From positions 1-63,326 of the forward strand of contig CAMVYG010000001.1 in the NCBI GenBank assembly GCA_947171615.1: a DNA stretch of 63,326 nt, read 5' to 3'. The notes under the pieces are model-generated. The model worked only from the letters and a program-made list of their open reading frames with translations. It made no database searches and was not told the DNA's origin. The stretch's first letter is position 1, and every line of letters begins with the position of its first letter. The DNA is from an uncultured Clostridia bacterium (GTDB lineage: Bacteria; Bacillota; Clostridia; Oscillospirales; Acutalibacteraceae). Positions 1 to 63,326 of this stretch are shown here, in pieces. The translations under genes were made by a program, and so were the position numbers.

Positions 1-183
1 TCTAAATTGAGTTCCGGTTTTTCTATCTACATATTGTGGCCAATATGTTTCTGTAGTTGTAATAGTATTATTGTCTTTTTTGATATGGACTTTCCTGTCT
101 TTGCCAAACCCACTATGCTTTTCACAGTTTACTGGCATAAGCAATATTTCATATACCTGCTTACTTTTTGTATCATCTATCAC
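1..183 (-). CDS. 5' part of an AT-rich hypothetical protein, truncated by the window edge
   Basis: Manual translation from GTG at 183: MIDDTKSKQVYEILLMPVNCEKHSGFGKDRKVHIKKDNNTITTTETYWPQYVDRKTGTQFR..., open to position 1; GAGG about 10 nt upstream. No family recognised. Confidence 0.45.
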   Translation of the reverse strand, partial: MIDDTKSKQVYEILLMPVNCEKHSGFGKDRKVHIKKDNNTITTTETYWPQYVDRKTGTQFR

Positions 184-352
184 TAATTATCAACCTCGTT
201 TTGAATTATGCTTTTTCTTATTTTTATAAGGCCCCTTCTCATCTTTCACCACATTCTTGCATCTTTGCTTTTCTCTCTGAACAAAATTAAATGTGCTAAT
301 TGGCATAATGGTAGGGTGAGAATTGCTCATCTAAAATATTTATCTTTTTTTA

Positions 353-1522
353 TCAACATCTGCTTTTGCGAGAAAGCTGTACCACGCATTCAATATGCTG
401 GGTATGGGGGAACATATCCACGGGCTGGATTTTTTGGACTTTGTAGTGGTTTGCCTGCAAAAAGCGGAGATCCCGGGCGAGGGTTTCGGGATTGCAGGAG
501 ATATAAACCGCCTTATTTGGGGCCAGGGAGCAGAGCGCTTCTAAAAACTCTTTGCTGGCGCCTGCCCGGGGCGGGTCCAGAAACACGTTATCAAATTTTT
601 GGCCCTCAAGGGCGGCAGCTGCCATAAATTCCCCTGCGTCTGCGCAGGTGAAGTAAATATTTTTCACCTGATTTTCCCTGGCGTTTGTGATGGCGTCCCT
701 TACGGCGTCCCGGTTCACTTCCACTCCCAGCACATTTCCCGCGCCGCTTTTCGCCGCTACAAGCCCGATGGTGCCGATCCCGCAGTAAGCGTCCAGCACC
801 CGTTCCTTCCCGGTCAGCGCCGCATATTCCATGGCTTTCCCGTAAAGGAGCTCTGTCTGCACCGGATTGATCTGGTAAAAGGACTTGGGCGAAATGCGGA
901 ATTTACAGCCGCAGAGCAGATCGGTAATATACCCCGGGCCGTACAGCGTTTTTTCCCGCTGGCCCAGCACCATGGAGGTGCGGGTATCGTTCACATTCTG
1001 AACGATGGTGGTGATCTCCGGGTGAAGCTTCAAAAGCTCCTCCATAAAGTGTTTTTTTGCCGTGAACACCGGGGTGCCTGTTACCAGCACCACCATGATC
1101 TCCCCTGTCTGAAAGCCCCGCTTTACCAGCACATGGCGCAAAAACCCCCGGCCTGTGTCTTCCTCATAGGGGCGAAGCTTGAAGGCCTTTAAAAGCTTTC
1201 TGATGGAAACGATGATCTCATCGGCCTTTTGATCCTCTGTGAGACAGGAATCCACCGGCACCACCCAATGGGTACCGGACTGATACACCCCGGAGATGAT
1301 CTTTCCGCCCCGCCTGTCCCAGGCAAAGGCGGCCTGCACCTTGTTGCGGTAATGATAGGGATGCTCCATGCCCAGGATGGGTTCTATTTTTCCAAAGTGA
1401 CCCAACAGCTTCCGGCAGCGGTCCTGCTTCCACTGAAGCTGCCGCTCATAGTTCAGGTTTTGCAGCTGGCACCCGCCGCATTTCCGGTAAACCGGACACT
1501 GGCTTTCTGTTTTTACTTCCAT
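353..1522 (-). CDS. rlmD: 23S rRNA (uracil-C5)-methyltransferase RlmD/RumA family (no N-terminal TRAM domain)
   Basis: CPVYRKCGGCQLQ Fe-S motif, YRNK, SFYQIN, LDAYCGIGTIG SAM motif, DPPRAG, YISCNPETLARD, VDMFPHTQHIECV. Start moved from 1582 to ATG 1522 (GGAGG at 1531-1535). Confidence 0.95.
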   Translation of the reverse strand: MEVKTESQCPVYRKCGGCQLQNLNYERQLQWKQDRCRKLLGHFGKIEPILGMEHPYHYRNKVQAAFAWDRRGGKIISGVYQSGTHWVVPVDSCLTEDQKADEIIVSIRKLLKAFKLRPYEEDTGRGFLRHVLVKRGFQTGEIMVVLVTGTPVFTAKKHFMEELLKLHPEITTIVQNVNDTRTSMVLGQREKTLYGPGYITDLLCGCKFRISPKSFYQINPVQTELLYGKAMEYAALTGKERVLDAYCGIGTIGLVAAKSGAGNVLGVEVNRDAVRDAITNARENQVKNIYFTCADAGEFMAAAALEGQKFDNVFLDPPRAGASKEFLEALCSLAPNKAVYISCNPETLARDLRFLQANHYKVQKIQPVDMFPHTQHIECVVQLSRKSRC

Positions 1523-1584
1523 GGAATGCGCCTCCCGCGCTGGATTATTTTTTTGTAATTGGATGAACAGTTTAGCAATCATTA

Positions 1585-1884
1585 CTTACTGTCATTCTAA
1601 ACCTTAAGTGAAGAATCTTGGTTTGCAGAGACTGATAGATAAAAGGCCTTTTTAGCCGCTGACTGTGATATATTCGAGATTCTTCGCTTCGCTCAGAATG
1701 ACAGTGTGGAATAGTTTTTAGCTCTTACTGTCATTACTGAACAAAAAACAAAGTGAACTTTGTTTTCTTGGAAGAATCTCAATTTGCAGAGACTGACGGG
1801 CAAAAGGGCTTTATTAGCTGTTGGCCAGGATATAACCGAGATCCTTCATAAAGATGCGAAGCATCTTTTGCTCAGTGATAACAG
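1585..1884. repeat. Two tandem units (1585-1704, 1724-1884) of a REP/BIME-like palindromic repeat
   Basis: Each unit reads CTTACTGTCATT..GAAGAATCT, a conserved spacer (TTTGCAGAGACTGA..AAAAGG..TTAG..GATATA), then GAGAT(T/C)CTTC..CAG..GA(TA)ACAG/GACAG; the two halves are inverted copies of each other. Confidence 0.9.
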
Positions 1885-1967
1885 GGGAGTAGTCAGAAAT
1901 GTGTAAAACATTTTTGATTTGTCAAAACTCAGTGACTCATACCCTTGGAATAATATCAAAACGCTAT

Positions 1968-2269
1968 TCAGGACAATTTCTCAAATAAATTCAATTTTTC
2001 TGCCAAGTCCATCCACTCTGGATTATCCTTTTCTATAAGTGCCGTCTTTTTTGCCCTTGTCCACCCTTTAATTTCCTTTTCTCTTGCAATAGCGCGGATT
2101 GAATTTCCAAGCTGCTATCAAAATATACCAGCTTATGGACTTTATACTTTTTTGTAAACCCTTCTACCAGAGCATTTTTATGTTCATAAATTCGTCTTTC
2201 CAGGTTGTTCGTAACTCCGGTATATAACACTGTGTTATTTCTATTTGTGAGTATATAGACAAAATACAT
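1968..2269 (-). pseudogene. Small stand-alone GIY-YIG nuclease (UPF0213/YhbQ-like), frameshifted
   Basis: MYFVYILTNRNNTVLYTGVTNNLERRIYEHK is the family N-terminus. The expected C-terminus AIAREKEIKGWTRAKKTALIEKDNPEWMDLAEKLNLFEKLS* continues in another frame after about 2093 to TGA at 1968-1970. The span is 302 nt (300+2). Confidence 0.88.
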
Positions 2270-2301
2270 CCTGTTTCACCTTTTCGATAGGTTCTCTAAT
2301 C

Positions 2302-2659
2302 CTTGGCTGAGATATGGCCGAGATTCTTCACTTTCGGTTCAGGATGACAGCAAGAAGTTGTTTTCAGCTCTTATTGTCATTCTGAGCGAAGCGAAGAATC
2401 TCGGTTTGTAGAAACCAATGGGCAAAAGGGCTTTTTAGTTGTTAGTTGAGATATAGGCGAGATCCTTCGGCGTTGTACGCCTCAGGATGACAGGGGGAAG
2501 TTGTTTTTAGCTCTTACTGTCATTACTGAACAGAAAACAAAGTGAACTTTGTTTTCTTGGAAGAATCTCGATTTGCAGAGGCTGACGGTCAAAAGGGCTT
2601 TTTAGTTGCTAGTTGAGATATAGGCGAGATCCTTCGGCGTTACACGCATCAGGATGACG
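2302..2659. repeat. Half unit plus two full units (2302-2350, 2370-2493, 2513-2659) of the same REP/BIME-like repeat
   Basis: TGTCATTCTGAGCGAAGCGAAGAATCTC (2375-2402) is the exact reverse complement of 1676-1703. Unit 2513-2659 closely matches 1724-1884 over its first half. Confidence 0.9.
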
Positions 2660-2754
2660 TGAGGAGTGGTTGTTGATTAGGATAGCCGCTGGCTGGGATA
2701 GTCTCAAGATGATAATTATTGCTATTGTATGTTTTTTTCCAGTATACCAAACTT

Positions 2755-2805
2755 CCGAATAAAAGGAAAGACCCATGCTTTCGCATGGGTCTTCCTTTTA
2801 TTCGG
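2755..2805 (-). terminator. Intrinsic terminator ending the giant-protein cluster (probably bidirectional)
   Basis: CCGAATAAAAGGA-AAGACCCATGC-TTTC-GCATGGGTCTT-CCTTTTATTCGG inverted repeat about 40 nt after the P5 stop, with A/T tracts on both sides. Confidence 0.85.
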
Positions 2806-2846
2806 GGTTAGCCGAATTTTTCAGCCTTGCGGCTGTTTATTACTGA

Positions 2847-5800
2847 TTACTCAGCTGCCTCAGGCATGGTGATCTCGGTACCATAGAAGGTAGCGGGAAC
2901 ACTCAGAGAAGCGAACATCAGGTCGGCATAAGACCAGGTCACGGTATCGCCTACGATATCGGTGAAGGGGTTCTTAATGTCGGTGCTGTTCTTAATGGTC
3001 AGCTTCTCCTCAGCGGTGAGGCCCAGATAATGGTTGGTCATGGTAGCAGATTCCATACGCTTGATGTTAGCGCCAGCGCGGAAGGTGCCATCATTGTAAC
3101 CGTTGATGGTGCCGTTGTTGCACAGAGCAGCAACGTAATCCTTAGCCCAGCTGGAAACCTTATCAAAGTCGGAAATCTTATCGGTAGTGCCGCCCTTCTC
3201 AACCTTCACGCCAAAGGCCTTGGCGATCATGATGGAAGCCTCTTCACGGGTGATCTTGGCATTGGGACGAACCTTGCCGTCGCCGTCGCCTACGGTGATG
3301 CCGGCCTCCTCAGCGCAAGCAATGTAGGAAGTATACCAGGCATTGCCTACGTCGGTGAAGCTGGGCTTACCATAATCCTTTGTGGGATCATAGACGCCGG
3401 AAGCAACAACCAGCATCTTCAGCAGCTCTGCACGGGTGACGTTAGCGGAAGGACGAACCTTGCCGTCGCCATCGCCAACCATGTAGCCGCGGAATGCAGC
3501 GATCAGGGTGGTGCCGTCGTCGGGCTTATAGGTCTTGATATCGACGATCTTCTCTACAGAACCGTCTACAGACCAGCCTACGAACTCAGCGCCCTTCACC
3601 ACATTGGTGACCTTGGGCAGAGCAACGATCAGGCCATCAGCGTCAACTTCGCCCTCTTCGAACTCAGCCTTGCCGTAACCCATGGTATCGAAGCTGATGC
3701 CGGAGGTAACGGGCTGGCCCTTACGGTTAATGGGAGCGGTAACCTTTACGGTCTTGCCGGTGACATCGTTAAAGTTCTTACCCAGGGCAGTAGCGCCATC
3801 AGCAGAAGCGGCGAAGGTCAAATCGATCTTAAGATCCTGACCAGCCAGGCTGCTGAAGTCCCAAGCTTCCTCACCGCCTGCTACGGGCTCAACAGGAGTC
3901 AGTGCGGGAATGGTCAGGGTCTTTTCGTCGGGATCTTCACCAACAACAAACTTCACTTCGGCGGTAACTTCGCCAACTACCTTAACACCAACTACGGTAT
4001 CGCCTTCGTCGTTCAGAATGAACTCCAGACCAGCGGGGGCGGTAGTGCTGGTGTCAACTGCAGCGCCTTCCAGCTTAACGCCGGCAGGCAGTGTCCAGGT
4101 GCTGCCCTTTACTACTTCGCCCTCAACGGTCACATCCTCAGTGCCGTCAAAGGTGTTGTCAGAGGGCTCCTTGCTTTCGCCGCTGGCAGTGTAGATGGGT
4201 TCACCCAGATCCTTCAGAGCGGCCTCGATATCGGCATCGCTGAAGTAGGTTCCTACAGTACCCTGAGCATCGCCGAAGCCTTCAACCATAACGGGAGCAT
4301 TCTTGATAGCAGCGATCACAGCGTCCTTATCGGCGTTATCGGGAATTCTGCCAGCAGGAACATCAGCAGTGATGGTATTAGCATCAGCCTTCTCGATGTT
4401 ACCGGACAGAGTTGCGGGGAACTTGTAGTTCTCGCCATTGATCTCTTTCTCAGTACCCAGAGCGCTGGCGGGAGTAACCTTGATCTCAATGCCGTCTCCT
4501 GCGTCAGCGGTAGCATACTCGATGCCGGTGATACCGAAGTCTGCCAGGGTCACGTTGGGAGTAGTGATCTGGCCCTTGAACTCGGTAGTGCCGTCGTAGG
4601 TCTTGTTCAGGTTATCGAAGCTCACGGTGGTTACGCCCTTGCCAATGGTCAGGGCTACAGTGACGCTTACCACATCGGTGGTAGCGGGCAGAGTGAACTC
4701 GAAGGTAGCGTCGCTGCCGTCAGCACCGTTGTTTGTGATGCTGATGCCGGTAGCAGAAGCGCCGGTAACCTTTACGTCGCTCAGAATGCCGCCGTCCAGA
4801 GAAGCAGCAGTAACTGTACCAGTTACCTTACCGCCCAGGTTGGAAACGGTGGTTCCGGTTACATTGTCACCAGAATAGGTGGCAGTGCCGCCGGTGGTAT
4901 TCAGGGTGTACTTCGCTTCGCTTACTTCACCCTTAACACCGGTCACCTTACCGCCGGCGAAGGTGTAAGCAGATGCCTGAGCACCAGACAGGGTGGTCTT
5001 CAGGGTAACCTCAACATCATTGACAGTACCCTGAGTGGCAGAGCTCTTATACGTAGCGTCATAGGCCACGGTAACCTTGTCGGTGCCGACCAGGCCTTCA
5101 GAAGTAGTGAAGGTATAAGTGCCGCTTACCGTCAAATTGGTAGCGCCCTGCTTAATGCCAGGAACATTTGTGATCTTGGCAGCTGCAGGCAGAGTCAGAG
5201 CCTTCGCGGCCAGGTTAGCAGTGGTCTCAACCTCTTTGGTACCAACTGCGTTACCGGTGGAATCGGAAACAGCACACTTGATCTTCTTGCCAACTTCGCT
5301 GGCAGCAGGAGTGTACTTATTGCCGTTAGCGGTACCCTTTGCAGCAGCGCCGCCTACCGTCCATGTGTACTTGGCAGTGGTGGCATTGCCGCCGCTGTAA
5401 GTAGCGGTGATGGTCTCGCCGTATACCGGGCTCATCTTATCCAGCGTTACAGTACCAGTAAGAGCAGGCTTCACCGTAAAGGTCTCGGTGGTGCTGATCT
5501 CAGCGGTGGGATCGCCGGAGGTAGAGGTATGAGTGGCCGCAGCGGCCTTAATGGTATAGTTCTTAGCAGAATCCAGAGCAGAACCCTTAATGGTCAGTTC
5601 AACCTCGGTATCGCTCTTGCGGGTAACAGCGGTCACAGCGCCGGCTACCGGGCTGGAACCATCCATAACGGAGAAGTCAGCCGCAGCAGGGGCGGTAGCC
5701 CACTTACCGTTCTTCAGCGTTACCGTGATCTTAGCGGTATCCACGGGATTCAGCTTCTGGTTGGCAGCGATGCTGATCTTGGGATCGTTGGAAACGATCT

Positions 5801-6689
5801 CAAAATAAACGCGATCGCCAAAATCGATGTTGTCGGTAGAAGCGCCGTCATTTGCGGTACCCCTGGAATCGCCCATGTTATCCAGGTCTCTACCGTTCTG
5901 GTTATAAGCAATTGCCGTAACCTGACCGGCGTTGCTGTTTGTTTTTTCAGGCGCGATCTCAATATAGTACTTACCGGCCGCGCCAGAGGCTGTTGCCTCG
6001 ATCAGAACTTCCCAGGCGCCCTCAACGGGAATGTAACCGGAGCCGCCGCTGAACTGGTTGGTCCACCGGTCAGTTGCGTTGCCATCCTTATCCTTTTCGT
6101 TCAGGTAGGCAGCCGTAACCATGGTAAATCCCGTAGCGCCGGGCAGATACTTTCCTACTTTCGGATCTGTAAACACGTAAGCATTACATGCTTTTCCGTA
6201 AGCAGCAGGATGGCCGACCGACTTGGTGTTGACGGTGATCGCATCCTTAGGAGCCTGCAAAACAGGCGTTGTTCCCATTGTGAAGCCGCCATTTTCATTG
6301 TTGGGGGCATACACGTTCATATCGATTGCGATATAGAACTTGGAACCCTTGCCGATCTGATAAGGGCTTGCTTCCGTACCTGCGCCCTCCCATTTGGGAG
6401 CTGCAATTACCGTATCAAGCTCAGCAAAAGCCGCCTTAAAATCCGCTTCCGTGGCTTCGCCGTTCTCATCGCCAGCAACCACGCCATCTCCATGCTGTTT
6501 CATCAGATTGTCTTCTCGTGCACTAGGCCGGGAAAAGACAGCTGCATCCTTTGTATTCGGAACATCAACTATCTTCACGCCTATTGAAGCAACTTTTCCT
6601 GTGGTCGCTGCACTCGCGCTCAACGGCAAAGCCGCTACTACGAGCAGAACGGCCAGAGCAATTGATAGTGCTCTTTTCATCGTCTTCAT
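2847..6689 (-). CDS. P5: secreted SLH-anchored surface protein; putative cohesin-like head B, Ig/YDG-like stalk, InlB-B-like repeat, 3 SLH domains (1280 aa)
   Basis: Signal peptide MKTMKRALSIALAVLLVVAALPLSASA; GGAGG at 6695-6699; SLH motifs VGDGDGKVRPSANVTRAE, FTDVGNAWY, RPNAKITREE, SSWAKDYV, INGYNDGTFRAGANIKRME; KTYDGTT YDG-like motif. Cohesin assignment of the head is tentative. Confidence 0.9.
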   Translation of the reverse strand: MKTMKRALSIALAVLLVVAALPLSASAATTGKVASIGVKIVDVPNTKDAAVFSRPSAREDNLMKQHGDGVVAGDENGEATEADFKAAFAELDTVIAAPKWEGAGTEASPYQIGKGSKFYIAIDMNVYAPNNENGGFTMGTTPVLQAPKDAITVNTKSVGHPAAYGKACNAYVFTDPKVGKYLPGATGFTMVTAAYLNEKDKDGNATDRWTNQFSGGSGYIPVEGAWEVLIEATASGAAGKYYIEIAPEKTNSNAGQVTAIAYNQNGRDLDNMGDSRGTANDGASTDNIDFGDRVYFEIVSNDPKISIAANQKLNPVDTAKITVTLKNGKWATAPAAADFSVMDGSSPVAGAVTAVTRKSDTEVELTIKGSALDSAKNYTIKAAAATHTSTSGDPTAEISTTETFTVKPALTGTVTLDKMSPVYGETITATYSGGNATTAKYTWTVGGAAAKGTANGNKYTPAASEVGKKIKCAVSDSTGNAVGTKEVETTANLAAKALTLPAAAKITNVPGIKQGATNLTVSGTYTFTTSEGLVGTDKVTVAYDATYKSSATQGTVNDVEVTLKTTLSGAQASAYTFAGGKVTGVKGEVSEAKYTLNTTGGTATYSGDNVTGTTVSNLGGKVTGTVTAASLDGGILSDVKVTGASATGISITNNGADGSDATFEFTLPATTDVVSVTVALTIGKGVTTVSFDNLNKTYDGTTEFKGQITTPNVTLADFGITGIEYATADAGDGIEIKVTPASALGTEKEINGENYKFPATLSGNIEKADANTITADVPAGRIPDNADKDAVIAAIKNAPVMVEGFGDAQGTVGTYFSDADIEAALKDLGEPIYTASGESKEPSDNTFDGTEDVTVEGEVVKGSTWTLPAGVKLEGAAVDTSTTAPAGLEFILNDEGDTVVGVKVVGEVTAEVKFVVGEDPDEKTLTIPALTPVEPVAGGEEAWDFSSLAGQDLKIDLTFAASADGATALGKNFNDVTGKTVKVTAPINRKGQPVTSGISFDTMGYGKAEFEEGEVDADGLIVALPKVTNVVKGAEFVGWSVDGSVEKIVDIKTYKPDDGTTLIAAFRGYMVGDGDGKVRPSANVTRAELLKMLVVASGVYDPTKDYGKPSFTDVGNAWYTSYIACAEEAGITVGDGDGKVRPNAKITREEASIMIAKAFGVKVEKGGTTDKISDFDKVSSWAKDYVAALCNNGTINGYNDGTFRAGANIKRMESATMTNHYLGLTAEEKLTIKNSTDIKNPFTDIVGDTVTWSYADLMFASLSVPATFYGTEITMPEAAE

Positions 6690-6800
6690 AGTTTCCTCCA
6701 GTTTGTTTATATTTTTAGCCTTTTGAGACGAATCTCCCTAAGATTTTTCCTCCTCCTTCTTCTATCGGTTTCACTGTCAAATAGAACTAAGTAGTTTATT

Positions 6801-6880
6801 TCACAACTTTCTCCCAATGCTGCCGTTTTGAACAAGCAATTTTGCTGCTCAAAACGACAGTGGGGAAAGTGGAAAATCGT
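6801..6880 (-). promoter_or_regulatory. Conserved intergenic stem-loop, copy 1 (P4/P5 junction)
   Basis: ACTTTCTCCCA..CTGCCGTTTTGA-loop-TCAAAACGACAG..TGGGGAAAGT; homologous to 13163-13243. Confidence 0.7.
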
Positions 6881-6881
6881 A

Positions 6882-6942
6882 TGATTTTTCTTGCCGACTC
6901 CATCAGCGCTGTCTTCTCAAAGATGACAGCAGGAGAAAATCA
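6882..6942 (-). promoter_or_regulatory. Second hairpin immediately downstream of the P4 stop
   Basis: GCTGTCTTCT-CAA-AGATGACAGC inner stem, with outer TGATTTTTCTTGC / GCAGGAGAAAATCA pairing. Confidence 0.5.
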
Positions 6943-6966
6943 AATCTGTAAATGAAGCTTTACAAA

Positions 6967-7811
6967 TTAGAACCGCATCGGGGGAAGATCATAGGTTCTG
7001 TTTACGTAGGCGGTAATAAAGCCCGCGTCAACACCGTTGGAGTTGGTATCCAGGTCGATATCCATTGCTACGCGATACAGAGACGGTATAGCCGCTCCTG
7101 TCTCATCACGGAACGCATTAAACGTTCTGTTTACGTAAGCTGTAATAAAGCCCGCGTCAACACCGTTGATGTTGCTGTCCAGATCCACATCGCCTGTACG
7201 GTAACCAAGCTTTACATTTCTCGTGGCCACATACACGGAGGTTCCTACCTTCACCTTGTACTCGATCTGGTAGTATTCCGTGCCTCTTACTACAGAGCTG
7301 GTCGCAGCCGATGAGTCATAGTAGTTCGTCAGAGAATCTCCCGTATTGGGCTGAATATGGCCGTCTACCAACGCTGCGCGCTGGGTTCCGTAGCCATCGT
7401 CTCCCAATACCTTTTCGGTAATGGTGATCTCCACGTTTTCATTATTTGTCAGCACATCCGCAATAGGCGTACCGGAAACGCTTTCGATCAGCTTGCTGTA
7501 GTCTGCCTCGGTTCCTTCTGTGCCATCTTCCAGCAGATAGGGATTCGTATATTTCTCAACATACTCCTTTTTCCCTTCCTGCTCCAGCAGCGTTTCTTCA
7601 TTCTTGTTGCCTTCTATCTTGTAATAGAATACCAACTCATTTCTGAAGGACGCCGCATCTCTCTGGGCATCTTCGCCCAGCTCGGCATTCTCGGCATTCA
7701 GGTTGTCCAGATACTTCTGCGCCGCTGTCTTGGCGTTATCCGCCGCTTCGCTGTCCGGCTTCAAACTCTTCCATACATCGCTGTTGCCCTCTGTCAGCTG
7801 CAGGGGGTTCT
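6967..7811. repeat. Direct repeat copy 1 (3' end of P4)
   Basis: Aligns to 13253-14088 with one 9-bp indel; 7147-7432 appears identical to 13433-13718. Confidence 0.95.
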
Positions 7812-10800
7812 GGTTCTCCGGATTCTCCGGATCGTATCCAGTATACAACGAGATTGAAATAAATGCAACCTTATTTCCAGAATTTGTTACAGAAATTGCA
7901 TTTCCGGCTCCATCTGTAGCATTATTAATATCCAGACTTGCCTCCAGATAGAACTTTCCGTCTGTGGGAATGTTCTTCATGGCTTCCGCCCAACCGGTAG
8001 CGGTGGGAGAAGTTCCTTCTTCCGCATCTGCGGGAATGTAGTTGCCATCGATCTCTTCCGCGTCAGCAGCGGGATTGCCATCGGCGCTCTTCTTCAGTGT
8101 CCAGGAAACCTGAGGAGGTGTTCCGGTTGCCGTCAGAGGAATCACCAGAGCCTGAGTATTCACAGTGGTGGAAGCGCTGTTATAGCTGCTTACCAGATCC
8201 AGCAGATCCTGGTTTGTGAGCAGGCTGCCGGCATCGATATGAAGCTTTGCTACCTCAATATCGTCAAGGAGATCCAGAGCGCCGGAAACCTTCTCGTAGT
8301 CTGCGGTCTCCCATGCAGACTTCACCTTGGAAGACTCCTTGAAGCAGTAGGAAACCTTGCCGTCTACCTTGTAATCCAGACCGCTGAAGGGACTTACCCA
8401 ATCGGCAGCATCGATCTGCTTCAGGTCGTTATCGGGCTCCACCTTTACGGTTACATTTCCGGAGCCGTTTGTGCTTACATTGATCGTGGCGGTATCCTGC
8501 GTGCCCGCGAAGGGAGTTTCCAGCAGGAAGTACTTGATGTTTCCATTGGGATCGGGATACATGAGGATCAGATCGGTGGTGTCCCGATTGAATTCCGTAT
8601 CTCCGGTGCCTGCGTTGGTAACGCCGGTGATATCAAAGGTAACGGTGTAATTCTGAGGATTGTCCTTATCGTTATCATTTACAACCGTTGCCGCGCAGTG
8701 ATCGGGGGCAATGGTCATCTTTTCGGTATCGGCCTCATTGGTCAGGCTCAGGGCAACATTATTGGTGATATCATAGCCAGTATCGGGAGTTACCTTATTG
8801 GTATCATCCAGCTGGATCTCACTGATGATCTTTGCCTTGGCTGCCTCACCGGCGCCATTTGTAACATTTACTTCATTCAGAGGCGCGCTGGGATCATCGC
8901 CGGCCTCGGTAACGCTCTGGGTGCTGTACTGCGCCTTCAGCTGATACTCGGCGGGGGTGCCCGCAGCAGGCTCTGAGGTGGGGAAGAGCGCGCTTGTTAC
9001 TTCAGCGCCATCGTCAGCATTGAGCCACTTCTCCACGGTGGGATATACGCTGATGGTATGCTCCGCACCGGCACGGGCCACAAGGTCTCCCTCGCCGTCA
9101 CGGGTCAGGTGCACCGCAAGGGTCTTGGCGGTCTTGGGCAGGCGATCCTTAATGAGATCAAAGTCTACCGCACCGGCGGTCAGCGCTTCGTTATACTGCA
9201 TCTGGAGAGTATCGGGAGATACAGAGGGCAGGCCCTCGGCTGTCCAGAGAATATAATCTTCCACGTTGTAGGTCTTTTCAATGGGGAGAGAGGGGGCCAG
9301 GCCGGTAATGCCCTCGCCGGACTCTCTTCTCACGGTGTACCAGAGCTTGCCGCCCATGGGATCCAGAGCGGTGGCAGCATCTACGCCGTCATCCAGTTCC
9401 GCATCGAGAGCCGTCTGTGTATCATCGGTTCCCAGTTTCGCGGAAGCAATGTGGCCGCTGAGTGCGCCGCTCTCGGCGTCATACCCGGTGTAGATATCTA
9501 CAACAAGGTTCTGATAGCCGTCAGCCGCGGGACCATTGTGCACGGTGATCGCATCGGTCTTGGGATAGGGATTGTTCTGCGCGTTGGTATCGTCAGAACC
9601 GATGATCTCACTGGGCTTAGGCGTTTCTGTTTCATCATAGCGCTTTTCAACGATCTCCACCTTCTGAGTGATGGTGGGCTGTGTCCAGCTGGAAGGCAGG
9701 TTGATGGGCAGCTTGCTGCCGTCATTATTTACCTGGTCAAGAGCCTCCAGGGCATTCCAGTTTACCACGCCATTCTTCAGAGTGATGGTGAAGTTTTCGG
9801 GGTTATCACCTGTCGCGTTATGATCCCAGTTTGCGTTCTGATAGATGTTATCTGCCAGAGGCATGGACCAGGTAGCGGCAGGATCCTTTGCGCTGGCGCT
9901 GAGCTTATAGCCATAGGAAAGCTCAGGCGCAACCACGCCGGTCAGGGTGCCGATGTAATCAATGACCTCGGCTGCCGTGTAGGTATCGCCTTCGGCCTTA
10001 CCCAGAGCGGTCAGCATATCTCCCTTTACAATCTGCACGGTATCGGGAGCGGGATTCTTCACGTCAAACAGGAGATATTCCTCCTGCAGGGGTACCTGCC
10101 AATCAGGGTTCACAGGGAGAACCTTGTTGATACCGTCTGAAATCTGGGTGCAAATGCTCAGCTTTGTTCCCTTGTTTCTGGCGGTCTGCTCAAAGGCCAC
10201 TGTGTAATCCCACTGGGTATCCGGAATCTTTTCTTCCACGATGATGTTCGTATCGCCTGTCAGCGGATGTATTCCATAAGCAGTGCTGACAACATCGCCG
10301 TTTTCATCCTTCAGAAGAACAGAAACCTTACCGGGAGCTGCCTTCAAAGCATCGCTCAGTTCACCGGCGGTATCGCCTGTGATCTTCAGAACGTCCTTCA
10401 TGTCATTTTCCCAGGGAGCGTTTCTCTCCATGGAATAGGTGGCATTTTCAATGTTGATCTCGGTAGCCACCACAGCGTTGATCTTCACAACATGGGGATT
10501 GGGCAGCGGGTTGGTGTAATCAATTACATCCGTTGCGCCGGAGTGGGTCTTATAATCCGCGCTTTCGGGAATTTGAATATCCACGCGGAACAGATCTCCC
10601 ACATTCTTGCCTGCCGCATTCAATGTGTCGATATCAGACTCTGTGGCATTACCCTGATCGTCTACGGTATAGATCGTGGTATTTGCCAGAGCGTCATAGG
10701 TATCGCCGTCAGTGCCGATCCACTTCTTCAGGGCGGCGCTGGTAAGCTCGTATTCATGGAACTCCAGCACTCCCTCGTCTGTAAGGGGACCAACCACCTT

Positions 10801-13023
10801 GAAGGTGACGGAAGCCACATTATCCAGCAGCTTGTTGAGCTTATGATCCTTATCAAAGGACTCACTCACTTCCACATCCTGGAATACAATGGGGCCATTG
10901 CCGTCTGTTACACGAATCGGAATAGCAGTGCTTTCCTCATAGGTTTCCCCATCGGCTGCCTTGTTCAAATAACTCAGCCATACAACCTGTCCGGGGGTAA
11001 ATTCATAGCTTGATTCGCTTTTTGCAACTGAGAAGGTAAAATTCTCGGGCAGAGGATCAGAAACATTCACTCTTCCCTTCCACTGACCCACGGTATCTGT
11101 TTCATTCTCCCGCAGGCGGATAATATCTCCCGCGGTCAGATAATCCCAGGTCTTATTCATCACGGTCAGGGTGGTGTTTCCGTTTTTCGTTGCCAGATAG
11201 TAATCAGCAGAGTTGGGAATCACGTTCACCCAGATTACAGAGGCATAGCCGCCTGTGGGAACTGTCTGGCCATCTGTACGGGCAGTGGGCTGCTGATACT
11301 TTACACCGTTCTTGGTGCAATCCTGATAGGGATTCCGGATCTGGAATTTTCCGTGCTTGGTATAAACGCCATCCGTCGTCATACCATACTGCTTCAGTGC
11401 GCCGCTGTAGATGGGAGCACGTGTCCAGGAATAGGTAAGGTTGGTTTCCACCGTATTCTGTACACGGGTACCGCTTTCCACAGGAGCGGTGGTCTGAATG
11501 GACAGTTTGTTGCCGCTGTCACGCATTGCCTGCACCACGGATTTCATGGAATCTCCGATATTGATGGTGACAGGGTTTGTTTCGGAACCGAGGGCGCCTT
11601 CGGGAACCAGGCAAATATCCTCAGTATAGTAATATACCTTATCCCCGCTCTCAATTTTCTCCGACTCCAGCTCTACCTTGAGTTCTTCCCTCGGCAGGCT
11701 GGGCTCAGTCTTACTTGCTTCACGGCGGGCAATATAAATTTCGGTCTCATTCTTCAGATAGCTGTTATCCGCCGAATAGATGGTACCGGGAGTGGTATCC
11801 ACCAGCTTCAGAGCCAGGCCTTCTGTGGTATTTACCGGGTCGCCGTCGCCCAGGGTGACGGAAGCGGCATTCACAGAGCCATCGGCATTCAGCGTTACCA
11901 GGTTCTCATTTGCAATGGTGGTTTCGCCGAGGAGTTCACCATATGTACCGTCGGTTTCGCCGGTCTTGTAGATCATGACGGTATCGCCTACTCTGAACTT
12001 GGTTTCATCGGTGGGGAACTTCAGGTAGTCGGTGGTATCGTGCCCTGCCGTCTTGGTAGAGAAGGGCTCGTTTTTCTTATTGATCAGAGACTCCTTGGTG
12101 TAAGTGCCGTCAGGCGCTTCAGAGGGGTCAGTGATTTTGACATACACACGCTCACCAAAATCAATATTTTCAGTAGAAGCGCTATCGTTTGCAGTAGTGA
12201 CCGCATCATAGGTGCCATCGGGTTTCCGGCCTTTCTCATTGTAAGAAACGGCTGTACACTGGCCGCCATTGGCGTTTGTCCTTTCAGGCGCGATCTCTAC
12301 ATAGTAGTCTCCAACATCTTCGCCCGCAGTCAGCTCTATCAGGATCTCCCATGACCCTGTAGTAGGAAGGAAGCCGGAACCGCCGCTGAACTGGTTGGTA
12401 AAACGGTCAGTTGCCTTGCCGTCCTTATCCTTTTTATTCAGGTAAGCGGCTGTTGTTGCAACGAAGGGAGCAGCGCCGGGCAGATACTTTCCTACGTCGC
12501 CTTCAAATATATAAGCCTCTGAAAGGATTCCTACAACCGCAGGGTGCGCAATTGATTTCGTATTAACAGTAAAGGCTCCTTCAGGGAACTGCAAAACAGG
12601 TGTGGTGCCCTGCAGAAATCCAGCCCCGTCAGTGTTGTAAGAATTGATATCAATCGCCACATAGAACTTGGAACCCTTTTCTATCTGGTAAGGATCTGCT
12701 TCCGTACCGGAGCCGGTTGCCTTTGTAGGCTCAATTACCTCATCATCCAGCGCTTTCATGGCTCTTTCAAAGTCTGCCACTGTGGAAGCGGAGCTATCTT
12801 TGTTCTCCTTAACCACACCGTTCGGATGATTTTTCAGCAGGTTCTGCTCACGCTGGCTGGGTCTGCTAAAAAGGCCTGCATCGGTATCAGAGACCAAGTC
12901 GACCAGCTTTACACTCATCGAACCTATTTTTCCTGTGACCACTGCACTTGCGCTCAGTGGCAATGTCGCTACAATGAGCAGCACTACAAGAACAAGTGAT
13001 AGCGCTCTTTTCATTGTCTTCAT
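6967..13023 (-). CDS. P4: secreted protein with putative cohesin-like head B, Ig-like modules and C-terminal dockerin (2018 aa); candidate adaptor
   Basis: Start moved from 13140 to ATG 13023 (GGAGG at 13029-13033, signal peptide MKTMKRALSLVLVVLLIVATLPLSASA). Head alignable to P5. C-terminal duplicated Ca-binding loops GDVDLDSNINGVDAGFITAYVNR / MDIDLDTNSNGVDAGFITAYVNR. Confidence 0.9.
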   Translation of the reverse strand: MKTMKRALSLVLVVLLIVATLPLSASAVVTGKIGSMSVKLVDLVSDTDAGLFSRPSQREQNLLKNHPNGVVKENKDSSASTVADFERAMKALDDEVIEPTKATGSGTEADPYQIEKGSKFYVAIDINSYNTDGAGFLQGTTPVLQFPEGAFTVNTKSIAHPAVVGILSEAYIFEGDVGKYLPGAAPFVATTAAYLNKKDKDGKATDRFTNQFSGGSGFLPTTGSWEILIELTAGEDVGDYYVEIAPERTNANGGQCTAVSYNEKGRKPDGTYDAVTTANDSASTENIDFGERVYVKITDPSEAPDGTYTKESLINKKNEPFSTKTAGHDTTDYLKFPTDETKFRVGDTVMIYKTGETDGTYGELLGETTIANENLVTLNADGSVNAASVTLGDGDPVNTTEGLALKLVDTTPGTIYSADNSYLKNETEIYIARREASKTEPSLPREELKVELESEKIESGDKVYYYTEDICLVPEGALGSETNPVTINIGDSMKSVVQAMRDSGNKLSIQTTAPVESGTRVQNTVETNLTYSWTRAPIYSGALKQYGMTTDGVYTKHGKFQIRNPYQDCTKNGVKYQQPTARTDGQTVPTGGYASVIWVNVIPNSADYYLATKNGNTTLTVMNKTWDYLTAGDIIRLRENETDTVGQWKGRVNVSDPLPENFTFSVAKSESSYEFTPGQVVWLSYLNKAADGETYEESTAIPIRVTDGNGPIVFQDVEVSESFDKDHKLNKLLDNVASVTFKVVGPLTDEGVLEFHEYELTSAALKKWIGTDGDTYDALANTTIYTVDDQGNATESDIDTLNAAGKNVGDLFRVDIQIPESADYKTHSGATDVIDYTNPLPNPHVVKINAVVATEINIENATYSMERNAPWENDMKDVLKITGDTAGELSDALKAAPGKVSVLLKDENGDVVSTAYGIHPLTGDTNIIVEEKIPDTQWDYTVAFEQTARNKGTKLSICTQISDGINKVLPVNPDWQVPLQEEYLLFDVKNPAPDTVQIVKGDMLTALGKAEGDTYTAAEVIDYIGTLTGVVAPELSYGYKLSASAKDPAATWSMPLADNIYQNANWDHNATGDNPENFTITLKNGVVNWNALEALDQVNNDGSKLPINLPSSWTQPTITQKVEIVEKRYDETETPKPSEIIGSDDTNAQNNPYPKTDAITVHNGPAADGYQNLVVDIYTGYDAESGALSGHIASAKLGTDDTQTALDAELDDGVDAATALDPMGGKLWYTVRRESGEGITGLAPSLPIEKTYNVEDYILWTAEGLPSVSPDTLQMQYNEALTAGAVDFDLIKDRLPKTAKTLAVHLTRDGEGDLVARAGAEHTISVYPTVEKWLNADDGAEVTSALFPTSEPAAGTPAEYQLKAQYSTQSVTEAGDDPSAPLNEVNVTNGAGEAAKAKIISEIQLDDTNKVTPDTGYDITNNVALSLTNEADTEKMTIAPDHCAATVVNDNDKDNPQNYTVTFDITGVTNAGTGDTEFNRDTTDLILMYPDPNGNIKYFLLETPFAGTQDTATINVSTNGSGNVTVKVEPDNDLKQIDAADWVSPFSGLDYKVDGKVSYCFKESSKVKSAWETADYEKVSGALDLLDDIEVAKLHIDAGSLLTNQDLLDLVSSYNSASTTVNTQALVIPLTATGTPPQVSWTLKKSADGNPAADAEEIDGNYIPADAEEGTSPTATGWAEAMKNIPTDGKFYLEASLDINNATDGAGNAISVTNSGNKVAFISISLYTGYDPENPENQNPLQLTEGNSDVWKSLKPDSEAADNAKTAAQKYLDNLNAENAELGEDAQRDAASFRNELVFYYKIEGNKNEETLLEQEGKKEYVEKYTNPYLLEDGTEGTEADYSKLIESVSGTPIADVLTNNENVEITITEKVLGDDGYGTQRAALVDGHIQPNTGDSLTNYYDSSAATSSVVRGTEYYQIEYKVKVGTSVYVATRNVKLGYRTGDVDLDSNINGVDAGFITAYVNRTFNAFRDETGAAIPSLYRVAMDIDLDTNSNGVDAGFITAYVNRTYDLPPMRF

Positions 13024-13162
13024 AATTTCCTCCATCTTACTAGTTTTTTGATCTTTCCGGTCAGTTTTTCCTGCTCCCTTTTCCCTCCTTATTCTATTAT
13101 TTTCATTACCACAAGTCACTCCTCCATATCGAGCTTTCAAAATGAAATCAAATGGATCTATC

Positions 13163-13243
13163 TCACAACTTTCCCCCCAACGCTGTCATTCTGAGCAAGC
13201 AGTTCGCCGCCCAGAATGACAATGGGGAAAAAGTGGGAAATCT
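13163..13243 (-). promoter_or_regulatory. Conserved intergenic stem-loop, copy 2 (P3/P4 junction)
   Basis: ACTTTCCCCCCA..TGTCATTCTG-loop-CAGAATGACA..TGGGGAAAAAGT; homologous to 6801-6880 with compensatory changes. Confidence 0.7.
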
Positions 13244-13252
13244 TACGAGAGA

Positions 13253-14088
13253 TCAGAATCTCATCGGGGGAATATCATAGGTTCTGTTTACGTAGGCGGT
13301 AATAAAGCCCGCGTCAACACCGTTGGCATTGGTATCCAGGTCGATATCCATTACTGTGCGATACAGGGAAGCTATTGCTTCTCCCTTTTCATCGCAGAAC
13401 GCATTGAACGCCCTGTTTACGTAAGCGGTAACAAAGCCCGCGTCAACACCGTTGATGTTGCTGTCCAGATCCACATCGCCTGTACGGTAACCAAGCTTTA
13501 CATTTCTCGTGGCCACATACACGGAGGTTCCTACCTTCACCTTGTACTCGATCTGGTAGTATTCCGTGCCTCTTACTACAGAGCTGGTCGCAGCCGATGA
13601 GTCATAGTAGTTCGTCAGAGAATCTCCCGTATTGGGCTGAATATGGCCGTCTACCAACGCTGCGCGCTGGGTTCCGTAGCCATCGTCTCCCAATACCTTT
13701 TCGGTAATGGTGATCTCCGCATCTTCGTTACCGGCCAGCACATCTCCTATCGCGGTTCCGGCAATACTTTCAATCAGCCTACTGTAGTCCGCCTCGGTTC
13801 CTTCTGTGCCGTCTTCCAGCAGATAGGGGTTCGTATATTTCTCAACATACTCTTTGTTCCCGTTCTGCTCCAGCAGCGTTTCTTCATTCTTGTTGCCTTC
13901 TATCTTGTAATAGAACACCAACTCATCCTTGAAGGACGCTGCATCTCTCTGGGCATCTTCACCCAGCTCGGCATTCAGGTTATCCAGATACTTCTGTGCC
14001 GCTGTCTTGGCAGCATCCGATGCTTCGCTGTCCGGCTTCAGGCTCTTCCATACATCGTTGTTACCCTCTGTCAGCTGCAGGGGGTTCT
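13253..14088. repeat. Direct repeat copy 2 (3' end of P3)
   Basis: Encodes the same ~280-aa tail (NPLQLTEGN...PPMRF) as 6967-7811. Confidence 0.95.
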
Positions 14089-17000
14089 CCTCTACAGAAT
14101 ACAGGTTGATGGGCACCGCGATATAGGGATAGTTCTCAGCATTTACCGTGTAACCGGGAGTGGCATAGTCCGGGCAGGCAATGAGAGCCAGCTTACCGGA
14201 ATTCTCACGGTTCGCAAGAGCTTCGGCAATGAGGGCGTCACGGTCGTCCTGCTCCAGAGTGGTATCCTGCAGGGCCGCCATGGGCTGCCACTTGCCTTCC
14301 GCAGTCTGCTCACCCAGCGTCCAGCCAACAAAGTCCTGATCGGCGGGAGCTTCCGGCAGAGCGGTCATTCTCTTGAGGAAGCCTTCCTCCGGCGTTTCAG
14401 ACTCGCCCAGGTAATACTGATATCCCGGCTCGTCCAGATCGGCCACCAGATCCAGCAGCGTCTGTTCGGCGGAAACCATACCTGCCGTCAGGTTCAGAGT
14501 ACGGGGCTCTTCGATCCGGGTCACTACCGTACCGGTAGCGGCCTTATCGCCCTCTCTGATATAGAAGTAGGCAGTATAGGTCTTTCCGACAGGCTGGCTG
14601 ATTACAGCCTGTCCTTCCTTATCTACCACTTCCGGCAGGACAATCGATATCTTGTGGTCAGTTTTCCACCGTCCACTATTATAGCTCTGACTCCAAAGAG
14701 TGTCAATATACGTTTTGTCGATTTTTGTCGCTACATCGCCAGCGCCCATGACATAATATTCAGAACCTACCGCACCGAAGGTCAGCGCGTTGCCAGTGGA
14801 GCTTACCACCTTGATCACGCCGGGGAACTGGGCCTTTACAGACTCAAAGTCCGCACCGGGAGCCACGGTGAGAGGATTCTGGGGAGCAGAGCCCGCGCCC
14901 TGGGTGATTTGCAGATAATCCGCGATATAGGTCTGGGTCTCTGCGCCAAAGGGCTTATCCATTGTAATGGGATAGGGCTCACTTTCCATGCCGTCTCCCT
15001 GGCGGGTGATATACGCCACACCGCCTTCCACAGGCAGATAGCTCTGGAGCTTTGAGAGCAGCTCCGCTGTGGCATTCAGCAGAGGCTCATGAGTAAACTG
15101 GCCTACCAGCTTAAAGCTGTTCTCAGAATCACCTCTGGCATACACGCGAACCACGTCGCCTTCCTGCAGGGCATTTTCCACCTCGGGATGCTTCTGCCAA
15201 TAGGTGATGGTATCCGGCGTGGCGCCGTTTTCGTTGGTGATCTTGAAATCAAGCCCGGCCTCGGCGGGAATGCTCTCGGAGGGATATCCGATAGAGCCGC
15301 TGGCCGTATATTCCGTGCCGTCCACTGTGATGGAAGCCTTTACCACAGCCAGCTTTGCACTGCCCATGGCCACCGTGACGGACTGGTAATCTCCACTGGG
15401 AGTAAGGGTCACACTGCCGATGGTTCCATCGGGCTTTGCAGCCTCCAGCGTCCAGGTATCCGCTTCGCCGGTAAAGGCGGGAGCGGCAGTCTCATCGCCG
15501 TACTGATCCAGGAACTTCATCTTCAGGTCTCCCTGTGTTTCGGAAGACTTCAGTACCACATCTTCCACCTTCAGGAAGGTGAAGGTGAGCTGATCCTCTG
15601 TCAATTCACGCTTTACTTCCAGCGTATAGGTGCCGGAAATACCGTTGGCCGCAGTGGCTTCCACCAGATATCTGCCGGAAACGGCTTCACTTGTCAGGGT
15701 GAGCACACCGTTCTGATCAATGGAAACTCCCTTGGGTCTGCTCTGGATGCTCCACACGATGCCGCTCTCCATGGGCTGACCATACTGGTCGTAAGGCGTT
15801 GCCTTGAACTTGGCAGTCTCTGTGCCGGGAGTATCGGCGTCTTTCATCAGCGGTACGATCATCGTGCCGTCTGTTACGCCTTCCACAGCCTCCACATGGA
15901 TCCAGGTCACTTCGGAAGGCGTGCCTTCCTCCACCACATTGATGGTTTGTTCGCCGGTACAGTATTTGCCGTCCTTCTGAGCGGAACCGGTCACCTTTAC
16001 AGAGGTTGCCCCGCCCATGGTGAGAGTATGGCCTTCCATAGAAGGAGCCGCACCCTCGGGAGCCAGCGCCGCAGGCTCGCCGTACTTCACGGTTTCATCC
16101 GCACTGCCCATGTAGCTGCCATAGGAATCCAGGAAGGAAGCCTTCAACTCTACGGTTTCAGTGCCTTCCGGCACGGAGTTGGGCATGATCTCCAGCCCGG
16201 CGATCGCGGAATACTCCTTACCGGTGATGGAAAGCGTTTTCTCCGCTTCCAGCCCGGCGGCGGAAACAGTGAGAACGGCGGGGCCGGTAGCAGCCGTGTC
16301 ATACACGGTCACATTGCCGTTTCTGTCTACATCTACACCGATCACATAAGGATCGATGGCCCAAACCATATTCTTTACATCTACCCTGCCGCCAAACTGA
16401 TCTTTCACCTCAGCGCTGTACTGGGCTGTGCCGGGAGCGGTAATGGCATCGCTGCCCTTTACATCCAGACGGGTAATAATGATCTCGGTGGGTACCGGCT
16501 CCTCATCGGAAACGGTGATCTCCTGGGTATCGGGAGTTGCCTCGCCGGAGCTTGCCGTAACGCTGAATTTCTCTACACCCTCGGCAATGGAGGTAACGCC
16601 GTTTTCGGCTACCGTAACGCCTTCAACCGCTTCGGACAACGCCCACTGGATCTCAGCGCCGGTGATCTTCTCGCCGTACTGGTCGAGAACCTCCGCCACC
16701 AGGTGAGGCGCTTTCCGGCTTACCGCCCTTGTGAGGATCTTCACGGTGGTGGGCTGGGGATAAGCGTGGGAGGCATATACGGAAACGTCTCCACTGGCTG
16801 TCCCCGCGCCGGCAAGAGCTGCCTCCGCAGAGATCTGATAGGTCTTGCTTTCACTGTTCTGAGGCACTGTAAGCACGCCGTTTTCGTCTGTGCCGTTCCA
16901 GGTAAGAATGAGGCCTTCTGTATCGGTGAATTCCGTACCGAACTCGCCAAAGACACGGCTGTACACCTGTACCTGCTGATCAGCCGTAGGCGAGACCGTC

Positions 17001-20000
17001 ACGGGGCTTTGCGCTCTGAGCACCACCTCAGACAGCTGCTCCTCTTCGATCTTATGATCGCTTGTGGTGATCTCCGCCTCGTCCTGAATGAACTCAGACA
17101 GGGCCGCGCGAACCCGGAACTGTCCGCCCCAGGCAAAGGTGCTTACCTTACCGTCGGAGGTCAGAGTAACATATTCAGGCACTTCGGAGAGCATGGTCCA
17201 GACAGGCGCGGTATGGGCAGGCTGCGCCATCTCGTTCCCGTACTGATCCAGGTACTTCACCTTCATCTGATAGTTGATGCTCATATAGGGCACAACCGTG
17301 GGATCGATCTTAATGCCAAAGCAAACACTGTCTTCTCTGGCAATATCCACTGTGGCGCTGCCGGAAACACCGGATCCGCGGTCTGCCACGGTGATCCGGA
17401 TATCCTTCGCCTCAAGGGCGGCGGAATCCACAGTGAACATACCGTTCCGGCCGGAGCCGGAGGCGGCAACGCTCGCAGGGGCGTTCTCAACACCCCATAC
17501 CAAATCCAAACCGGAGGTGATGGGGCGGCTGTACTGATCCAGCACCTCTGCGGTATATGCCACATTGGTTTTACCGCTTACCGGGATCATAACCGGACCG
17601 CTGCCGGTATTTCTGGTAACAGTGATGCCGGCGGGCACGGGAGTTTCCCCGGAAATGGTGATGGACTTCGTAACAGACTTTTCATCTGCCGTATAGGTCA
17701 CGGTGAAACCGGTCAAAGTATCATCGGTAATGGTCAGCTTACCCTGCTCATCAATGGCAACGCCGCTCTCGGGAGCTTCTATCTTCCAGCTGTCTCCCAG
17801 GGGGATATACCCTGCGATCTCCTCGTCAAACTGATCGAAGTACTGAGGAGTCAGAGTGGTATCGGCGCCGCGCCGTACAGCGGATTCCTGAATGCCGACC
17901 GAGGTAAGCTGCACACCGGCGCTGTAATCCCGGACCAGATCGAACTTCTGAGAACCGCTTACGCCGGAAGCATAGTCGCACAACCGGAGGGTGACCCCGG
18001 AGGCTTCCTTCGCCTTGGCGGGAACCTGCACAGTGACAACGCCGGCTTCATCGATCTCAAACGTTACGCCGGCAGGCGCGCCGAACAGCTCCCATTTCGC
18101 AGACGCGGGCATCTCTATCTCATCGCCGTACTGGTCATATGCCTTGGCGTCAAAGCCTGTCAGGCTAATGGCCTCAGTCGCCTGGATCAAGCCTCTGGAG
18201 GGGCCTGTCACCTTGATTTCGGAAATTCTCGGGGCTTCTCCTCTGGTGATGGTAACTTCCTTCTCAAAGGTTCTCTCCTTGCCGGTAGCATCCGTAAAGG
18301 TCACGGTGGCGGGGAATTTGATTATCTGCGTTTCCGCAGGGATCTCACCCAGCGTTCTGGTGCTTTCATCATAGGTCAGAGCCGCTTTCTGCTCTTCGGT
18401 AAGCTCCGGCAGAGTGGTCAGGTTTTCCAGATCCACCGCAATGGCATAGTTCTCCGGAAGCTCCATTTCCTCGCCGTACTGATCCAGGCCAACGGCGCTG
18501 AGCACTACAGAGGTTTTGTCCGGAGCGATCTGAACGGGTCTGACCGCCACATCCGTCAGCTTGCTTTCCTGACGGAGAATGGAGAAGGACGCAGTACCGC
18601 TTACCTTGGTTCCACTCTCCTGTGCGGTCACAGTAACGACCGGCGCCGCCTTGGCGGTTCTGGGTACTGTTACCGTAAGCTTTCCGGTGGTGCTGTCCAC
18701 TGTACAGGTCACATCGCTGGAAGCACCGTCCAAACTCCACAGGAAGCTGGGAGAATCAATATTCTTGCTTTCAGCCTGGAAGGTCAGCTTGACGGGAGTA
18801 TTCCCGGTAGGCACAGTGACAGGGCCGTCCACCTCACCGGGCTTCAGCACTCTGGTCACAGTCACTACAGGCGTGAGATCCGGCTGAGCCTGCTCTCTGT
18901 CAAAGGTCTTGCTGTCTTCAAAACGTCCGTCACTGGTGACCGCCTTTACGGTAACTTCCAAAGCATCCTGGAAGGTCAGCAGGCCGCTGCTGGAAACCAT
19001 GGGATCCACAGGGGCGGAAGCGGCATCGTCCATTGTTTTTCCAGTAATCTGGAACAGGGGAATAATGCCGTCGGGCTTATCCATCTTTGCGCCGTACTGG
19101 TCAATATAATTTACGACCAACTGAATGACGCCGTTATCGGTATCTCCGGCCTCCAGGGTGATCCCTGCAAGCTCGGAAGCCTTACGCACCAGATTTACTT
19201 CCACATCATCGGACAGGCTCTTATAGGAAGCCGTCACCTTTACCCCGTTCTTGGGAGCTGCATTGTTGGAGACCGTCAGGATACCAACGGTGGCATCCTC
19301 CTCGGAGGCCGTCATGCCGGCGCCGTTCACGGCGGGGACTGTCTTCCAGGTTACGGGGCTTTCCGCAGCGGGCGTTACCACGTTGCCGTGGGCGTCCAAA
19401 AGCTGAGCGCCAAAGCCGTAACGATCCTGGCCGGAAACGGGAATATAGATGGCTCCACTGCCCTTCAGGCGGGTCACATTGAGTTCCACCGCCTCCTCGG
19501 GCAAGAGATAGCTGGAATCACGGGCCAGATTTGCCGTGGCGCTCTGGCCGCCGGCAGCCACCTTCACTGTTACGCTGTCCACATCGGTGGGCACCCAAAG
19601 CACGCCGTTTCGGGCGTCGGACTCAGTCCGGAACGCGGCCTCGCGGGGCGTATCCACTCCCTCGGGAGGCGTGCCCTGCTGGGCGTCAATGCTCCACAGG
19701 GCGTCTGCCGGAGCGGGCATCGGCTCACCGTTCTGATCCAGGTACTTCACGCCCAGAGTCATGGAGAGATCTCCATTCTCCTTGGCAGGCAAAGCCTTGG
19801 ACGTGATCTCGATCCTGCTGAGCACCGGGGTCTCCTGACGCAGTGTGACCTGCTTCTTGCCGGTAATGGGACTGCTGCCTGTACCGGTAGCCAGCGTGAC
19901 CTGGACCACATCCTCTGTGGACGGGGTCTTAGCGGCATAAGTCACCTGCACGCCGTTTTTGCCGTTAGTAGTGATCGAGCCTACCTCTGTCTTCCAGCTG

Positions 20001-23000
20001 TAGGTACCGGCGGCAAAGGCTAATTTTCCGCCGTACTGATCCCGCACGATGCTGGTGAAGTTGGCGATTGTATCCTTTGTGCTGCTCAACTGTACCTCAT
20101 CCGGACCTGTCACAGACAGGTAGGAGGCCTTGGCGGGCTCATCACCTACCAGAATGGTCTTGGAAGCATGATAAGATGTGTCGTTCATCTCGGCATCTAC
20201 GCTCACCGTGATCTTCGCCGCATCGCCGGAGGACAGCATGCTGTCGTTATCACCGCCGTTTGCAAAGCTGGGCTTTACCGCATCCTCCGCAGCGGAGCGC
20301 AGTTCAAAGCTGTCCACATTCCACTGGGAGATCACAGAGCTGCCGCTTACATCCATCTCCATACCATACTGGTCTTTCCAGACAAGCTCCAGCTCTGTGG
20401 TGGACTGCGGCGCAACCATGTCGTTCCGGATCTCCACCGTATTGACAACAGAGCTTTCCTTTGTCAGTGTCAGAGATGCGGTACCGGACTTGGCGCTCTT
20501 GGGCTCGGTGGCCATGACGGTGACCGTTCCGGCAGCGGCGCTGCTCTGTACTGTAACAGAGCTTTGCGTCTGCTGTGTCTTCTGGATCTCCACACCAGTG
20601 GGCATATTTTCGATCTGCCAGTCACAGCCGCGATCCAGAATGATATTGCTGTATTCGTCCAGAATTCTGGCGCCGTAAATCAGGGTGGGAGGCGTTTCCG
20701 ACTGCTTGGGCACCGCTACGGTGGAAGAGCCGTAAATCTGATATACCTCTACCCGGTCTACCTTCTGCTCCAGATCGTCTATGACGGGAATTGCCTTTTC
20801 AGCAGAATCCACACCATCTGCCGTTACCATAACGGTCACTTCCGTGGCCGTCGGGCCGGGATAGAGAATTCCGTCGGCAGTGAGATAAGCGCCCGCACCT
20901 TCCGGCTTCTGGCCGGTAAGCGTCCAGCGCACATTGGCCGGAGTCGCCGCGGCATTGCCGAACTGATCCAAATATTTTGCGGTAAGCTGTACGGCTTTTC
21001 TCGGCACCTTGGCGCTGAGAACCTCTGCGTAAGCCAGTCTGGGCTCTTCCTCAACGAAGTCTACCGCAGCTGTACCGGACTTTGCGGTACCGATCCTGAC
21101 AGTACCCTCGATGCCTACCTGATTCTGGGGCTTCGCACCCTCTGCGGCAACGATGGCTCCTACCTTCGTGTCAGGTATGGAATAATTGTCAGGCGCCTTG
21201 CCAGTAAGCTTCCAGGTAACAGAATCACTCTCTCCGGGCAGCATCACATTGCCATACTGATCATATGCCGTGTAGCCGAACTCGGCGGTAGTGTCCCCCG
21301 TGTTGTTCAACGTGACGGAACCGTCTCCCAGATGGAAGACCTTTACATCAGTAAGCACATTTTTATAGTTGGGATCATCCTCGTGAACCACAGCCAGAGT
21401 CTTCGTATCCTGACAGGCAGAGCCGTAGCTTACCTGCACGTCAATAGAGTCAGCCTCATAGCCGGCTGTCAGATCCAGCCGACCATCACTGAAGAGCACT
21501 GCTTTGTCCGGGGTTCCCACCAAGGACCATACCGCCGTGGCAGGGGCTGCCACAGGCTGGCCGTACTGATCCTTGTATTGTGCCGCCAGCTGGGTCACAG
21601 CCTTATCCTGTGCCTGCTGGGTGGTGATCTGGACGCTGATCGCATAGCTTTCTCCGCGAACCAGATTCAGCACTGCTTCGCCGTACTTGCCGGTGGAGAT
21701 ATCCATAGCGGTAACACGGATTCCATCGGCAGGCTCCGCGTTTGCGCCCACTGTAACAACACCTGTATTCCGATCAATGGAAACGCCGCTGGGCGCGCCG
21801 GTAAGGCTCCAGGTCAAAGCGGGCTTGATCTCCTGTCCGAACTGATCCAGTACCGTTGCCTTATAGGTCACGGTTACGGGAGCGCTGGGCAGGATCTCTA
21901 CATTGCCGCTTCCGGAAACTCTGGTAACAGTAATACTTTCACTGCGGCTGTTCTCTTCCTGCTCGCTGGTAATGCGGGCAGCCGCCTCCAGGGTATTCCC
22001 GCCCATAGCGGCCTGTGCCTTTACATCGGCATACTCGCAGCCGTTCATGGTAAGGTCGGTCTCATCGCCTGCCGGCGTGAGAACAGGAGTGCTTCCGTTT
22101 GCATCAAAATCACCCAAAGACCAGGTGACGCCGGTCACCTCTGCGGGCTTGGGCATTTCCTTGCCGTACTGGTCGAAATAGACCGTATGCAGCCGTCCCT
22201 GACCATTCTTCACTGCCTGGGGCGCGATGCCCAGCGTGGTAAGGATTGAAGGCGCTGCCTCAACTTTTATCTTGGTCTTGCCGGTTATGCTGGTTTCCGC
22301 CTGAGTCAGCGTTACGATAACCTCGGAACCGGACTCCGCGCCGGATTCCACAGACAGCACCGCAGTTCCGTCCTTATCCGGGTTTTCTTCCAGGGTGATC
22401 CCCTTGCCGGCGCCGGAAAGGCTCCAGTAAGTGTTCTGGTAAGGCGCTGTCACAACCTCGCCGTACTGATCCAGCACGGTAGCCGTGATCTTGGAAACAG
22501 CCGGTTGTTCACCCTTCGCGGGTATGATCAGCTGATTGGAGTCCGCACTCAGAGCAATGCTCGCAATGCGGGGCAGATCGCCCTTTGTCAGGGTCTTGCG
22601 CACGGTGGTGCCGCCGATCACGACCTCCACTGTAACACTGGTGGTATTTTCGCGATCATAATGGAGCACATCACCTGCTACATATACCTGACTGGCGCTG
22701 CCGCCTTCCCAGGTGATCACGCTGTAAATCGGTGTGCCGAGACCGGACATGGGATTTCCATACTGGTCTATGGCAACAGCGGACAACGTAATGGAACTCT
22801 TGGTGGGATTCAACGCCGAGGGTGAAAGGATAATATCCTTCAGCTTCGGCATATTGGTAATGACCATCAGGTCGGCGCTGCCCGACTTCCGGGTATTCCG
22901 ATCAGCGGCCACCACCTTATAGGTGTCGGGAGCTTCCTCTGCTCCTACGGTAACAACGCCGTTCTGGTTGATCGCACTGTCTCTGGGACTGCCTTCCAGG

Positions 23001-26000
23001 CTCCACACCTCATCCATGGGATAAAGGCTGCCATACTGATCATAGCCCTCTGCCTTATAGGAGGCAACGGCGGGTCCGATCACTGCGGCGGCTCCGCCTA
23101 TCTGATCCACCTTAACGGTAGTCAGTTCAGGCTCGCCCTCTTCCACAATCGTAAGCCAACCGGTTCCGGTAGCGCCTTCTGCCGTGATGCTGACCTGGAT
23201 CTTAGCCTTATCGTCTTTCAGATCCTCAGGAGAAATAGGCTCTATGGTAAGCAAACCGGTGTTTTCGTCCAGGGAGATTAGTTCGCCCAAAACAACCTGC
23301 TTGCCTTCTTCGTTTGTCACCATGATGTTGCTGGTGTAGATATTTTTCCAGACGGGAGTTCCCAGGTAGACCATTTCCTGACCATACTGGTCATAGTACA
23401 GGGCGGTCAACTGGGTGGCGGTGCCCGGGCGTACCTTCTCCTGAAGCAGGCCGGTGGAGGTGAGCACGCTTTCTTCCTTGCTGGTGGCAAAGGAAGCTTC
23501 GCCATATACGCTGCCGATCGCCGCCCGCACCTTGATCACGTTCTGCACGGGAGCCTTGGGCGTGATGGTGACAAGGCCTGCGTTATCCACTGTAATGCTG
23601 GTCTTATCGAGAATATCTTCAATGGACCAATCACATTGCTGTCCGCTCATTTCCTGACCGTACTGGTCATAGACGGAAGCCTGGAACTGTACGGTGGCAG
23701 TTCCCTGCTGCAGCGTGGGAATGGACATCACAGCGCTGCCGGAAACCCGCTTTACGGAAATTTCAGCCGGAACAGGCTCACCCAGATCCTTCACAGACAG
23801 GGTCTTGGAAATCTTCAGACCGGATTCCCGATCTTCTACTGTTACCTCTACATCCTTCAACTGCTTATCATAAGTAAGCTGATCACTGCTCACAGCGGCA
23901 TGGTCGCCTGCGGGCGTTATCTTGCCGAGAGTCCACAGGAAGGTTCTGCCCTCCATTTCAGAGCCGTACTGATCCTGCGCGATCGCCTTCAGCGTTACAG
24001 TATTGTTTTCACCGGTAACAACGGGCAGGGAAGAATTCTTAATGGCAATGGATGTGATCTTTCTCGCTTCTCTGCGCACAGTGAGCAGATCGTAAGAGGA
24101 AACGCCGTTTTCTCTGGCAGTGGCCGTTACCTTGATACCGGTCACGCTCTCCGCGCCCGGCTCTACCGTTACAACGCCCCGGCCCTTTCCGTTCTCACCC
24201 TGATCGGGCGCAACGGATACACCTGCACCGGCGCCGTTTAAGGTCCACACGACCTCATCGGCCTCAGGGGTCCAGGAAGTACCGTATTGGTCATAGAAGG
24301 TAGCGGAGAACACCGCCTCCTTGCTGATGGCCAAAGTGCCTATGGCGGGTACAATAATATCTCCTGTACCGTCGATCCGCTTTACCTCCACCCTGGCTAC
24401 ATAGGGATCCAGGCCCACCGGCAGCGTCTTCTTCGGTGAAATCTTGCCGGTACCGGCATCCTTCACCAACACCGTCACAGAGGTGGTTTCGGAGGAAAGG
24501 TTCAACTGGCCTGTAGTTTCGCCAATAGTCGCGCCCTCCGGCACGGAAGAATCCAGCGTCCATCTGGGAGATGCCGCCTCATAGTTCATTTCCGTACCGT
24601 ACTGATCCAAATATTTCGCGGTCAGCGTGGGCTTCAGGTCTCCGGCGGGGATCGCATCCTCGCGAACTTCCAGACTGGTGAATTCAGAAGGACGGCGCTT
24701 TGTCACAAATTTCGCCGTTCCGAACGCACCGGATTTCGTTTCGGTGGCTGTCACCTCAATGGTGACGGCATCTGCCGCGGCGCTGGTCACAGTGACAACG
24801 CCGGTATTCTCATCCATGGTAACGCCCGGGTGGCTGCCGTTAAGCTTCCAGGAAATCTCGGGCGTTCCCTCTACGGGATACTCGTCGCCGTACTGATCCA
24901 GATACTTCTTCACCACATAGCTGAACTGATTGTCCGCCTTACCGGGCTCCGGTACGGCTACAACCTGATCAGCCGGCTGTTTCTCCAGCACCAGAGTGGT
25001 GAGATACCGCTCCGTAGTATCTCCAAAGGTCATGGTGGAGATGGGAGAAGTCTTTTCACCGTCTGTTACATGTACGGACAGGGACTTTGCGCCCTTATAA
25101 GTGAACTTCGCCGGATTTTCGGTTTTGTTCGCCATCTCTATGGAGCTGTCGGGCGTTACTGAGTACAGGGTCCACAGGCAATTTGCCGGAGTCTCCTGCT
25201 CAAAGAGATCGCCATACTGGTCACGGTATACAGCAGTAAGCTGACCGTCCTGAGGCGGCAGAACAGCGCCATCCTCTTTCACGGTAAGATACCACTTCTT
25301 CGGATCGGAACGATATGTGTCAAAGAAGAGAGTACCTTTGGTATTGCCCTCTGCGGAAACCTCAATTTCAATATCGGTCTCCTGAGGCGCCCCGGAGGTT
25401 ACCGTGACGATCCCATGGTTTTTATCCGCCGCATCGCCCACAACGGTCACGCCGTCGATAGGTGTTTTCACCTGCCAGCTGAAATCGCCGGTATAGGCGG
25501 TGTACTCGTTTCCGTACTGATCCACAGGAGTTACCGTCAGGTTCAGCTTTTCCTCGCCGTCCCTGATCTCCGTAACACCGGATGACTTATCCTCAACCTT
25601 AGCGGGTACGTCTATATAGTTCTTATCCGCCGTTACTCTCAAAGCCGCCAGTCTGGGCGGTAAGCCCACCTTCAGCCTGGTAACCTCAGAGCTCTTGATA
25701 TCGTATCCGGTATCATAATCTCTTACCGTTACCTGAACATCCACAGTCTCCAGCGTATCGATCAGGGGAGTCAGCAGACCGTCGGTAGAAAGGGTCACCG
25801 TAGGAGCCTCTGCTGTACCCTGAGGATTGGAGTCCAGCTTCTCCCAATACAGAATGCCGGGATCTTCCATCACGGTACCGTACTGGTCGTAGCAAATGGC
25901 TCTCAGCTGCGTGGTCACATCCGCGCCGGGCGCAAACTCAAACTGTATCGGCGCGATCTGGATCCTATCCAGTACCGACTTGCCGTGTACCGTGTTGAAG

Positions 26001-29000
26001 GTAGTGCTGCCGTTGACGCCGCTCTGATGCATAGCCACCACGCGGATCCCGTTCTTGGCAGGAGCTTCTTTTGTGACCAAAACCGTTCCAACAGCGGGAT
26101 CAATGGTGATGCCGTCATAATTATCCGGCAGCAGCCATTTCACCGCTTCGTTCTTCATGATCGTGCCGAACTGATCCAGCACAGTAGCTGCAAAGGAGGC
26201 GCTGGATCTGCCGCTTCCGGCAGGTACCATAATGTTGCCCTCTCCATCGGTACGGCGTACCGTAATGGAGTCCACCTTCGCGGCTATATCGGTAACCTTT
26301 ACCTTCTTCGTATCGGAAATGCCGGGCTTACCACTGTCCAGCGTAACAGTTGCCGTGCCGTCCATTTTGAGCAGGCCGGTCTTCGCGTCAATGCTGGCGG
26401 CAGCGCCGCTTTCCAGGGCCACAGACCAGGCCGCTTCCTTGGGAGCAGCCATTTCCTTGCCGTACTGGTCGATATACCGGGCATTTAAGAGTACGCCGGT
26501 GGTAGCCGCCTCTTTCGGCAGCAGATAATAGTCGTCCTCTTTCTGGGTGAGCAGGATCTCAACCTGCTTCAATTCACTCTCTTCCCGCAAAGCCTTAAAG
26601 GAAGCGGTACCGGGCCGGGCAACGCCATCCTTGCTGGAGGCCTTTACAGTCACGGTTCCGCCTGCGGTCAGGGAGTTTACAGCTACCTTGCCGCTGTCCT
26701 GGCCAACAGATACTCCGTCAGCCGGCGGGTCAATGGTAAAGATGATATTTTCAGTCTTATCCCACTTCCGGCCGTACTGGTCCAGCGGCTGAGCTTTCGC
26801 GTAAATCGCGGCGTCAGGCTCACCCTGCTTCGGTACAGCCTGCTCCGTCACCTCGTTGCCCGCTTCATCTTCCAGAGTAACGGCGATTTTACTGAACTTC
26901 GCCTCAGCACCCACTGTCAGGGTAACGATATCCTCAAAGGTACGGGCATTCCCGATATCATCCTTCTGCTCTGGATCGGTCACCACAGCCTTTACCGTAA
27001 TGGAGGTGGCTCCGTTGCGGGCCAGCAGACCGCTGCTCCTGTCAATGGAGGGGTTCGCCCCGGCAGGCTCTGTTTTGCTCTGGTCGATAGACCATTCCAC
27101 CGTAGCCTGTTCGGGCTTTTCGATCTGCTTATTCTCCAGATTATAATAGGCAAGCTGCATGGGCATTGCGCCGTCGTCAGGCGGCATCTGCCGGCTGGTG
27201 ATCTTTACATGATCCAACAGGAGATCGGCAGAATCCGGCCTATCCAGCTTCAGCCAGAAGGTATCGTCATAAAGGCCGGTATTTCTTCCAACAGCCTTTA
27301 CCTGCACCATTTCGGGCCTGGCCTGGGCGGTAACTATCACCATGCCGGTTTCGTAATTGATGCTTACCGTACTGTCGGAGATATTCTCCAGGCTCCAGTA
27401 ATACTGCTCTGTACCAAACACGGGATCCGTGTACAGTCTGTTATACTGGTCGTACAGCTTGGCGGTCATCGCCTCATAGAAGGGGTTGACATCCGGGATC
27501 TGAATGGCGTTTACCTTGCCGTTTAAGCGGGATACCTTGATATGATCCGCTCTGGCGGCATCGCCGGCAACCAGATTGGCGTCATCCGTCAGTTCGATCT
27601 CTTTTCCTTCATGATTTGTGTACACTACCTTTACGGTAACATCAACAGGACTGTTATCCGGACCGAAATGGAACAGTCCCTTATCGTCTACATGTCCTGC
27701 GGGCACACTGCTCCAGGTAAACTTCGCGCCAGCGGGCTCGGCAATGATATTCCCGTACTGGTCGTAATAGGTCAGGGTCAACTGGCCGTCCTGGGTATCG
27801 GCCGGGAAACCGATCTCATTGATCTCAACTTTAGCGGCATAAGATTTCTCATATACCGTTTCCGCCACCAGGCTGCCGATTACTGTTCCCTCTACGGGAT
27901 TGCCGTCGTTATCATAGCGCGTGGTGGGGGTGGTGGCCTCAATCGTGATAAAGGTACCCTCTACCGCACCCTTGGGAACAGTCAGGATCGCATGATCCTT
28001 CTTTTCCTGTCTTTCAATGGTCAAATCTGTAATATAGTTGCTGTGAGCTTCCCATACCGGCTCACCCACATCGTTCCAGGGGCGTCCGTACTGATCAAAG
28101 CCATAGCAAATATATTCTTTTTCCGTCTTTTCCTTCTCATGGTCTATCAGGATCCCCTTATCGCCCCAGACCTCGATCTGCTCGGCGCCTGTGATCTTCA
28201 TGGTATCCAGATAGGCTCTTTGACCCAGGGTAAGAGTCTGATCCGGCGAAACAATACCGTCCACCTCTACCTTGACAACTACCTTTTCGGAGCGATTCAT
28301 GGTGAGCTTACCGTCAGAGGTAAGCACCGCGTCCTCGCCCTTGTCAACCAACGTCCAGACAGGAGGATTCTGAGGCAGATAATCGAATACGGTGTTATAC
28401 TGATCCACCACCTCATAGCTCAGCTGGAAGTTCTCCTCCGGCGGGACCTGCCGGTCCTTTACCCTGACGCTCTTCAGCACAGAGGGCTTCCGAACCAGGG
28501 TAACAACGTCGGACTTCGCCAGACCGGACTCTCTTTCTGTTGCCGTGATCGTTACTTCCTGATAGTTTCCGGGAGCCTTGCTGGTAATTACAAACGCGGC
28601 GGTATTGCCCGCTGTATTCAGCGTAACGCCTTCCAGATTGGCCGGGCTCATCTGCCAGATAATATTGCTGGAATCCAGTTCTTCGTCAAACTGATTCACC
28701 ACCGTGGTGGTATAGGACACCAGCGTGGTCTGATCCTGGCCGTTTACAGGCTCGGGAACCAGAACCGGGTCGCCGCCGACACGATTCAGCTCAATCTTAT
28801 AGGGCTTTTCATCATCACCGAAGGTGATCCGGTGATTCTGTTCGGAAAGGTGAATGCCGTCCGTATCGTCGTCATAAGCTACGTCGATATAGACCTCTTC
28901 TTCCGTACCATCCAGGGTCAGCGCGCCTCGGGAGGGATCGGCGATCACAACGGAGCCCTCCGGCGTAACTCTTTCCTTGCCGTCTCCGTCCTCGGAAATA

Positions 29001-32000
29001 TTCCAATGATACGTTCCAACGCCGATGGCCGGAGAGGGCATCCGATCTCCATACTGGTCATAGAAGAGAGGCGTAAGCTCCAGACCGGGATGAACGATCT
29101 GGCGCAGGTACTTTTCACGCACACTGATGCCGGAAAGCTTACTGTCCTTATGGCGGACAGACAGCTCTATGGACGCATAGAGATCTCTGACCTCGTTTTT
29201 ACCGTCTTCATGCACCTTATCCACAATGGACAGCTGCACGCCCACGTTGATGTGATCCTTTTTGGGAGCGCCGGTCTCAACCTGTATGGTCGCGGTACGC
29301 TGGTCTTCTCCGGCAGCGGTTTTCAGCGACACAGTCTGTTCGTTGTTATCGCTATAGCTCCAGATAAAGTCCTTTTTATACGTTTCCGCCCAGGGATTGC
29401 CTGCGCCGTCCAGCTTCCGTCCGTACTGGTCATACGCTTCTACGGTTACCCATGCCGATTTGGCCGCGGAACCGTGCTTTGCTTCCGGCACTGTTACGGA
29501 AATTCCGTTTTCTGTAACGGCCACATCAGGATCAATGCCTGTGTCAGGCACGATCTCCAGACGAACCGCTTTTGCTTCGCCACCCAAACGAATGGCAGCG
29601 GGCTTGGACTCCCGGAACGCTTCGTCTCCAGCTCCCGCAGGCTTGGCCCATACGCGCACCAAGACCGTATCGCCTACCTGCATGGCGGGCTTTCCCTCCG
29701 CCGGAACCTTCGTCCAGGAAAGCCAGCCGCTGTTTTCAACCAGAATGGGAGGATTCTCCTTGACAGAGTCCGGATAATCCAACAGTTCCCACCGGAAGTC
29801 ATAGCCGTTGTTCAGGGTAACAGAATCTCCAAGGACCTGCCCGTGCTCGTCAATGGCAGACGCCTTCAGACGGAATGTGCCATCGTCAAAGGGCACAGCC
29901 AGGGTATCCACACGCACGCCTGCAAAGGCGTTATCGCTTTCATAATCAGTAACAAACCAGGCGGTACCGGACACAATGCCCGTATTGCTGCTGGCCTTTA
30001 CCGTTACGGTTCTATTCTTGGGGGCAGAGCTGGAAATCAATACTCTACCGCCCTGGTTCACGGAAATACCGGAAATAGTGGGGTCAAGCTCCCAAATGAA
30101 GGGAGCACCCAGTTCCATTTCAAAGCCATACTGGTCGTAGGCCTTGGCAACAAACTGTTTGGCCTCATACTGCTCCTTGCCGCCCTGATAAGAGGGAACC
30201 TCCACGGTAAAGCCGTCCTTCAGTCCGGTGGCTTCCTCCACCTTGATGCTGGACAGGCTCTGCGCCTGGCCTACCTGGAAGGTCTTGACAGGAGAAGCGA
30301 TCACTTTTTTGTTGGAAACGGTAGCTACCTGCACAGTAAATTCAACGGTGGTATCCTTCACTGTCACCTTACCATCCGAAGTAAGCTTCACTGTTCCCGC
30401 AGGCACGGCATTTTCCAGGTTCCACTGGCAAACACCGCCATAAACCATTTCCTGATCATACTGGTCATAGAACTTCGCCGTCAGCTGCAGATCCTTCGCA
30501 TCAGAGGGGATCTTGGCGGGGTCCGTGCCCTCCGGCTGGATAACGATATTCTTGAGCGCAGGCATCTCTCTGACAACAGTTACGTTTTTGGCGTCAGAAA
30601 GCGTCTTCCCGCCGGTATTGTGGGTCGCTGTGATCTCCATCTGGAGAGGCAGCTTTGCAAGAGCGGCGGCTTCGTCCGTTACGGTCAGCTTACCGGTGGC
30701 GGTATCAAAGGAAATGCCGCAGTCTGCCGGCAGGCCGGTCACGGTATAATTCACCGCAATGCCGGTCTTCTCATCACCTGCCGCCGTATACGCCTTTACA
30801 GGATAGTCCGCTGTCTTTGCGGGGTCTCCGGGCAGAGGAGCATACACGGTCTCAAGACCGCTCATTCCAACAGATACAAGGGCATCGCTGCTTTCATCAC
30901 CCACTGTAATTTTGGCGGTGGGTGATGTCACACCCTTGGCTGTGACATAGACAACCGCATAACCGTCCCTGTCGTCAATATACAGCTGGTCGCCCTTCAG
31001 TGTGGTCTTATCACTGGAGCTTTCCGCCATGACCCAGATAGAAGCCCCTTTGTAATCGATGGCTTCGCCGTACTGGTCTTTATACTCTGCCAGCAGCGTA
31101 CCGGTTCTGGTATCCGCAGGCACTTTTTCAGTAAGAACATTGATAAAGCTGAGCTTTCTGTCCGCTTTGCGCAAAGTCAGATAGGCAACACCGCGCACGT
31201 TGCTGAGAGAATCCACCGCAACGATCTCAATGGTGCCCTCCTGGGCGCTGCTGTCTACAGAAACCACACCGCCGCTGCTGATAGAAACGCCGGCGGGATT
31301 CCCGCTGATATTCCAGAAGAAGCTGCCTGTCATCTCCTGATGATACTGGTCGAAGACCTTGGCCTGGAATACCGCGAAAGCGCTGTCATACAGGCCGGGG
31401 ATAATAACGTCTCCATCCGGTCCCTTCCGGGTTACTTCCACAGTGGTAGCCTGGCGCTCTCCGCCGCCTACAGGCAGCGCGACTACAGCGGGGGCAATGG
31501 TTTCGCCTACAGCCGTAACACGCACAGTTACCTCTGTTACATCGTCTCTCAGGATCTCAAATACGCCGGACTCATTCACCGTTACACTGTTTTGGGGATG
31601 GCTTCCCACCACTTCCCAGAACACAGGGCCGGAATGCTCTATTTCTTTGCCATACTGGTCATAGAACACAGGCGTCAGGGTAAAGCTGCGCTTTCCGCCC
31701 GGTACGCCGGTTTCCCGCACGCCAATGGCGGACAGCACACTGTCTGCATAGGTCAGATCCACCATCAGACTGCCGGAAATACCCGCCGCTTCAGAAACCG
31801 CCACTACCTTGATATTCCGGGTAGCGACAACATCCTGACGCACGGTCACTCTGCCGGTGGAGGCGTTGATCGCCATACCCTCCGGAGCGCCCTCCAGCTT
31901 CCAGGTAAATACGGCGGAGAACTCATTGCCGTACTGGTCGTATCCTACGGCGGTATAGCGCTCCGGCTGGGGCTCCGCGCCCGGCACCAGGGCGATCTCC

Positions 32001-35000
32001 GTGCTGCCTGTTACCTCAATGCGGTCCAGCACACGCTTTCCGCCTACCCGCAGTGTCTTTGTGGTACTCTTATCACCCAGTACCAGCGTAACGGTAACAG
32101 ATGCCGCGCCCTTCTTGGGCGTAATTCTGCCTTCCGCGTCAATGACGGTTCCTCCGTCATTTTCACAGCTCCACACAGGGCGGTCGGTAAAGCTCATGGG
32201 CTCTCCGAACTGATCCAGCATCTGAGCAGTGAGCTGGGTGGTTTTTTCGCCTTCGATCTCATCTTCCTTAATATTGGCGCGGCTTTCCTGGGGAATGCCG
32301 TGCACCAGGTCGATGATATATTCTCCTTCCACACCGGAAAGCAGATCTACCGCTACAACCCGCACCTGAGTCTTCTCCGGAGCGTCGCTGGTTACGGTAA
32401 ACAGGCCTCCCTGGGTAATGGAAATACCTTCGGGCGCATTATCCAGATACCAGCCGAACTTACCCTCTGTTTCAGAGCCGTACTGGTCATAGGAGGTCGC
32501 GGTGAACTGATAGGTATTGTTCTTCGCGATCTCTCCGTCATAGGAAGGCACAGAAACCACTCTGCCGTCAGGATCCTTGGTGATCTCCACCCTGGCAGTG
32601 TGAGGATCGCCGCCAATGACGATGCGCTTGGTTCTGGACATGGTGCCGGATGCAGACACACGCACATACACGGCCTGTACATCCTTCGTCAGAGTCAGCA
32701 AGCCGCCGTGAGGCGTGATGGAAACTTCATTCAGCAGAGACTCCGGCTCGGTCTGAGGCACATACCATTCGCTGACACCCTTATAATCGATAGGCGTTTC
32801 ATACTGGTCAAAGTAGTCCGCATGAAGCTGAACCACCTCTGTGCCGTAGGGCAGGGAGTTCTCCCGCACCTCGATATTTTTGAGTTCGCTGGGACTGCGG
32901 TCCAGAATCTGAATGGTTCTGCCGCTTATCTTATTCTGCTTCCCGTCATTCAGCTCAGTGGCAACTATCTGAATGCTTCCGGGAGCGGTATTGGGGGCTA
33001 CAGACAGCTGATTCTGCGCCGCGCCGGCCGCATCAGGGAAGGTTACGCCCTTGGGCGCACCACGCAGCTCCCAGTTGACCTGCAGGCCCTGCATGGGCTG
33101 CAAATACTGATCGATACCGACAGCGGTATAGTCCGCGTGAGCCGAGGGCTGGTTGCCATAGGGAATATACAGAATTCCAAACCCGTCAGTACGAGTCACT
33201 TTGATTTCCCGCAGTTCAGGGGCTTCATCACTGAGAGGGATCTCCTTTGTGGCTACAGGAGACATCGTACCTACCGTAACCTTGGCCTGCACCTTAACTG
33301 TATTCAGACTTGCCTTAAAGTGCAGCGTACCGGATTCGGGAGAGGCAAAGTAGGTATCTCCATCAGCCCCATCGGGCAATGTCCACTCTACCTTGTCATA
33401 GCCCGCCATTTCCTCACCGTACTGGTCCAGCGCCACCGCGGTAAGAGTAAAGGGATTCTGGGCCCTGGGAATATAGTCGTTCTTAATGGCAGCGGAGGTA
33501 AACTCCGGGGATGCCCGCTTGATCACCAGGGTAGCCGTACCGGACTTGCCGGACTCCTTCTCTCTGGCAATTACACGCACTTCCTCGCTGTAAGCAGCGG
33601 AGCTTACACTTACTACGCCGTTCTGGTCAATAGACACGCCGCCGGTGGAGCTTTCCACCTCCCAGGTCACTTCACGGCCGGTCATTTCATCGCCGTACTG
33701 GTTATACACGTGAGCCTGATAGGAGGCGGTCTCCTTTTGAGCGCTTGCCTTGGGAGGCACCACTATCGCGCCGGTAGCGCCGGTGCGGGCGATCTCCACC
33801 TTGGCAACATACTCATCCTTGTCGGTTCTCTGCAGCAGCACCTCTCCTGTGGAAACGCCGCGGCAGGTTGCCTCCACCACGACCCAGGTGGTGGTGGGAT
33901 CCAGCGGCTCCAGAGTAGCGGTGTAGCCATCGCTGTTATTTTTGATCCCGGTCATGTAGCCATCGTGCTTTACCAGCTTCCAGGAAACAGAACCCTGACG
34001 GGACATTTCCTTCTTGTACTGATCCAGCCATACCGGCTCCAAAACCATGCTCTGCTTATCATTGGGCAGGGCCTTCTGCTTGACCTCCAAATAGGTAAAC
34101 ACAGAGGGATCCCGGATAATATCGACTTCATAAGTGCCATAAACGCCGGTATCGCTGTCAGTGGCGTATACGGTCATCTTCATTTCGGGCGCACCGCTTC
34201 TTACGGTCAGAATACCCGTCTGGGAAATGCTGATCGCAGAGTCCTTGTCCCCCAGGCTCCAAATCAGATGGGTGTCTATTTCCGCGCCGTACTGATCGTA
34301 GCCCTGGGCGGTAAACGCCTTTGTTGAGGGAGAATCGCTGTTGGCGATATCGGGCACCCGCACACCGCCTACCGGATGGGGGGTCACCACGATCTTTGAC
34401 AGATATCTCTCTGTTCCCAGGGTGATATCCGCTTCGTCCGTCAGGGGCACGGCTGTGCCCGCGTCAGGCAGCACACTGACCTTTACATGAGCAGAGGTTG
34501 CGCTGACAAAGACGATCTCCGCGTTCTGGTTCTCCTGCTTCGTCAGGATCACGCCGGGAGTGGTAGTTTCCCAAGTGGCTGCCGCGGTAGAAGGACGGTT
34601 CATTTCACCGCCGAACTGATCCAGATACCGCAGGGTCAGAATGCCCTTCTGTTCGCCGGCAGGGAAACCGCTTTCCACAATTTCCACACCACTCAGCCTG
34701 GCCGCTTCCCGAACTACCGCAAACTCATGGTAGCCGGAAGCTTCCGTCTGGGCATCGTCCACCCAGCAGGTGGCAACCACACGAACATCGGGAATTTCTT
34801 CCGCCGTGGCCGGGACAGTTACTGTTCCGGTGGCAGGATCGATCACGGTGCCCACGGGAGCGTTTTGTACGCTCCAGCGAATCTGCACCTTGCCGTTTGC
34901 CAGATCCTCCGGGGTATATGCCTCGGAATACTGGTCATATACGGTAGCGGTAAAGGAGATCTGCTGGGCGTCCTTACCATTGACGCGCACAGGCACAGAG

Positions 35001-38000
35001 CTTCCTTCCGCCAGCTTTACTTCCACAGAAGTGGGCATCTTGGGATCGGAGGAAACCGGAATCGTCACATCGCCGGATTTGATCTTGGCAGCCTCTACCT
35101 GTACAGTCAGGCTGGTGGTATCAAACTTGCCGCCGAAGGTCACAAAACCGCCCTGAGATACCTCAACCGCGGTATCCGCCGGCTGAGCATCCCGCTTCTC
35201 CCACACCTCATGGCCTCTGGGGAAGGTTTCTCTGCCGTATTGATCGTAATAAACAGCCTCCAGCTGTACATTCTGGCGGGGCAGCAGCTTCTTCTGACGG
35301 ACGCCGATGGAAGAGAAGACAGACTCCTCTTTTGTCAGCATCAGCTCTACCGTGCCGAAAATGCCGGTGCTTCCATCTACCGCCGTGATGATGGCCTTGC
35401 CTTCCTCAGCAGAACTGCTCACGGTAAGCACACCGTATTCATTGATGGAAAGACCCTTGGAGGAAGCTCCGGAAACCAGCCACTTCACATTATTCAAAGG
35501 CGTGCCGTCATGAATATCAAGTCCATACTGATCGATCCCGTAGGCTTCATAGCTTACGGAGATCTGCTTATCCTGCCCATCGGTCTGCGCGGGGATCGCA
35601 ACAGGGCCATCGCCCACCGCACGGCGCACAACGATCTTCTTCAAAACGGAGGGATCTCCGCCTACTTTCAGAATATCGTGGGTACTCAAGCCTATGAGGC
35701 CCAGATTCTCCGGATCGCTGCCCGTATAATCAACGGTTACGCCAACTTCATTTTCACCCGCGGCAAACCGAATACGGGATGTGCCGTCTGCTCCCCTGGT
35801 AATGGTTGCCTTCTTACCGGCATCCTTTGTCCAGGTAAAGTCCCCAGGGGTGGTGGGGATCTCTATATGGAACTGGTCATAAACAGCAGCTTCCAGCCGA
35901 TATTCCCCTGTACTGCTGGGGAAATTCGTATTATAAATTTCCAGGCTGTGCGCTTTAAAGGCATCGCCTGTTCTGGTAATATCAATAAATGTCTTACCCA
36001 CGATTCCGGTGGTGTAATCCTTTGCCAAAACAGCAACATCCTGCTTCTTTTCCGCATAGATGCTGGCGATTAAGGAACCGGTCTGGTCGATGGTGACGCC
36101 CTCAGGCGCGCCTACCAGGCTCCACACGACACCGTCCAGAACGCTTTGATCCATCTTTTTATCGTACTGGTCGTAAGGAGTTGCTGTAAACTTTACGGCG
36201 CCGGAACCCGCGTTTACACTGTTGGTCTTACCCTCTACCTTAATAGTGGTAAGCTGGCTCTCCCCAGCCTGATACAGATAAATAGGACCATAGGTCTTAT
36301 TATCCACCGTGATGGTAATCCCTACATCCTTCGCGGTGCTGGAATAGATCAGCAGGTTACGGGGATCTGACGGAAGAAGGCTGAATTCCGCCGTAGCCTT
36401 TTCAGGCTGAACGCTTACAACGTTCCAGAGAATCTCCTCCGGCCTGTATTCCATTTCCCTGCCGTACTGATCCAGATAAACAGGATGCAGCTCCAGCTGG
36501 GCGCTTTGCTCACTGCCCTTTGCGGGCGGCAGGAAACGCTCACGGGTCGTCACATTAGTTAAAACGCTTTCCTCCCGCTCTGACAGAATGCTGAAGGAAG
36601 TGGATCCGCTGACGCCGCTGCTGCGGTCTACCGCAGTCAGAAGCATTGTTTGCTCCAGGGCGGAAGCCGCTTTACTGGAAACGCTCACCGTTCCCTTATT
36701 CACCGTTTTTCCATCGATGACCACAGTTTCGCCTGTTACGGTAACTCCCTCAATAGACTTTTCAAAGTTCCAGTTAAACAGTCTGCCATCAATCTCTTTA
36801 TCATATTGATCGTATACGCGGGCGATGTATTCCACCTTGGCGTCGCTGCTGCCAAACCGGGGAACATGTACGGGGATCTCGCCGTTATATTTCACGATCT
36901 CCACCCGTTTAGCCTTGGGAGCGTCTCTGCCAATGGTAATGGTTTCCGTAATAGGAGCCACATTCTTTACCGCGTCGCCTACCGGCGTAATAGTCACGGT
37001 AATTTCGGTGGTAGTATCGCCCATCACCAGAACACCCTCAGAGGAAACGGTAGCTTTTCCCGCCGTGGAATCCGCTTCTTTGGAGGACACCAGCTGCCAG
37101 GTGGCAGAAGCGCCCTCTATTTCAACGGTATCGTGATACTGGTCAAAAAATTCATATTCCAGCTGTACCGGAAGAGTGGTTGCCGCCATAGAATTAGGCG
37201 TTTTCATGCGAATACCGATCAGGGTCGGCTCTTCCCGCACAATTTTGGCCACGCCAGTGGCCACCACCACCGGTTGACTCTGCGCCGCGTTATCTGTAGC
37301 GGCCTTTACAGTCACATTGCCTGCCGGGGTAGTGCTCCATATGCTCAAGGTAGCGCTGGGATCCAGAGCGGGGTTTTGTTTTGCCGCAATGGTAATATTC
37401 TGGTCGGGAGTATCTACAATACTCCAGGTCAGCTTATTCGTCCCTGTGAAATCCTTGAATTCCGCGCCGTACTGATCTCTGGCAAAGGGGCGAACCTCTG
37501 TCTGAGTGACTTGGGAAACTCCATCCTTATAGGGATTGGCCATCAGGGGAGAGTCCTTCACTGTCAGGAACAGCTGATCCACATAGGGCTTCTCGCCGCT
37601 TACCTCGATCTTACTTTCTTTGGACTTTATCTCAGGATGATTTGCCGATTCCACAGTCACATAGAACCACTGTGCAAACTGGTTATACTTGACTGCTCCG
37701 GCGCCTGTCAGGCTGACGGTATCACCGTTACACCAGCCGAAGCCCTCACCCTCGCCCTTGTTCCACACAAGAGCGTCCGTAGGCTGCATAGGCAGACCAT
37801 ACTGGTTCAGATATTCCGCCTTCAAATAGGCAACGTTCTCTTCCTTTTCAGGATCCTTATAAACCTTCTTGGTCTTTATCTTCAAGCTTGTAAGCACATC
37901 GGGCTCATAGCCTACGGAGAAGACAGCAGAAGCGTTCAGCCAGCTGCCGTCCGTCTTAGGCGCTGTTGCAAGAATCGTTGTGGCGGCGCTGGGATTCGTT

Positions 38001-41000
38001 ACGGAGTTGATGCGCACCACACCGCTCTGCGTATAAGACAGGCCCACAGGCTCATTCTGCATAGACCACTGTACGCCAGTGGGAGTTCCCATGGAATCTC
38101 CGAACTGATCGTAACCGACAGCGCGGTATACGGAAAGACGTTCCACATTGGATCCGTCTGCCCCCACCGGCGGGATATACATATGCAGCCCGCCAAGAAC
38201 ATTGCGGACTTCCATGCTGGTCAGCACAGACTCGTCTCCGCTGATCGTCAGGGGCTGGCTTACCGTGATCTGAGAACCGCTGTACTCCGCAGTCAGGCTC
38301 ACATTGACTGTGCCTTCCGTTACGCTGCCCGGCACAGAAATCTGGTTGTCGTTGACAATTTCAACACCAGCCGGAGCGTCTTCCAGACTCCAGGTAAGCT
38401 TTACCGCATCAGAATCCAGAAGCTCTGTGCCAAATTTATCATACACTCTGGCATTGAGCATAGTGGTGTCGCCGGGACGCAGTCTGCGATTTGTGATCTC
38501 CGCTTTGCCCAGGGTGCGTTTACCCTCGGCAGCATGAACGATCTTGACATCCTTGATGCCTACCAGATCCGTGATGTTGCCCTGCTTGTCTCTATAGGTT
38601 ACCTTGAGGCGAACCGTTCCCTCCGGTACCTGCTGATTCAAAACAATATCTCCGAACTGATTCTGCTTGTCGTTTTTCCCCTCTCCGTCCCGGGTAGTCA
38701 GGCTTGCCCCTTCCATACCGGGGGCAGAGAATTCCCATTCGATCCGATCCACATAGGTTCTCAGACCCAGGGCCTTTCCGAACTGATTCTTCAAAGCTAC
38801 CGTATACTGCTCAGAGGTAAAGGGATAGGATGTATTGTGCTGCAGTGTAATGGTATCGGGTCCCTGGATATCCAGATACGCCGGTATCTTCAGCAGATCA
38901 TCCGTACCATCCTCCAGGGCATAAAGCCGTTTGGTGCAGGAAACTTTGTCTTCGGAGCTCGCCATCAGGTTGGAATGTACGCTTACTTTGATGTCGTAAT
39001 ATGTACCGCCCTTATTGGGCTTTACACTTCCGGAAGCCTGCCGAAGAGTCCACTCCGCTGTTCCGGCGCTTTTCACCGGCTCATACGTGATCGTGTGCTG
39101 CTCGTCCGCGCGCTTTTCATAGGCCTTGCCGTACTGGTCATAGTACAGCAGGGAAAGGGGCGTATAGTCACCTGTTGGTACAACAGACTGAGCAATATCC
39201 ACGCTGGCCAAATGCGGCTGTTTGCTTACGTCATATTCGGCAAACAGCTTTGCCGTGCCATATACACCGGAATTTTTTTCGATAGCCACCACGGTATAGG
39301 TGCCTGCCTCGGCAAGGCTGCTTACGGTCACGAGACCGGTCTTATCAATGGAAACACCGGTATGCTCGCCTAAAATGTCCCATACGATGGTTTCGTCACC
39401 GATATCCAGCCCACTGGCATCCCGAACCTTTGCCTTGAACTGTACCGTAGGCTCATCCTCTCCGATTTCCGGAATTTTCACTGTAGTTTCGTCATCGGTG
39501 GTTACGGTAACAGATGCCGCTTCACCGGCATCTACAACCTTCAGCTCTGTAAGTTCACTGGGAACCGGCTCATCGGACGCGCCCTGCACAGAAGCCTCAA
39601 ACTGCACCTTCACGCTCTTCGCGCCGGCAAAGGTAGTGACCTTTCCGAGATTTTCATCAAAAGACGCATAGATGGTGCCGTCCAGCTTTGAAACGGGATC
39701 TGTTTCAAATTTGTCCTTGAGCCACTTGATCGTCAGTCTGTTATTGGGGATCTGAGCGCCATACTGATCATAGCATATGGTTTCCAAAACGGTGGAGCCC
39801 ATGCTTCTCACCGCTTCATTTATCACCAATGCTCTGGCAACCTTACTGCTGTCCTTTGTCAAAGTAACGGGACGGCTGCCCTTCGCATTGCCGGAAACCG
39901 CTTCCAAATTCAGCTTTCCGGCTGCCGCTTCGGAAGTGATAACAAAGCTCAGGCTCTGCTCAGTTCTCTTTTCATTCAACTCACCCGGCACCAGCTCCAC
40001 TCCGGTATACTGCCCTCTTTCAGGAGTATACTTCATGGCTTCGCCGTCTTTCAGGCTCCAGGGAGCTCCGTACTGATCATAGAACTTGGCCGTTACCGGC
40101 GTTCTCAATTCACCGCTTTTTCCGTCTTCTCCCACTTCGGGCACAACGAAGGAAGCCTCTTCCATCTCTAAAGAAATGGAGGCCAACGCGCGGGCTCCGC
40201 CATATTTCAGGGTACCGTCCGCATAGTCGCCCGTTATCCCGTTGTAAGTGGGAGTGACTCTCACGTACACTTCAGGATAATCATCGGGACTGGCGGGCTT
40301 ATTTACAGTTAAAATGCCATCTTCCGTGACGGTATACTTTCCGGCCGCTTCCTCCACATGCGCGGGATCCACTTCCCATTTCACAGACAGCTTGGCGCGA
40401 TCCTCTTCCGACATGGTGTAATCCGCGCCATATTGATCCACCGTGGCAAATTGCAGCTGGAACGGAATTTCCTCCGTGTCATCGGGATAGCTGTTGCTTG
40501 TGACGCGTACCCCATTAAAGTTAGAGGTACCCTTTGTGACCGTCAGGGTATCGACAGCCTCGTCGATCTTTCCTTCCGGATCGACGCTTACCGAAATGCT
40601 TACCTCTTTTGCCGTACATTTGTTGGTAATGGACAGGGTATTGCGGTAGGGCTTATCCTTGTCCGGAGGAGACGGAGGAATCGTCACCTGGTCGTCGCCG
40701 TTATCGGAACCCTTTCCCCACTGATACAGCGCGGGATCCTTCAGTTCCGTATGTTCCTCCGGAGAGAGCTCTACACCGTACTGATCGTAAAATTTTACCT
40801 CATAATACGTTCTTGCAGGAACCGATACGCCGCCGATGGTAATGGGCAGCGGGAAGGTTCCTGAGGTATCTTCATTTTTATAGCTTTGGTCGGTATAACG
40901 AACCAGCTCGATCTTTGCCAGCTTGGAATCTGCCTTCTGCAGGTTGGCTGTATATTCCCCAAGCTTGTCCTGAGAATCATCAGTAATGCCATTGGGCCGG

Positions 41001-42682
41001 TACCGCGCCTGTATTTTCAGCTCGCCTGCTTTTGCGTTGGCGGCGGTTTTGCCATCCTTATAGCTGAGCTTTACCTGGAGCGGTTTTGTTCCGTCCCACC
41101 TTACAAATCCATCCGGAGTCAGCTCGGCTCCGGCCTGGGGAGTAATGGCGAAAGTATCCTGCTGGCTGTCCAGAGAAAGCTCGATAATGCCGTTTCCAAA
41201 AAGCGCTCCGTACTGGTCCTGCACTTCTATCGTGAGGTCCAGTCCGTCTTCCTGGAACGCTCCCGCATCCTTGGAGGAAAGATCTATCTGACCGCTGCTT
41301 TTTCCGTCTTTATCCAAAACCGCTACCACCGTGGCCTTGGGATCGCTTTTGCGCAATTCGATTCCCAGGACCCGTTGGGGGGTGAAGGTGAGCCGGTCAT
41401 CCGCGGGCTCAGTGTCCATGTAAACCAGATTTCGGGACGCTCTGAAATAAACGTACAGATCTTCCCCGTCATTCTGGGCAGCCTCCGGCGTGATCAGAAG
41501 CTGACCGTTACGCATTTCTACCTGAGAATCCTCCGGGCCTACCAGCTCCGTAGCAAAGCTGACACCCTTGGGGAGCTTGTCTTCATCGGTGATGGGATTT
41601 CCCTGCTCATCACAGAACTCCCAGTACAAATCTGTAGGAACAAGCGTCGGAGTGAAAATATTTTTATCTCCGTCAACGCCCAGGATCCTGTTGGTATAAT
41701 CAAACTCAGTGGTTAAAGTTTTGCCCGCCTCAGGAACATCGATGGGATCAGCGGACATTTTAGGCCCTACATACAGATGCTCCACCGCGTTGGCGTTCCA
41801 GCCCGTATAATAAATACCAATATGCCATTTTTCGGGATCGTTTGAAAGATCCTCGCCGGTTTCGCCGATCTTATTGAGGATCTGGCGGTTGCTGTTATAG
41901 TTGATGCCGATGTTGGCGCTTTCGGGGGGTTCAACATCATAGAAATAACCCTCTTCATTGGTCTTGGTACCAACTTTTCTTGTATATTCCACAGCGCCGA
42001 TGGTATAGGCGGCCTGGCTGGACACAATGGCTTTTTCCTCATCATAGTGAGGATTAAGGTTGGACTTGACGTAGCCGATGTCGTCTGCCGTACCCAGACG
42101 GAAGCTGTTCTTTGTCAGGTTGCCCGCATCGTTATTTTTGACTTTGAAGTAAAGAGTACCCACCGGTACTTCCGTGTTTGGCGCCGCGCTGTTTTTCAGC
42201 GTGAACTCATAGCTCAGATACGTCCGGATAAGCTGTCCCTTTTCATCTCTATGAGGAACCACCACATATCTGCTCTGATTATCGTTCGCCTTGTCCTTCA
42301 TATTTCCCACGGCGTCCGTGAAGGCGCCCGAAGAAGCGCCCTCTACCAGGTCTCTGTCTGTTTTACCATAGCCGCCGGTGATACCCTTGTTCTCAGACAT
42401 CAGCAGAGGACCGGTGCCGTCAGCCTTATAGGGAGTTAACACCTTCGGGTCTACAGAGAATAGAATTCGGCCCGTGTGGAGGCCATAACTGCCTACACAT
42501 GTGGCCAATACCTCCATTTCCAGAATCCCGCTTTCAGGGTCAACGGGCTTTTTCTGCTCTAACCGGATCCCCGGATAAGCAGTATTGCCATCGACCACCC
42601 TGGCCGATGCCATGGGAATGCTGCTAAACAGCAGCGTGACCGCTAAAAGAAAGGATAACACCTGTTTCAGTTTCTTTTTCAT
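13253..42682 (-). CDS. P3: giant secreted repeat protein (about 9809 aa); putative cohesin-like head A, roughly 90 DQYG Ig-like repeats, C-terminal dockerin
   Basis: Uninterrupted 29.4-kb ORF; signal peptide MKKKLKQVLSFLLAVTLLFSSIPMASA. AAGGAG at 42693-42698 is better spaced to ATG 42682 than to GTG 42691. Cohesin-like motifs ILFSVDPKVLTP and VGTLYFKVK; dockerin loops DVDLDSNINGVD / DIDLDTNANGVD. Confidence 0.92.
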   Translation of the reverse strand: MKKKLKQVLSFLLAVTLLFSSIPMASARVVDGNTAYPGIRLEQKKPVDPESGILEMEVLATCVGSYGLHTGRILFSVDPKVLTPYKADGTGPLLMSENKGITGGYGKTDRDLVEGASSGAFTDAVGNMKDKANDNQSRYVVVPHRDEKGQLIRTYLSYEFTLKNSAAPNTEVPVGTLYFKVKNNDAGNLTKNSFRLGTADDIGYVKSNLNPHYDEEKAIVSSQAAYTIGAVEYTRKVGTKTNEEGYFYDVEPPESANIGINYNSNRQILNKIGETGEDLSNDPEKWHIGIYYTGWNANAVEHLYVGPKMSADPIDVPEAGKTLTTEFDYTNRILGVDGDKNIFTPTLVPTDLYWEFCDEQGNPITDEDKLPKGVSFATELVGPEDSQVEMRNGQLLITPEAAQNDGEDLYVYFRASRNLVYMDTEPADDRLTFTPQRVLGIELRKSDPKATVVAVLDKDGKSSGQIDLSSKDAGAFQEDGLDLTIEVQDQYGALFGNGIIELSLDSQQDTFAITPQAGAELTPDGFVRWDGTKPLQVKLSYKDGKTAANAKAGELKIQARYRPNGITDDSQDKLGEYTANLQKADSKLAKIELVRYTDQSYKNEDTSGTFPLPITIGGVSVPARTYYEVKFYDQYGVELSPEEHTELKDPALYQWGKGSDNGDDQVTIPPSPPDKDKPYRNTLSITNKCTAKEVSISVSVDPEGKIDEAVDTLTVTKGTSNFNGVRVTSNSYPDDTEEIPFQLQFATVDQYGADYTMSEEDRAKLSVKWEVDPAHVEEAAGKYTVTEDGILTVNKPASPDDYPEVYVRVTPTYNGITGDYADGTLKYGGARALASISLEMEEASFVVPEVGEDGKSGELRTPVTAKFYDQYGAPWSLKDGEAMKYTPERGQYTGVELVPGELNEKRTEQSLSFVITSEAAAGKLNLEAVSGNAKGSRPVTLTKDSSKVARALVINEAVRSMGSTVLETICYDQYGAQIPNNRLTIKWLKDKFETDPVSKLDGTIYASFDENLGKVTTFAGAKSVKVQFEASVQGASDEPVPSELTELKVVDAGEAASVTVTTDDETTVKIPEIGEDEPTVQFKAKVRDASGLDIGDETIVWDILGEHTGVSIDKTGLVTVSSLAEAGTYTVVAIEKNSGVYGTAKLFAEYDVSKQPHLASVDIAQSVVPTGDYTPLSLLYYDQYGKAYEKRADEQHTITYEPVKSAGTAEWTLRQASGSVKPNKGGTYYDIKVSVHSNLMASSEDKVSCTKRLYALEDGTDDLLKIPAYLDIQGPDTITLQHNTSYPFTSEQYTVALKNQFGKALGLRTYVDRIEWEFSAPGMEGASLTTRDGEGKNDKQNQFGDIVLNQQVPEGTVRLKVTYRDKQGNITDLVGIKDVKIVHAAEGKRTLGKAEITNRRLRPGDTTMLNARVYDKFGTELLDSDAVKLTWSLEDAPAGVEIVNDNQISVPGSVTEGTVNVSLTAEYSGSQITVSQPLTISGDESVLTSMEVRNVLGGLHMYIPPVGADGSNVERLSVYRAVGYDQFGDSMGTPTGVQWSMQNEPVGLSYTQSGVVRINSVTNPSAATTILATAPKTDGSWLNASAVFSVGYEPDVLTSLKIKTKKVYKDPEKEENVAYLKAEYLNQYGLPMQPTDALVWNKGEGEGFGWCNGDTVSLTGAGAVKYNQFAQWFYVTVESANHPEIKSKESKIEVSGEKPYVDQLFLTVKDSPLMANPYKDGVSQVTQTEVRPFARDQYGAEFKDFTGTNKLTWSIVDTPDQNITIAAKQNPALDPSATLSIWSTTPAGNVTVKAATDNAAQSQPVVVATGVAKIVREEPTLIGIRMKTPNSMAATTLPVQLEYEFFDQYHDTVEIEGASATWQLVSSKEADSTAGKATVSSEGVLVMGDTTTEITVTITPVGDAVKNVAPITETITIGRDAPKAKRVEIVKYNGEIPVHVPRFGSSDAKVEYIARVYDQYDKEIDGRLFNWNFEKSIEGVTVTGETVVIDGKTVNKGTVSVSSKAASALEQTMLLTAVDRSSGVSGSTSFSILSEREESVLTNVTTRERFLPPAKGSEQSAQLELHPVYLDQYGREMEYRPEEILWNVVSVQPEKATAEFSLLPSDPRNLLIYSSTAKDVGITITVDNKTYGPIYLYQAGESQLTTIKVEGKTNSVNAGSGAVKFTATPYDQYDKKMDQSVLDGVVWSLVGAPEGVTIDQTGSLIASIYAEKKQDVAVLAKDYTTGIVGKTFIDITRTGDAFKAHSLEIYNTNFPSSTGEYRLEAAVYDQFHIEIPTTPGDFTWTKDAGKKATITRGADGTSRIRFAAGENEVGVTVDYTGSDPENLGLIGLSTHDILKVGGDPSVLKKIVVRRAVGDGPVAIPAQTDGQDKQISVSYEAYGIDQYGLDIHDGTPLNNVKWLVSGASSKGLSINEYGVLTVSSSAEEGKAIITAVDGSTGIFGTVELMLTKEESVFSSIGVRQKKLLPRQNVQLEAVYYDQYGRETFPRGHEVWEKRDAQPADTAVEVSQGGFVTFGGKFDTTSLTVQVEAAKIKSGDVTIPVSSDPKMPTSVEVKLAEGSSVPVRVNGKDAQQISFTATVYDQYSEAYTPEDLANGKVQIRWSVQNAPVGTVIDPATGTVTVPATAEEIPDVRVVATCWVDDAQTEASGYHEFAVVREAARLSGVEIVESGFPAGEQKGILTLRYLDQFGGEMNRPSTAAATWETTTPGVILTKQENQNAEIVFVSATSAHVKVSVLPDAGTAVPLTDEADITLGTERYLSKIVVTPHPVGGVRVPDIANSDSPSTKAFTAQGYDQYGAEIDTHLIWSLGDKDSAISISQTGILTVRSGAPEMKMTVYATDSDTGVYGTYEVDIIRDPSVFTYLEVKQKALPNDKQSMVLEPVWLDQYKKEMSRQGSVSWKLVKHDGYMTGIKNNSDGYTATLEPLDPTTTWVVVEATCRGVSTGEVLLQRTDKDEYVAKVEIARTGATGAIVVPPKASAQKETASYQAHVYNQYGDEMTGREVTWEVESSTGGVSIDQNGVVSVSSAAYSEEVRVIAREKESGKSGTATLVIKRASPEFTSAAIKNDYIPRAQNPFTLTAVALDQYGEEMAGYDKVEWTLPDGADGDTYFASPESGTLHFKASLNTVKVQAKVTVGTMSPVATKEIPLSDEAPELREIKVTRTDGFGILYIPYGNQPSAHADYTAVGIDQYLQPMQGLQVNWELRGAPKGVTFPDAAGAAQNQLSVAPNTAPGSIQIVATELNDGKQNKISGRTIQILDRSPSELKNIEVRENSLPYGTEVVQLHADYFDQYETPIDYKGVSEWYVPQTEPESLLNEVSITPHGGLLTLTKDVQAVYVRVSASGTMSRTKRIVIGGDPHTARVEITKDPDGRVVSVPSYDGEIAKNNTYQFTATSYDQYGSETEGKFGWYLDNAPEGISITQGGLFTVTSDAPEKTQVRVVAVDLLSGVEGEYIIDLVHGIPQESRANIKEDEIEGEKTTQLTAQMLDQFGEPMSFTDRPVWSCENDGGTVIDAEGRITPKKGAASVTVTLVLGDKSTTKTLRVGGKRVLDRIEVTGSTEIALVPGAEPQPERYTAVGYDQYGNEFSAVFTWKLEGAPEGMAINASTGRVTVRQDVVATRNIKVVAVSEAAGISGSLMVDLTYADSVLSAIGVRETGVPGGKRSFTLTPVFYDQYGKEIEHSGPVFWEVVGSHPQNSVTVNESGVFEILRDDVTEVTVRVTAVGETIAPAVVALPVGGGERQATTVEVTRKGPDGDVIIPGLYDSAFAVFQAKVFDQYHQEMTGSFFWNISGNPAGVSISSGGVVSVDSSAQEGTIEIVAVDSLSNVRGVAYLTLRKADRKLSFINVLTEKVPADTRTGTLLAEYKDQYGEAIDYKGASIWVMAESSSDKTTLKGDQLYIDDRDGYAVVYVTAKGVTSPTAKITVGDESSDALVSVGMSGLETVYAPLPGDPAKTADYPVKAYTAAGDEKTGIAVNYTVTGLPADCGISFDTATGKLTVTDEAAALAKLPLQMEITATHNTGGKTLSDAKNVTVVREMPALKNIVIQPEGTDPAKIPSDAKDLQLTAKFYDQYDQEMVYGGVCQWNLENAVPAGTVKLTSDGKVTVKDTTVEFTVQVATVSNKKVIASPVKTFQVGQAQSLSSIKVEEATGLKDGFTVEVPSYQGGKEQYEAKQFVAKAYDQYGFEMELGAPFIWELDPTISGISVNQGGRVLISSSAPKNRTVTVKASSNTGIVSGTAWFVTDYESDNAFAGVRVDTLAVPFDDGTFRLKASAIDEHGQVLGDSVTLNNGYDFRWELLDYPDSVKENPPILVENSGWLSWTKVPAEGKPAMQVGDTVLVRVWAKPAGAGDEAFRESKPAAIRLGGEAKAVRLEIVPDTGIDPDVAVTENGISVTVPEAKHGSAAKSAWVTVEAYDQYGRKLDGAGNPWAETYKKDFIWSYSDNNEQTVSLKTAAGEDQRTATIQVETGAPKKDHINVGVQLSIVDKVHEDGKNEVRDLYASIELSVRHKDSKLSGISVREKYLRQIVHPGLELTPLFYDQYGDRMPSPAIGVGTYHWNISEDGDGKERVTPEGSVVIADPSRGALTLDGTEEEVYIDVAYDDDTDGIHLSEQNHRITFGDDEKPYKIELNRVGGDPVLVPEPVNGQDQTTLVSYTTTVVNQFDEELDSSNIIWQMSPANLEGVTLNTAGNTAAFVITSKAPGNYQEVTITATERESGLAKSDVVTLVRKPSVLKSVRVKDRQVPPEENFQLSYEVVDQYNTVFDYLPQNPPVWTLVDKGEDAVLTSDGKLTMNRSEKVVVKVEVDGIVSPDQTLTLGQRAYLDTMKITGAEQIEVWGDKGILIDHEKEKTEKEYICYGFDQYGRPWNDVGEPVWEAHSNYITDLTIERQEKKDHAILTVPKGAVEGTFITIEATTPTTRYDNDGNPVEGTVIGSLVAETVYEKSYAAKVEINEIGFPADTQDGQLTLTYYDQYGNIIAEPAGAKFTWSSVPAGHVDDKGLFHFGPDNSPVDVTVKVVYTNHEGKEIELTDDANLVAGDAARADHIKVSRLNGKVNAIQIPDVNPFYEAMTAKLYDQYNRLYTDPVFGTEQYYWSLENISDSTVSINYETGMVIVTAQARPEMVQVKAVGRNTGLYDDTFWLKLDRPDSADLLLDHVKITSRQMPPDDGAMPMQLAYYNLENKQIEKPEQATVEWSIDQSKTEPAGANPSIDRSSGLLARNGATSITVKAVVTDPEQKDDIGNARTFEDIVTLTVGAEAKFSKIAVTLEDEAGNEVTEQAVPKQGEPDAAIYAKAQPLDQYGRKWDKTENIIFTIDPPADGVSVGQDSGKVAVNSLTAGGTVTVKASSKDGVARPGTASFKALREESELKQVEILLTQKEDDYYLLPKEAATTGVLLNARYIDQYGKEMAAPKEAAWSVALESGAAASIDAKTGLLKMDGTATVTLDSGKPGISDTKKVKVTDIAAKVDSITVRRTDGEGNIMVPAGSGRSSASFAATVLDQFGTIMKNEAVKWLLPDNYDGITIDPAVGTVLVTKEAPAKNGIRVVAMHQSGVNGSTTFNTVHGKSVLDRIQIAPIQFEFAPGADVTTQLRAICYDQYGTVMEDPGILYWEKLDSNPQGTAEAPTVTLSTDGLLTPLIDTLETVDVQVTVRDYDTGYDIKSSEVTRLKVGLPPRLAALRVTADKNYIDVPAKVEDKSSGVTEIRDGEEKLNLTVTPVDQYGNEYTAYTGDFSWQVKTPIDGVTVVGDAADKNHGIVTVTSGAPQETDIEIEVSAEGNTKGTLFFDTYRSDPKKWYLTVKEDGAVLPPQDGQLTAVYRDQYGDLFEQETPANCLWTLYSVTPDSSIEMANKTENPAKFTYKGAKSLSVHVTDGEKTSPISTMTFGDTTERYLTTLVLEKQPADQVVAVPEPGKADNQFSYVVKKYLDQYGDEYPVEGTPEISWKLNGSHPGVTMDENTGVVTVTSAAADAVTIEVTATETKSGAFGTAKFVTKRRPSEFTSLEVREDAIPAGDLKPTLTAKYLDQYGTEMNYEAASPRWTLDSSVPEGATIGETTGQLNLSSETTSVTVLVKDAGTGKISPKKTLPVGLDPYVARVEVKRIDGTGDIIVPAIGTLAISKEAVFSATFYDQYGTSWTPEADEVVWTLNGAGAGVSVAPDQGENGKGRGVVTVEPGAESVTGIKVTATARENGVSSYDLLTVRREARKITSIAIKNSSLPVVTGENNTVTLKAIAQDQYGSEMEGRTFLWTLGKITPAGDHAAVSSDQLTYDKQLKDVEVTVEDRESGLKISKTLSVKDLGEPVPAEISVKRVSGSAVMSIPTLQQGTATVQFQASVYDQYGQEMSGQQCDWSIEDILDKTSITVDNAGLVTITPKAPVQNVIKVRAAIGSVYGEASFATSKEESVLTSTGLLQEKVRPGTATQLTALYYDQYGQEMVYLGTPVWKNIYTSNIMVTNEEGKQVVLGELISLDENTGLLTIEPISPEDLKDDKAKIQVSITAEGATGTGWLTIVEEGEPELTTVKVDQIGGAAAVIGPAVASYKAEGYDQYGSLYPMDEVWSLEGSPRDSAINQNGVVTVGAEEAPDTYKVVAADRNTRKSGSADLMVITNMPKLKDIILSPSALNPTKSSITLSAVAIDQYGNPMSGLGTPIYSVITWEGGSASQVYVAGDVLHYDRENTTSVTVEVVIGGTTVRKTLTKGDLPRIASIALSADSNQLIIPAKGEQPAVSKITATVLDQYGEVVTAPYQNTYWSLSGAGKGITLEENPDKDGTAVLSVESGAESGSEVIVTLTQAETSITGKTKIKVEAAPSILTTLGIAPQAVKNGQGRLHTVYFDQYGKEMPKPAEVTGVTWSLGDFDANGSTPVLTPAGDETDLTMNGCEYADVKAQAAMGGNTLEAAARITSEQEENSRSESITVTRVSGSGNVEILPSAPVTVTYKATVLDQFGQEIKPALTWSLTGAPSGVSIDRNTGVVTVGANAEPADGIRVTAMDISTGKYGEAVLNLVRGESYAISVQITTQQAQDKAVTQLAAQYKDQYGQPVAAPATAVWSLVGTPDKAVLFSDGRLDLTAGYEADSIDVQVSYGSACQDTKTLAVVHEDDPNYKNVLTDVKVFHLGDGSVTLNNTGDTTAEFGYTAYDQYGNVMLPGESDSVTWKLTGKAPDNYSIPDTKVGAIVAAEGAKPQNQVGIEGTVRIGTAKSGTAAVDFVEEEPRLAYAEVLSAKVPRKAVQLTAKYLDQFGNAAATPANVRWTLTGQKPEGAGAYLTADGILYPGPTATEVTVMVTADGVDSAEKAIPVIDDLEQKVDRVEVYQIYGSSTVAVPKQSETPPTLIYGARILDEYSNIILDRGCDWQIENMPTGVEIQKTQQTQSSVTVQSSAAAGTVTVMATEPKSAKSGTASLTLTKESSVVNTVEIRNDMVAPQSTTELELVWKDQYGMEMDVSGSSVISQWNVDSFELRSAAEDAVKPSFANGGDNDSMLSSGDAAKITVSVDAEMNDTSYHASKTILVGDEPAKASYLSVTGPDEVQLSSTKDTIANFTSIVRDQYGGKLAFAAGTYSWKTEVGSITTNGKNGVQVTYAAKTPSTEDVVQVTLATGTGSSPITGKKQVTLRQETPVLSRIEITSKALPAKENGDLSMTLGVKYLDQNGEPMPAPADALWSIDAQQGTPPEGVDTPREAAFRTESDARNGVLWVPTDVDSVTVKVAAGGQSATANLARDSSYLLPEEAVELNVTRLKGSGAIYIPVSGQDRYGFGAQLLDAHGNVVTPAAESPVTWKTVPAVNGAGMTASEEDATVGILTVSNNAAPKNGVKVTASYKSLSDDVEVNLVRKASELAGITLEAGDTDNGVIQLVVNYIDQYGAKMDKPDGIIPLFQITGKTMDDAASAPVDPMVSSSGLLTFQDALEVTVKAVTSDGRFEDSKTFDREQAQPDLTPVVTVTRVLKPGEVDGPVTVPTGNTPVKLTFQAESKNIDSPSFLWSLDGASSDVTCTVDSTTGKLTVTVPRTAKAAPVVTVTAQESGTKVSGTASFSILRQESKLTDVAVRPVQIAPDKTSVVLSAVGLDQYGEEMELPENYAIAVDLENLTTLPELTEEQKAALTYDESTRTLGEIPAETQIIKFPATVTFTDATGKERTFEKEVTITRGEAPRISEIKVTGPSRGLIQATEAISLTGFDAKAYDQYGDEIEMPASAKWELFGAPAGVTFEIDEAGVVTVQVPAKAKEASGVTLRLCDYASGVSGSQKFDLVRDYSAGVQLTSVGIQESAVRRGADTTLTPQYFDQFDEEIAGYIPLGDSWKIEAPESGVAIDEQGKLTITDDTLTGFTVTYTADEKSVTKSITISGETPVPAGITVTRNTGSGPVMIPVSGKTNVAYTAEVLDQYSRPITSGLDLVWGVENAPASVAASGSGRNGMFTVDSAALEAKDIRITVADRGSGVSGSATVDIAREDSVCFGIKIDPTVVPYMSINYQMKVKYLDQYGNEMAQPAHTAPVWTMLSEVPEYVTLTSDGKVSTFAWGGQFRVRAALSEFIQDEAEITTSDHKIEEEQLSEVVLRAQSPVTVSPTADQQVQVYSRVFGEFGTEFTDTEGLILTWNGTDENGVLTVPQNSESKTYQISAEAALAGAGTASGDVSVYASHAYPQPTTVKILTRAVSRKAPHLVAEVLDQYGEKITGAEIQWALSEAVEGVTVAENGVTSIAEGVEKFSVTASSGEATPDTQEITVSDEEPVPTEIIITRLDVKGSDAITAPGTAQYSAEVKDQFGGRVDVKNMVWAIDPYVIGVDVDRNGNVTVYDTAATGPAVLTVSAAGLEAEKTLSITGKEYSAIAGLEIMPNSVPEGTETVELKASFLDSYGSYMGSADETVKYGEPAALAPEGAAPSMEGHTLTMGGATSVKVTGSAQKDGKYCTGEQTINVVEEGTPSEVTWIHVEAVEGVTDGTMIVPLMKDADTPGTETAKFKATPYDQYGQPMESGIVWSIQSRPKGVSIDQNGVLTLTSEAVSGRYLVEATAANGISGTYTLEVKRELTEDQLTFTFLKVEDVVLKSSETQGDLKMKFLDQYGDETAAPAFTGEADTWTLEAAKPDGTIGSVTLTPSGDYQSVTVAMGSAKLAVVKASITVDGTEYTASGSIGYPSESIPAEAGLDFKITNENGATPDTITYWQKHPEVENALQEGDVVRVYARGDSENSFKLVGQFTHEPLLNATAELLSKLQSYLPVEGGVAYITRQGDGMESEPYPITMDKPFGAETQTYIADYLQITQGAGSAPQNPLTVAPGADFESVKAQFPGVIKVVSSTGNALTFGAVGSEYYVMGAGDVATKIDKTYIDTLWSQSYNSGRWKTDHKISIVLPEVVDKEGQAVISQPVGKTYTAYFYIREGDKAATGTVVTRIEEPRTLNLTAGMVSAEQTLLDLVADLDEPGYQYYLGESETPEEGFLKRMTALPEAPADQDFVGWTLGEQTAEGKWQPMAALQDTTLEQDDRDALIAEALANRENSGKLALIACPDYATPGYTVNAENYPYIAVPINLYSVEENPLQLTEGNNDVWKSLKPDSEASDAAKTAAQKYLDNLNAELGEDAQRDAASFKDELVFYYKIEGNKNEETLLEQNGNKEYVEKYTNPYLLEDGTEGTEADYSRLIESIAGTAIGDVLAGNEDAEITITEKVLGDDGYGTQRAALVDGHIQPNTGDSLTNYYDSSAATSSVVRGTEYYQIEYKVKVGTSVYVATRNVKLGYRTGDVDLDSNINGVDAGFVTAYVNRAFNAFCDEKGEAIASLYRTVMDIDLDTNANGVDAGFITAYVNRTYDIPPMRF
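15290..41350 (-). repeat. Array of diverged ~80-110 aa DQYG-containing Ig-like domains within P3
   Basis: Recurrent x-D-Q-(Y/F)-G...W...G(V/I)(S/T)I...G.(L/V)TV pattern, seen in the DNA as recurrent CCGTACTG(A/G)TC. Boundaries approximate. Confidence 0.9.
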
Positions 42683-42794
42683 GTGAGCCACTCTCCTTAC
42701 TTTCTTGTATCAGCAGAATTAATTCTTGTGTTTATTCTTAAATTTTTCGCCACTTTCGGCGGCGAAGAACAATAGAAAAATAAAATTCAGGACT

Positions 42795-42857
42795 GGGCTG
42801 CCCTGAGCAGAGAAAATAAGAAGTTTTTCTCTTATTCTCTCTGCTCAGGGCGGTCCC
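42795..42857 (-). promoter_or_regulatory. Long intergenic hairpin between P2 and P3
   Basis: GCCCTGAGCAGAGAAAATAAG-loop-CTTATTCTCTCTGCTCAGGGC (~21-bp stem) with no adjacent U-tract on the coding strand; small extra hairpins near 42746-42767 and 42876-42891. Confidence 0.7.
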
Positions 42858-42900
42858 CCTTAGGGATCGCCTGAGCCCCGATAACTCGGGGATAGTTCAC

Positions 42901-45900
42901 TTATTGATCGTCGGCCGGAATGGGATAATACTTTTTGACGTCGGTGGGATAATCCCTCGCCTTGCTGTTCATGTTTCCAATCAGGAAACCACGATCCAGC
43001 GCGTTTACCGTACCATCCTCATTGAAGTCACAGAGTCTGACAATTTCTCTTTCTTGGTCTGTGAATCCCGGCAGATTTACGGACATGTTGTAGTGCGAAA
43101 CCAGAATCTCCATATCGCTGTTGTCAACGACCTGGTCACCATTGATATCGCCGCCGATCAAACGGAGATCAAAGGTATAGGTGTGGCTTTCGCTTCCCAG
43201 ATCCAGCGAATAGACATTTCTGTTGGGACGGAGCTTGCGGGCGTTGTAGGTAATGTAACCGTCACGCTCCACCACAATATAGTACTTGCCCTGGCTGTAC
43301 TTACCGGCGTTCAGGATATTCGGGATCTCAAACGCACCGCCGTATTCACTGGTTTCGGTGACGTAATCAGGTTCAGACACGAAGTCGCCGTTGTTATCCA
43401 CCTTGGCCGTTTCGGCATCGTACAGAAGGACCTTGGCCACACCGGTACGGCTTCTTCTGTCGATATGGCTCAGTTCGCCGTTCTCCAGCGGACGGATACC
43501 AATACAGCCGCGCAGCGTGCTCTGTCCTACTACCTGACGAACCTTGATCCTGACAGGCTCCTTCACATGATCCGCAGTCAGCACCACCCAGGCCTCGTAC
43601 ACGCCGTCCGCCAGGTTTGCCGCGGGACGGATCTCCACGGTACCCTGCTCGGGAAGCTGTACCTTCAGGTTGGTGTGGCTGGGCTGTTCGGCTATGATCT
43701 CTCTGCTTTCCTCGTCAGACTGGCTTCCATCCGCGTTCAGCTTGTAGGTCTTCACTGTAATGTTTTCCAGATCTCCCGTTCCGATATTCTCGTAGGGGAA
43801 GATCACATGGCTGAGCTGGCTGTAGCCTACCTGCAGGCCGGAAAGCTGATACTCATAGTGCAGAAGCTTGCCGTTTGTAGAAACTTCCTTCAGGAAGGGC
43901 TTTCCGTTGTCGTCCTCATTTACCACACCCAGTACATAACTGGTAACCGGGCTTTCATCATCCTGAATGAAGATATCACTGTAGCCGGAGCCCTCGATCA
44001 CATAGCAGTAACCCGCGTCGGAGCTTTCAATATCCATCTCCAGACGAACCACCATATGACCCTGGGTCTTATCGGTATTCCGCAGCCGCAGACGAATGGA
44101 CTTTCTGGACTCCGTCAAACCGAAGGTGTAGGTCTCGTACTCTTTTCCGCTGTCGAAGCCAAAGGTCTCCTTGGCCGCCTCCAGCGCGTCTCCGGTCAGC
44201 TCAATGGGCTCTCCGTCTTCACCCAGGATCAGGTTTCCGAACTCATCGGACTGATAGTATCTGGGCGTGACCCGGACAGTAGCGCTTGCCTTCTTGCTGC
44301 CCACCTTGTTGATATCGAAGGGCAGAAGCGTTCCTTCGCTGTCGTATTGCTTTTCCTCGTAGGAATAGTTGCTTCTCGCGAAGCCGTATCTGGCCAGCTC
44401 AAAGTCTCCCACGGTAGTCAACACCACGTGACCCTCGCTGTATCTTCTCACATCGTCCGGGCGCTTGTAGAAGGACCACAGGTAATAGGTTTGCCCAGGA
44501 ACCAGCTGAGAAGCGGTAAATCTCTGGTCTCCGCTCTTCCTGATGGGAATATTGCGGTTGGTGCTTTCGGAATAGGCAATGACGTAACCCTCCGGGAATT
44601 CGCTTTCATCGTTCACAAAGTTGGGATGGAAATCGCTGGGCGGCTCTGTAACCAGAAGCACACCGACCTCATCGAACTGTTCGTAAACGCCCAGATTTAC
44701 CTCAATGGTACCGGCGATCTCGGAGTTGTCAACGCTTCCCTCATAGTCGTACAGCTTATAGACATAGTACTTGGTTTTGCCGTTTTCCACTCTGGTGGTA
44801 TAGGCCTTGTCGCTGTCAGGCAGCGGATCCTCGAAGATGATATCGTTGGGATCATAGCAGTGCTTATACTTCTCAATGATAGCATCAATGGTGTAATCCT
44901 CGACCTGATAGTGCTCGTATTCCTTCTGGGCGGTATCGATCCACCGGAAGGCCTTCTGGCTGCGGATCTTGGTATAGGGAGCAGGACGGATCACAAAGCT
45001 GACGGTCTGCACTGATTCGTTGCCGCCGAACTTCGCAACCACCTTGACAAAATAGGTGTTTTCCGCATCCGTAGGCTTCAGATCCACAGTGGGGATCACC
45101 TGGGTGCTGTCCTTTTCATCCTTTACCAGCCAGGAGCAAATGCCCTCGTCCAGCGCATAGTCCAGCTCAGCCCAGTAACGGGTCTCTTTGTTTTCTTCCT
45201 TCATGAGCTTATCGGGCGCTGTAGCGATCCGGGCGTTGTACTGCTCTTCTGTAATGGCAACATACTTGACCACGGGAGGCGCTACTCTGGCAACGGCCAG
45301 ATTCATGCCTGCCTCTGTCAGCTTGCCGCCTGTTACATACTTGGAGTTACCGGCGTCATCACCCAGAAGCTCTTTGGCCTTGGCCACCGGATCGGCATGA
45401 CCCTCTGTGACCAGGATCCTGTACAGCTCGTCGTAGTTGCTGGTGCCAAAGGCCGCCTGATATTCCTCAGGCATTACCAGCAGCGCAACCTTGGTCAGAT
45501 CGGTAGAAGCCGATCCATCGCTTGCCGCCGTTGCAACGGTCTTGACCAGATCGTCCTTGAGGTAGTACTCACCGTTCTCCAGCAGGATGTGGGTATCGCC
45601 TACCACCTTGCATTCCGCCAGGTTCCGGTTGACGATCAGCTTGAGATCGTCAGTGGTTCTCTCGGTTCTGGTATCGCTGTCGGACGCCCACATCTCCATG
45701 GAGCTGTACACGCCGGTAGACAGGCCGCTGGCATCAAAGGTAATGGGATAGAGATTTTCTCTCTTCACGGCGTCTTCCTGTCTGGCAGGCATCTTCCCGG
45801 TAAGCTTGGGAGCGTTGCCGGGGATCTTGGCAATGGAGCCGCCCACAGCAGGTATCGTGCCGCTTTCTTCACGATAACCATCCGGATCCCAAGCCGCCAC

Positions 45901-48900
45901 GTTCACGTGGAAGTTCTTGTTATCCATACTGTTATCTACCAGAATATAGGGCTTGCCGCTTTCATCGGTTCTGATCTTTTCACCGTCGTTGTCATAATAA
46001 CGGTCTGCTTCCGCAGCCAGTTCAATGGAAGGACTCTTCTGGAAGGTGATATAGCCATTGTTTACCGGAGTATCCCAGCCGTTGACCGCATAGGCTGCCA
46101 GCTCGTCGCCCTTCCAGGCGCTGCTGTAGGTATCCAGCTTAGGTTCGGTATTATCACTGGTATACTCGTAGCGGTAACCGTCTCTGTTGACGATATACAC
46201 CTTGCCCAGTGCGAACTCCAATCCCTGGGTAGAACCGCTCAGGTTATCGGAAGAGGCTTTGCCTGTGGAACGAATTTCCTCCGCGTAGATATTGTACTCA
46301 TACAGCGTGCTCAAATTCGTCCAGATCGCTCTGGCAGCAGTCGTGCCCAGCTTCTGGCTGACCTTGGTTTCCACTGCCTTCTGCTTTGTACTGCCTCTGT
46401 CGTGGTACTTGAATTCGGGATCCCACTGGTCGATGGTCACCTCATGATAAATGGGATCGCCTTCCTCGTCCAGAACGGGCTCGCCGTCTTCACCGATCTC
46501 CTTCTCATAGGCCTTCAATACCAGGAAGTACTTCTGATACCGAGCGTTATAAGTGGTATCGAACCGCATCTCCACCTCGATCTGTCCGCTGGTCTCAGAG
46601 CCCTGAGCGCTGGCGTAGATCTGCCGGCTGCCGGCATGGAAGGTGGGATAGGTCATGGTTTCAGAGAACATATACTCATATTCATTTGTCAGCGTATCCA
46701 TCTTGACGCGCTTATCCGCATCTTCCGCCGCTGTGCTGGTGATAACATCGTAGTATTCCTTGCTGATAGCTACCCGGCTGCTGCCGACACCGGCAGAGTT
46801 CTCATAAGCGTAGCTGTATTTGCCCACAGAGTCTCCCAGGAAGTCGGATCTGACATGGGTAAACTCGTTGGTGCCCAGCTTTCTCTGGCCGATATACACA
46901 CCGTCAAGATAGAGGTGTATTCCCAGAATATCTCCGGAAGGCGCGTTCCAGCCCAGGGAAATGGGAGCAACAGGAGATTCCTGCTCCTCAAACCAGAAGC
47001 TGTCCTCCGGCGGAGCCGCCGGGCTCAGCAGAATGCTGGTAATATCATCGCTGTTCAGGCGGGTGCTGTAGCCGTCCTTGTTTCTGGCGACTACCTGCAA
47101 ATGGTACCACCGGCCGGGGGTCAATCCCTTGATCAGGAATGTGCCGTCAGGCTGCAGGGTGGACCAGCCGCCGCCGGGCTCATCGCTGTTGGCGATCTGC
47201 ATATTCGCCATGGAACTGCTGGTGGAGTAGTAAACCAGGTATTCCGTATCCTCCGGGTTTCCACTGGTGTTTACCTGCAGCGCCACGCTCTTGCTTGCAT
47301 AGTTGCCTTCCTCGTCCAGGGCTTCCGCTCCCAGCGTGCCGGGCATGTTCGCGTAGCTGTATACGGTGGACACCATGGCCTTGCTGACATTTCCTACACG
47401 GTCGCGGGCCTGCAGATATACAAAATACTGCTTGTTGGGCTCCAGAACGATCTCCGTTCCGTCCTCGGCCGTATAGCTGCCGGTGTAGGTGATGGTGTTG
47501 GAAGCGCTCCAGGCGCTCCACTTGCTGGCGTGCCTGTTGGCCGCGCCCTCCTGGGCGTCTGCAATGCAGAACCGATACGGCGCTTCCGCCAGGGCATCGT
47601 CGGCATCCTTTACGTTGTTTGCCACTGCGTTGATCACGTGCATTGTTTCAATGTGGTCAACTTCTCTTTCCACAAACACCGCGTCCACACGAATATTGCT
47701 GTGAATGCTGGGCAGTACATAGCTGGTTACCGCGCCTACGGAATACTGGTTAACCGGCTGCCCGTTCTCGATCTCCGTAATGGAGAGGGACTTTACTCTG
47801 TAGCCGTCCTTGGGACGAACCTTGATCAGAACATCTGTCCCCTCCGGAATAGCCGGAGCATAGAGGTTTTCATCATTTGCCTTCTTGAACACGATATCGC
47901 CGCCGCGGCTGACGCTGTTGGTGGCAGCATAGGTCTGGCGCTCAAAAATGGCCTGCAGCTCGCCGGAGGAACCGGAGTCTGTCAACGTGTACTTGTACTG
48001 GCGAAGCTCGCCGGGCATCTGATAGAAGCCTTCCGTTCCCATCACTTCTGTGGTGGTGGACTCACCATCCATGGTGGTGGTCAGATAGAGGTGGGCAAGC
48101 TTGTAGCCCAGATCCGGCGTGATGGTGAAGGTTCTGGCTCCGCCGATGGGAATAAAGACCTCATCGCCGCAAGCGTTGATCGTACCGTGGGTCTGGCCGT
48201 CTTCTGTGCTTTCGCCCACATATACCTTAAACTTGCGCTTGGCCTTGCTGAGTACATTGTACTTGATCTCTACCGCAATGCCGGGATCCTCTCCCTCGCC
48301 GGTAAAGGCAGGCACCGTGTACTGGTACAGGGAGGCGCCGCTCTGGAAATCTTCAGGCTGTGTGCCGTCGATCTTCAGAGATTCGCTGCCGTAGCCTTCT
48401 TCCGCGTCCATCTGAATATTGAGCACCGCGCCTACAGGAACCTCATAGGTGCCGTCGCCGTTATTTCTGATCTGTTCTTCCTCATCGCGGATGGTAGTTG
48501 TGCCGCAATCGGAGGAATCCAGACGCAGGGGGCGGGTCTCAATGGCTTCAAAGCCTACGAAGATATTGGTGTCTCCGTTTACCGTGATCTCATAGGTGCG
48601 CTGGTTGCTGCCGGGCACCTTGGTGAGTGTGCTTACATCGATGATCTCCTTATTTACCTGGAGGGAAGCAACACGGTAGAAGGGCAGGGGAGACATGGTG
48701 ATCAGCGCTTTTTCGCCGGGGATCACCTGGTTGGGCGTTACAGTGGCGCTTCCGAAGGAATCCAGCTCGTAAACCGACACATTATACATCAGTTCGAGCT
48801 CGGACTCGCCGGTTTCTCCCTCGTCCCCGGCCTCTGCCGTAAGGGCAATGTCCGTTTCAGGCTCATTCACCGACGCCGTTCTTGCCACTGCGTACTGTAC

Positions 48901-51900
48901 GGCAGCCAGGCTGCGGGTCATGGTCCGGTAAGAAGCCTTCTCCAGCTGGGTTTCGGGGAAGGTGACGGAAAGAACCGTATCCTTCTTCACATTGGTGATC
49001 TCCAGATATTCAATGCCGGTCTCTTCATTGGCTTGCAGCCGGCCGGTCATATCCTCGCCGTTATAGGTTACAGAACCCAGAATATGGCCATCTTCAGGAA
49101 GGAAGGTAAAGATCACGCTTCCGCCTGCGGGCACAGCCACTTCACGATCCAGCTGATTCACAACGCCGTTTTGCTCGGAATGAACCGCGCCGGCCTTGGT
49201 ATCATAATCCAGGCTGATGACATACTCGTTGAGAACATCTGTCATCACGGAGGTGGCGGTCAGGGTAGGCCCGTTGGTCTCCGGCGGGGTATTATCGATA
49301 CAAACCAGCATGTTTTGCTCGTAAATCGATTCATTGCCGGCCTTATCAACCGCTCTGACCTTTACATTGTACTTACCGCTCTTATCGAACTCAATGGAAG
49401 CGGAGGTCTGGGTCAGATCGCCCAGCTTGATCCAGGTCTTGCCGCCGTCGATGGAGTACTGGTACTCCGCGGTGTCCGCGTTGGTATCTGTAGCGCCGTG
49501 GGCTTCAATACTTACGGACTTGGTCCAGATACCGGAGAAGTACGGAGAACCGTCCGCCATATTGGTAAAGCTGACTTCCAGTCCGGTGGGAGCGGTTTTA
49601 TCAATGGTGAACCGCACCGTTCTGGTCTCGCTGACATTGCCGGAGCCGTTGACTACAGCGCCGGTGACTTCATAAACACCGTCATGGGTATAGGTCAGCG
49701 CCTGGGCGGCAGACATGGTGGCGTCTACAGGCATTTTATCCATGCCGTTTGCCAGCAGCTGGTCGTCTGTCCACCATTCCTTATCGGTCTTTCTGGCCTT
49801 ATACTTTACTGTGTAGCGGATATCGGCAGTACCGGTCATATCCGCCTTGCCGTAGTAATCCTGATAATACTCCTGGCCGCCGGCGTTCAGCTGCAGATCG
49901 CCATTGCTGTCCATAATGAACTTGGCTTTTCTGGGCGTGAACTGCACTGTTACATTGGTAGCGGAGTAGAATTCCAGAGCGCTGGTCTGCTCATCGGTCT
50001 TGCCTGCCTCGATGGCTGTCTTATATCCGTTTTCGTTACTGATGTAAGCCACATTCTGGTTCATCATGTTGGTAACGGAAATTTCGGGAGGCATGGGCTG
50101 GGAAACCGACAGCTTGATATCGGTGATCCTGGTCTTGGTCGTCTGGTTTGCCGTGGTCTCTGTAGACATACCGGTCTGGTTATCATAGGCGAAGACCGCG
50201 ATATTCAGAGAATCCGTAGGCGTATCGGGCAGCTTGCGCATGGCGCTCTTACCGATCTTCACCCTGCCGCCGATAGCGGGCAATGTCTGGGTAGCCGCCT
50301 TTGCGGAGCTGACCTTTGTGAGCCGTCCGTCCGATTCCATTCTGTACCAGGCGGTTTCAACGCCGTTTTTCACATCATAGAAGTAGTAACCGTAGCCCTT
50401 GAGCACGCCCTCGTTATCCTTGGAGCCGCCTACGCTGACCACCACAAAGCGGTCGTCGTTGGTTACATCCAGATAGGTGCTGGCGGCGTAATCGATCAGC
50501 TCGTCGGAGCCGGGCACCTGGGTGCCGGTGGTAACTACCTGGGAGGAGGGGGGATTCACGTCCTTCGCCAGCAGGATAGAACGGGCGGACTGGTCGGGAA
50601 TAAAGTCCTTATCCGTTTTGCCTGCCGCCGCCGTGGCCGCAGAAATACCCCAGGTTTTCTCGGTAAGCTGGAACTTGATGTGCTTATCGATGCCTCCATA
50701 CTTCTTTATGAAGTCATAAGAAACCTCCCACTTGCCGCCCTCGCTGCCGGTGGTACCGTTTCCGATATTGCCGGTAGGCGTAGGCGCCTGTACGCACCGC
50801 AATGCCACCTCGCCCTTATAGGTATAGTTATTACCGGACTTGGTAAGCTGGGTGTAGCCGGTATCCTTATCGGTTCCGTCCACGCCCATTTCAGTCAGGT
50901 TGATGGCCCAGGAGGGGGTAAAGTAGTTGCCCTGGGGATGGGTGCTGACACGCTCGATGGTCACCGTGCGGTGAGGCGAGTTGGGGTCGCTGGCCGTATC
51001 ATACATGGTGGTGGGTGCCAGGATCATAGCGCTCTGGGGAGCGTAGGTAATGGACACGCCCTCCGTGGCGTTGGCCTGGCACACATCGCTGACCGCGCCG
51101 TTGGTGGCTACATACTTATAGCCCGTTACCTTGCCGTTTGAGTCCTTTACGGCAACCCGGCGGGTGGCGGTATCTGTTACCCGCTGGTAAATGGTCAATA
51201 CGGAGTTGGTGGGCAGCGTATCGTAACCGGTGAGACTCTTCAATGTCATTCCATCGGGAGAGGTAGTGCTCCACCCGCTTTCCTTGGGAATGACCAGCGA
51301 GCTGCCGGACTTCATCAGGAACTGATACTTCCATTCCGTCTTCACAATACCGCTGAGCTTTGTACCGTCGGTATCGATATAGGGACCCTCAGGACAGTCA
51401 GGGTCATAGGCAACGTCTGCGATCTGCAGATACTTCGTGCCGCCCTGGTCCACGATATTCGCGGCAAACTGAGCCTGAGGCTTCTGGTTGATTACGAAAT
51501 CAAAGACCGCGTTGTCCGGATCCAGCGTATTGTTCTTAATATCCTCTTCCGAGGGAGCGAAGTAATAGGTGTAACGCCCCGGCAAGGTGATATCGGTGTT
51601 CAGCGCGTCGGAAAGCTTTCCGCTGCGGATATCCACCTCATCGCCCATGCCCTTGGGATCGTGCACCATATACCAGCGCCCGGCAGGGAAGTCCGGGTTG
51701 GCGGAAGATTCCGCACGCTCCGGGGGATATACGGTAAAGTGCAGGTTGGAAACATTATCCAGGGTATAGGACATGCCCTTTTCAATGCCGCCGCCCGGGG
51801 AAACCTGATCCTTGATGGGAGGCGCGCCGGAAGAGGCGTCAAAGCCCAACTCTGCATAATACTGCTGGGTGATATAAGTGGCAATATCCGTAAATTCCTG

Positions 51901-54900
51901 AGCCGTTCCCTGATTCGCGCCAATGCTCGACACGTTTTCATACATGCCGTATTTGGCGATCTCATCGGCGGTAGCGTTCTGCCCCGCCATACGCTTCAGG
52001 AAGTTGATAACGGTGGTGCGCTCCTGAGAGATGCCCCAGCCAATATAGCGGGCCTTATCGTTATTCAGACGCCACTGGATCTGAGAGGTCAGAGCCGGGT
52101 CGTGGAAGTCCTGCTGAGCGTCGTTGGTCACGTTCAGGATGAACCGGGCTTTTCCTTCGCCCCAGGAAGGCTCTGTTACCACTTCAGACAGGGTCTTGGC
52201 CACGTTGCAGTACAGGGTCACGTTGCTGAAGGTAACGCGGGTCTCACGGTCACAGCTGTGGCTGCTATAGCCAATAGCGGGACCAAAGCCGTAGCAATCG
52301 GAATCCCGGTAGGGGTTTGAGGCATTGGTGGTATCACCGATGGTGTAGCCGTCTACCGTGGGACGGGAAATAGGTATATTGGTCAATCCCGGCACCTTTC
52401 TGCCATGCCCCCGGAAATACTGCTGGGTAAAGTTTGAAGAACTCAAGGTGCCCTCAATCTGATACACCGTCACATCGGAGCCGGTCAGGTCGATCATAAA
52501 GTTCTGAATTGCCGCGCCAGTTCCGGTCAGATTGGCTGTGGCAACTGTTGAACCAATATTTCCACCGCCGCCGCAGTGCAGAGAGGTGACCGGCATATCG
52601 GTAAACTTCTGGATCTCCAGGCCACAGTTCTGCGTGCTTCCCGTGACATCCGTCAAGCCCCAGCTTCCTGCGCCCTGCCGAATCATCAGCCGGTAGCCGG
52701 AAACCACATAGGTTCCCGCCTTATTTTTCCGGATGGTGGTGTTGAACCAGAAGCCGGACTGAACATAGGTGTGGAAATTGCAGGCCGCCGTGTTCATGGT
52801 AAAGAGGATGGACTTTTTCGTCGGCTGGGTGAAATGGTAAAACAGCCAGTCGCTGTCCGGATTTTCACTGACGCCAGTAAACAGGATCTCGGACCAGTCT
52901 TTTCTGCTGCTCATATCGATGATATGACGGCGACGCTGCATACAGGCGCTTCCTCCGCTACTGGAGGGTTGGGATTCTCCGTTGTCGCCATTGTTGCGTG
53001 CATGCGCATCCGTATAAGCATGGACATATCCATTATCGTTGAGCGCTACATTTGTGCCGGTACGGGTGTCGTGGTCGTATACGTTCCAGTCGGTGATCTT
53101 CATGGCCCCTGTGCCGCTGGACAAACCGGAAATGTTGATCCACTCCGGCTTATAAATGGAATAGCCTGCGGTCTCTACCCTGTTGTAGGGACAAGAAGCT
53201 CCCTGGGTACAGGAACCGGTACCGCTGTCTGTCGCGTAGGTACAGGTATGGCTCTGCGTGTACAGGTAGGGGTTGAAGTTGGTTGCGCCGATGGTAGTGC
53301 TGCCGGAAGTACCGTAATACTTCTCGTTGATCATCTTTGCCGCCCGTATCTTCAGAGGCACGATGTTTCTTTCCGGCTCCAGGTTGGTATTACCCAGGGC
53401 CATGGCCACCTCGATGGGGTCATGAGAAAGAGTGGCAACGGTTTCCACTTCGCTGGCGGTACGCATATGTACCTCGTTGGAAACCATGGACTCATTGCCC
53501 AGGGAGTCTACCGCTTTGATCAGCAGGGAAATATAGTCGCTGTAACCCAGGCCGGTGAGGTTAATACCCACCTGATAGACAAAGCCTTCCTCCTGCGTGC
53601 AGCCCGCATCCTTATAGGTAGGAATGGTTTCGGTCACGTTATCAAATTTTACGATCTTCTTATCCGCCGCAACCGTACTGATATCCGTCCAGGTCAGGCC
53701 GCCGTTGGTGGAGAACTTAAAGCTCTTCAGCGCCTTGCCGGTCTGGGGCTTGGAGTAAGCAAACGCCCATACCTCGCTGTTGGTATACGTGCGGTTATCG
53801 TAAGCCTTAAAGGTGCTGTCTTCCCTCTTCGCAAGCCGTGCCACAGGGGAGTCGGGGGCAGTAAGGTCCACACGGAAGTAACCCTCTACCTCCTCGGAAA
53901 TGAACCCTGCCTTATCCTCTGCTCTGGCAATTACGCGATAGTAGCCGTCCTTGGCAACGACCAGCTCGGTCATGTTTTCCACAGGATTGCCCGCGTCATC
54001 CAGCTTGGTTTCCAGAGCGGTCCACTCCTTATAATCGCTTGCGCCGGGAGCGGTGGGCGTATAGGTCTGCAAAAGGCGCAGAACATCGCCGGTAGTGGTA
54101 AGGCTTGCCGGCACCTTATCTGTAGGCAGATAGTACATGCTGTAGCTGTACTGCTTGATGCCGGAACCGCCCTGGTCGTCGGAATCACCGATATTGATGG
54201 AAACCTGGGCGCTGCCGTTTTCGCTGGTGCCGCCCACGACCGCTTCTGATTCCAGAGACAGGTCGATCTCCGTGCCGCCGCTTTCAGCCACTACCTCAGG
54301 TCTGGAGGGCGGGGCGGAATCGATGATAAAGGGATCGGAATACGTTACGGCAGTATAGCCGGTGTACAGATCCGTGATTACCAGCTTGAACGCGCAGCGG
54401 TCGCTGTTGATAGGCGCTGTATTGCCCTCTACGCCGATATCCTCCAGGGTGGCGGGGATCTTGAAGTTCTTCCAGTCCTTTGTATAGGTGGTGGCTATTT
54501 CGCCTTCCTCGTCCGCCATTTCCTTGATATCGCTGTAATCGGAGATCATGTACCAAATGGAATGATCCTCTCCGTAAATCTCCTTGCCGTTTTCATCCGT
54601 TCCCGTCACTTCAAAGTCGCGGTTGGTGGTGAAGTAGATGTCGGCCTGGAGGGCGGGGCCGTTGTAGGTCCTGCCGTTAATTCCCTGATATTCGCCAACA
54701 CCCACGGCGTTGGTATCGTTAAAGGTGGTGAGCATGGAAAGGTTCATCAAGCCCTTACCGCCCTGATACACACTGGTGATACCGCCGATGTTGAAGGAGT
54801 TGATCTTTGGCTTCTGGTAGGAGAAGCTCAGCTCGCCGGTTTGCTTCGGCGCGTCTTCCCGGCCGTCTGTGCAGACGATACCGCGGATATCATAGGTTTC

Positions 54901-55872
54901 TCCATCCGCCAGGCCTTCCACGGAAATGTGGATGGGATCGTTCTCGTCCCAATTCTTCAAATCGTCAATATGCTTCACATACTGGGGAGCCTGGCTTTCA
55001 TCGGTAGAGGTCCAGGGCTCTGTGCTCTTCTTGACCTGGTAGCCTACATCGATGGTTTTGCCCCGTCCCTTTTCCGTAAGGTACAGGTCAAATTCGGCCT
55101 TGCCTCCGGTAGCGTCGGGAGAGTTCACCAAAACACCGGTGGTCACCTGGCCATCGGGAACATCGTCCTCATATTTGCTGTCATAGCTCTGGGCGTAATC
55201 GCTCTTATAGTCCATGACGGCGCTTTCCTTCTCTACCTCGCCCTGGGCATAGCTGTAGAACTTGAATTCACAGGAATACGAGGTATAAGGCTTTTTGATC
55301 AGATTGCCGGCAGTAGGCTTCTGGGAGCTGTATGCCACAATAGTAAGCATGCCCTCGCCATGGGTATTGCCGCTTTCCTGATTAAAATAAACGCTCAGCT
55401 GCGACATGAGAGAATCGAAAGTACCCTTCGTGATCGCTTCTCTGGAGCGATACTGGAAGGACTGGTTTCCCTTAGGCGCAACGTTGGAATCGGGAGTAGC
55501 GGCCTGCCACTTGCTGCCCGGCTCCGCGGCCAGCACCAGCGGGGTGCTTCCGTCTCTCTTGATCGTATCGGAATACACTTCTATGCTCTGCACCTTCTGC
55601 ATTTCATTGGTGCCCACAAAAATGCCTTCCGACTGGAAATTGATCACGTCTGAAAGGGATGCGGAGATCTGCCCACGGTTAGGTGTGGACTGAGAGCTTC
55701 CCTTTACGGTGATCTTGAAGCTGGCTGATGAGCCGAAGCCCCAATCACCCCAATCCCATGCAAAGGCGGAGGTGCCGCTCACCACAGTGAACAATAGTAC
55801 CAGCGTCAGGATTGAGACAGCCAATCTTCTGCCAAATTTTCCTTTCTTGAAACTAGCTTTCATCTTACTCAT
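42901..55872 (-). CDS. P2: giant secreted mosaic adhesin-like protein (4323 aa) with C-terminal X-module plus dockerin (type II-like)
   Basis: Start moved from 55980 to ATG 55872 (AGGAGG at 55883-55888; signal peptide ending VSGTSAFA). Ig-like DxTAP modules, divergent InlB-B repeats (FTITPDLGYKL), FN3 (GLTPGRWYHLQVVARN), Calx-beta-like (YGFARSNYSYEE...IFIQDDE); dockerin loops DINGDQVVDNSD / DFNEDGTVNALD. Confidence 0.9.
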   Translation of the reverse strand: MSKMKASFKKGKFGRRLAVSILTLVLLFTVVSGTSAFAWDWGDWGFGSSASFKITVKGSSQSTPNRGQISASLSDVINFQSEGIFVGTNEMQKVQSIEVYSDTIKRDGSTPLVLAAEPGSKWQAATPDSNVAPKGNQSFQYRSREAITKGTFDSLMSQLSVYFNQESGNTHGEGMLTIVAYSSQKPTAGNLIKKPYTSYSCEFKFYSYAQGEVEKESAVMDYKSDYAQSYDSKYEDDVPDGQVTTGVLVNSPDATGGKAEFDLYLTEKGRGKTIDVGYQVKKSTEPWTSTDESQAPQYVKHIDDLKNWDENDPIHISVEGLADGETYDIRGIVCTDGREDAPKQTGELSFSYQKPKINSFNIGGITSVYQGGKGLMNLSMLTTFNDTNAVGVGEYQGINGRTYNGPALQADIYFTTNRDFEVTGTDENGKEIYGEDHSIWYMISDYSDIKEMADEEGEIATTYTKDWKNFKIPATLEDIGVEGNTAPINSDRCAFKLVITDLYTGYTAVTYSDPFIIDSAPPSRPEVVAESGGTEIDLSLESEAVVGGTSENGSAQVSINIGDSDDQGGSGIKQYSYSMYYLPTDKVPASLTTTGDVLRLLQTYTPTAPGASDYKEWTALETKLDDAGNPVENMTELVVAKDGYYRVIARAEDKAGFISEEVEGYFRVDLTAPDSPVARLAKREDSTFKAYDNRTYTNSEVWAFAYSKPQTGKALKSFKFSTNGGLTWTDISTVAADKKIVKFDNVTETIPTYKDAGCTQEEGFVYQVGINLTGLGYSDYISLLIKAVDSLGNESMVSNEVHMRTASEVETVATLSHDPIEVAMALGNTNLEPERNIVPLKIRAAKMINEKYYGTSGSTTIGATNFNPYLYTQSHTCTYATDSGTGSCTQGASCPYNRVETAGYSIYKPEWINISGLSSGTGAMKITDWNVYDHDTRTGTNVALNDNGYVHAYTDAHARNNGDNGESQPSSSGGSACMQRRRHIIDMSSRKDWSEILFTGVSENPDSDWLFYHFTQPTKKSILFTMNTAACNFHTYVQSGFWFNTTIRKNKAGTYVVSGYRLMIRQGAGSWGLTDVTGSTQNCGLEIQKFTDMPVTSLHCGGGGNIGSTVATANLTGTGAAIQNFMIDLTGSDVTVYQIEGTLSSSNFTQQYFRGHGRKVPGLTNIPISRPTVDGYTIGDTTNASNPYRDSDCYGFGPAIGYSSHSCDRETRVTFSNVTLYCNVAKTLSEVVTEPSWGEGKARFILNVTNDAQQDFHDPALTSQIQWRLNNDKARYIGWGISQERTTVINFLKRMAGQNATADEIAKYGMYENVSSIGANQGTAQEFTDIATYITQQYYAELGFDASSGAPPIKDQVSPGGGIEKGMSYTLDNVSNLHFTVYPPERAESSANPDFPAGRWYMVHDPKGMGDEVDIRSGKLSDALNTDITLPGRYTYYFAPSEEDIKNNTLDPDNAVFDFVINQKPQAQFAANIVDQGGTKYLQIADVAYDPDCPEGPYIDTDGTKLSGIVKTEWKYQFLMKSGSSLVIPKESGWSTTSPDGMTLKSLTGYDTLPTNSVLTIYQRVTDTATRRVAVKDSNGKVTGYKYVATNGAVSDVCQANATEGVSITYAPQSAMILAPTTMYDTASDPNSPHRTVTIERVSTHPQGNYFTPSWAINLTEMGVDGTDKDTGYTQLTKSGNNYTYKGEVALRCVQAPTPTGNIGNGTTGSEGGKWEVSYDFIKKYGGIDKHIKFQLTEKTWGISAATAAAGKTDKDFIPDQSARSILLAKDVNPPSSQVVTTGTQVPGSDELIDYAASTYLDVTNDDRFVVVSVGGSKDNEGVLKGYGYYFYDVKNGVETAWYRMESDGRLTKVSSAKAATQTLPAIGGRVKIGKSAMRKLPDTPTDSLNIAVFAYDNQTGMSTETTANQTTKTRITDIKLSVSQPMPPEISVTNMMNQNVAYISNENGYKTAIEAGKTDEQTSALEFYSATNVTVQFTPRKAKFIMDSNGDLQLNAGGQEYYQDYYGKADMTGTADIRYTVKYKARKTDKEWWTDDQLLANGMDKMPVDATMSAAQALTYTHDGVYEVTGAVVNGSGNVSETRTVRFTIDKTAPTGLEVSFTNMADGSPYFSGIWTKSVSIEAHGATDTNADTAEYQYSIDGGKTWIKLGDLTQTSASIEFDKSGKYNVKVRAVDKAGNESIYEQNMLVCIDNTPPETNGPTLTATSVMTDVLNEYVISLDYDTKAGAVHSEQNGVVNQLDREVAVPAGGSVIFTFLPEDGHILGSVTYNGEDMTGRLQANEETGIEYLEITNVKKDTVLSVTFPETQLEKASYRTMTRSLAAVQYAVARTASVNEPETDIALTAEAGDEGETGESELELMYNVSVYELDSFGSATVTPNQVIPGEKALITMSPLPFYRVASLQVNKEIIDVSTLTKVPGSNQRTYEITVNGDTNIFVGFEAIETRPLRLDSSDCGTTTIRDEEEQIRNNGDGTYEVPVGAVLNIQMDAEEGYGSESLKIDGTQPEDFQSGASLYQYTVPAFTGEGEDPGIAVEIKYNVLSKAKRKFKVYVGESTEDGQTHGTINACGDEVFIPIGGARTFTITPDLGYKLAHLYLTTTMDGESTTTEVMGTEGFYQMPGELRQYKYTLTDSGSSGELQAIFERQTYAATNSVSRGGDIVFKKANDENLYAPAIPEGTDVLIKVRPKDGYRVKSLSITEIENGQPVNQYSVGAVTSYVLPSIHSNIRVDAVFVEREVDHIETMHVINAVANNVKDADDALAEAPYRFCIADAQEGAANRHASKWSAWSASNTITYTGSYTAEDGTEIVLEPNKQYFVYLQARDRVGNVSKAMVSTVYSYANMPGTLGAEALDEEGNYASKSVALQVNTSGNPEDTEYLVYYSTSSSMANMQIANSDEPGGGWSTLQPDGTFLIKGLTPGRWYHLQVVARNKDGYSTRLNSDDITSILLSPAAPPEDSFWFEEQESPVAPISLGWNAPSGDILGIHLYLDGVYIGQRKLGTNEFTHVRSDFLGDSVGKYSYAYENSAGVGSSRVAISKEYYDVITSTAAEDADKRVKMDTLTNEYEYMFSETMTYPTFHAGSRQIYASAQGSETSGQIEVEMRFDTTYNARYQKYFLVLKAYEKEIGEDGEPVLDEEGDPIYHEVTIDQWDPEFKYHDRGSTKQKAVETKVSQKLGTTAARAIWTNLSTLYEYNIYAEEIRSTGKASSDNLSGSTQGLEFALGKVYIVNRDGYRYEYTSDNTEPKLDTYSSAWKGDELAAYAVNGWDTPVNNGYITFQKSPSIELAAEADRYYDNDGEKIRTDESGKPYILVDNSMDNKNFHVNVAAWDPDGYREESGTIPAVGGSIAKIPGNAPKLTGKMPARQEDAVKRENLYPITFDASGLSTGVYSSMEMWASDSDTRTERTTDDLKLIVNRNLAECKVVGDTHILLENGEYYLKDDLVKTVATAASDGSASTDLTKVALLVMPEEYQAAFGTSNYDELYRILVTEGHADPVAKAKELLGDDAGNSKYVTGGKLTEAGMNLAVARVAPPVVKYVAITEEQYNARIATAPDKLMKEENKETRYWAELDYALDEGICSWLVKDEKDSTQVIPTVDLKPTDAENTYFVKVVAKFGGNESVQTVSFVIRPAPYTKIRSQKAFRWIDTAQKEYEHYQVEDYTIDAIIEKYKHCYDPNDIIFEDPLPDSDKAYTTRVENGKTKYYVYKLYDYEGSVDNSEIAGTIEVNLGVYEQFDEVGVLLVTEPPSDFHPNFVNDESEFPEGYVIAYSESTNRNIPIRKSGDQRFTASQLVPGQTYYLWSFYKRPDDVRRYSEGHVVLTTVGDFELARYGFARSNYSYEEKQYDSEGTLLPFDINKVGSKKASATVRVTPRYYQSDEFGNLILGEDGEPIELTGDALEAAKETFGFDSGKEYETYTFGLTESRKSIRLRLRNTDKTQGHMVVRLEMDIESSDAGYCYVIEGSGYSDIFIQDDESPVTSYVLGVVNEDDNGKPFLKEVSTNGKLLHYEYQLSGLQVGYSQLSHVIFPYENIGTGDLENITVKTYKLNADGSQSDEESREIIAEQPSHTNLKVQLPEQGTVEIRPAANLADGVYEAWVVLTADHVKEPVRIKVRQVVGQSTLRGCIGIRPLENGELSHIDRRSRTGVAKVLLYDAETAKVDNNGDFVSEPDYVTETSEYGGAFEIPNILNAGKYSQGKYYIVVERDGYITYNARKLRPNRNVYSLDLGSESHTYTFDLRLIGGDINGDQVVDNSDMEILVSHYNMSVNLPGFTDQEREIVRLCDFNEDGTVNALDRGFLIGNMNSKARDYPTDVKKYYPIPADDQ

Positions 55873-55907
55873 GAAAACTTTACCTCCTTTTCGTTCCCGC
55901 GCGTTGG

Positions 55908-58900
55908 TTAGGCAATGCCAGCCGCGCGTAGGACATATGCATAAGCCCAGTGTGTCCTCTTGATATCGATAAAGGGACAATAGGCATACTTCTGAATGTT
56001 ATTGTGCTCCAAATCGTTCAGAGCGTTCTTTGTGATCATAACGATCAGCTTGATCGCTTCCGCTCTGGTGATCCGGTTTTCCGGGCGGTAGGTGCCGTCC
56101 TCATAGCCGTCTACCACCTTGGCTTCCAGCAGCGCTTCAATATATTTTTCATACCAGGAGCCGGGCCTTACGTCCTCAAAGGTTCCTGATTTTTCCGATG
56201 TGAGCCCGGCGGCATCCGCCAGAATTCTGGCGGCCTCGCCTCTGGTAATATAGGCATTGGGGCGGAAGGTGCCGTCCTCATAGCCGTCTATAATCTTTTT
56301 CTGCTTCGCATAGGCGATGGCGCCCGAGTACCATTTGCCCTGCGCCACATCCTTGAAGGACTTCCCGTAATTTTTCTGGGAATCGAAGCCTCCTATGGCC
56401 CTTACCACCATGGAAACAAATTCCGCTCTGGTGACCTTATTTTCCGGGCGAATGGTTCTGTCTCCATAGCCTTCCAGGAATTTCGTATTGGTCACGTCCT
56501 TATAAACCGCCACGTAGGTGAGATCGGAGAACACTGCCACCTTGGTGGCGTCCACTACTATTTCACCGTCTGAGGTCCAGCCTACAAAGCCGTAGCCCTG
56601 CACCGTTTTTACACCCGGCGGGTTCAGAGGGGCTTCGCCGGAGCTAATGGAAACCTGGCTTTCACCAACCAGCTTTCCGTACTCCCCGGCGTCAAAGGTA
56701 ACGGTAACGCCTGTGTTGTAGGGCCGGTGCACGCTGATCTGGGAATACTCATAAATTCTGCGGGACGGATCGTTCATAAACCCGGTATCGAGCACCAGGC
56801 ATTCCAGAAGAATTACCTTGTTGGAAATGAAGCTTTCCGGCTGAATGGTAAGGGTGGTGGTCCTATCAGGCGCATCCTCCTTTATCACCAGGAAGTCGTC
56901 GGGCAGCCGTTCGTTGCCCTCTTCGTCCAGCTCTTTGATATAAGGAAGATAATTCCCTTTCTCATCCTTCTCCGGCAGCTTCAGGTTCCACTGTATGGCC
57001 GCATACCCGTCGTAGCGGCCGCCATACTGGTCGTAAACCACAGGATATACATAGTCCTGAATGGGCTCTCTATTGCCGCTGATCACAAAATCTCTGTAAG
57101 TGCGGTTGATCTCCACCTTGTAGGCGCGAGTCTCTTCCTGGGCAATAGGCACGATCAATCTCTTAAAGCCCGCTTCGCCCAACGCCTCATACTTTGCCGT
57201 AAACGCCAGCTTATCAAGACAGTCGCAGGCCGTATAGAGGGTAAGGTTTCCTGTGGGACAGTCAAATTCTGCCAGAAGGGTTTTGGAAAGGATCTCCGGC
57301 GGAGGCGGCTCCTGTTCGCCGTCGTCTTCCAAGCCGTCTTCGGGATCGGTCTCTTCTCCCGAACCGCTCTCCGGGGGCGCTTCCTTGTACACCACCTGAT
57401 AGATTTGATATCCCACGGGGGAATTGCCGTTTTCCGCGCTTTCGCCCCGGCGGTAAACCTCTTCTACCAGAAGATCGTCCCGGCCTTCCAGCACAGAAAG
57501 ATCCATATCCATTTCAATTTCACAGTCCTCTATGGGAGCGCCGTACTGATCGTAGACCACAGGATCGAAAGGATAAACCGTTGTTTTCGCCTCAGCATAG
57601 GGCCGCTTTGCCGCTATGCCCACACCGTTTTCATCAGAACCTGTGATATAAAGATAGGTGGCTTCCGCCTTATCCCGGCGAAGATCCAATGTCAGGGTCT
57701 TTACAAAGTCTTCGTCATCTTCCATATTGGTGGTGGTCAGCCGGAGCGTCACCTTTTGGCTCATCTTTCCGGCAGGCACCGCCCGGTTGGTGATGGCGAA
57801 GGTCACATCCTCTCCCTCGGCAATGCCGTCGCCGTCCGGGTCGCCCGAAGCAAACTCCACGCCTTCGTGGTCTCCCACAAATTCCCATACAGGGTGGTAC
57901 AGATCAGATACCACCTTCATCCACGCGCCGTACTGGTCTACTACCTCGGCTCTCAGGGTAAGCTCCTCTGCGTGGTCTTCGTCCGGCTTATTGGCCAGCT
58001 GTCTGCTGTTCCAATAGGGAATATCAAAAGTATACTGGTTGCTTTCTGCCAGCGCCAGCTCATAAGCATAAGCTGTGCCCTTGCTCAAAACTATCAACAG
58101 AGAGCTTTCGTCCCGAAGGCTTTCGGGCTCACCCTTGGGAGTGGACTGCAAAGTAACCATCATTGCCGTTGTGTTGGATTCTATATACAGAGTTCCCCTG
58201 TTGGTACCGGGAGTCTGGCTGAGCCGAAGTCCGGGAGACATGGTGGCAAGCTTGATATCCGCCGCTTCATTGGGCATTTCTCTGCCATACTGGTCGTATA
58301 CCTTTGCCTCTATGGTAACCGCTCTGGCGGGATCTCCCTTGGGAGGTACCACCGGCTTTACCACGCCGCCTTCGATCACGGACTCGTCGCCCGGGTCAGT
58401 CATAACAGGCACCGCATAGGCGGGCTCGGCGTCATCCAGGCTCAGGTGAACCCTGAGATCTCTGTACACACCGGCGTCATCCGCAACGGAGCCCCGCAGG
58501 GTAAAGCCCAGATCCTGGCCGTTCCGAAGGGCATCCATGGCTTCAGCCGTATAGTAAACACGCACCATACCGGCGTATTCATCGAACATTTCCGCTTTCA
58601 CGCCGCTGCTGGGGTTTTCCACCGTCCAGCGCACCATTTTGGAAATAGGATTTTCAAACTGATCCCGCACGATCCAGACAGCCGTGTAGGTTTCATATCC
58701 CCGGCCCGCCTGAGGAGGAAGGGGAAGGGTCATTTCATATCCGGCGGGAACCGCCTGAACCTTACCGGCGGAATTCTTGATATTGGTAAACTCTACCGAT
58801 CTGGGCGCCAAAGGCTCATCCTGACGAATGCCGAGATAAAGGTCGCTTTTCAGGGAACCGCAGGTGGCCGTGATCTTCACGGAGCCCGGAGAAGCCGTAT

Positions 58901-61900
58901 GATCGATGGTCACGGTTTTCTCCGCGGCGTTCATGGTCACGCCCTTGGGCAGCGTACCGGCGCTCCATTTTACCGGCGCGTCCTTTTCTTCCAGAATCAC
59001 GCCGTACTGATCCCGCACATACACTCTCAGCGGCACGGTTTCTTTTTTCCCGCTTTCGGGGATCTGCACGCCGTCGTTGTAAGGGGCGAAATCTCCGGGG
59101 AAATACAGGGTAGTCGGCACGGAAGGATCTCTTGTGATCTTAATGGTCTTCGTTGCCTGACGGCCGTTTTTGCAGATGACCGTCACCGTCATTTCCTGGG
59201 GAATATTTCTGGCAAGCACAGTGCCGTTAAATTGCAGCGCGCCGCCGGAGGTCAGGGACACCACATTTCTGGCGTTATAAATACCGCCGTTGGAATCAAA
59301 GGGGATATCTCCTGTGATCACCTCTACCTTTCCACCGCCGCCATTGGGGTCGTCTATCTCCTTCACCCGGTATAGGGTGGCGTCGGGGAATTTGACCGCG
59401 TCAAGGCGCCATGTTAATTCATTCTGCTCAAACACCTGGTCCTCGCCATACTGCGTCGTACCGGAGGCGGTCAAATACCGCATACCGGAACCGGAGGAGG
59501 GATCTGAAAGGAAGGGGATCTCGGTTTCTTTGATTTCAACAAAATCGGGATAGGCAGTCTGCCTGCGCACCTGCACGGTAACATTCAGAGAACGGCTGCT
59601 GCCGTTCTGCGCCATAACGCTGGTGATGAACACATCGCAGTTAGGCGCGCATTTTTTCACGGTCAGTTCGCCTGTCTGTGAATCCACGCTGATGTAATCC
59701 TTGGCGGAAGCGGGGGTAACAGTGTATCTCCATGTGGATTTGCAATCCAGGATCCGTTCATCATACTGGTCGTAAACCTCCACAGAAGGGGCATACACAG
59801 CGTCCGTTCCGCTTTTGATGGGAGGAAGAATGCTGTTGGTGGTGTTATAGACCAGATTCCGCATGATAGTGGGCTTGCTGGGCTCCCGCTTGATCTCTAC
59901 CGTTACCGATTTGGAACGGCAGGCGGCAAATTTCGCATAAATCTTAAAGGAAGAGGTTCTCGCCGTGCTGTCCACCGTAATATAGGGGTTATTGCCTGTT
60001 GTCAGGGTAACGCCCGGGGGCAGCTCGCCTTCCACGAAAACGCTCCAGGGTTCGATCTCGTTCCCTTCCGGGTTCAGGGGACTTCCGGGCTTGTAGGCAT
60101 CCATCACAGCGTTCCAATCCCACTGGCTGCCATACTGGTCCACCGCAATAACGGTCAGGCGGTTATCCTGCTTGCCCTCTTCCTTCAGGGGAACCATAAA
60201 GGTATACCCTGTCTGGTGATCCGGGGGAACCACAAGGATCTGCTGAAGGATTCGGGGCTGTCTGGTAAATTCGAACTGATATTCCACAAACCGGGACCAA
60301 CCCTGATAGGTGGCGGTGATCCGCAGGTTGAAGCGGGAGCCATCCTTTGTGTAGCTGTTGTAGGTGAATTTTCCCTGGTTAATATCCGCCACAGAAATAC
60401 CCTGAGGCAATTCATCGTCCGGATAAGAGACTTCATAGGAAATGGTGTAGCCCTTAGCCCGGGCTTTTGCCAAATCGATGGCCGTGCCGGAGGTGTTTCT
60501 GATCCCTGAAGCCAGATCATATTCCGCAAGCTCCTTGGTGCTCAGATCGTCTTCCGGATTTCTCCACTGGTTGGCAAGCTCAGCGATCAGAATATTTTCC
60601 GTGTTGGTGACCACCTTATAATCATCAAAGGTACAGGGGGGCACCTCGTACACCACCTGATAAACAGTACCCTTTACTCCATCCTCCTCTACCTCTTTCT
60701 GATCCACCATGGTGTGGGGATTGGTCGGGTAGGTTTTCATCAGGGTCAGTTTATCCTTGGGCTTACTGACAAATACGGGAATCTCCTGAACCACATTGGC
60801 GCCCAGAGGCTCTGAATAGGTCGCCCGGAGAATATGCTCTCCTTCCACCACATCATTTACGCCTCTGTATCCCCTATATATAATAGTATACGAATTTTCG
60901 CTTTTCTGATTTATTTCAAAGGGACAGGTTTTTCCAGCCGCATCATAGAGTTTCTTCGTTTTTTCTGTAGGAACCAGCTCCAGATTCGCCCATTTATCAT
61001 GATAGACGGCACGGTACTGGTCGAGAAGCCGGGCATGGATCTCAATCCCCGTGGAAACAGCGTCTTCGGGGGTTTCCTCGCCGGAGCCGTCCAGCGCGGT
61101 ATTTCCTACCCAGAAGCCCTCTACAGGCTGTCCGTCGGAATTGGTGATATTTTCCACCACGCCCTCTGTATCCACAGAAATCGAAGTGGGGATCGGATCT
61201 GCCTTATACAAGGCCAGAAGCGTATCATCGCTGTAAATGGGAGTTCCCTCCGGATCGTAAATGACCCGAAGCGAGATTTTGGTTTTTTGCCCTCCCGTAA
61301 TGCTGTCCGCCCCATTGGTATACCAAAGATAGTTATCCAGGTCGGCGGCGTCATGGGTAATATGGAACTGGGGAGCGGGAATGTCGCTGCGGACAATTTC
61401 CTTTGTGCCGCCTGCCTGGAAGTGATCCCAGTATGTGATCTCCGTGGGGATCATATCCAGCACAACGCCCACCGGCGTTCTCATCATGTATTCGTCCAGG
61501 CTGGGATCTTCAGGAACCCTCGCCTTGTAGACGGTCCACAGCTTTTTGCCCTTGAGGTGCGCTTCTTCAGACCGGTTCCCCGTAAAGGTCGCTTCCTTTA
61601 CACGGTAATACTCATTATTGTAAGTGGGGATCAGCCTGCCCTCGCCGCTTTCCTCCGTGATCTCACAATCCTCCAGGGAAAGCCCTTCCTCTGCCAAAAA
61701 TTCCCATTTCAGGCCGGTAAAGTACTCTTCAAAGCCATCGTGCTCGGGAGAAGAGATAGAGGTATCAGAGGTGCTGGTCATGATAAAGTATTTCAGCGGC
61801 GGGCGCTTGCCGTTGCCCTGGTAGCTTTCCGGGATCCAGTTTTCGTCCTCGTCGTTCTGCTGGGACAGCTCATAATCGGGAATGCTGTACCGGGGATACC

Positions 61901-63146
61901 GCTCGCTCTCCACCACCATACCGGAGGAGTTGGTAGGCATCTCAAAGTCCGGGTCTTCAACAGGCCTTACATCGTCCGGATCATCCGGGTTCTCTATGGT
62001 ATCACCCCGAACGGTGTTGTTGCTGTCCACCAGAAGATAGTCTACAACATATCTCTTATCGAAATTCTCATACCAGACGCCGGGAGCGGTTTCTCCCAAA
62101 ATCTTCTGAGCGGGATTTTGGCTCCATGAAACGCGGCTGGCGACCCCATTCTTTTTCCACGGGGTAAGCTGGGGCTCGTCATAATAGTAAAAGGCCTGGC
62201 CTTCCACCACATCATAGGTTTCCCAATCCAGATATCGCTGAATGAAGCCTGCGCCGCCCATAGCCAGGGGCACCGTTTTCCCGGTGGAATCTTCATAAGA
62301 GAACTGGTCAACGATCTCCCTGGCTTCCCGCGCTGTCTGGGGAACCTGAATAGACCCTGCGGAAAGGCCGTCCGTATTCTGAGCTACAACGCCGTTTTTG
62401 TAAAGGCGGAAGTCCAGATCGATCACGGTGGCATAGCCGTCTTCCTCGATCTCCGGAGAGTGGCCGCCAAAGCAGTAGAACTGGAGATAACAGTCCAGCA
62501 TTGTGGTTTCGCCCTGCTGCATTCTGGTGCCGGACACCATGTAGCCCGTGTAGTGGTCCAAAAAATCATTTTTTGCGCTCATAGCCTGATTAAAAAGGCC
62601 GGTGTTAGAAACGATTTTGGCCTTTTCAGACTTCATGAATTCCTTCATGGAGGCGGGCATCGTGTCGGCGTCGGAGGCCACAACTGCGATCTGCCCGTTG
62701 AAGGGGTAAATTTCTCTGCGTTCTTCTTTATTATAAGGAGGCTGGAAGTCGGCGCGGGGATTGGTGATGGGTCGCACCGTGCTGGCGTCTGTCTGGAACA
62801 CAAAAACGCCTTCCTTCAGCTCCTCTTCATCCTCACCGGGCTCTACCCTGATTTGCAGGCTCATGGTAAGGATACCGGTTTCCGGATCAAACCCGGTCTG
62901 AATAAACCGCATTTTCGTATCGGGCAGTTCCAGATTTAAAAGCTCCGGAGCGTCCCCGGCCTCTTCCGTATTCTCTACATCGGCATCATTCTCCGCGACG
63001 GCGGAAGAAGGCGTTTCGTTATCGAAAGACGACGCAACATCCTCGCCCATTCTTCTGGACGCCTGGGCAGCAGGAGCTACAGGCAATCCGTAAATTGCCA
63101 GAAGCAATGTCAGAATGAACGCAACCACTCTTCTCCAATGTTTCAT
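55908..63146 (-). CDS. P1: secreted SLH-anchored protein (2412 aa); putative cohesin-like head A, about 10 DQYG repeats, InlB-B-like repeat, 3 SLH domains
   Basis: Start moved from 63239 to ATG 63146 (GGAGG at 63156-63160; signal peptide MKHWRRVVAFILTLLLAIYGLPVAPAAQA). SLH motifs EGYGDRTIRPENKVTRAEF, DGYEDGTFRPNAYITRGE, DGYEDGTYRPENRITRAE. Confidence 0.92.
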   Translation of the reverse strand: MKHWRRVVAFILTLLLAIYGLPVAPAAQASRRMGEDVASSFDNETPSSAVAENDADVENTEEAGDAPELLNLELPDTKMRFIQTGFDPETGILTMSLQIRVEPGEDEEELKEGVFVFQTDASTVRPITNPRADFQPPYNKEERREIYPFNGQIAVVASDADTMPASMKEFMKSEKAKIVSNTGLFNQAMSAKNDFLDHYTGYMVSGTRMQQGETTMLDCYLQFYCFGGHSPEIEEDGYATVIDLDFRLYKNGVVAQNTDGLSAGSIQVPQTAREAREIVDQFSYEDSTGKTVPLAMGGAGFIQRYLDWETYDVVEGQAFYYYDEPQLTPWKKNGVASRVSWSQNPAQKILGETAPGVWYENFDKRYVVDYLLVDSNNTVRGDTIENPDDPDDVRPVEDPDFEMPTNSSGMVVESERYPRYSIPDYELSQQNDEDENWIPESYQGNGKRPPLKYFIMTSTSDTSISSPEHDGFEEYFTGLKWEFLAEEGLSLEDCEITEESGEGRLIPTYNNEYYRVKEATFTGNRSEEAHLKGKKLWTVYKARVPEDPSLDEYMMRTPVGVVLDMIPTEITYWDHFQAGGTKEIVRSDIPAPQFHITHDAADLDNYLWYTNGADSITGGQKTKISLRVIYDPEGTPIYSDDTLLALYKADPIPTSISVDTEGVVENITNSDGQPVEGFWVGNTALDGSGEETPEDAVSTGIEIHARLLDQYRAVYHDKWANLELVPTEKTKKLYDAAGKTCPFEINQKSENSYTIIYRGYRGVNDVVEGEHILRATYSEPLGANVVQEIPVFVSKPKDKLTLMKTYPTNPHTMVDQKEVEEDGVKGTVYQVVYEVPPCTFDDYKVVTNTENILIAELANQWRNPEDDLSTKELAEYDLASGIRNTSGTAIDLAKARAKGYTISYEVSYPDDELPQGISVADINQGKFTYNSYTKDGSRFNLRITATYQGWSRFVEYQFEFTRQPRILQQILVVPPDHQTGYTFMVPLKEEGKQDNRLTVIAVDQYGSQWDWNAVMDAYKPGSPLNPEGNEIEPWSVFVEGELPPGVTLTTGNNPYITVDSTARTSSFKIYAKFAACRSKSVTVEIKREPSKPTIMRNLVYNTTNSILPPIKSGTDAVYAPSVEVYDQYDERILDCKSTWRYTVTPASAKDYISVDSQTGELTVKKCAPNCDVFITSVMAQNGSSRSLNVTVQVRRQTAYPDFVEIKETEIPFLSDPSSGSGMRYLTASGTTQYGEDQVFEQNELTWRLDAVKFPDATLYRVKEIDDPNGGGGKVEVITGDIPFDSNGGIYNARNVVSLTSGGALQFNGTVLARNIPQEMTVTVICKNGRQATKTIKITRDPSVPTTLYFPGDFAPYNDGVQIPESGKKETVPLRVYVRDQYGVILEEKDAPVKWSAGTLPKGVTMNAAEKTVTIDHTASPGSVKITATCGSLKSDLYLGIRQDEPLAPRSVEFTNIKNSAGKVQAVPAGYEMTLPLPPQAGRGYETYTAVWIVRDQFENPISKMVRWTVENPSSGVKAEMFDEYAGMVRVYYTAEAMDALRNGQDLGFTLRGSVADDAGVYRDLRVHLSLDDAEPAYAVPVMTDPGDESVIEGGVVKPVVPPKGDPARAVTIEAKVYDQYGREMPNEAADIKLATMSPGLRLSQTPGTNRGTLYIESNTTAMMVTLQSTPKGEPESLRDESSLLIVLSKGTAYAYELALAESNQYTFDIPYWNSRQLANKPDEDHAEELTLRAEVVDQYGAWMKVVSDLYHPVWEFVGDHEGVEFASGDPDGDGIAEGEDVTFAITNRAVPAGKMSQKVTLRLTTTNMEDDEDFVKTLTLDLRRDKAEATYLYITGSDENGVGIAAKRPYAEAKTTVYPFDPVVYDQYGAPIEDCEIEMDMDLSVLEGRDDLLVEEVYRRGESAENGNSPVGYQIYQVVYKEAPPESGSGEETDPEDGLEDDGEQEPPPPEILSKTLLAEFDCPTGNLTLYTACDCLDKLAFTAKYEALGEAGFKRLIVPIAQEETRAYKVEINRTYRDFVISGNREPIQDYVYPVVYDQYGGRYDGYAAIQWNLKLPEKDEKGNYLPYIKELDEEGNERLPDDFLVIKEDAPDRTTTLTIQPESFISNKVILLECLVLDTGFMNDPSRRIYEYSQISVHRPYNTGVTVTFDAGEYGKLVGESQVSISSGEAPLNPPGVKTVQGYGFVGWTSDGEIVVDATKVAVFSDLTYVAVYKDVTNTKFLEGYGDRTIRPENKVTRAEFVSMVVRAIGGFDSQKNYGKSFKDVAQGKWYSGAIAYAKQKKIIDGYEDGTFRPNAYITRGEAARILADAAGLTSEKSGTFEDVRPGSWYEKYIEALLEAKVVDGYEDGTYRPENRITRAEAIKLIVMITKNALNDLEHNNIQKYAYCPFIDIKRTHWAYAYVLRAAGIA

Positions 63147-63307
63147 CAATTTATTCCTCCTGCAAAACCTATCCCTGTTCCAAACAGGTGTCGTCATTTC
63201 AAAAAATCTACATTCTGTAAATTTTGTTTCCCACACCACAAGAGACTGTATGGTGCTTTTGTAAAACGGGCGCAGTACCCCTAGTGTGAATTATGATATA
63301 TATTAAC

Positions 63308-63313
63308 ATTATA
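63308..63313 (-). promoter_or_regulatory. Possible sigma-A -10 box for the cluster
   Basis: Perfect TATAAT on the minus strand in AT-rich DNA about 160 nt upstream of P1; the matching -35 would lie outside the window. Confidence 0.3.
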
Positions 63314-63326
63314 CCCTAAATAGCAA

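What the first reader, a model, noticed from the sequence alone, without database searches (positions are those of the whole stretch)
2847..63146. Candidate new system: enzyme-free cohesin-dockerin kit for building a giant cell-surface appendage
Seen: five co-oriented secreted giants with combinatorial ends. P1 = headA...SLH; P2 = mosaic...dockerin Y; P3 = headA...dockerin X; P4 = headB...dockerin X; P5 = headB...SLH. I recognise no CAZyme catalytic module. Established: in cellulosomes, SLH-bearing scaffoldins (SdbA/OlpB/Orf2p of C. thermocellum) anchor dockerin-tailed proteins through cohesins. Inference: two orthogonal cohesin-dockerin pairs are used structurally. One parsimonious wiring is wall-P5(B)<-X[P4(B)]n<-X[P3(A)]<-Y[P2], with P1 as a short direct anchor for P2. 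The same tip protein would then be displayed either near the wall or hundreds of nm away, like a non-covalent, sortase-free pilus.
Basis: partly seen in the sequence, partly recalled or inferred. Interest (0 to 1): 0.95.

Follow-up and report, generated by a model that had tools for sequence, protein, structure and literature searches.

The report
Cohesin-dockerin chained giant surface stalk
A mouse-gut bacterium carries a conserved 60-kb run of five giant exported proteins with no recognisable enzyme, whose ends are predicted to be the plug-and-socket parts of cellulosomes and which would click head-to-tail into a wall-anchored stalk perhaps half a micrometre long, with one plug-socket pair exchanged as a unit between relatives.

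Summary
Five minus-strand genes (2412, 4323, 9809, 2018, 1280 aa) have signal-peptide-like starts and the stated ends. Head A (P1/P3) is homologous only at profile level, and its model matches type II cohesins. Dockerin Y resembles CipA's type II dockerin. Head B's model ranks cohesins first, tied with pilin domains. P3 is a rod of about 80 Ig-like repeats. No catalytic Pfam domain was found. P1 occurs in 11 of 57 other same-genus genomes, and the gene order is kept wherever contigs reach; P4 is optional. Dockerin X and head B vary together against the P1 tree, as a duplicated, exchangeable cassette. This supports X-B and, by elimination, Y-A pairing, though X and B are physically linked. Binding was not tested, because the complex predictor was unavailable. 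Verdict: an enzyme-free, cellulosome-style anchoring chain used as a giant stalk. The parts have precedent (SdbA, self-binding ScaH). I found no description of this scale or cassette in the papers searched. This scan noted other enzyme-free cohesin-dockerin display loci on unrelated DNA.

The parts
55908..63146 (-). P1, 2412 aa: head A (cohesin-like), about 8-12 Ig-like repeats of the P3 type, three SLH; likely short wall anchor
62163..62921 (-). P1 head A, homologous to the P3 head
   Evidence: hhalign 95.7%, E 1e-8; P3-head HMM hits 9 of 11 P1 proteins
56052..56477 (-). P1 SLH triplet
42901..55872 (-). P2, 4323 aa mosaic (Big_13, FN3, PKD-like, X-module-like) ending in dockerin Y; likely tip/cargo protein
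42970..43152 (-). Dockerin Y, type II-like, asymmetric, conserved
42800..42850 (-). Conserved intergenic RNA hairpin between P2 and P3
   Evidence: z -6.95; 14 of 22 pairs with compensatory changes in 8 genomes
13253..42682 (-). P3, 9809 aa: head A, about 80 Ig-like repeats, shared tail with dockerin X; predicted stalk
41798..42601 (-). P3 head A, predicted type II cohesin fold with insertions
   Evidence: AF2 pTM 0.79; Foldseek top hit SdbA cohesin; VIA top 16 rows all cohesin entries
15284..41317 (-). Array of 80-83 repeats of about 105 aa with a D-Q-Y-G motif
   Evidence: best PDB sequence match is an S-layer protein domain, 4uid, E 4e-7
13286..13480 (-). Dockerin X of P3, symmetric
12127..14088 (-). 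First X-B junction cassette (P3 tail, spacer with hairpin, P4 head)
6967..13023 (-). P4, 2018 aa: head B, unannotated middle, tail with dockerin X; optional one-cohesin one-dockerin adaptor
7000..7194 (-). Dockerin X of P4
5790..7811 (-). Second X-B junction cassette (P4 tail, spacer with hairpin, P5 head)
2847..6689 (-). P5, 1280 aa: head B, stalk domains, three SLH; likely wall anchor of the long chain
5790..6608 (-). P5 head B, predicted cohesin-like sandwich, hypervariable between genomes
   Evidence: AF2 pTM 0.73; Foldseek and VIA; identities
3051..3491 (-). P5 SLH triplet
2766..2795 (-). Terminator-like hairpin with T-run after P5

Best explanation
The five genes encode an enzyme-free set of exported giant proteins that likely assemble head-to-tail, through two predicted orthogonal cohesin-dockerin pairs, into a wall-anchored stalk carrying P2 at its tip. 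P5's SLH domains would hold the wall. Dockerin X of P3 (or of the optional extender P4, possibly several in a row) would plug into head B. Dockerin Y of P2 would plug into head A, either at the far end of the roughly 80-domain P3 rod or on the short SLH anchor P1. Gene order follows this chain: each dockerin-coding end is followed by the gene that starts with its inferred partner. The X-B pair is a duplicated cassette exchanged between lineages, which would make the basal joint strain-specific while the tip joint stays conserved. Shown: gene anatomy, homologies, synteny, repeat number, X-B co-variation. Predicted: folds. Inferred: pairing, assembly, length (about 0.3-0.5 micrometre if extended, from a recalled 4 nm per Ig domain), and a role in adhesion or long-range contact.
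For: Head A model: all 11 Foldseek matches at E<=0.001 are type II cohesin entries, with SdbA first; the top 16 VIA rows are cohesin entries (best Z 8.7, rmsd 3.6, 148 aligned). The P2 profile's best dockerin match is CipA's type II module 2b59_B, so A and Y are the same type. Head B model: 6 of 7 Foldseek matches at E<=0.001 are cohesins; the top three VIA rows are cohesins (Z 9.8, rmsd 2.8, 134 of 135 residues). Dockerin X's best PDB match is the ScaH adaptor dockerin (E 1e-5). Each protein has exactly one head. B and X similarities correlate (Mantel rho 0.73, p 0.006, 9 units); neither follows P1 (rho 0.07 and 0.02); nearest neighbours coincide in both (G000-strainB, G402-G450, G433-G416); the crossed pairs do not correlate (Y~B -0.01, X~A -0.18, 7 genomes). 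G402 against near-identical strain proteins: P1 99-100%, P5 body 92-100%, parts of the P4 middle 98-99%, but both B heads 20-44% and the X tail about 45%. Within a genome the two X copies are 79-100% and the two B copies 59-96% identical. P3 repeat number is 79-83 in 9 of 9 orthologues. No Pfam cohesin elsewhere in 3 of 5 carriers, sub-threshold in 1.
Against: X and B are adjacent in the DNA, so joint exchange may be hitch-hiking rather than selection for a binding pair. Without the composite strainB and G416 the X~B correlation drops to rho 0.53, p 0.08, and kin are not independent. Y~A co-variation is confounded with the species tree (Y~P3 body 0.80). Head B ties with pilin/adhesin CnaA-type domains (SpaP and PrgB, Z 8.7), TM-scores are low (0.25-0.32 of the query) and neither head matches Pfam Cohesin. 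This genome and G448 carry three ordinary cohesins elsewhere. In this genome the two B heads are only 59% identical, so they may differ in specificity. A related strain in runs X11/X13 is mosaic along P3 too, so exchange is not confined to the cassette. Much of P2 and all of P4's middle are unannotated and could hide activity.
Confidence: 0.68

Rival explanations
1. Only the A-Y pair is a cohesin-dockerin joint. Head B is a variable ligand-binding adhesin domain of the CnaA/pilin fold under diversifying selection, and P3 and P4 dock elsewhere, on head A or an unrecognised cohesin.
For: VIA ties B with SpaP, PrgB and pilin domains. B is hypervariable (19-29% between most genomes), and a further allele switches exactly at the domain edge in run X11. 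N-terminal variable heads are typical of adhesins (recalled).
Against: Foldseek and VIA rank cohesins first. X changes with B and not with A. A is conserved while X's recognition positions change in nearly every genome, which fits badly with X binding A. No conserved Lys/Asn pair for a pilin isopeptide bond is evident by eye in the B alignment.
Confidence: 0.14
2. The wiring is right, but the complex is a long-reach enzyme or nutrient-capture arm: P2 or P4 hides a catalytic or glycan-binding module too divergent for Pfam, so this is an extreme cellulosome/mucinolysome variant.
For: Large parts of P2 (a conserved block at about residues 800-1480) and P4's middle have no family match. A related family member, Limousia, builds mucin-degrading cohesin-dockerin complexes (PMC12997984, passages).
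Against: No catalytic family in 9 P2 or 5 P4 proteins. A 9-sequence P2 profile hits only FN3/Ig and dockerin chains in the PDB, apart from one weak hit at E 0.2. There is only one cargo protein, on a single-socket chain, which gives no enzyme synergy.
Confidence: 0.1
3. The proteins form short, independent two-protein displays (P1-P2, P5-P3, P5-P4) or a loose surface meshwork, with no ordered long chain; P4 is a by-product of a cassette duplication and may close on itself.
For: P4 is absent from G433. P4 is bounded by two copies of one DNA cassette. P1 alone could take all of P2.
Against: P3's head A is conserved (39-85%) and tracks Y (rho 0.90), suggesting it is used. P4's roughly 1300-aa middle is unique and retained in at least 6 genomes. 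P3's length is conserved.
Confidence: 0.08

Closest known systems
SdbA/OlpB/Orf2p-CipA type II anchoring of Acetivibrio (Clostridium) thermocellus
   Same: SLH anchor with one N-terminal cohesin; head A models closest to the SdbA cohesin; Y resembles CipA's C-terminal type II dockerin.
   Different: The docked protein is a 4323-aa non-catalytic mosaic, not a multi-cohesin enzyme scaffoldin. The cohesin is about 270 aa with insertions and is invisible to Pfam. The same head sits on a 1-MDa rod.
Monovalent adaptor scaffoldin ScaH of Ruminococcus flavefaciens
   Same: One cohesin plus one symmetric dockerin. ScaH-Doc recognises ScaE and its own cohesin (PMC5301203, passages) and is described as a variable-length spacer (PMC12484212, passages). 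X's best PDB match is this dockerin. Monovalent adaptors have been suggested to form fibre-like structures (bioRxiv 10.64898/2026.02.05.704116, passages).
   Different: ScaH is listed as a bare Coh-Doc adaptor serving a cellulosome. P4 and P3 are 2018 and 9809 aa, sit in one operon without enzymes, and their dockerin and partner cohesin are exchanged as a cassette.
Mucinolysome of Limousia, and amylosome of Ruminococcus bromii
   Same: Non-cellulolytic use of cohesin-dockerin assembly in gut Clostridia (PMC12997984, passages; PMC4611034, search listing).
   Different: Those carry many dockerin-bearing glycoside hydrolases (and, in Limousia, multi-cohesin scaffoldins); here there are none.
Sortase-assembled pili and giant Ig-repeat adhesins (such as LapA or SiiE; recalled)
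   Same: Works like them: base, shaft and tip order, and a long Ig-repeat rod projecting a distal protein.
   Different: No LPxTG motif and no room for a sortase gene in the operon. The joints would be non-covalent and calcium-dependent, and the wall anchor is SLH.
Stem-loop-controlled cip-cel operon (selective RNA processing and stabilisation)
   Same: Strong intergenic hairpins inside a cohesin-dockerin operon (PMC4423207, abstract).
   Different: Processing was not tested here. The P3-P4 and P4-P5 hairpins are missing in G402.

Membership tests
Cohesin (type II), head A | Nine-stranded jelly-roll cohesin fold | tested here: met
   AF2 pTM 0.79; Foldseek 11 of 11 matches at E<=0.001 are type II cohesin entries; VIA Z 8.7, rmsd 3.6, 148 aligned, top 16 rows cohesin entries. 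Predicted model of the P3 head only; the P1 head is covered by homology.
Cohesin, head B | Cohesin fold, as distinct from the CnaA pilin fold | tested here: inconclusive
   Cohesins rank first (Z 9.8, 9.4, 9.0), but SpaP and PrgB follow at 8.7; 6 of 7 Foldseek matches at E<=0.001 are cohesins.
Cohesin, heads A and B | Sequence match to Pfam PF00963 | tested here: not met
   No match in the window; the heads are divergent, with large insertions.
Cohesin, heads A and B | Calcium-dependent binding of a dockerin | not testable with these tools
   Needs experiment; the complex predictor was unavailable.
Dockerin | Two calcium-loop/helix repeats at the C-terminus | tested here: met
   Y over the Pfam cut-off in 9 of 9 proteins; X at the cut-off, loops conserved in 13 rows, profile matches PDB dockerins.
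Cellulosome | SLH-anchoring scaffoldin with a cohesin | tested here: met
   P1 (head A + SLH); P5 if head B is a cohesin.
Cellulosome | Multi-cohesin primary scaffoldin | tested here: not met
   One head per protein in all locus proteins scanned with own HMMs; C17 genes carry one cohesin each.
Cellulosome | Dockerin-bearing glycoside hydrolases | tested here: not met
   Five dockerin matches in this 85%-complete genome: P2, P3, P4, an LRR protein and a subtilase; none has a GH family. Pfam/NCBIfam only; dbCAN was not available.
Monovalent adaptor scaffoldin | One cohesin and one dockerin in one chain | tested here: met
   P3 (A + X) and, if B is a cohesin, P4 (B + X); definition from PMC11557425 (passages).
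Sortase-assembled pilus | LPxTG sorting signals and an adjacent sortase | tested here: not met
   No LPxT[GA] in the last 60 residues of any locus protein; gaps between the five genes are under 300 bp.

The most novel reading that the evidence does not exclude
A new class of Gram-positive appendage: a sortase-free, calcium-clicked fibre of at least 1.9 MDa, built in gene order from giant one-socket-one-plug subunits, with length tunable by a self-polymerising extender. Its basal joint is encoded on an exchangeable lock-and-key cassette. This cassette would let a cell capture only secreted stalks of its own allele type (privatisation or kin discrimination of a costly shared structure), while the tip protein stays interchangeable.
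Probability: 0.35. Interest if true: 0.92.

Novelty: new variant of a known kind. Interest (0 to 1): 0.8.

Why it matters
It would show cellulosome joints used purely as architecture, to build a pilus-length structure from some of the largest Firmicute surface proteins, in a gut genus that spends about 60 kb on it. The locus offers a natural series of divergent, probably orthogonal cohesin-dockerin pairs (at least six B/X types among nine units compared). These make the evolution of binding specificity directly testable, and would extend the toolkit for designer scaffolds and mechanostable linkers. It also shows that cohesins with large insertions escape Pfam, so such systems are being missed.

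Tried and rejected
Complex prediction of head B with dockerin X: tool unavailable, nothing folded. ESM Atlas look-ups did not complete. Pairwise comparison of P1 and P3 heads was not significant; profile comparison was needed. hhalign found no similarity between A and B (probability under 1) and only a weak B-to-C17-cohesin signal (probability 18, E 0.0013). The search for related loci gave nothing useful: 0 of 121 candidates, then 1 weak Bacteroidales match of 586 in genomes, and 2 short metagenome loci of 600; none was followed up. Head B was not found in 200 family genomes, the P1 head in none of 400 family genomes, and the Y profile in none of 400 order genomes at E<=1e-8; these are samples, not proof of absence. 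No 16S gene in the assembly. No RNA holder was listed, so expression is unknown. Uncovered parts in runs X9, X11, X12, X13 were not used as evidence. A mobile-element origin was considered and not favoured: the upstream neighbours (RCC1-SLH gene, glycyl-tRNA synthetase) are conserved across carriers, although the downstream gene differs (rlmD here, lepA in G402 and G450). The long plus-strand ORFs overlap the giant genes in antisense and were treated as shadows (not tested further). The intergenic hairpins are not genome-wide repeats. The promoter/terminator scan of 1-14000 was at chance level overall. Literature searches for a prior description (terms: non-cellulosomal+cohesin+dockerin; Acutalibacter+cohesin+dockerin; cohesin+dockerin+adhesin+giant protein+gut; cohesin+dockerin+pilus-like; Neglectibacter+surface+dockerin; adaptor scaffoldin+monovalent+single cohesin+oligomer; cohesin+dockerin+fiber-like+adaptor+head-to-tail) listed none of this locus. 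The library lacks most subscription papers, and I read no supplements; supplementary scaffoldin tables of PMC11557425 could bear on novelty.
Full report
Observation. The window is the whole of contig C1 of an 85%-complete, 2.3-Mb assembly. Five minus-strand ORFs fill 2847-63146: P1 2412 aa, P2 4323, P3 9809, P4 2018, P5 1280. The gaps between them are under 300 bp and a terminator-like hairpin follows P5. All five begin with a signal-peptide-like stretch (by eye). P1 and P5 end in three SLH domains, P2 in a dockerin over the Pfam cut-off, and P3 and P4 in a shared tail whose dockerin is at the cut-off. P4 and P5 share a 300-aa head (60%). The P1/P3 head is not significant pairwise, but hhalign of orthologue alignments (16 and 10 rows) gives probability 95.7, E 1e-8 over 208 columns. 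The stretch 2900-9000 is held at half its words or more by 7 runs; leaving out the possible source, 6 runs from 4 studies remain, 5 of them recorded as mouse gut. Homologues of P1 are named Acutalibacter sp. and uncultured Neglectibacter sp. by their sources, which places the organism in or near that genus (inference).

Folds. The AlphaFold2 model of the P3 head (12-row alignment, pTM 0.79) matched type II cohesin entries in all 11 Foldseek rows at E<=0.001, with the SdbA cohesin first. The 16 best VIA rows were cohesin entries (best Z 8.7, rmsd 3.6, 148 aligned). A profile of 9 P2 proteins matched CipA's type II dockerin chain 2b59_B best among dockerins (E 0.008), and P2's tail alone matched the type II dockerin 2y3n_B. 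So A and Y belong to the same type. The P5 head model (8 rows, pTM 0.73) matched cohesins in 6 of 7 Foldseek rows at E<=0.001. It also took the top three VIA rows (Z 9.8, rmsd 2.8, 134 aligned), but SpaP and PrgB domains follow at Z 8.7, and TM-scores are low because of insertions. B is therefore cohesin-like, not proven. Dockerin X is symmetric, and its profile matches the R. flavefaciens ScaH dockerin best (E 1e-5). P3 carries 80 repeats of about 105 aa at domain E<0.01 (83 in all). The nine P3 orthologues have 79-83, and P1 has 7-10 of the same repeat. A 13-repeat profile matches S-layer protein domains (4uid, E 4e-7). Own HMMs find one head per protein and no further A, B, X or Y module in this genome. 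No catalytic family was found in the five proteins, 8 P2 orthologues or 12 P1, P4 and P5 orthologues.

Distribution. The P1 head is in 11 of 57 other genomes of the genus and in none of 400 family genomes sampled. The order P1-P2-P3-P4-P5 is complete on one contig in G402, G447 and G448. G433 has P1-P2-P3-P5 with no P4. G450, G449, G445 and G435 break in P3's tail, with P4/P5 pieces found on other contigs for G450, G449 and G445. G416 has the locus on two contigs. G415 and G444 end within P1 or P2. A divergently transcribed RCC1-propeller-SLH gene lies upstream. It is full-length or nearly so in 10 of the 12 carriers (including C68 of this genome), reduced to its SLH part in G435 and G447, and matched only at SLH level in 1 of 46 non-carriers. 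This genome also has three ordinary cohesins on C17 and a subtilase with a dockerin-like insert on C19. Three of five carriers tested have no Pfam cohesin, one has a sub-threshold match and G448 has the C17-type cluster. Outside scaffoldins therefore cannot be the general partners, unless they too escape Pfam.

Which dockerin fits which head. Y and A are conserved and follow the rest of the locus (Y~P3 head rho 0.90; Y~P3 body 0.80). B is hypervariable (19-29% between most genomes) and X's recognition positions differ between most genomes, yet within a genome the two B copies are 59-96% and the two X copies 79-100% identical. Across nine units B and X similarities correlate (rho 0.73, p 0.006) while neither follows P1 (0.07, 0.02), and the nearest-neighbour pairs coincide. 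In the seven genomes with all parts, X~B is 0.53 (p 0.08), Y~A 0.92, Y~B -0.01 and X~A -0.18. One of the nine units, strainB, is a composite of three stored proteins linked only by equal contig length (84,960). Against G402 its P1 is 99-100% and its P5 body 92-100% identical, and parts of P4's middle 98-99%. Both B heads (20-44%) and the X tail (about 45%) are replaced by alleles close to this window's. Run X11 independently shows a P5 body 95-100% like the window's that turns into unlike sequence at 5801, the edge of head B. In the DNA, X-tail, spacer and B-head form one unit present twice. Gene order is collinear with the inferred chain. The main caveat is that X and B are neighbours and could travel together without binding each other. 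Related genomes are also not independent, and P3 is mosaic in X11/X13 as well. Still, X cannot easily change this fast while binding a conserved A.

Mechanism. Inferred: the subunits are exported by Sec; P5 binds the wall by SLH; X of P3, or of one or more P4, docks on B; Y of P2 docks on A of P3 or of P1. P5+P4+P3+P2 total about 1.9 MDa (108 Da per residue). At about 4 nm per Ig domain (recalled) P3 alone would span roughly 330 nm if extended. In G447 and G448 the P3 and P4 dockerins are identical and the B heads 92-96% identical. If X binds B at all there, P4 can bind P4 (or itself) and P3 can bypass P4, as G433 must. The conserved P2-P3 hairpin (z -6.95; 14 of 22 pairs with compensatory changes in 8 genomes) may set subunit ratios, as stem-loops do in the cip-cel operon (PMC4423207, abstract). 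What P2 binds is unknown; adhesion to mucus, particles or cells is my best guess. Binding itself was not tested, because the complex predictor was unavailable.

Comparison. SLH-anchoring and monovalent adaptor scaffoldins are defined classes (PMC11557425, passages). ScaH's dockerin binds its own cohesin (PMC5301203, passages), ScaH is called a variable-length spacer (PMC12484212, passages), and adaptors have been suggested to form fibre-like structures (bioRxiv 10.64898/2026.02.05.704116, passages). Non-cellulolytic complexes exist in Limousia (PMC12997984, passages), and dockerin-rich giant proteins in Omnitrophota are of a different build (bioRxiv 10.1101/2023.11.21.568195, passages). The locus works like an anchoring scaffoldin chain and like a pilus. 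It is not a cellulosome (no multi-cohesin scaffoldin, no docked hydrolases) and not a sortase pilus. Seven literature searches listed no description of it. Earlier notes of this scan describe other enzyme-free cohesin-dockerin display loci, with no sequence look-alike to this one; they are unchecked and not counted as support.

Verdict. New variant of a known kind; interest 0.8; confidence in the wiring about 0.68.

Noticed in passing
G000 contig C68:7601-9466 (adjacent to the window's right end by synteny with G402): A divergently transcribed RCC1-propeller plus SLH gene co-occurs with the locus: nearly full-length in 10 of 12 carriers, SLH part only in G435 and G447, not found at full length in 46 non-carriers. 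It is a candidate sixth component.
   Followed up: partly
L001:8880-18028 (G000 C17): A separate three-gene cluster next to a LytTR/GHKL two-component pair: a cohesin with a hydrophobic N-terminus (202 aa), a cohesin-dockerin-LRR protein (1544 aa) and a cohesin...SLH protein (1261 aa). A similar set of cohesins is in G448.
   Followed up: partly
L002:10838-17470 (G000 C19): 2211-aa S8 subtilase with PA domain, an internal dockerin-like insert, a weak cohesin-like domain and SLH.
   Followed up: no
window:13160-13245 and 6790-6880: Related long hairpins in both X-B spacers (z about -7.5). Different hairpins sit at these spacers in G448, G447 and G416; none in G402.
   Followed up: partly
window:44000-53500 (P2 residues about 800-1480): A conserved block without any family match that by eye looks like a vWA-type domain (recalled pattern) interrupted by a variable-length beta-rich insert; a candidate ligand-binding region.
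   Followed up: no
window:15284-41317: P3 repeats alternate in two types (similarity higher at even lags), and P3 is mosaic in the strain seen in runs X11 and X13.
   Followed up: partly
window:353-1582 and 1670-2520: An rlmD-type RNA methyltransferase gene follows the operon here, whereas lepA does in G402 and G450. The spacer draws many loose contig ends, suggesting small multi-copy elements.
   Followed up: no
genus-wide: Most genomes of the genus (50 of 57) have one or two dockerin matches, often in proteins of about 450-560 or about 1650-1740 aa, unrelated to this locus.
   Followed up: no

What the first reader, a model, noticed from the sequence alone, without database searches (positions are those of the whole stretch)
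13253..42682. ~9,800-aa (about 1 MDa) stalk protein with a putative cohesin at one end and a dockerin at the other
Seen: intact 29.4-kb ORF with a Sec signal peptide, no LPxTG, SLH or TM anchor, and about 8,700 aa of repeats between two interaction modules. Inference: a monovalent adaptor acting as a spacer or ruler. Roughly 90 domains (length divided by ~95 aa, not an exact count) at ~4 nm each would reach about 0.3-0.4 micrometre. Adaptor scaffoldins I know of (e.g. ScaC of R. flavefaciens) are far smaller.
Basis: partly seen in the sequence, partly recalled or inferred. Interest (0 to 1): 0.85.

Follow-up and report, generated by a model that had tools for sequence, protein, structure and literature searches.

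The report
Megadalton cohesin-dockerin stalk in gut bacteria
A mouse-gut bacterium encodes a 9,809-residue protein of 83 immunoglobulin-like repeats, with a predicted cohesin at one end and a dockerin at the other, which is conserved in about ten related species and likely serves as a roughly 0.3-micrometre spacer in an enzyme-free surface fibre predicted to be clipped together from four neighbouring giant proteins.

Summary
The ORF is real: 9,809 aa (1,055 kDa), 13253-42682, minus strand. Orthologues occur in 10 of 58 same-genus genomes (relatives titled Acutalibacter/Neglectibacter, one an isolate); complete ones are 9,558-9,846 aa, so it is no chimera. It has 83 alternating Ig-like repeats (22% mean identity), one-to-one colinear in four orthologues. 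The N-terminal domain models confidently (pLDDT 92) onto cohesins; the C-terminus is a dockerin.

The gene (G) is the middle of a conserved five-gene cluster E-D-G-C-B: two SLH-anchored proteins, three dockerin proteins, no recognised enzyme. In D-G-C-B each dockerin is followed by the next gene's cohesin-like domain. G's dockerin and the next N-terminal domain form a 1.7-2 kb cassette, duplicated around C, homogenised within genomes and hypervariable between them.

Best reading (0.55): a fibre D(tip)-G-(C)n-B(wall anchor), with E as a short alternative base. Binding, rod shape, the B/C cohesin fold, expression and tip function are untested; a co-variation signal proved to be linkage. I found no paper on it. 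The scan earlier noted enzyme-free cohesin-dockerin giants on unrelated DNA. New variant of a known kind.

The parts
13253..42682 (-). Gene G: 9,809-aa secreted stalk protein (the finding)
   Evidence: orthologues
42602..42682 (-). G residues 1-27: Sec-type signal-peptide-like segment (basic start, hydrophobic core, A-x-A end); cleavage site read by eye
41777..42580 (-). G residues 35-302: enlarged cohesin-fold domain, homologous to the N-terminal domain of E
   Evidence: model pLDDT 92, pTM 0.90; Foldseek top rows cohesins, best E 3.8e-4; VIA Z 9.9, rmsd 3.4 over 153; hhalign to E, probability 97.6 including the signal peptide
15251..41383 (-). G residues 434-9144: 83 DQYG-motif Ig-like repeats, strictly alternating two subtypes from unit 13 on
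   Evidence: closest solved sequences are S-layer protein Ig domains, 4uid_A, E 1.3e-8 and 3.1e-11; weak Big_1 matches in 7 of 29 and 3 of 31 units
14087..15250 (-). G residues 9145-9532: conserved non-repeat region, unassigned, distantly like the matching part of C
13256..14086 (-). G residues 9533-9809: X-like module plus dockerin (Pfam match 13286-13480), shared with C, hypervariable between species
55908..63146 (-). Gene E, 2,412 aa: N-terminal domain homologous to G's cohesin (62022-62924), about 10 DQYG repeats, three SLH; likely short wall anchor
42901..55872 (-). Gene D, 4,323 aa: secreted, Ig/fn3/PKD-like domains, mosaic region about 800-2000, C-terminal X module plus dockerin (42904-43515); likely tip
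6967..13023 (-). Gene C, 2,018 aa: N-terminal domain shared with B (12127-12942) and C-terminal X-dockerin shared with G; likely extender
2847..6689 (-). Gene B, 1,280 aa: hypervariable N-terminal domain (5784-6608, cohesin fold inferred, not shown) and three SLH; likely wall anchor
12142..14088 (-). Junction cassette, copy 1: end of G (X-dockerin), intergenic hairpin, start of C
   Evidence: direct repeat of copy 2: 846 bp at 90.7% and 913 bp at 66%
5805..7811 (-). Junction cassette, copy 2: end of C (X-dockerin), intergenic hairpins, start of B
   Evidence: one 1,706-1,976 bp repeat at 80-99.9% in 4 of 4 relatives examined
42683..42900 (-). D/G intergenic region with a 23-pair hairpin and a terminator-like stem; possible transcript processing or attenuation site (inferred)

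Best explanation
G is a 9,809-residue protein of 83 Ig-like repeats between a predicted cohesin and a dockerin, and it is likely the long, fixed-length spacer of an enzyme-free surface fibre predicted to assemble non-covalently in gene order: tip protein D, stalk G, optional extender C, wall anchor B. Each subunit would leave the cell by Sec. B would bind the wall through SLH domains and offer its N-terminal domain to the X-dockerin of G or C. C carries both halves of that joint, so it could be inserted once, skipped, or chained head to tail. G's N-terminal cohesin would catch D's type II-like X-dockerin about 0.3 micrometre out. E (same cohesin family, about 10 repeats, SLH) would display D close to the wall. 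The likeliest purpose is attachment at a distance (mucus, epithelium, food particles or other cells) through D. Shown: ORF, repeats, dockerins, SLH domains, synteny, the duplicated cassette. Predicted: G's cohesin fold. Inferred: the B/C cohesin, both pairings, rod shape, C chaining, adhesion.
For: (1) Gene order E-D-G is kept in 9 of 9 genomes whose contigs cover it; G-C-B in 5 of the 6 whose contig runs past G's stop, G-B in the sixth. In D-G-C-B every dockerin is followed by the next gene's cohesin-like N-terminus. (2) G's N-domain models onto cohesins, type II ranking first, and D's C-terminus has the CipA type II X-dockerin 2b59_B as best PDB hit, E 1.5e-4. (3) Rates match in pairs: mean between-genome identity is 52% for G's cohesin and 45% for D's dockerin, like the stalk (49%), but 27% for G's dockerin and 20% for B's N-domain. 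(4) The last about 280 aa of G and C and the first about 290 aa of C and B are homogenised within each of 5 genomes, and the tract ends at the domain borders: 50-aa windows are mostly 60-100% identical inside (lowest 48) and mostly 6-32% outside. In G069 both modules are identical in both copies, which would force one specificity and let C bind C. (5) G, C and D have no anchor of their own; B and E have three SLH each. (6) The repeat number is fixed at about 83 across orthologues averaging 49% identity; at the 3.3 nm per domain of SiiE (175 nm, 53 domains, PMC6375660 passage) that is about 275 nm, at 4 nm about 330 nm. (7) D's region 800-2000 has a different ancestry from the rest of D in some species (57-72% to G070 against mostly 37-50% elsewhere; 34-48% to G060 in 800-1800 against mostly 50-62%), as expected for an exchanged business end.
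Against: The B/C N-terminal domain has no structural model; its profile match to Pfam-type cohesins is weak (score 24.8, P 0.007, against a maximum of 25.4 among 33 control blocks), and the same test misses G's cohesin, so it is insensitive. The dockerin-cohesin co-variation (r 0.67, P 0.002; r 0.64) is not specific: neighbouring non-binding blocks score as high (0.72-0.78) and the signal fades with distance from the junction, so DNA linkage explains it. The type II call rests on ranks with small margins (Z 9.9 against 8.1-9.1 for other cohesins; E 1.5e-4 against 2.6e-4 for a type I dockerin). The near-100% cassette identity in G069 and G070 and the lack of C in G060 could be assembly artefacts of the repeat. 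No adhesive domain was identified in D. Two further dockerin genes and three Pfam-type cohesins elsewhere in the genome could be partners. The species description of an isolate carrying the locus reports short rods without flagella and does not use the words pili, filament or appendage (PMC11316587, passages).
Confidence: 0.55

Rival explanations
1. G is a mesh, sheath or released matrix component rather than a straight stalk: its S-layer-like Ig pairs would pack side by side or coil, and the end modules would only tether the layer.
For: The repeats' closest solved relatives are S-layer protein Ig domains. The strict two-subtype alternation implies a defined two-domain geometry that could be zigzag or helical. 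One-to-one conservation of every repeat could reflect position-specific lateral contacts as well as length.
Against: One binding module at each extreme end, and a short paralogue E with the same head and repeats but its own SLH anchor, fit a long and a short reach. G lacks a wall-binding domain. No structure of a repeat pair was obtained, so geometry is open.
Confidence: 0.15
2. The same chain forms, but it displays a catalytic or antagonistic cargo, like a minimal cellulosome or mucinolysome: D would hold an unrecognised enzyme or effector domain, or other dockerin proteins would be the cargo.
For: Most of D is unannotated and its 800-2000 region is conserved in motif yet mosaic. Mucin-degrading cohesin-dockerin complexes exist in Limousia, originally annotated partly as Acutalibacteraceae (PMC12997984, passages). 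The genome has another dockerin protein with subtilase-like motifs (motifs recalled).
Against: No catalytic family in D or two homologues by Pfam, nor in D by NCBIfam, no PDB sequence match for D 860-1500. Only 5 dockerin hits in the genome, 3 of them in this cluster. G has one detected cohesin, so no multi-enzyme synergy.
Confidence: 0.15
3. The pairings differ: G's dockerin binds the E or G cohesin (G docks on E, or G chains with itself), and D docks on B or C.
For: Only the G/E domain has a predicted cohesin fold; E shares G's repeat family and has SLH domains. No binding test was obtained.
Against: G's dockerin varies far faster than the G/E cohesins (27% against 52% and 38%) and is co-homogenised with the B/C domain, not with E. 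D's X-dockerin and G's cohesin both rank type II first. Cross correlations are negative or nil (G dockerin with G or E cohesin r -0.29 and -0.20; D dockerin with B domain 0.0), though linkage confounds these.
Confidence: 0.12
4. The ORF is an assembly chimera or a non-functional relic.
For: The window is one contig of an assembly in 311 pieces; no laid contig spans the gene; several relatives' contigs break at the cassette.
Against: Intact colinear orthologues in 8 other assemblies at 42-68% identity in the stalk, including the genome behind an isolate's locus, open frame 9,882 codons; repeats at most 41% identical to each other; no joints or indels in five runs.
Confidence: 0.01

Closest known systems
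Monovalent adaptor scaffoldins (e.g. Ruminococcus flavefaciens ScaC; definition in PMC11557425 and PMC4959524, passages)
   Same: One cohesin plus one dockerin, no catalytic domain, no anchor; proposed to switch binding type. PMC13463774 (passage) suggests such adaptors may also build fibre-like extensions.
   Different: About 8,700 aa of Ig repeats separate the two modules; the cohesin is enlarged (268 aa) and invisible to Pfam; the partners are four neighbouring giants with no recognised enzyme; the dockerin sits in a duplicated hypervariable cassette.
Type II cohesin / X-dockerin anchoring pairs of Acetivibrio (Clostridium) thermocellum and A. cellulolyticus (2b59, 2bm3, 3l8q, 5k39) with SLH anchoring scaffoldins
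   Same: G's N-domain ranks type II cohesins first; D ends in an X module plus dockerin whose best PDB hit is 2b59_B; B and E are N-domain plus stalk plus SLH, like SLH anchoring scaffoldins.
   Different: 9-15% sequence identity; here the type II-like joint would be at the distal end; no multi-cohesin primary scaffoldin and no cellulases were found.
Giant fibrillar Ig-repeat adhesins (Salmonella SiiE, PMC6375660 passages; LapA and Bap recalled)
   Same: Long tandem of bacterial Ig-like domains giving a reach of hundreds of nanometres in the gut.
   Different: Those are single chains carrying their own anchor and ligand-binding end. Here anchor, stalk and tip would be separate polypeptides (17,430 aa for D+G+C+B) joined by cohesin-dockerin pairs, with Sec-type signal peptides in a Gram-positive host.
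Bacillaceae S-layer proteins (PDB 4uid, 4uj6, 4uic, 5ftx, recalled as SbsC; Sap 8s80)
   Same: The DQYG repeat is homologous to their Ig domains.
   Different: S-layer proteins have a handful of such domains and a wall-binding head; G has 83 and no wall-binding domain.
Non-cellulosomal cohesin-dockerin complexes of gut Bacillota (Limousia mucinolysome, PMC12997984 passages)
   Same: Cohesin-dockerin assembly outside cellulose degradation, in related gut bacteria.
   Different: Those have multi-cohesin scaffoldins and many dockerin-bearing glycoside hydrolases; this cluster has neither.

Membership tests
Dockerin | Duplicated Ca2+-loop/helix segments matching Dockerin_1 | tested here: met
   Pfam 25.8 bits over cut-off 22.9; 6 of 9 aligned copies match at E up to 1; two DxDxD loops; best PDB hit 8ajy_B, E 9.4e-5
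Cohesin (G N-domain) | Cohesin beta-sandwich fold | tested here: met
   On a predicted model (pLDDT 92): the 14 best VIA rows are cohesin entries, Z 9.9-7.6, first non-cohesin 7.2; Foldseek best E 3.8e-4
Cohesin (G N-domain) | Sequence match to Pfam Cohesin PF00963 | tested here: not met
   No Cohesin hit in 9 G and 9 E domains at E up to 1; no hit on this contig
Cohesin (G N-domain) | Ca2+-dependent binding of a dockerin | not testable with these tools
   Needs a binding assay; the complex predictor was not available
Cohesin (B/C N-domain) | Cohesin fold or profile match | tested here: inconclusive
   hhalign score 24.8, P 0.007, within the range of 33 controls (max 25.4); the positive control also fails; no model made
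Monovalent adaptor scaffoldin | One cohesin and one dockerin, non-catalytic, no own anchor | tested here: met
   residues 303-433 and 9145-9532 were not modelled, so a second cohesin is not excluded
Monovalent adaptor scaffoldin | Type switching: own dockerin differs in specificity from the one it binds | tested here: inconclusive
   G and D dockerins are distinct groups with different rates; specificity itself untested
Cellulosome / mucinolysome | Dockerin-bearing glycoside hydrolases and a multi-cohesin scaffoldin in the genome | tested here: not met
   5 dockerin and 3 over-cut-off cohesin hits, each cohesin in its own ORF; no hydrolase family in G, C, D or in the first 668 aa of the C17 protein; the C19 protein was read, not scanned; genome 85% complete
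Single-chain fibrillar adhesin (SiiE-like) | Long tandem of bacterial Ig-like domains | tested here: met
   83 repeats; S-layer Ig and Big_1 matches; fold from homology, no repeat model
Single-chain fibrillar adhesin (SiiE-like) | Cell anchor and ligand-binding end in the same chain | tested here: not met
   Ends are a cohesin fold and a dockerin; no SLH, LPxTG or TM segment
Single-chain fibrillar adhesin (SiiE-like) | Extended rod on the cell surface that mediates adhesion | not testable with these tools
   Needs EM and adhesion assays
S-layer protein | Wall-binding domain in the same chain | tested here: not met
   No SLH in G
S-layer protein | Self-assembly into a lattice | not testable with these tools
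   Needs EM
Sortase-assembled pilus | LPxTG-type sorting signals on the subunits | tested here: not met
   No such motif in the last 80 aa and no C-terminal hydrophobic stretch in B, C, D, E or G

The most novel reading that the evidence does not exclude
A pilus-like appendage of Gram-positive gut bacteria built with neither sortase nor chaperone: a 1.9-MDa adhesin split into tip, megadalton ruler, self-polymerising extender and SLH base, clipped together outside the cell by two orthogonal cohesin-dockerin pairs. The base joint is a swappable, species-private lock-and-key cassette that stops neighbours from capturing or fouling a costly secreted stalk, and recombination between its two copies adds or removes the extender to tune length.
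Probability: 0.3. Interest if true: 0.88.

Novelty: new variant of a known kind. Interest (0 to 1): 0.74.

Why it matters
It would extend cohesin-dockerin biology from enzyme complexes to long structural appendages, and show one way for a Gram-positive cell to project a surface protein about 0.3-0.5 micrometre without making a single 17,000-residue chain. The cluster takes 2.6% of this assembly and has kept its repeat count across species, so the reach is probably selected. The variable cassette offers several naturally divergent, probably orthogonal docking pairs, useful for protein assembly and for studying how binding codes diverge. A deposited type strain carries the locus (PMC11316587), so the model can be tested directly. 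The N-terminal cohesin is invisible to Pfam, and no protein of about 9,800 aa came back from two library searches, which may explain why it went unnoticed.

Tried and rejected
Single-sequence folding of G 27-451 failed (pLDDT 30); a 37-row alignment succeeded. The complex predictor was not available, so there is no verdict on either pairing. The protein Atlas gave no answer for any domain. Sequence searches for cohesin homology were blank or insensitive. Mirror-tree co-variation was first read as support and rejected after block controls showed linkage. A von Willebrand A-like frame with an inserted lectin-like domain in D 800-1400 was suspected by eye (recalled pattern); hhalign against 6 local vWA sequences gave nothing (probability 0.1, shallow template), so it is not claimed. 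No RNA holder was listed, so expression is unknown. Distribution: not found in 400 other genomes of the family or 400 of the order (E-domain alignment); 1 weak hit among 398 of the class, 2 more not scored, was a different protein. The lineage of the distant E-like proteins (down to 26% identity) could not be placed. A search for full-length relatives of G returned only a 7,362-aa piece of itself. The long plus-strand ORFs are antisense shadows of the giant genes. The scan's place look-up of relatives returned nothing. Eight literature searches listed no paper on this locus; supplements were not read, and the giant-gene preprint's tables could list such proteins.

Full report
OBSERVATION. The window is one whole contig of a 2.3-Mb assembly in 311 pieces. 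The ORF is open for 9,809 codons from the ATG at 42682 to the stop at 13253 on the minus strand; 1,055 kDa, pI 4.6. It has a signal-peptide-like start, no other hydrophobic stretch and no sorting motif. A profile built from its DQYG motif finds 79 units in the first round and none in five shuffles; a second round tiles residues 434-9144 with 83 units and no gap over 60 aa. Units average 22% identity to each other (maximum 41%) and alternate strictly between two subtypes from unit 13 to 83. There is no DNA repeat inside the repeat region, so repeat-driven misassembly is unlikely. Contigs from five mouse-gut or coded runs, not those flagged as possible sources, tile both halves with no indel or joint; none spans the gene, and a few single-contig loose ends remain unexplained.

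ORTHOLOGUES. G's C-terminal region matches in 10 of 58 same-genus genomes, and the shared N-terminal domain in 12 of 58, nine of them with both an E and a G copy. Complete giants are 9,809, 9,810, 9,846, 9,558 and 9,680 aa; four more run off their contigs at 9,307-9,877 aa, and one is a C-terminal piece. The model detects 80-83 units in 9 of 9 near-complete copies; in 4 of 8 orthologues all 83 map one-to-one and in order, and in the other four 73-81 distinct units map. Record titles name the relatives Acutalibacter and Neglectibacter, including the isolate N. caecimuris M00184, whose genome has the 9,882-codon frame and the next 2,052-codon frame. The domain was not found in 400 other family genomes, 400 order genomes, or (one unrelated weak hit aside) 398 class genomes. 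A profile search returned 40 proteins, 36 of them 2,305-2,764-aa E-like proteins down to 26% identity, so the system is more diverse than the genome set shows.

THE ENDS. The C-terminus passes Pfam Dockerin_1 when scanned alone, has two DxDxD loops and hits solved dockerins. The N-terminal domain (35-302) matches no cohesin by sequence. Folded from a 37-row alignment it reaches pLDDT 92. Foldseek's top rows are cohesins, type II first (best E 3.8e-4), and the wide structural search ranks 14 cohesin entries first (best Z 9.9, rmsd 3.4 over 153 residues). It is an enlarged cohesin. The repeats are homologous to S-layer protein Ig domains, with weak Big_1 matches; their fold is inferred from that homology.

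THE SYSTEM. G is the middle of five co-oriented giant genes: E (2,412 aa; G-like N-domain, about 10 repeats, SLH), D (4,323 aa; C-terminal X module and dockerin), G, C (2,018 aa) and B (1,280 aa; SLH). E-D-G is kept in 9 of 9 genomes that cover it. C then B follow in 5 of the 6 whose contig continues past G; G060 has B directly after G. C's middle lies on separate small contigs in G003, G068 and G072 and was not found in G013 or G060. C begins like B and ends like G. Within a genome the last 95 aa of G and C are 78-100% identical and the N-domains of C and B 61-100%; between genomes 21-48% and 15-29%. The tract is about 280 aa on the dockerin side and 290 aa on the other, and stops at the domain borders. 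In DNA it is one 1.7-2.0 kb direct repeat spanning the G/C and C/B junctions, 80-99.9% identical in 4 of 4 relatives and 66-91% here. C therefore looks like the product of a cassette duplication, and recombination between the copies could delete or multiply it (inferred).

PAIRING. There are two dockerin groups (D; G and C) and two N-domain groups (G and E; C and B). D's X-dockerin has CipA's type II X-dockerin as best hit, matching the type II ranking of G's cohesin, by small margins. G's cohesin and D's dockerin evolve like the stalk (52%, 45%, 49% mean identity); G's dockerin and B's domain evolve much faster (27%, 20%). That gives D to G or E, and G or C to C or B, which is also gene order. 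Against over-reading: the mirror-tree correlations are matched by neighbouring non-binding blocks and fade with distance from the junction, so they show linkage only. The B/C domain's cohesin fold is not shown, and no complex prediction could be run.

MECHANISM. Most likely B binds the wall through SLH, C is an optional or repeating extender, G is the fixed spacer, D is the tip, and E is a short alternative base. At SiiE's 3.3 nm per domain (PMC6375660, passages) the 83 repeats reach about 275 nm, at 4 nm about 330 nm, if the chain is straight. D, G, C and B sum to 17,430 aa. D has only Ig, fn3 and PKD-like matches and a region near 800-2000 that seems exchanged between species, which fits an adhesive tip but does not exclude an unknown enzyme or effector. 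Why the base joint is hypervariable is open: private docking codes in a crowded gut, immune or phage pressure, or relaxed co-drift.

WHAT IS KNOWN. Monovalent adaptors are defined as one cohesin plus one dockerin (PMC11557425 and PMC4959524, passages), and fibre-like assembly by them has been suggested (PMC13463774, passages; no mention of either genus). Clostridial gut giants of 10,000-30,000 aa with dockerin repeats are mentioned in a preprint (10.1101/2023.11.21.568195, passages), and huge dockerin proteins are reported mostly from Planctomycetota (PMC11573180, passages). Limousia mucinolysomes are multi-cohesin and enzyme-rich (PMC12997984, passages). The isolate's species description reports short non-flagellated rods and no appendage terms (PMC11316587, passages). 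Eight searches (listings and abstract starts seen) showed no paper on this locus; supplements were not read. Unchecked notes of this scan describe enzyme-free cohesin-dockerin giants in planctomycetes and others; those have multi-cohesin stalks or other anchors and lie on unrelated DNA.

VERDICT. Real, conserved and unusual. All modules belong to known folds, so it is a new variant of a known kind; the linear four-protein chain, the fixed 83-unit stalk and the duplicated hypervariable cassette are what is new. Interest 0.74.

Noticed in passing
window 1571-2805 (minus strand; gene start 2269): A frameshifted GIY-YIG nuclease gene (Pfam E 1e-12; C-terminal part in another frame) flanked by palindromic repeats that recur on many other contigs. 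Related hairpins sit in the G/C and C/B intergenic regions.
   Followed up: partly
window 42683-42900, 13024-13252, 6690-6966, 2741-2846: Each intergenic gap from D onward holds a long, strong hairpin; these might set transcript stability and subunit ratios (inferred, untested).
   Followed up: partly
window 353-1582 (minus): An RNA uracil-5 methyltransferase gene (PF05958) borders the cluster; flanking genes differ among relatives, so the cluster has moved or been rearranged. Cluster GC 0.54 against genome 0.516.
   Followed up: no
L006:3769-4914 and matching loci; own genome contig C68:7598-8878: A divergently transcribed SLH gene lies just upstream of E in 5 relatives; four copies carry RCC1-like repeats (label recalled). 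The own genome has a homologue on contig C68. Possibly a sixth member.
   Followed up: partly
G000:C17:8880-18031 (L055-L057): A second, small cohesin-dockerin trio with Pfam-type modules: a 202-aa lone cohesin, a 1,544-aa cohesin-dockerin protein with a Ser/Thr-rich region reminiscent of beta-pore-forming folds (impression only; Pfam found no such family in the first 668 aa), and a cohesin-SLH protein. G070 has the same three hits.
   Followed up: partly
G000:C19:10835-17470: A 2,211-aa protein with subtilase-like motifs (recalled), an internal dockerin, a weak cohesin hit and C-terminal SLH-like repeats.
   Followed up: no
L090 (G018:C135:8653-8799): A weak Pfam Cohesin hit (E 4.2e-4, under cut-off) inside the C orthologue near residue 1,460; C may carry a second cohesin-like domain.
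   Followed up: no
L020 (G072:C121): G072's dockerin and following N-domain are 61% and 41% identical to G004's although the stalks are only 48% identical: the cassette seems to have moved between species as a unit.
   Followed up: partly
P0026 and P0037: A distant G-like fragment (29% identity, 13 repeats, cut at 2,075 aa) and a distant E, both on NCBI contigs of 70,743 bases: the system exists in a more remote lineage that could not be placed.
   Followed up: partly
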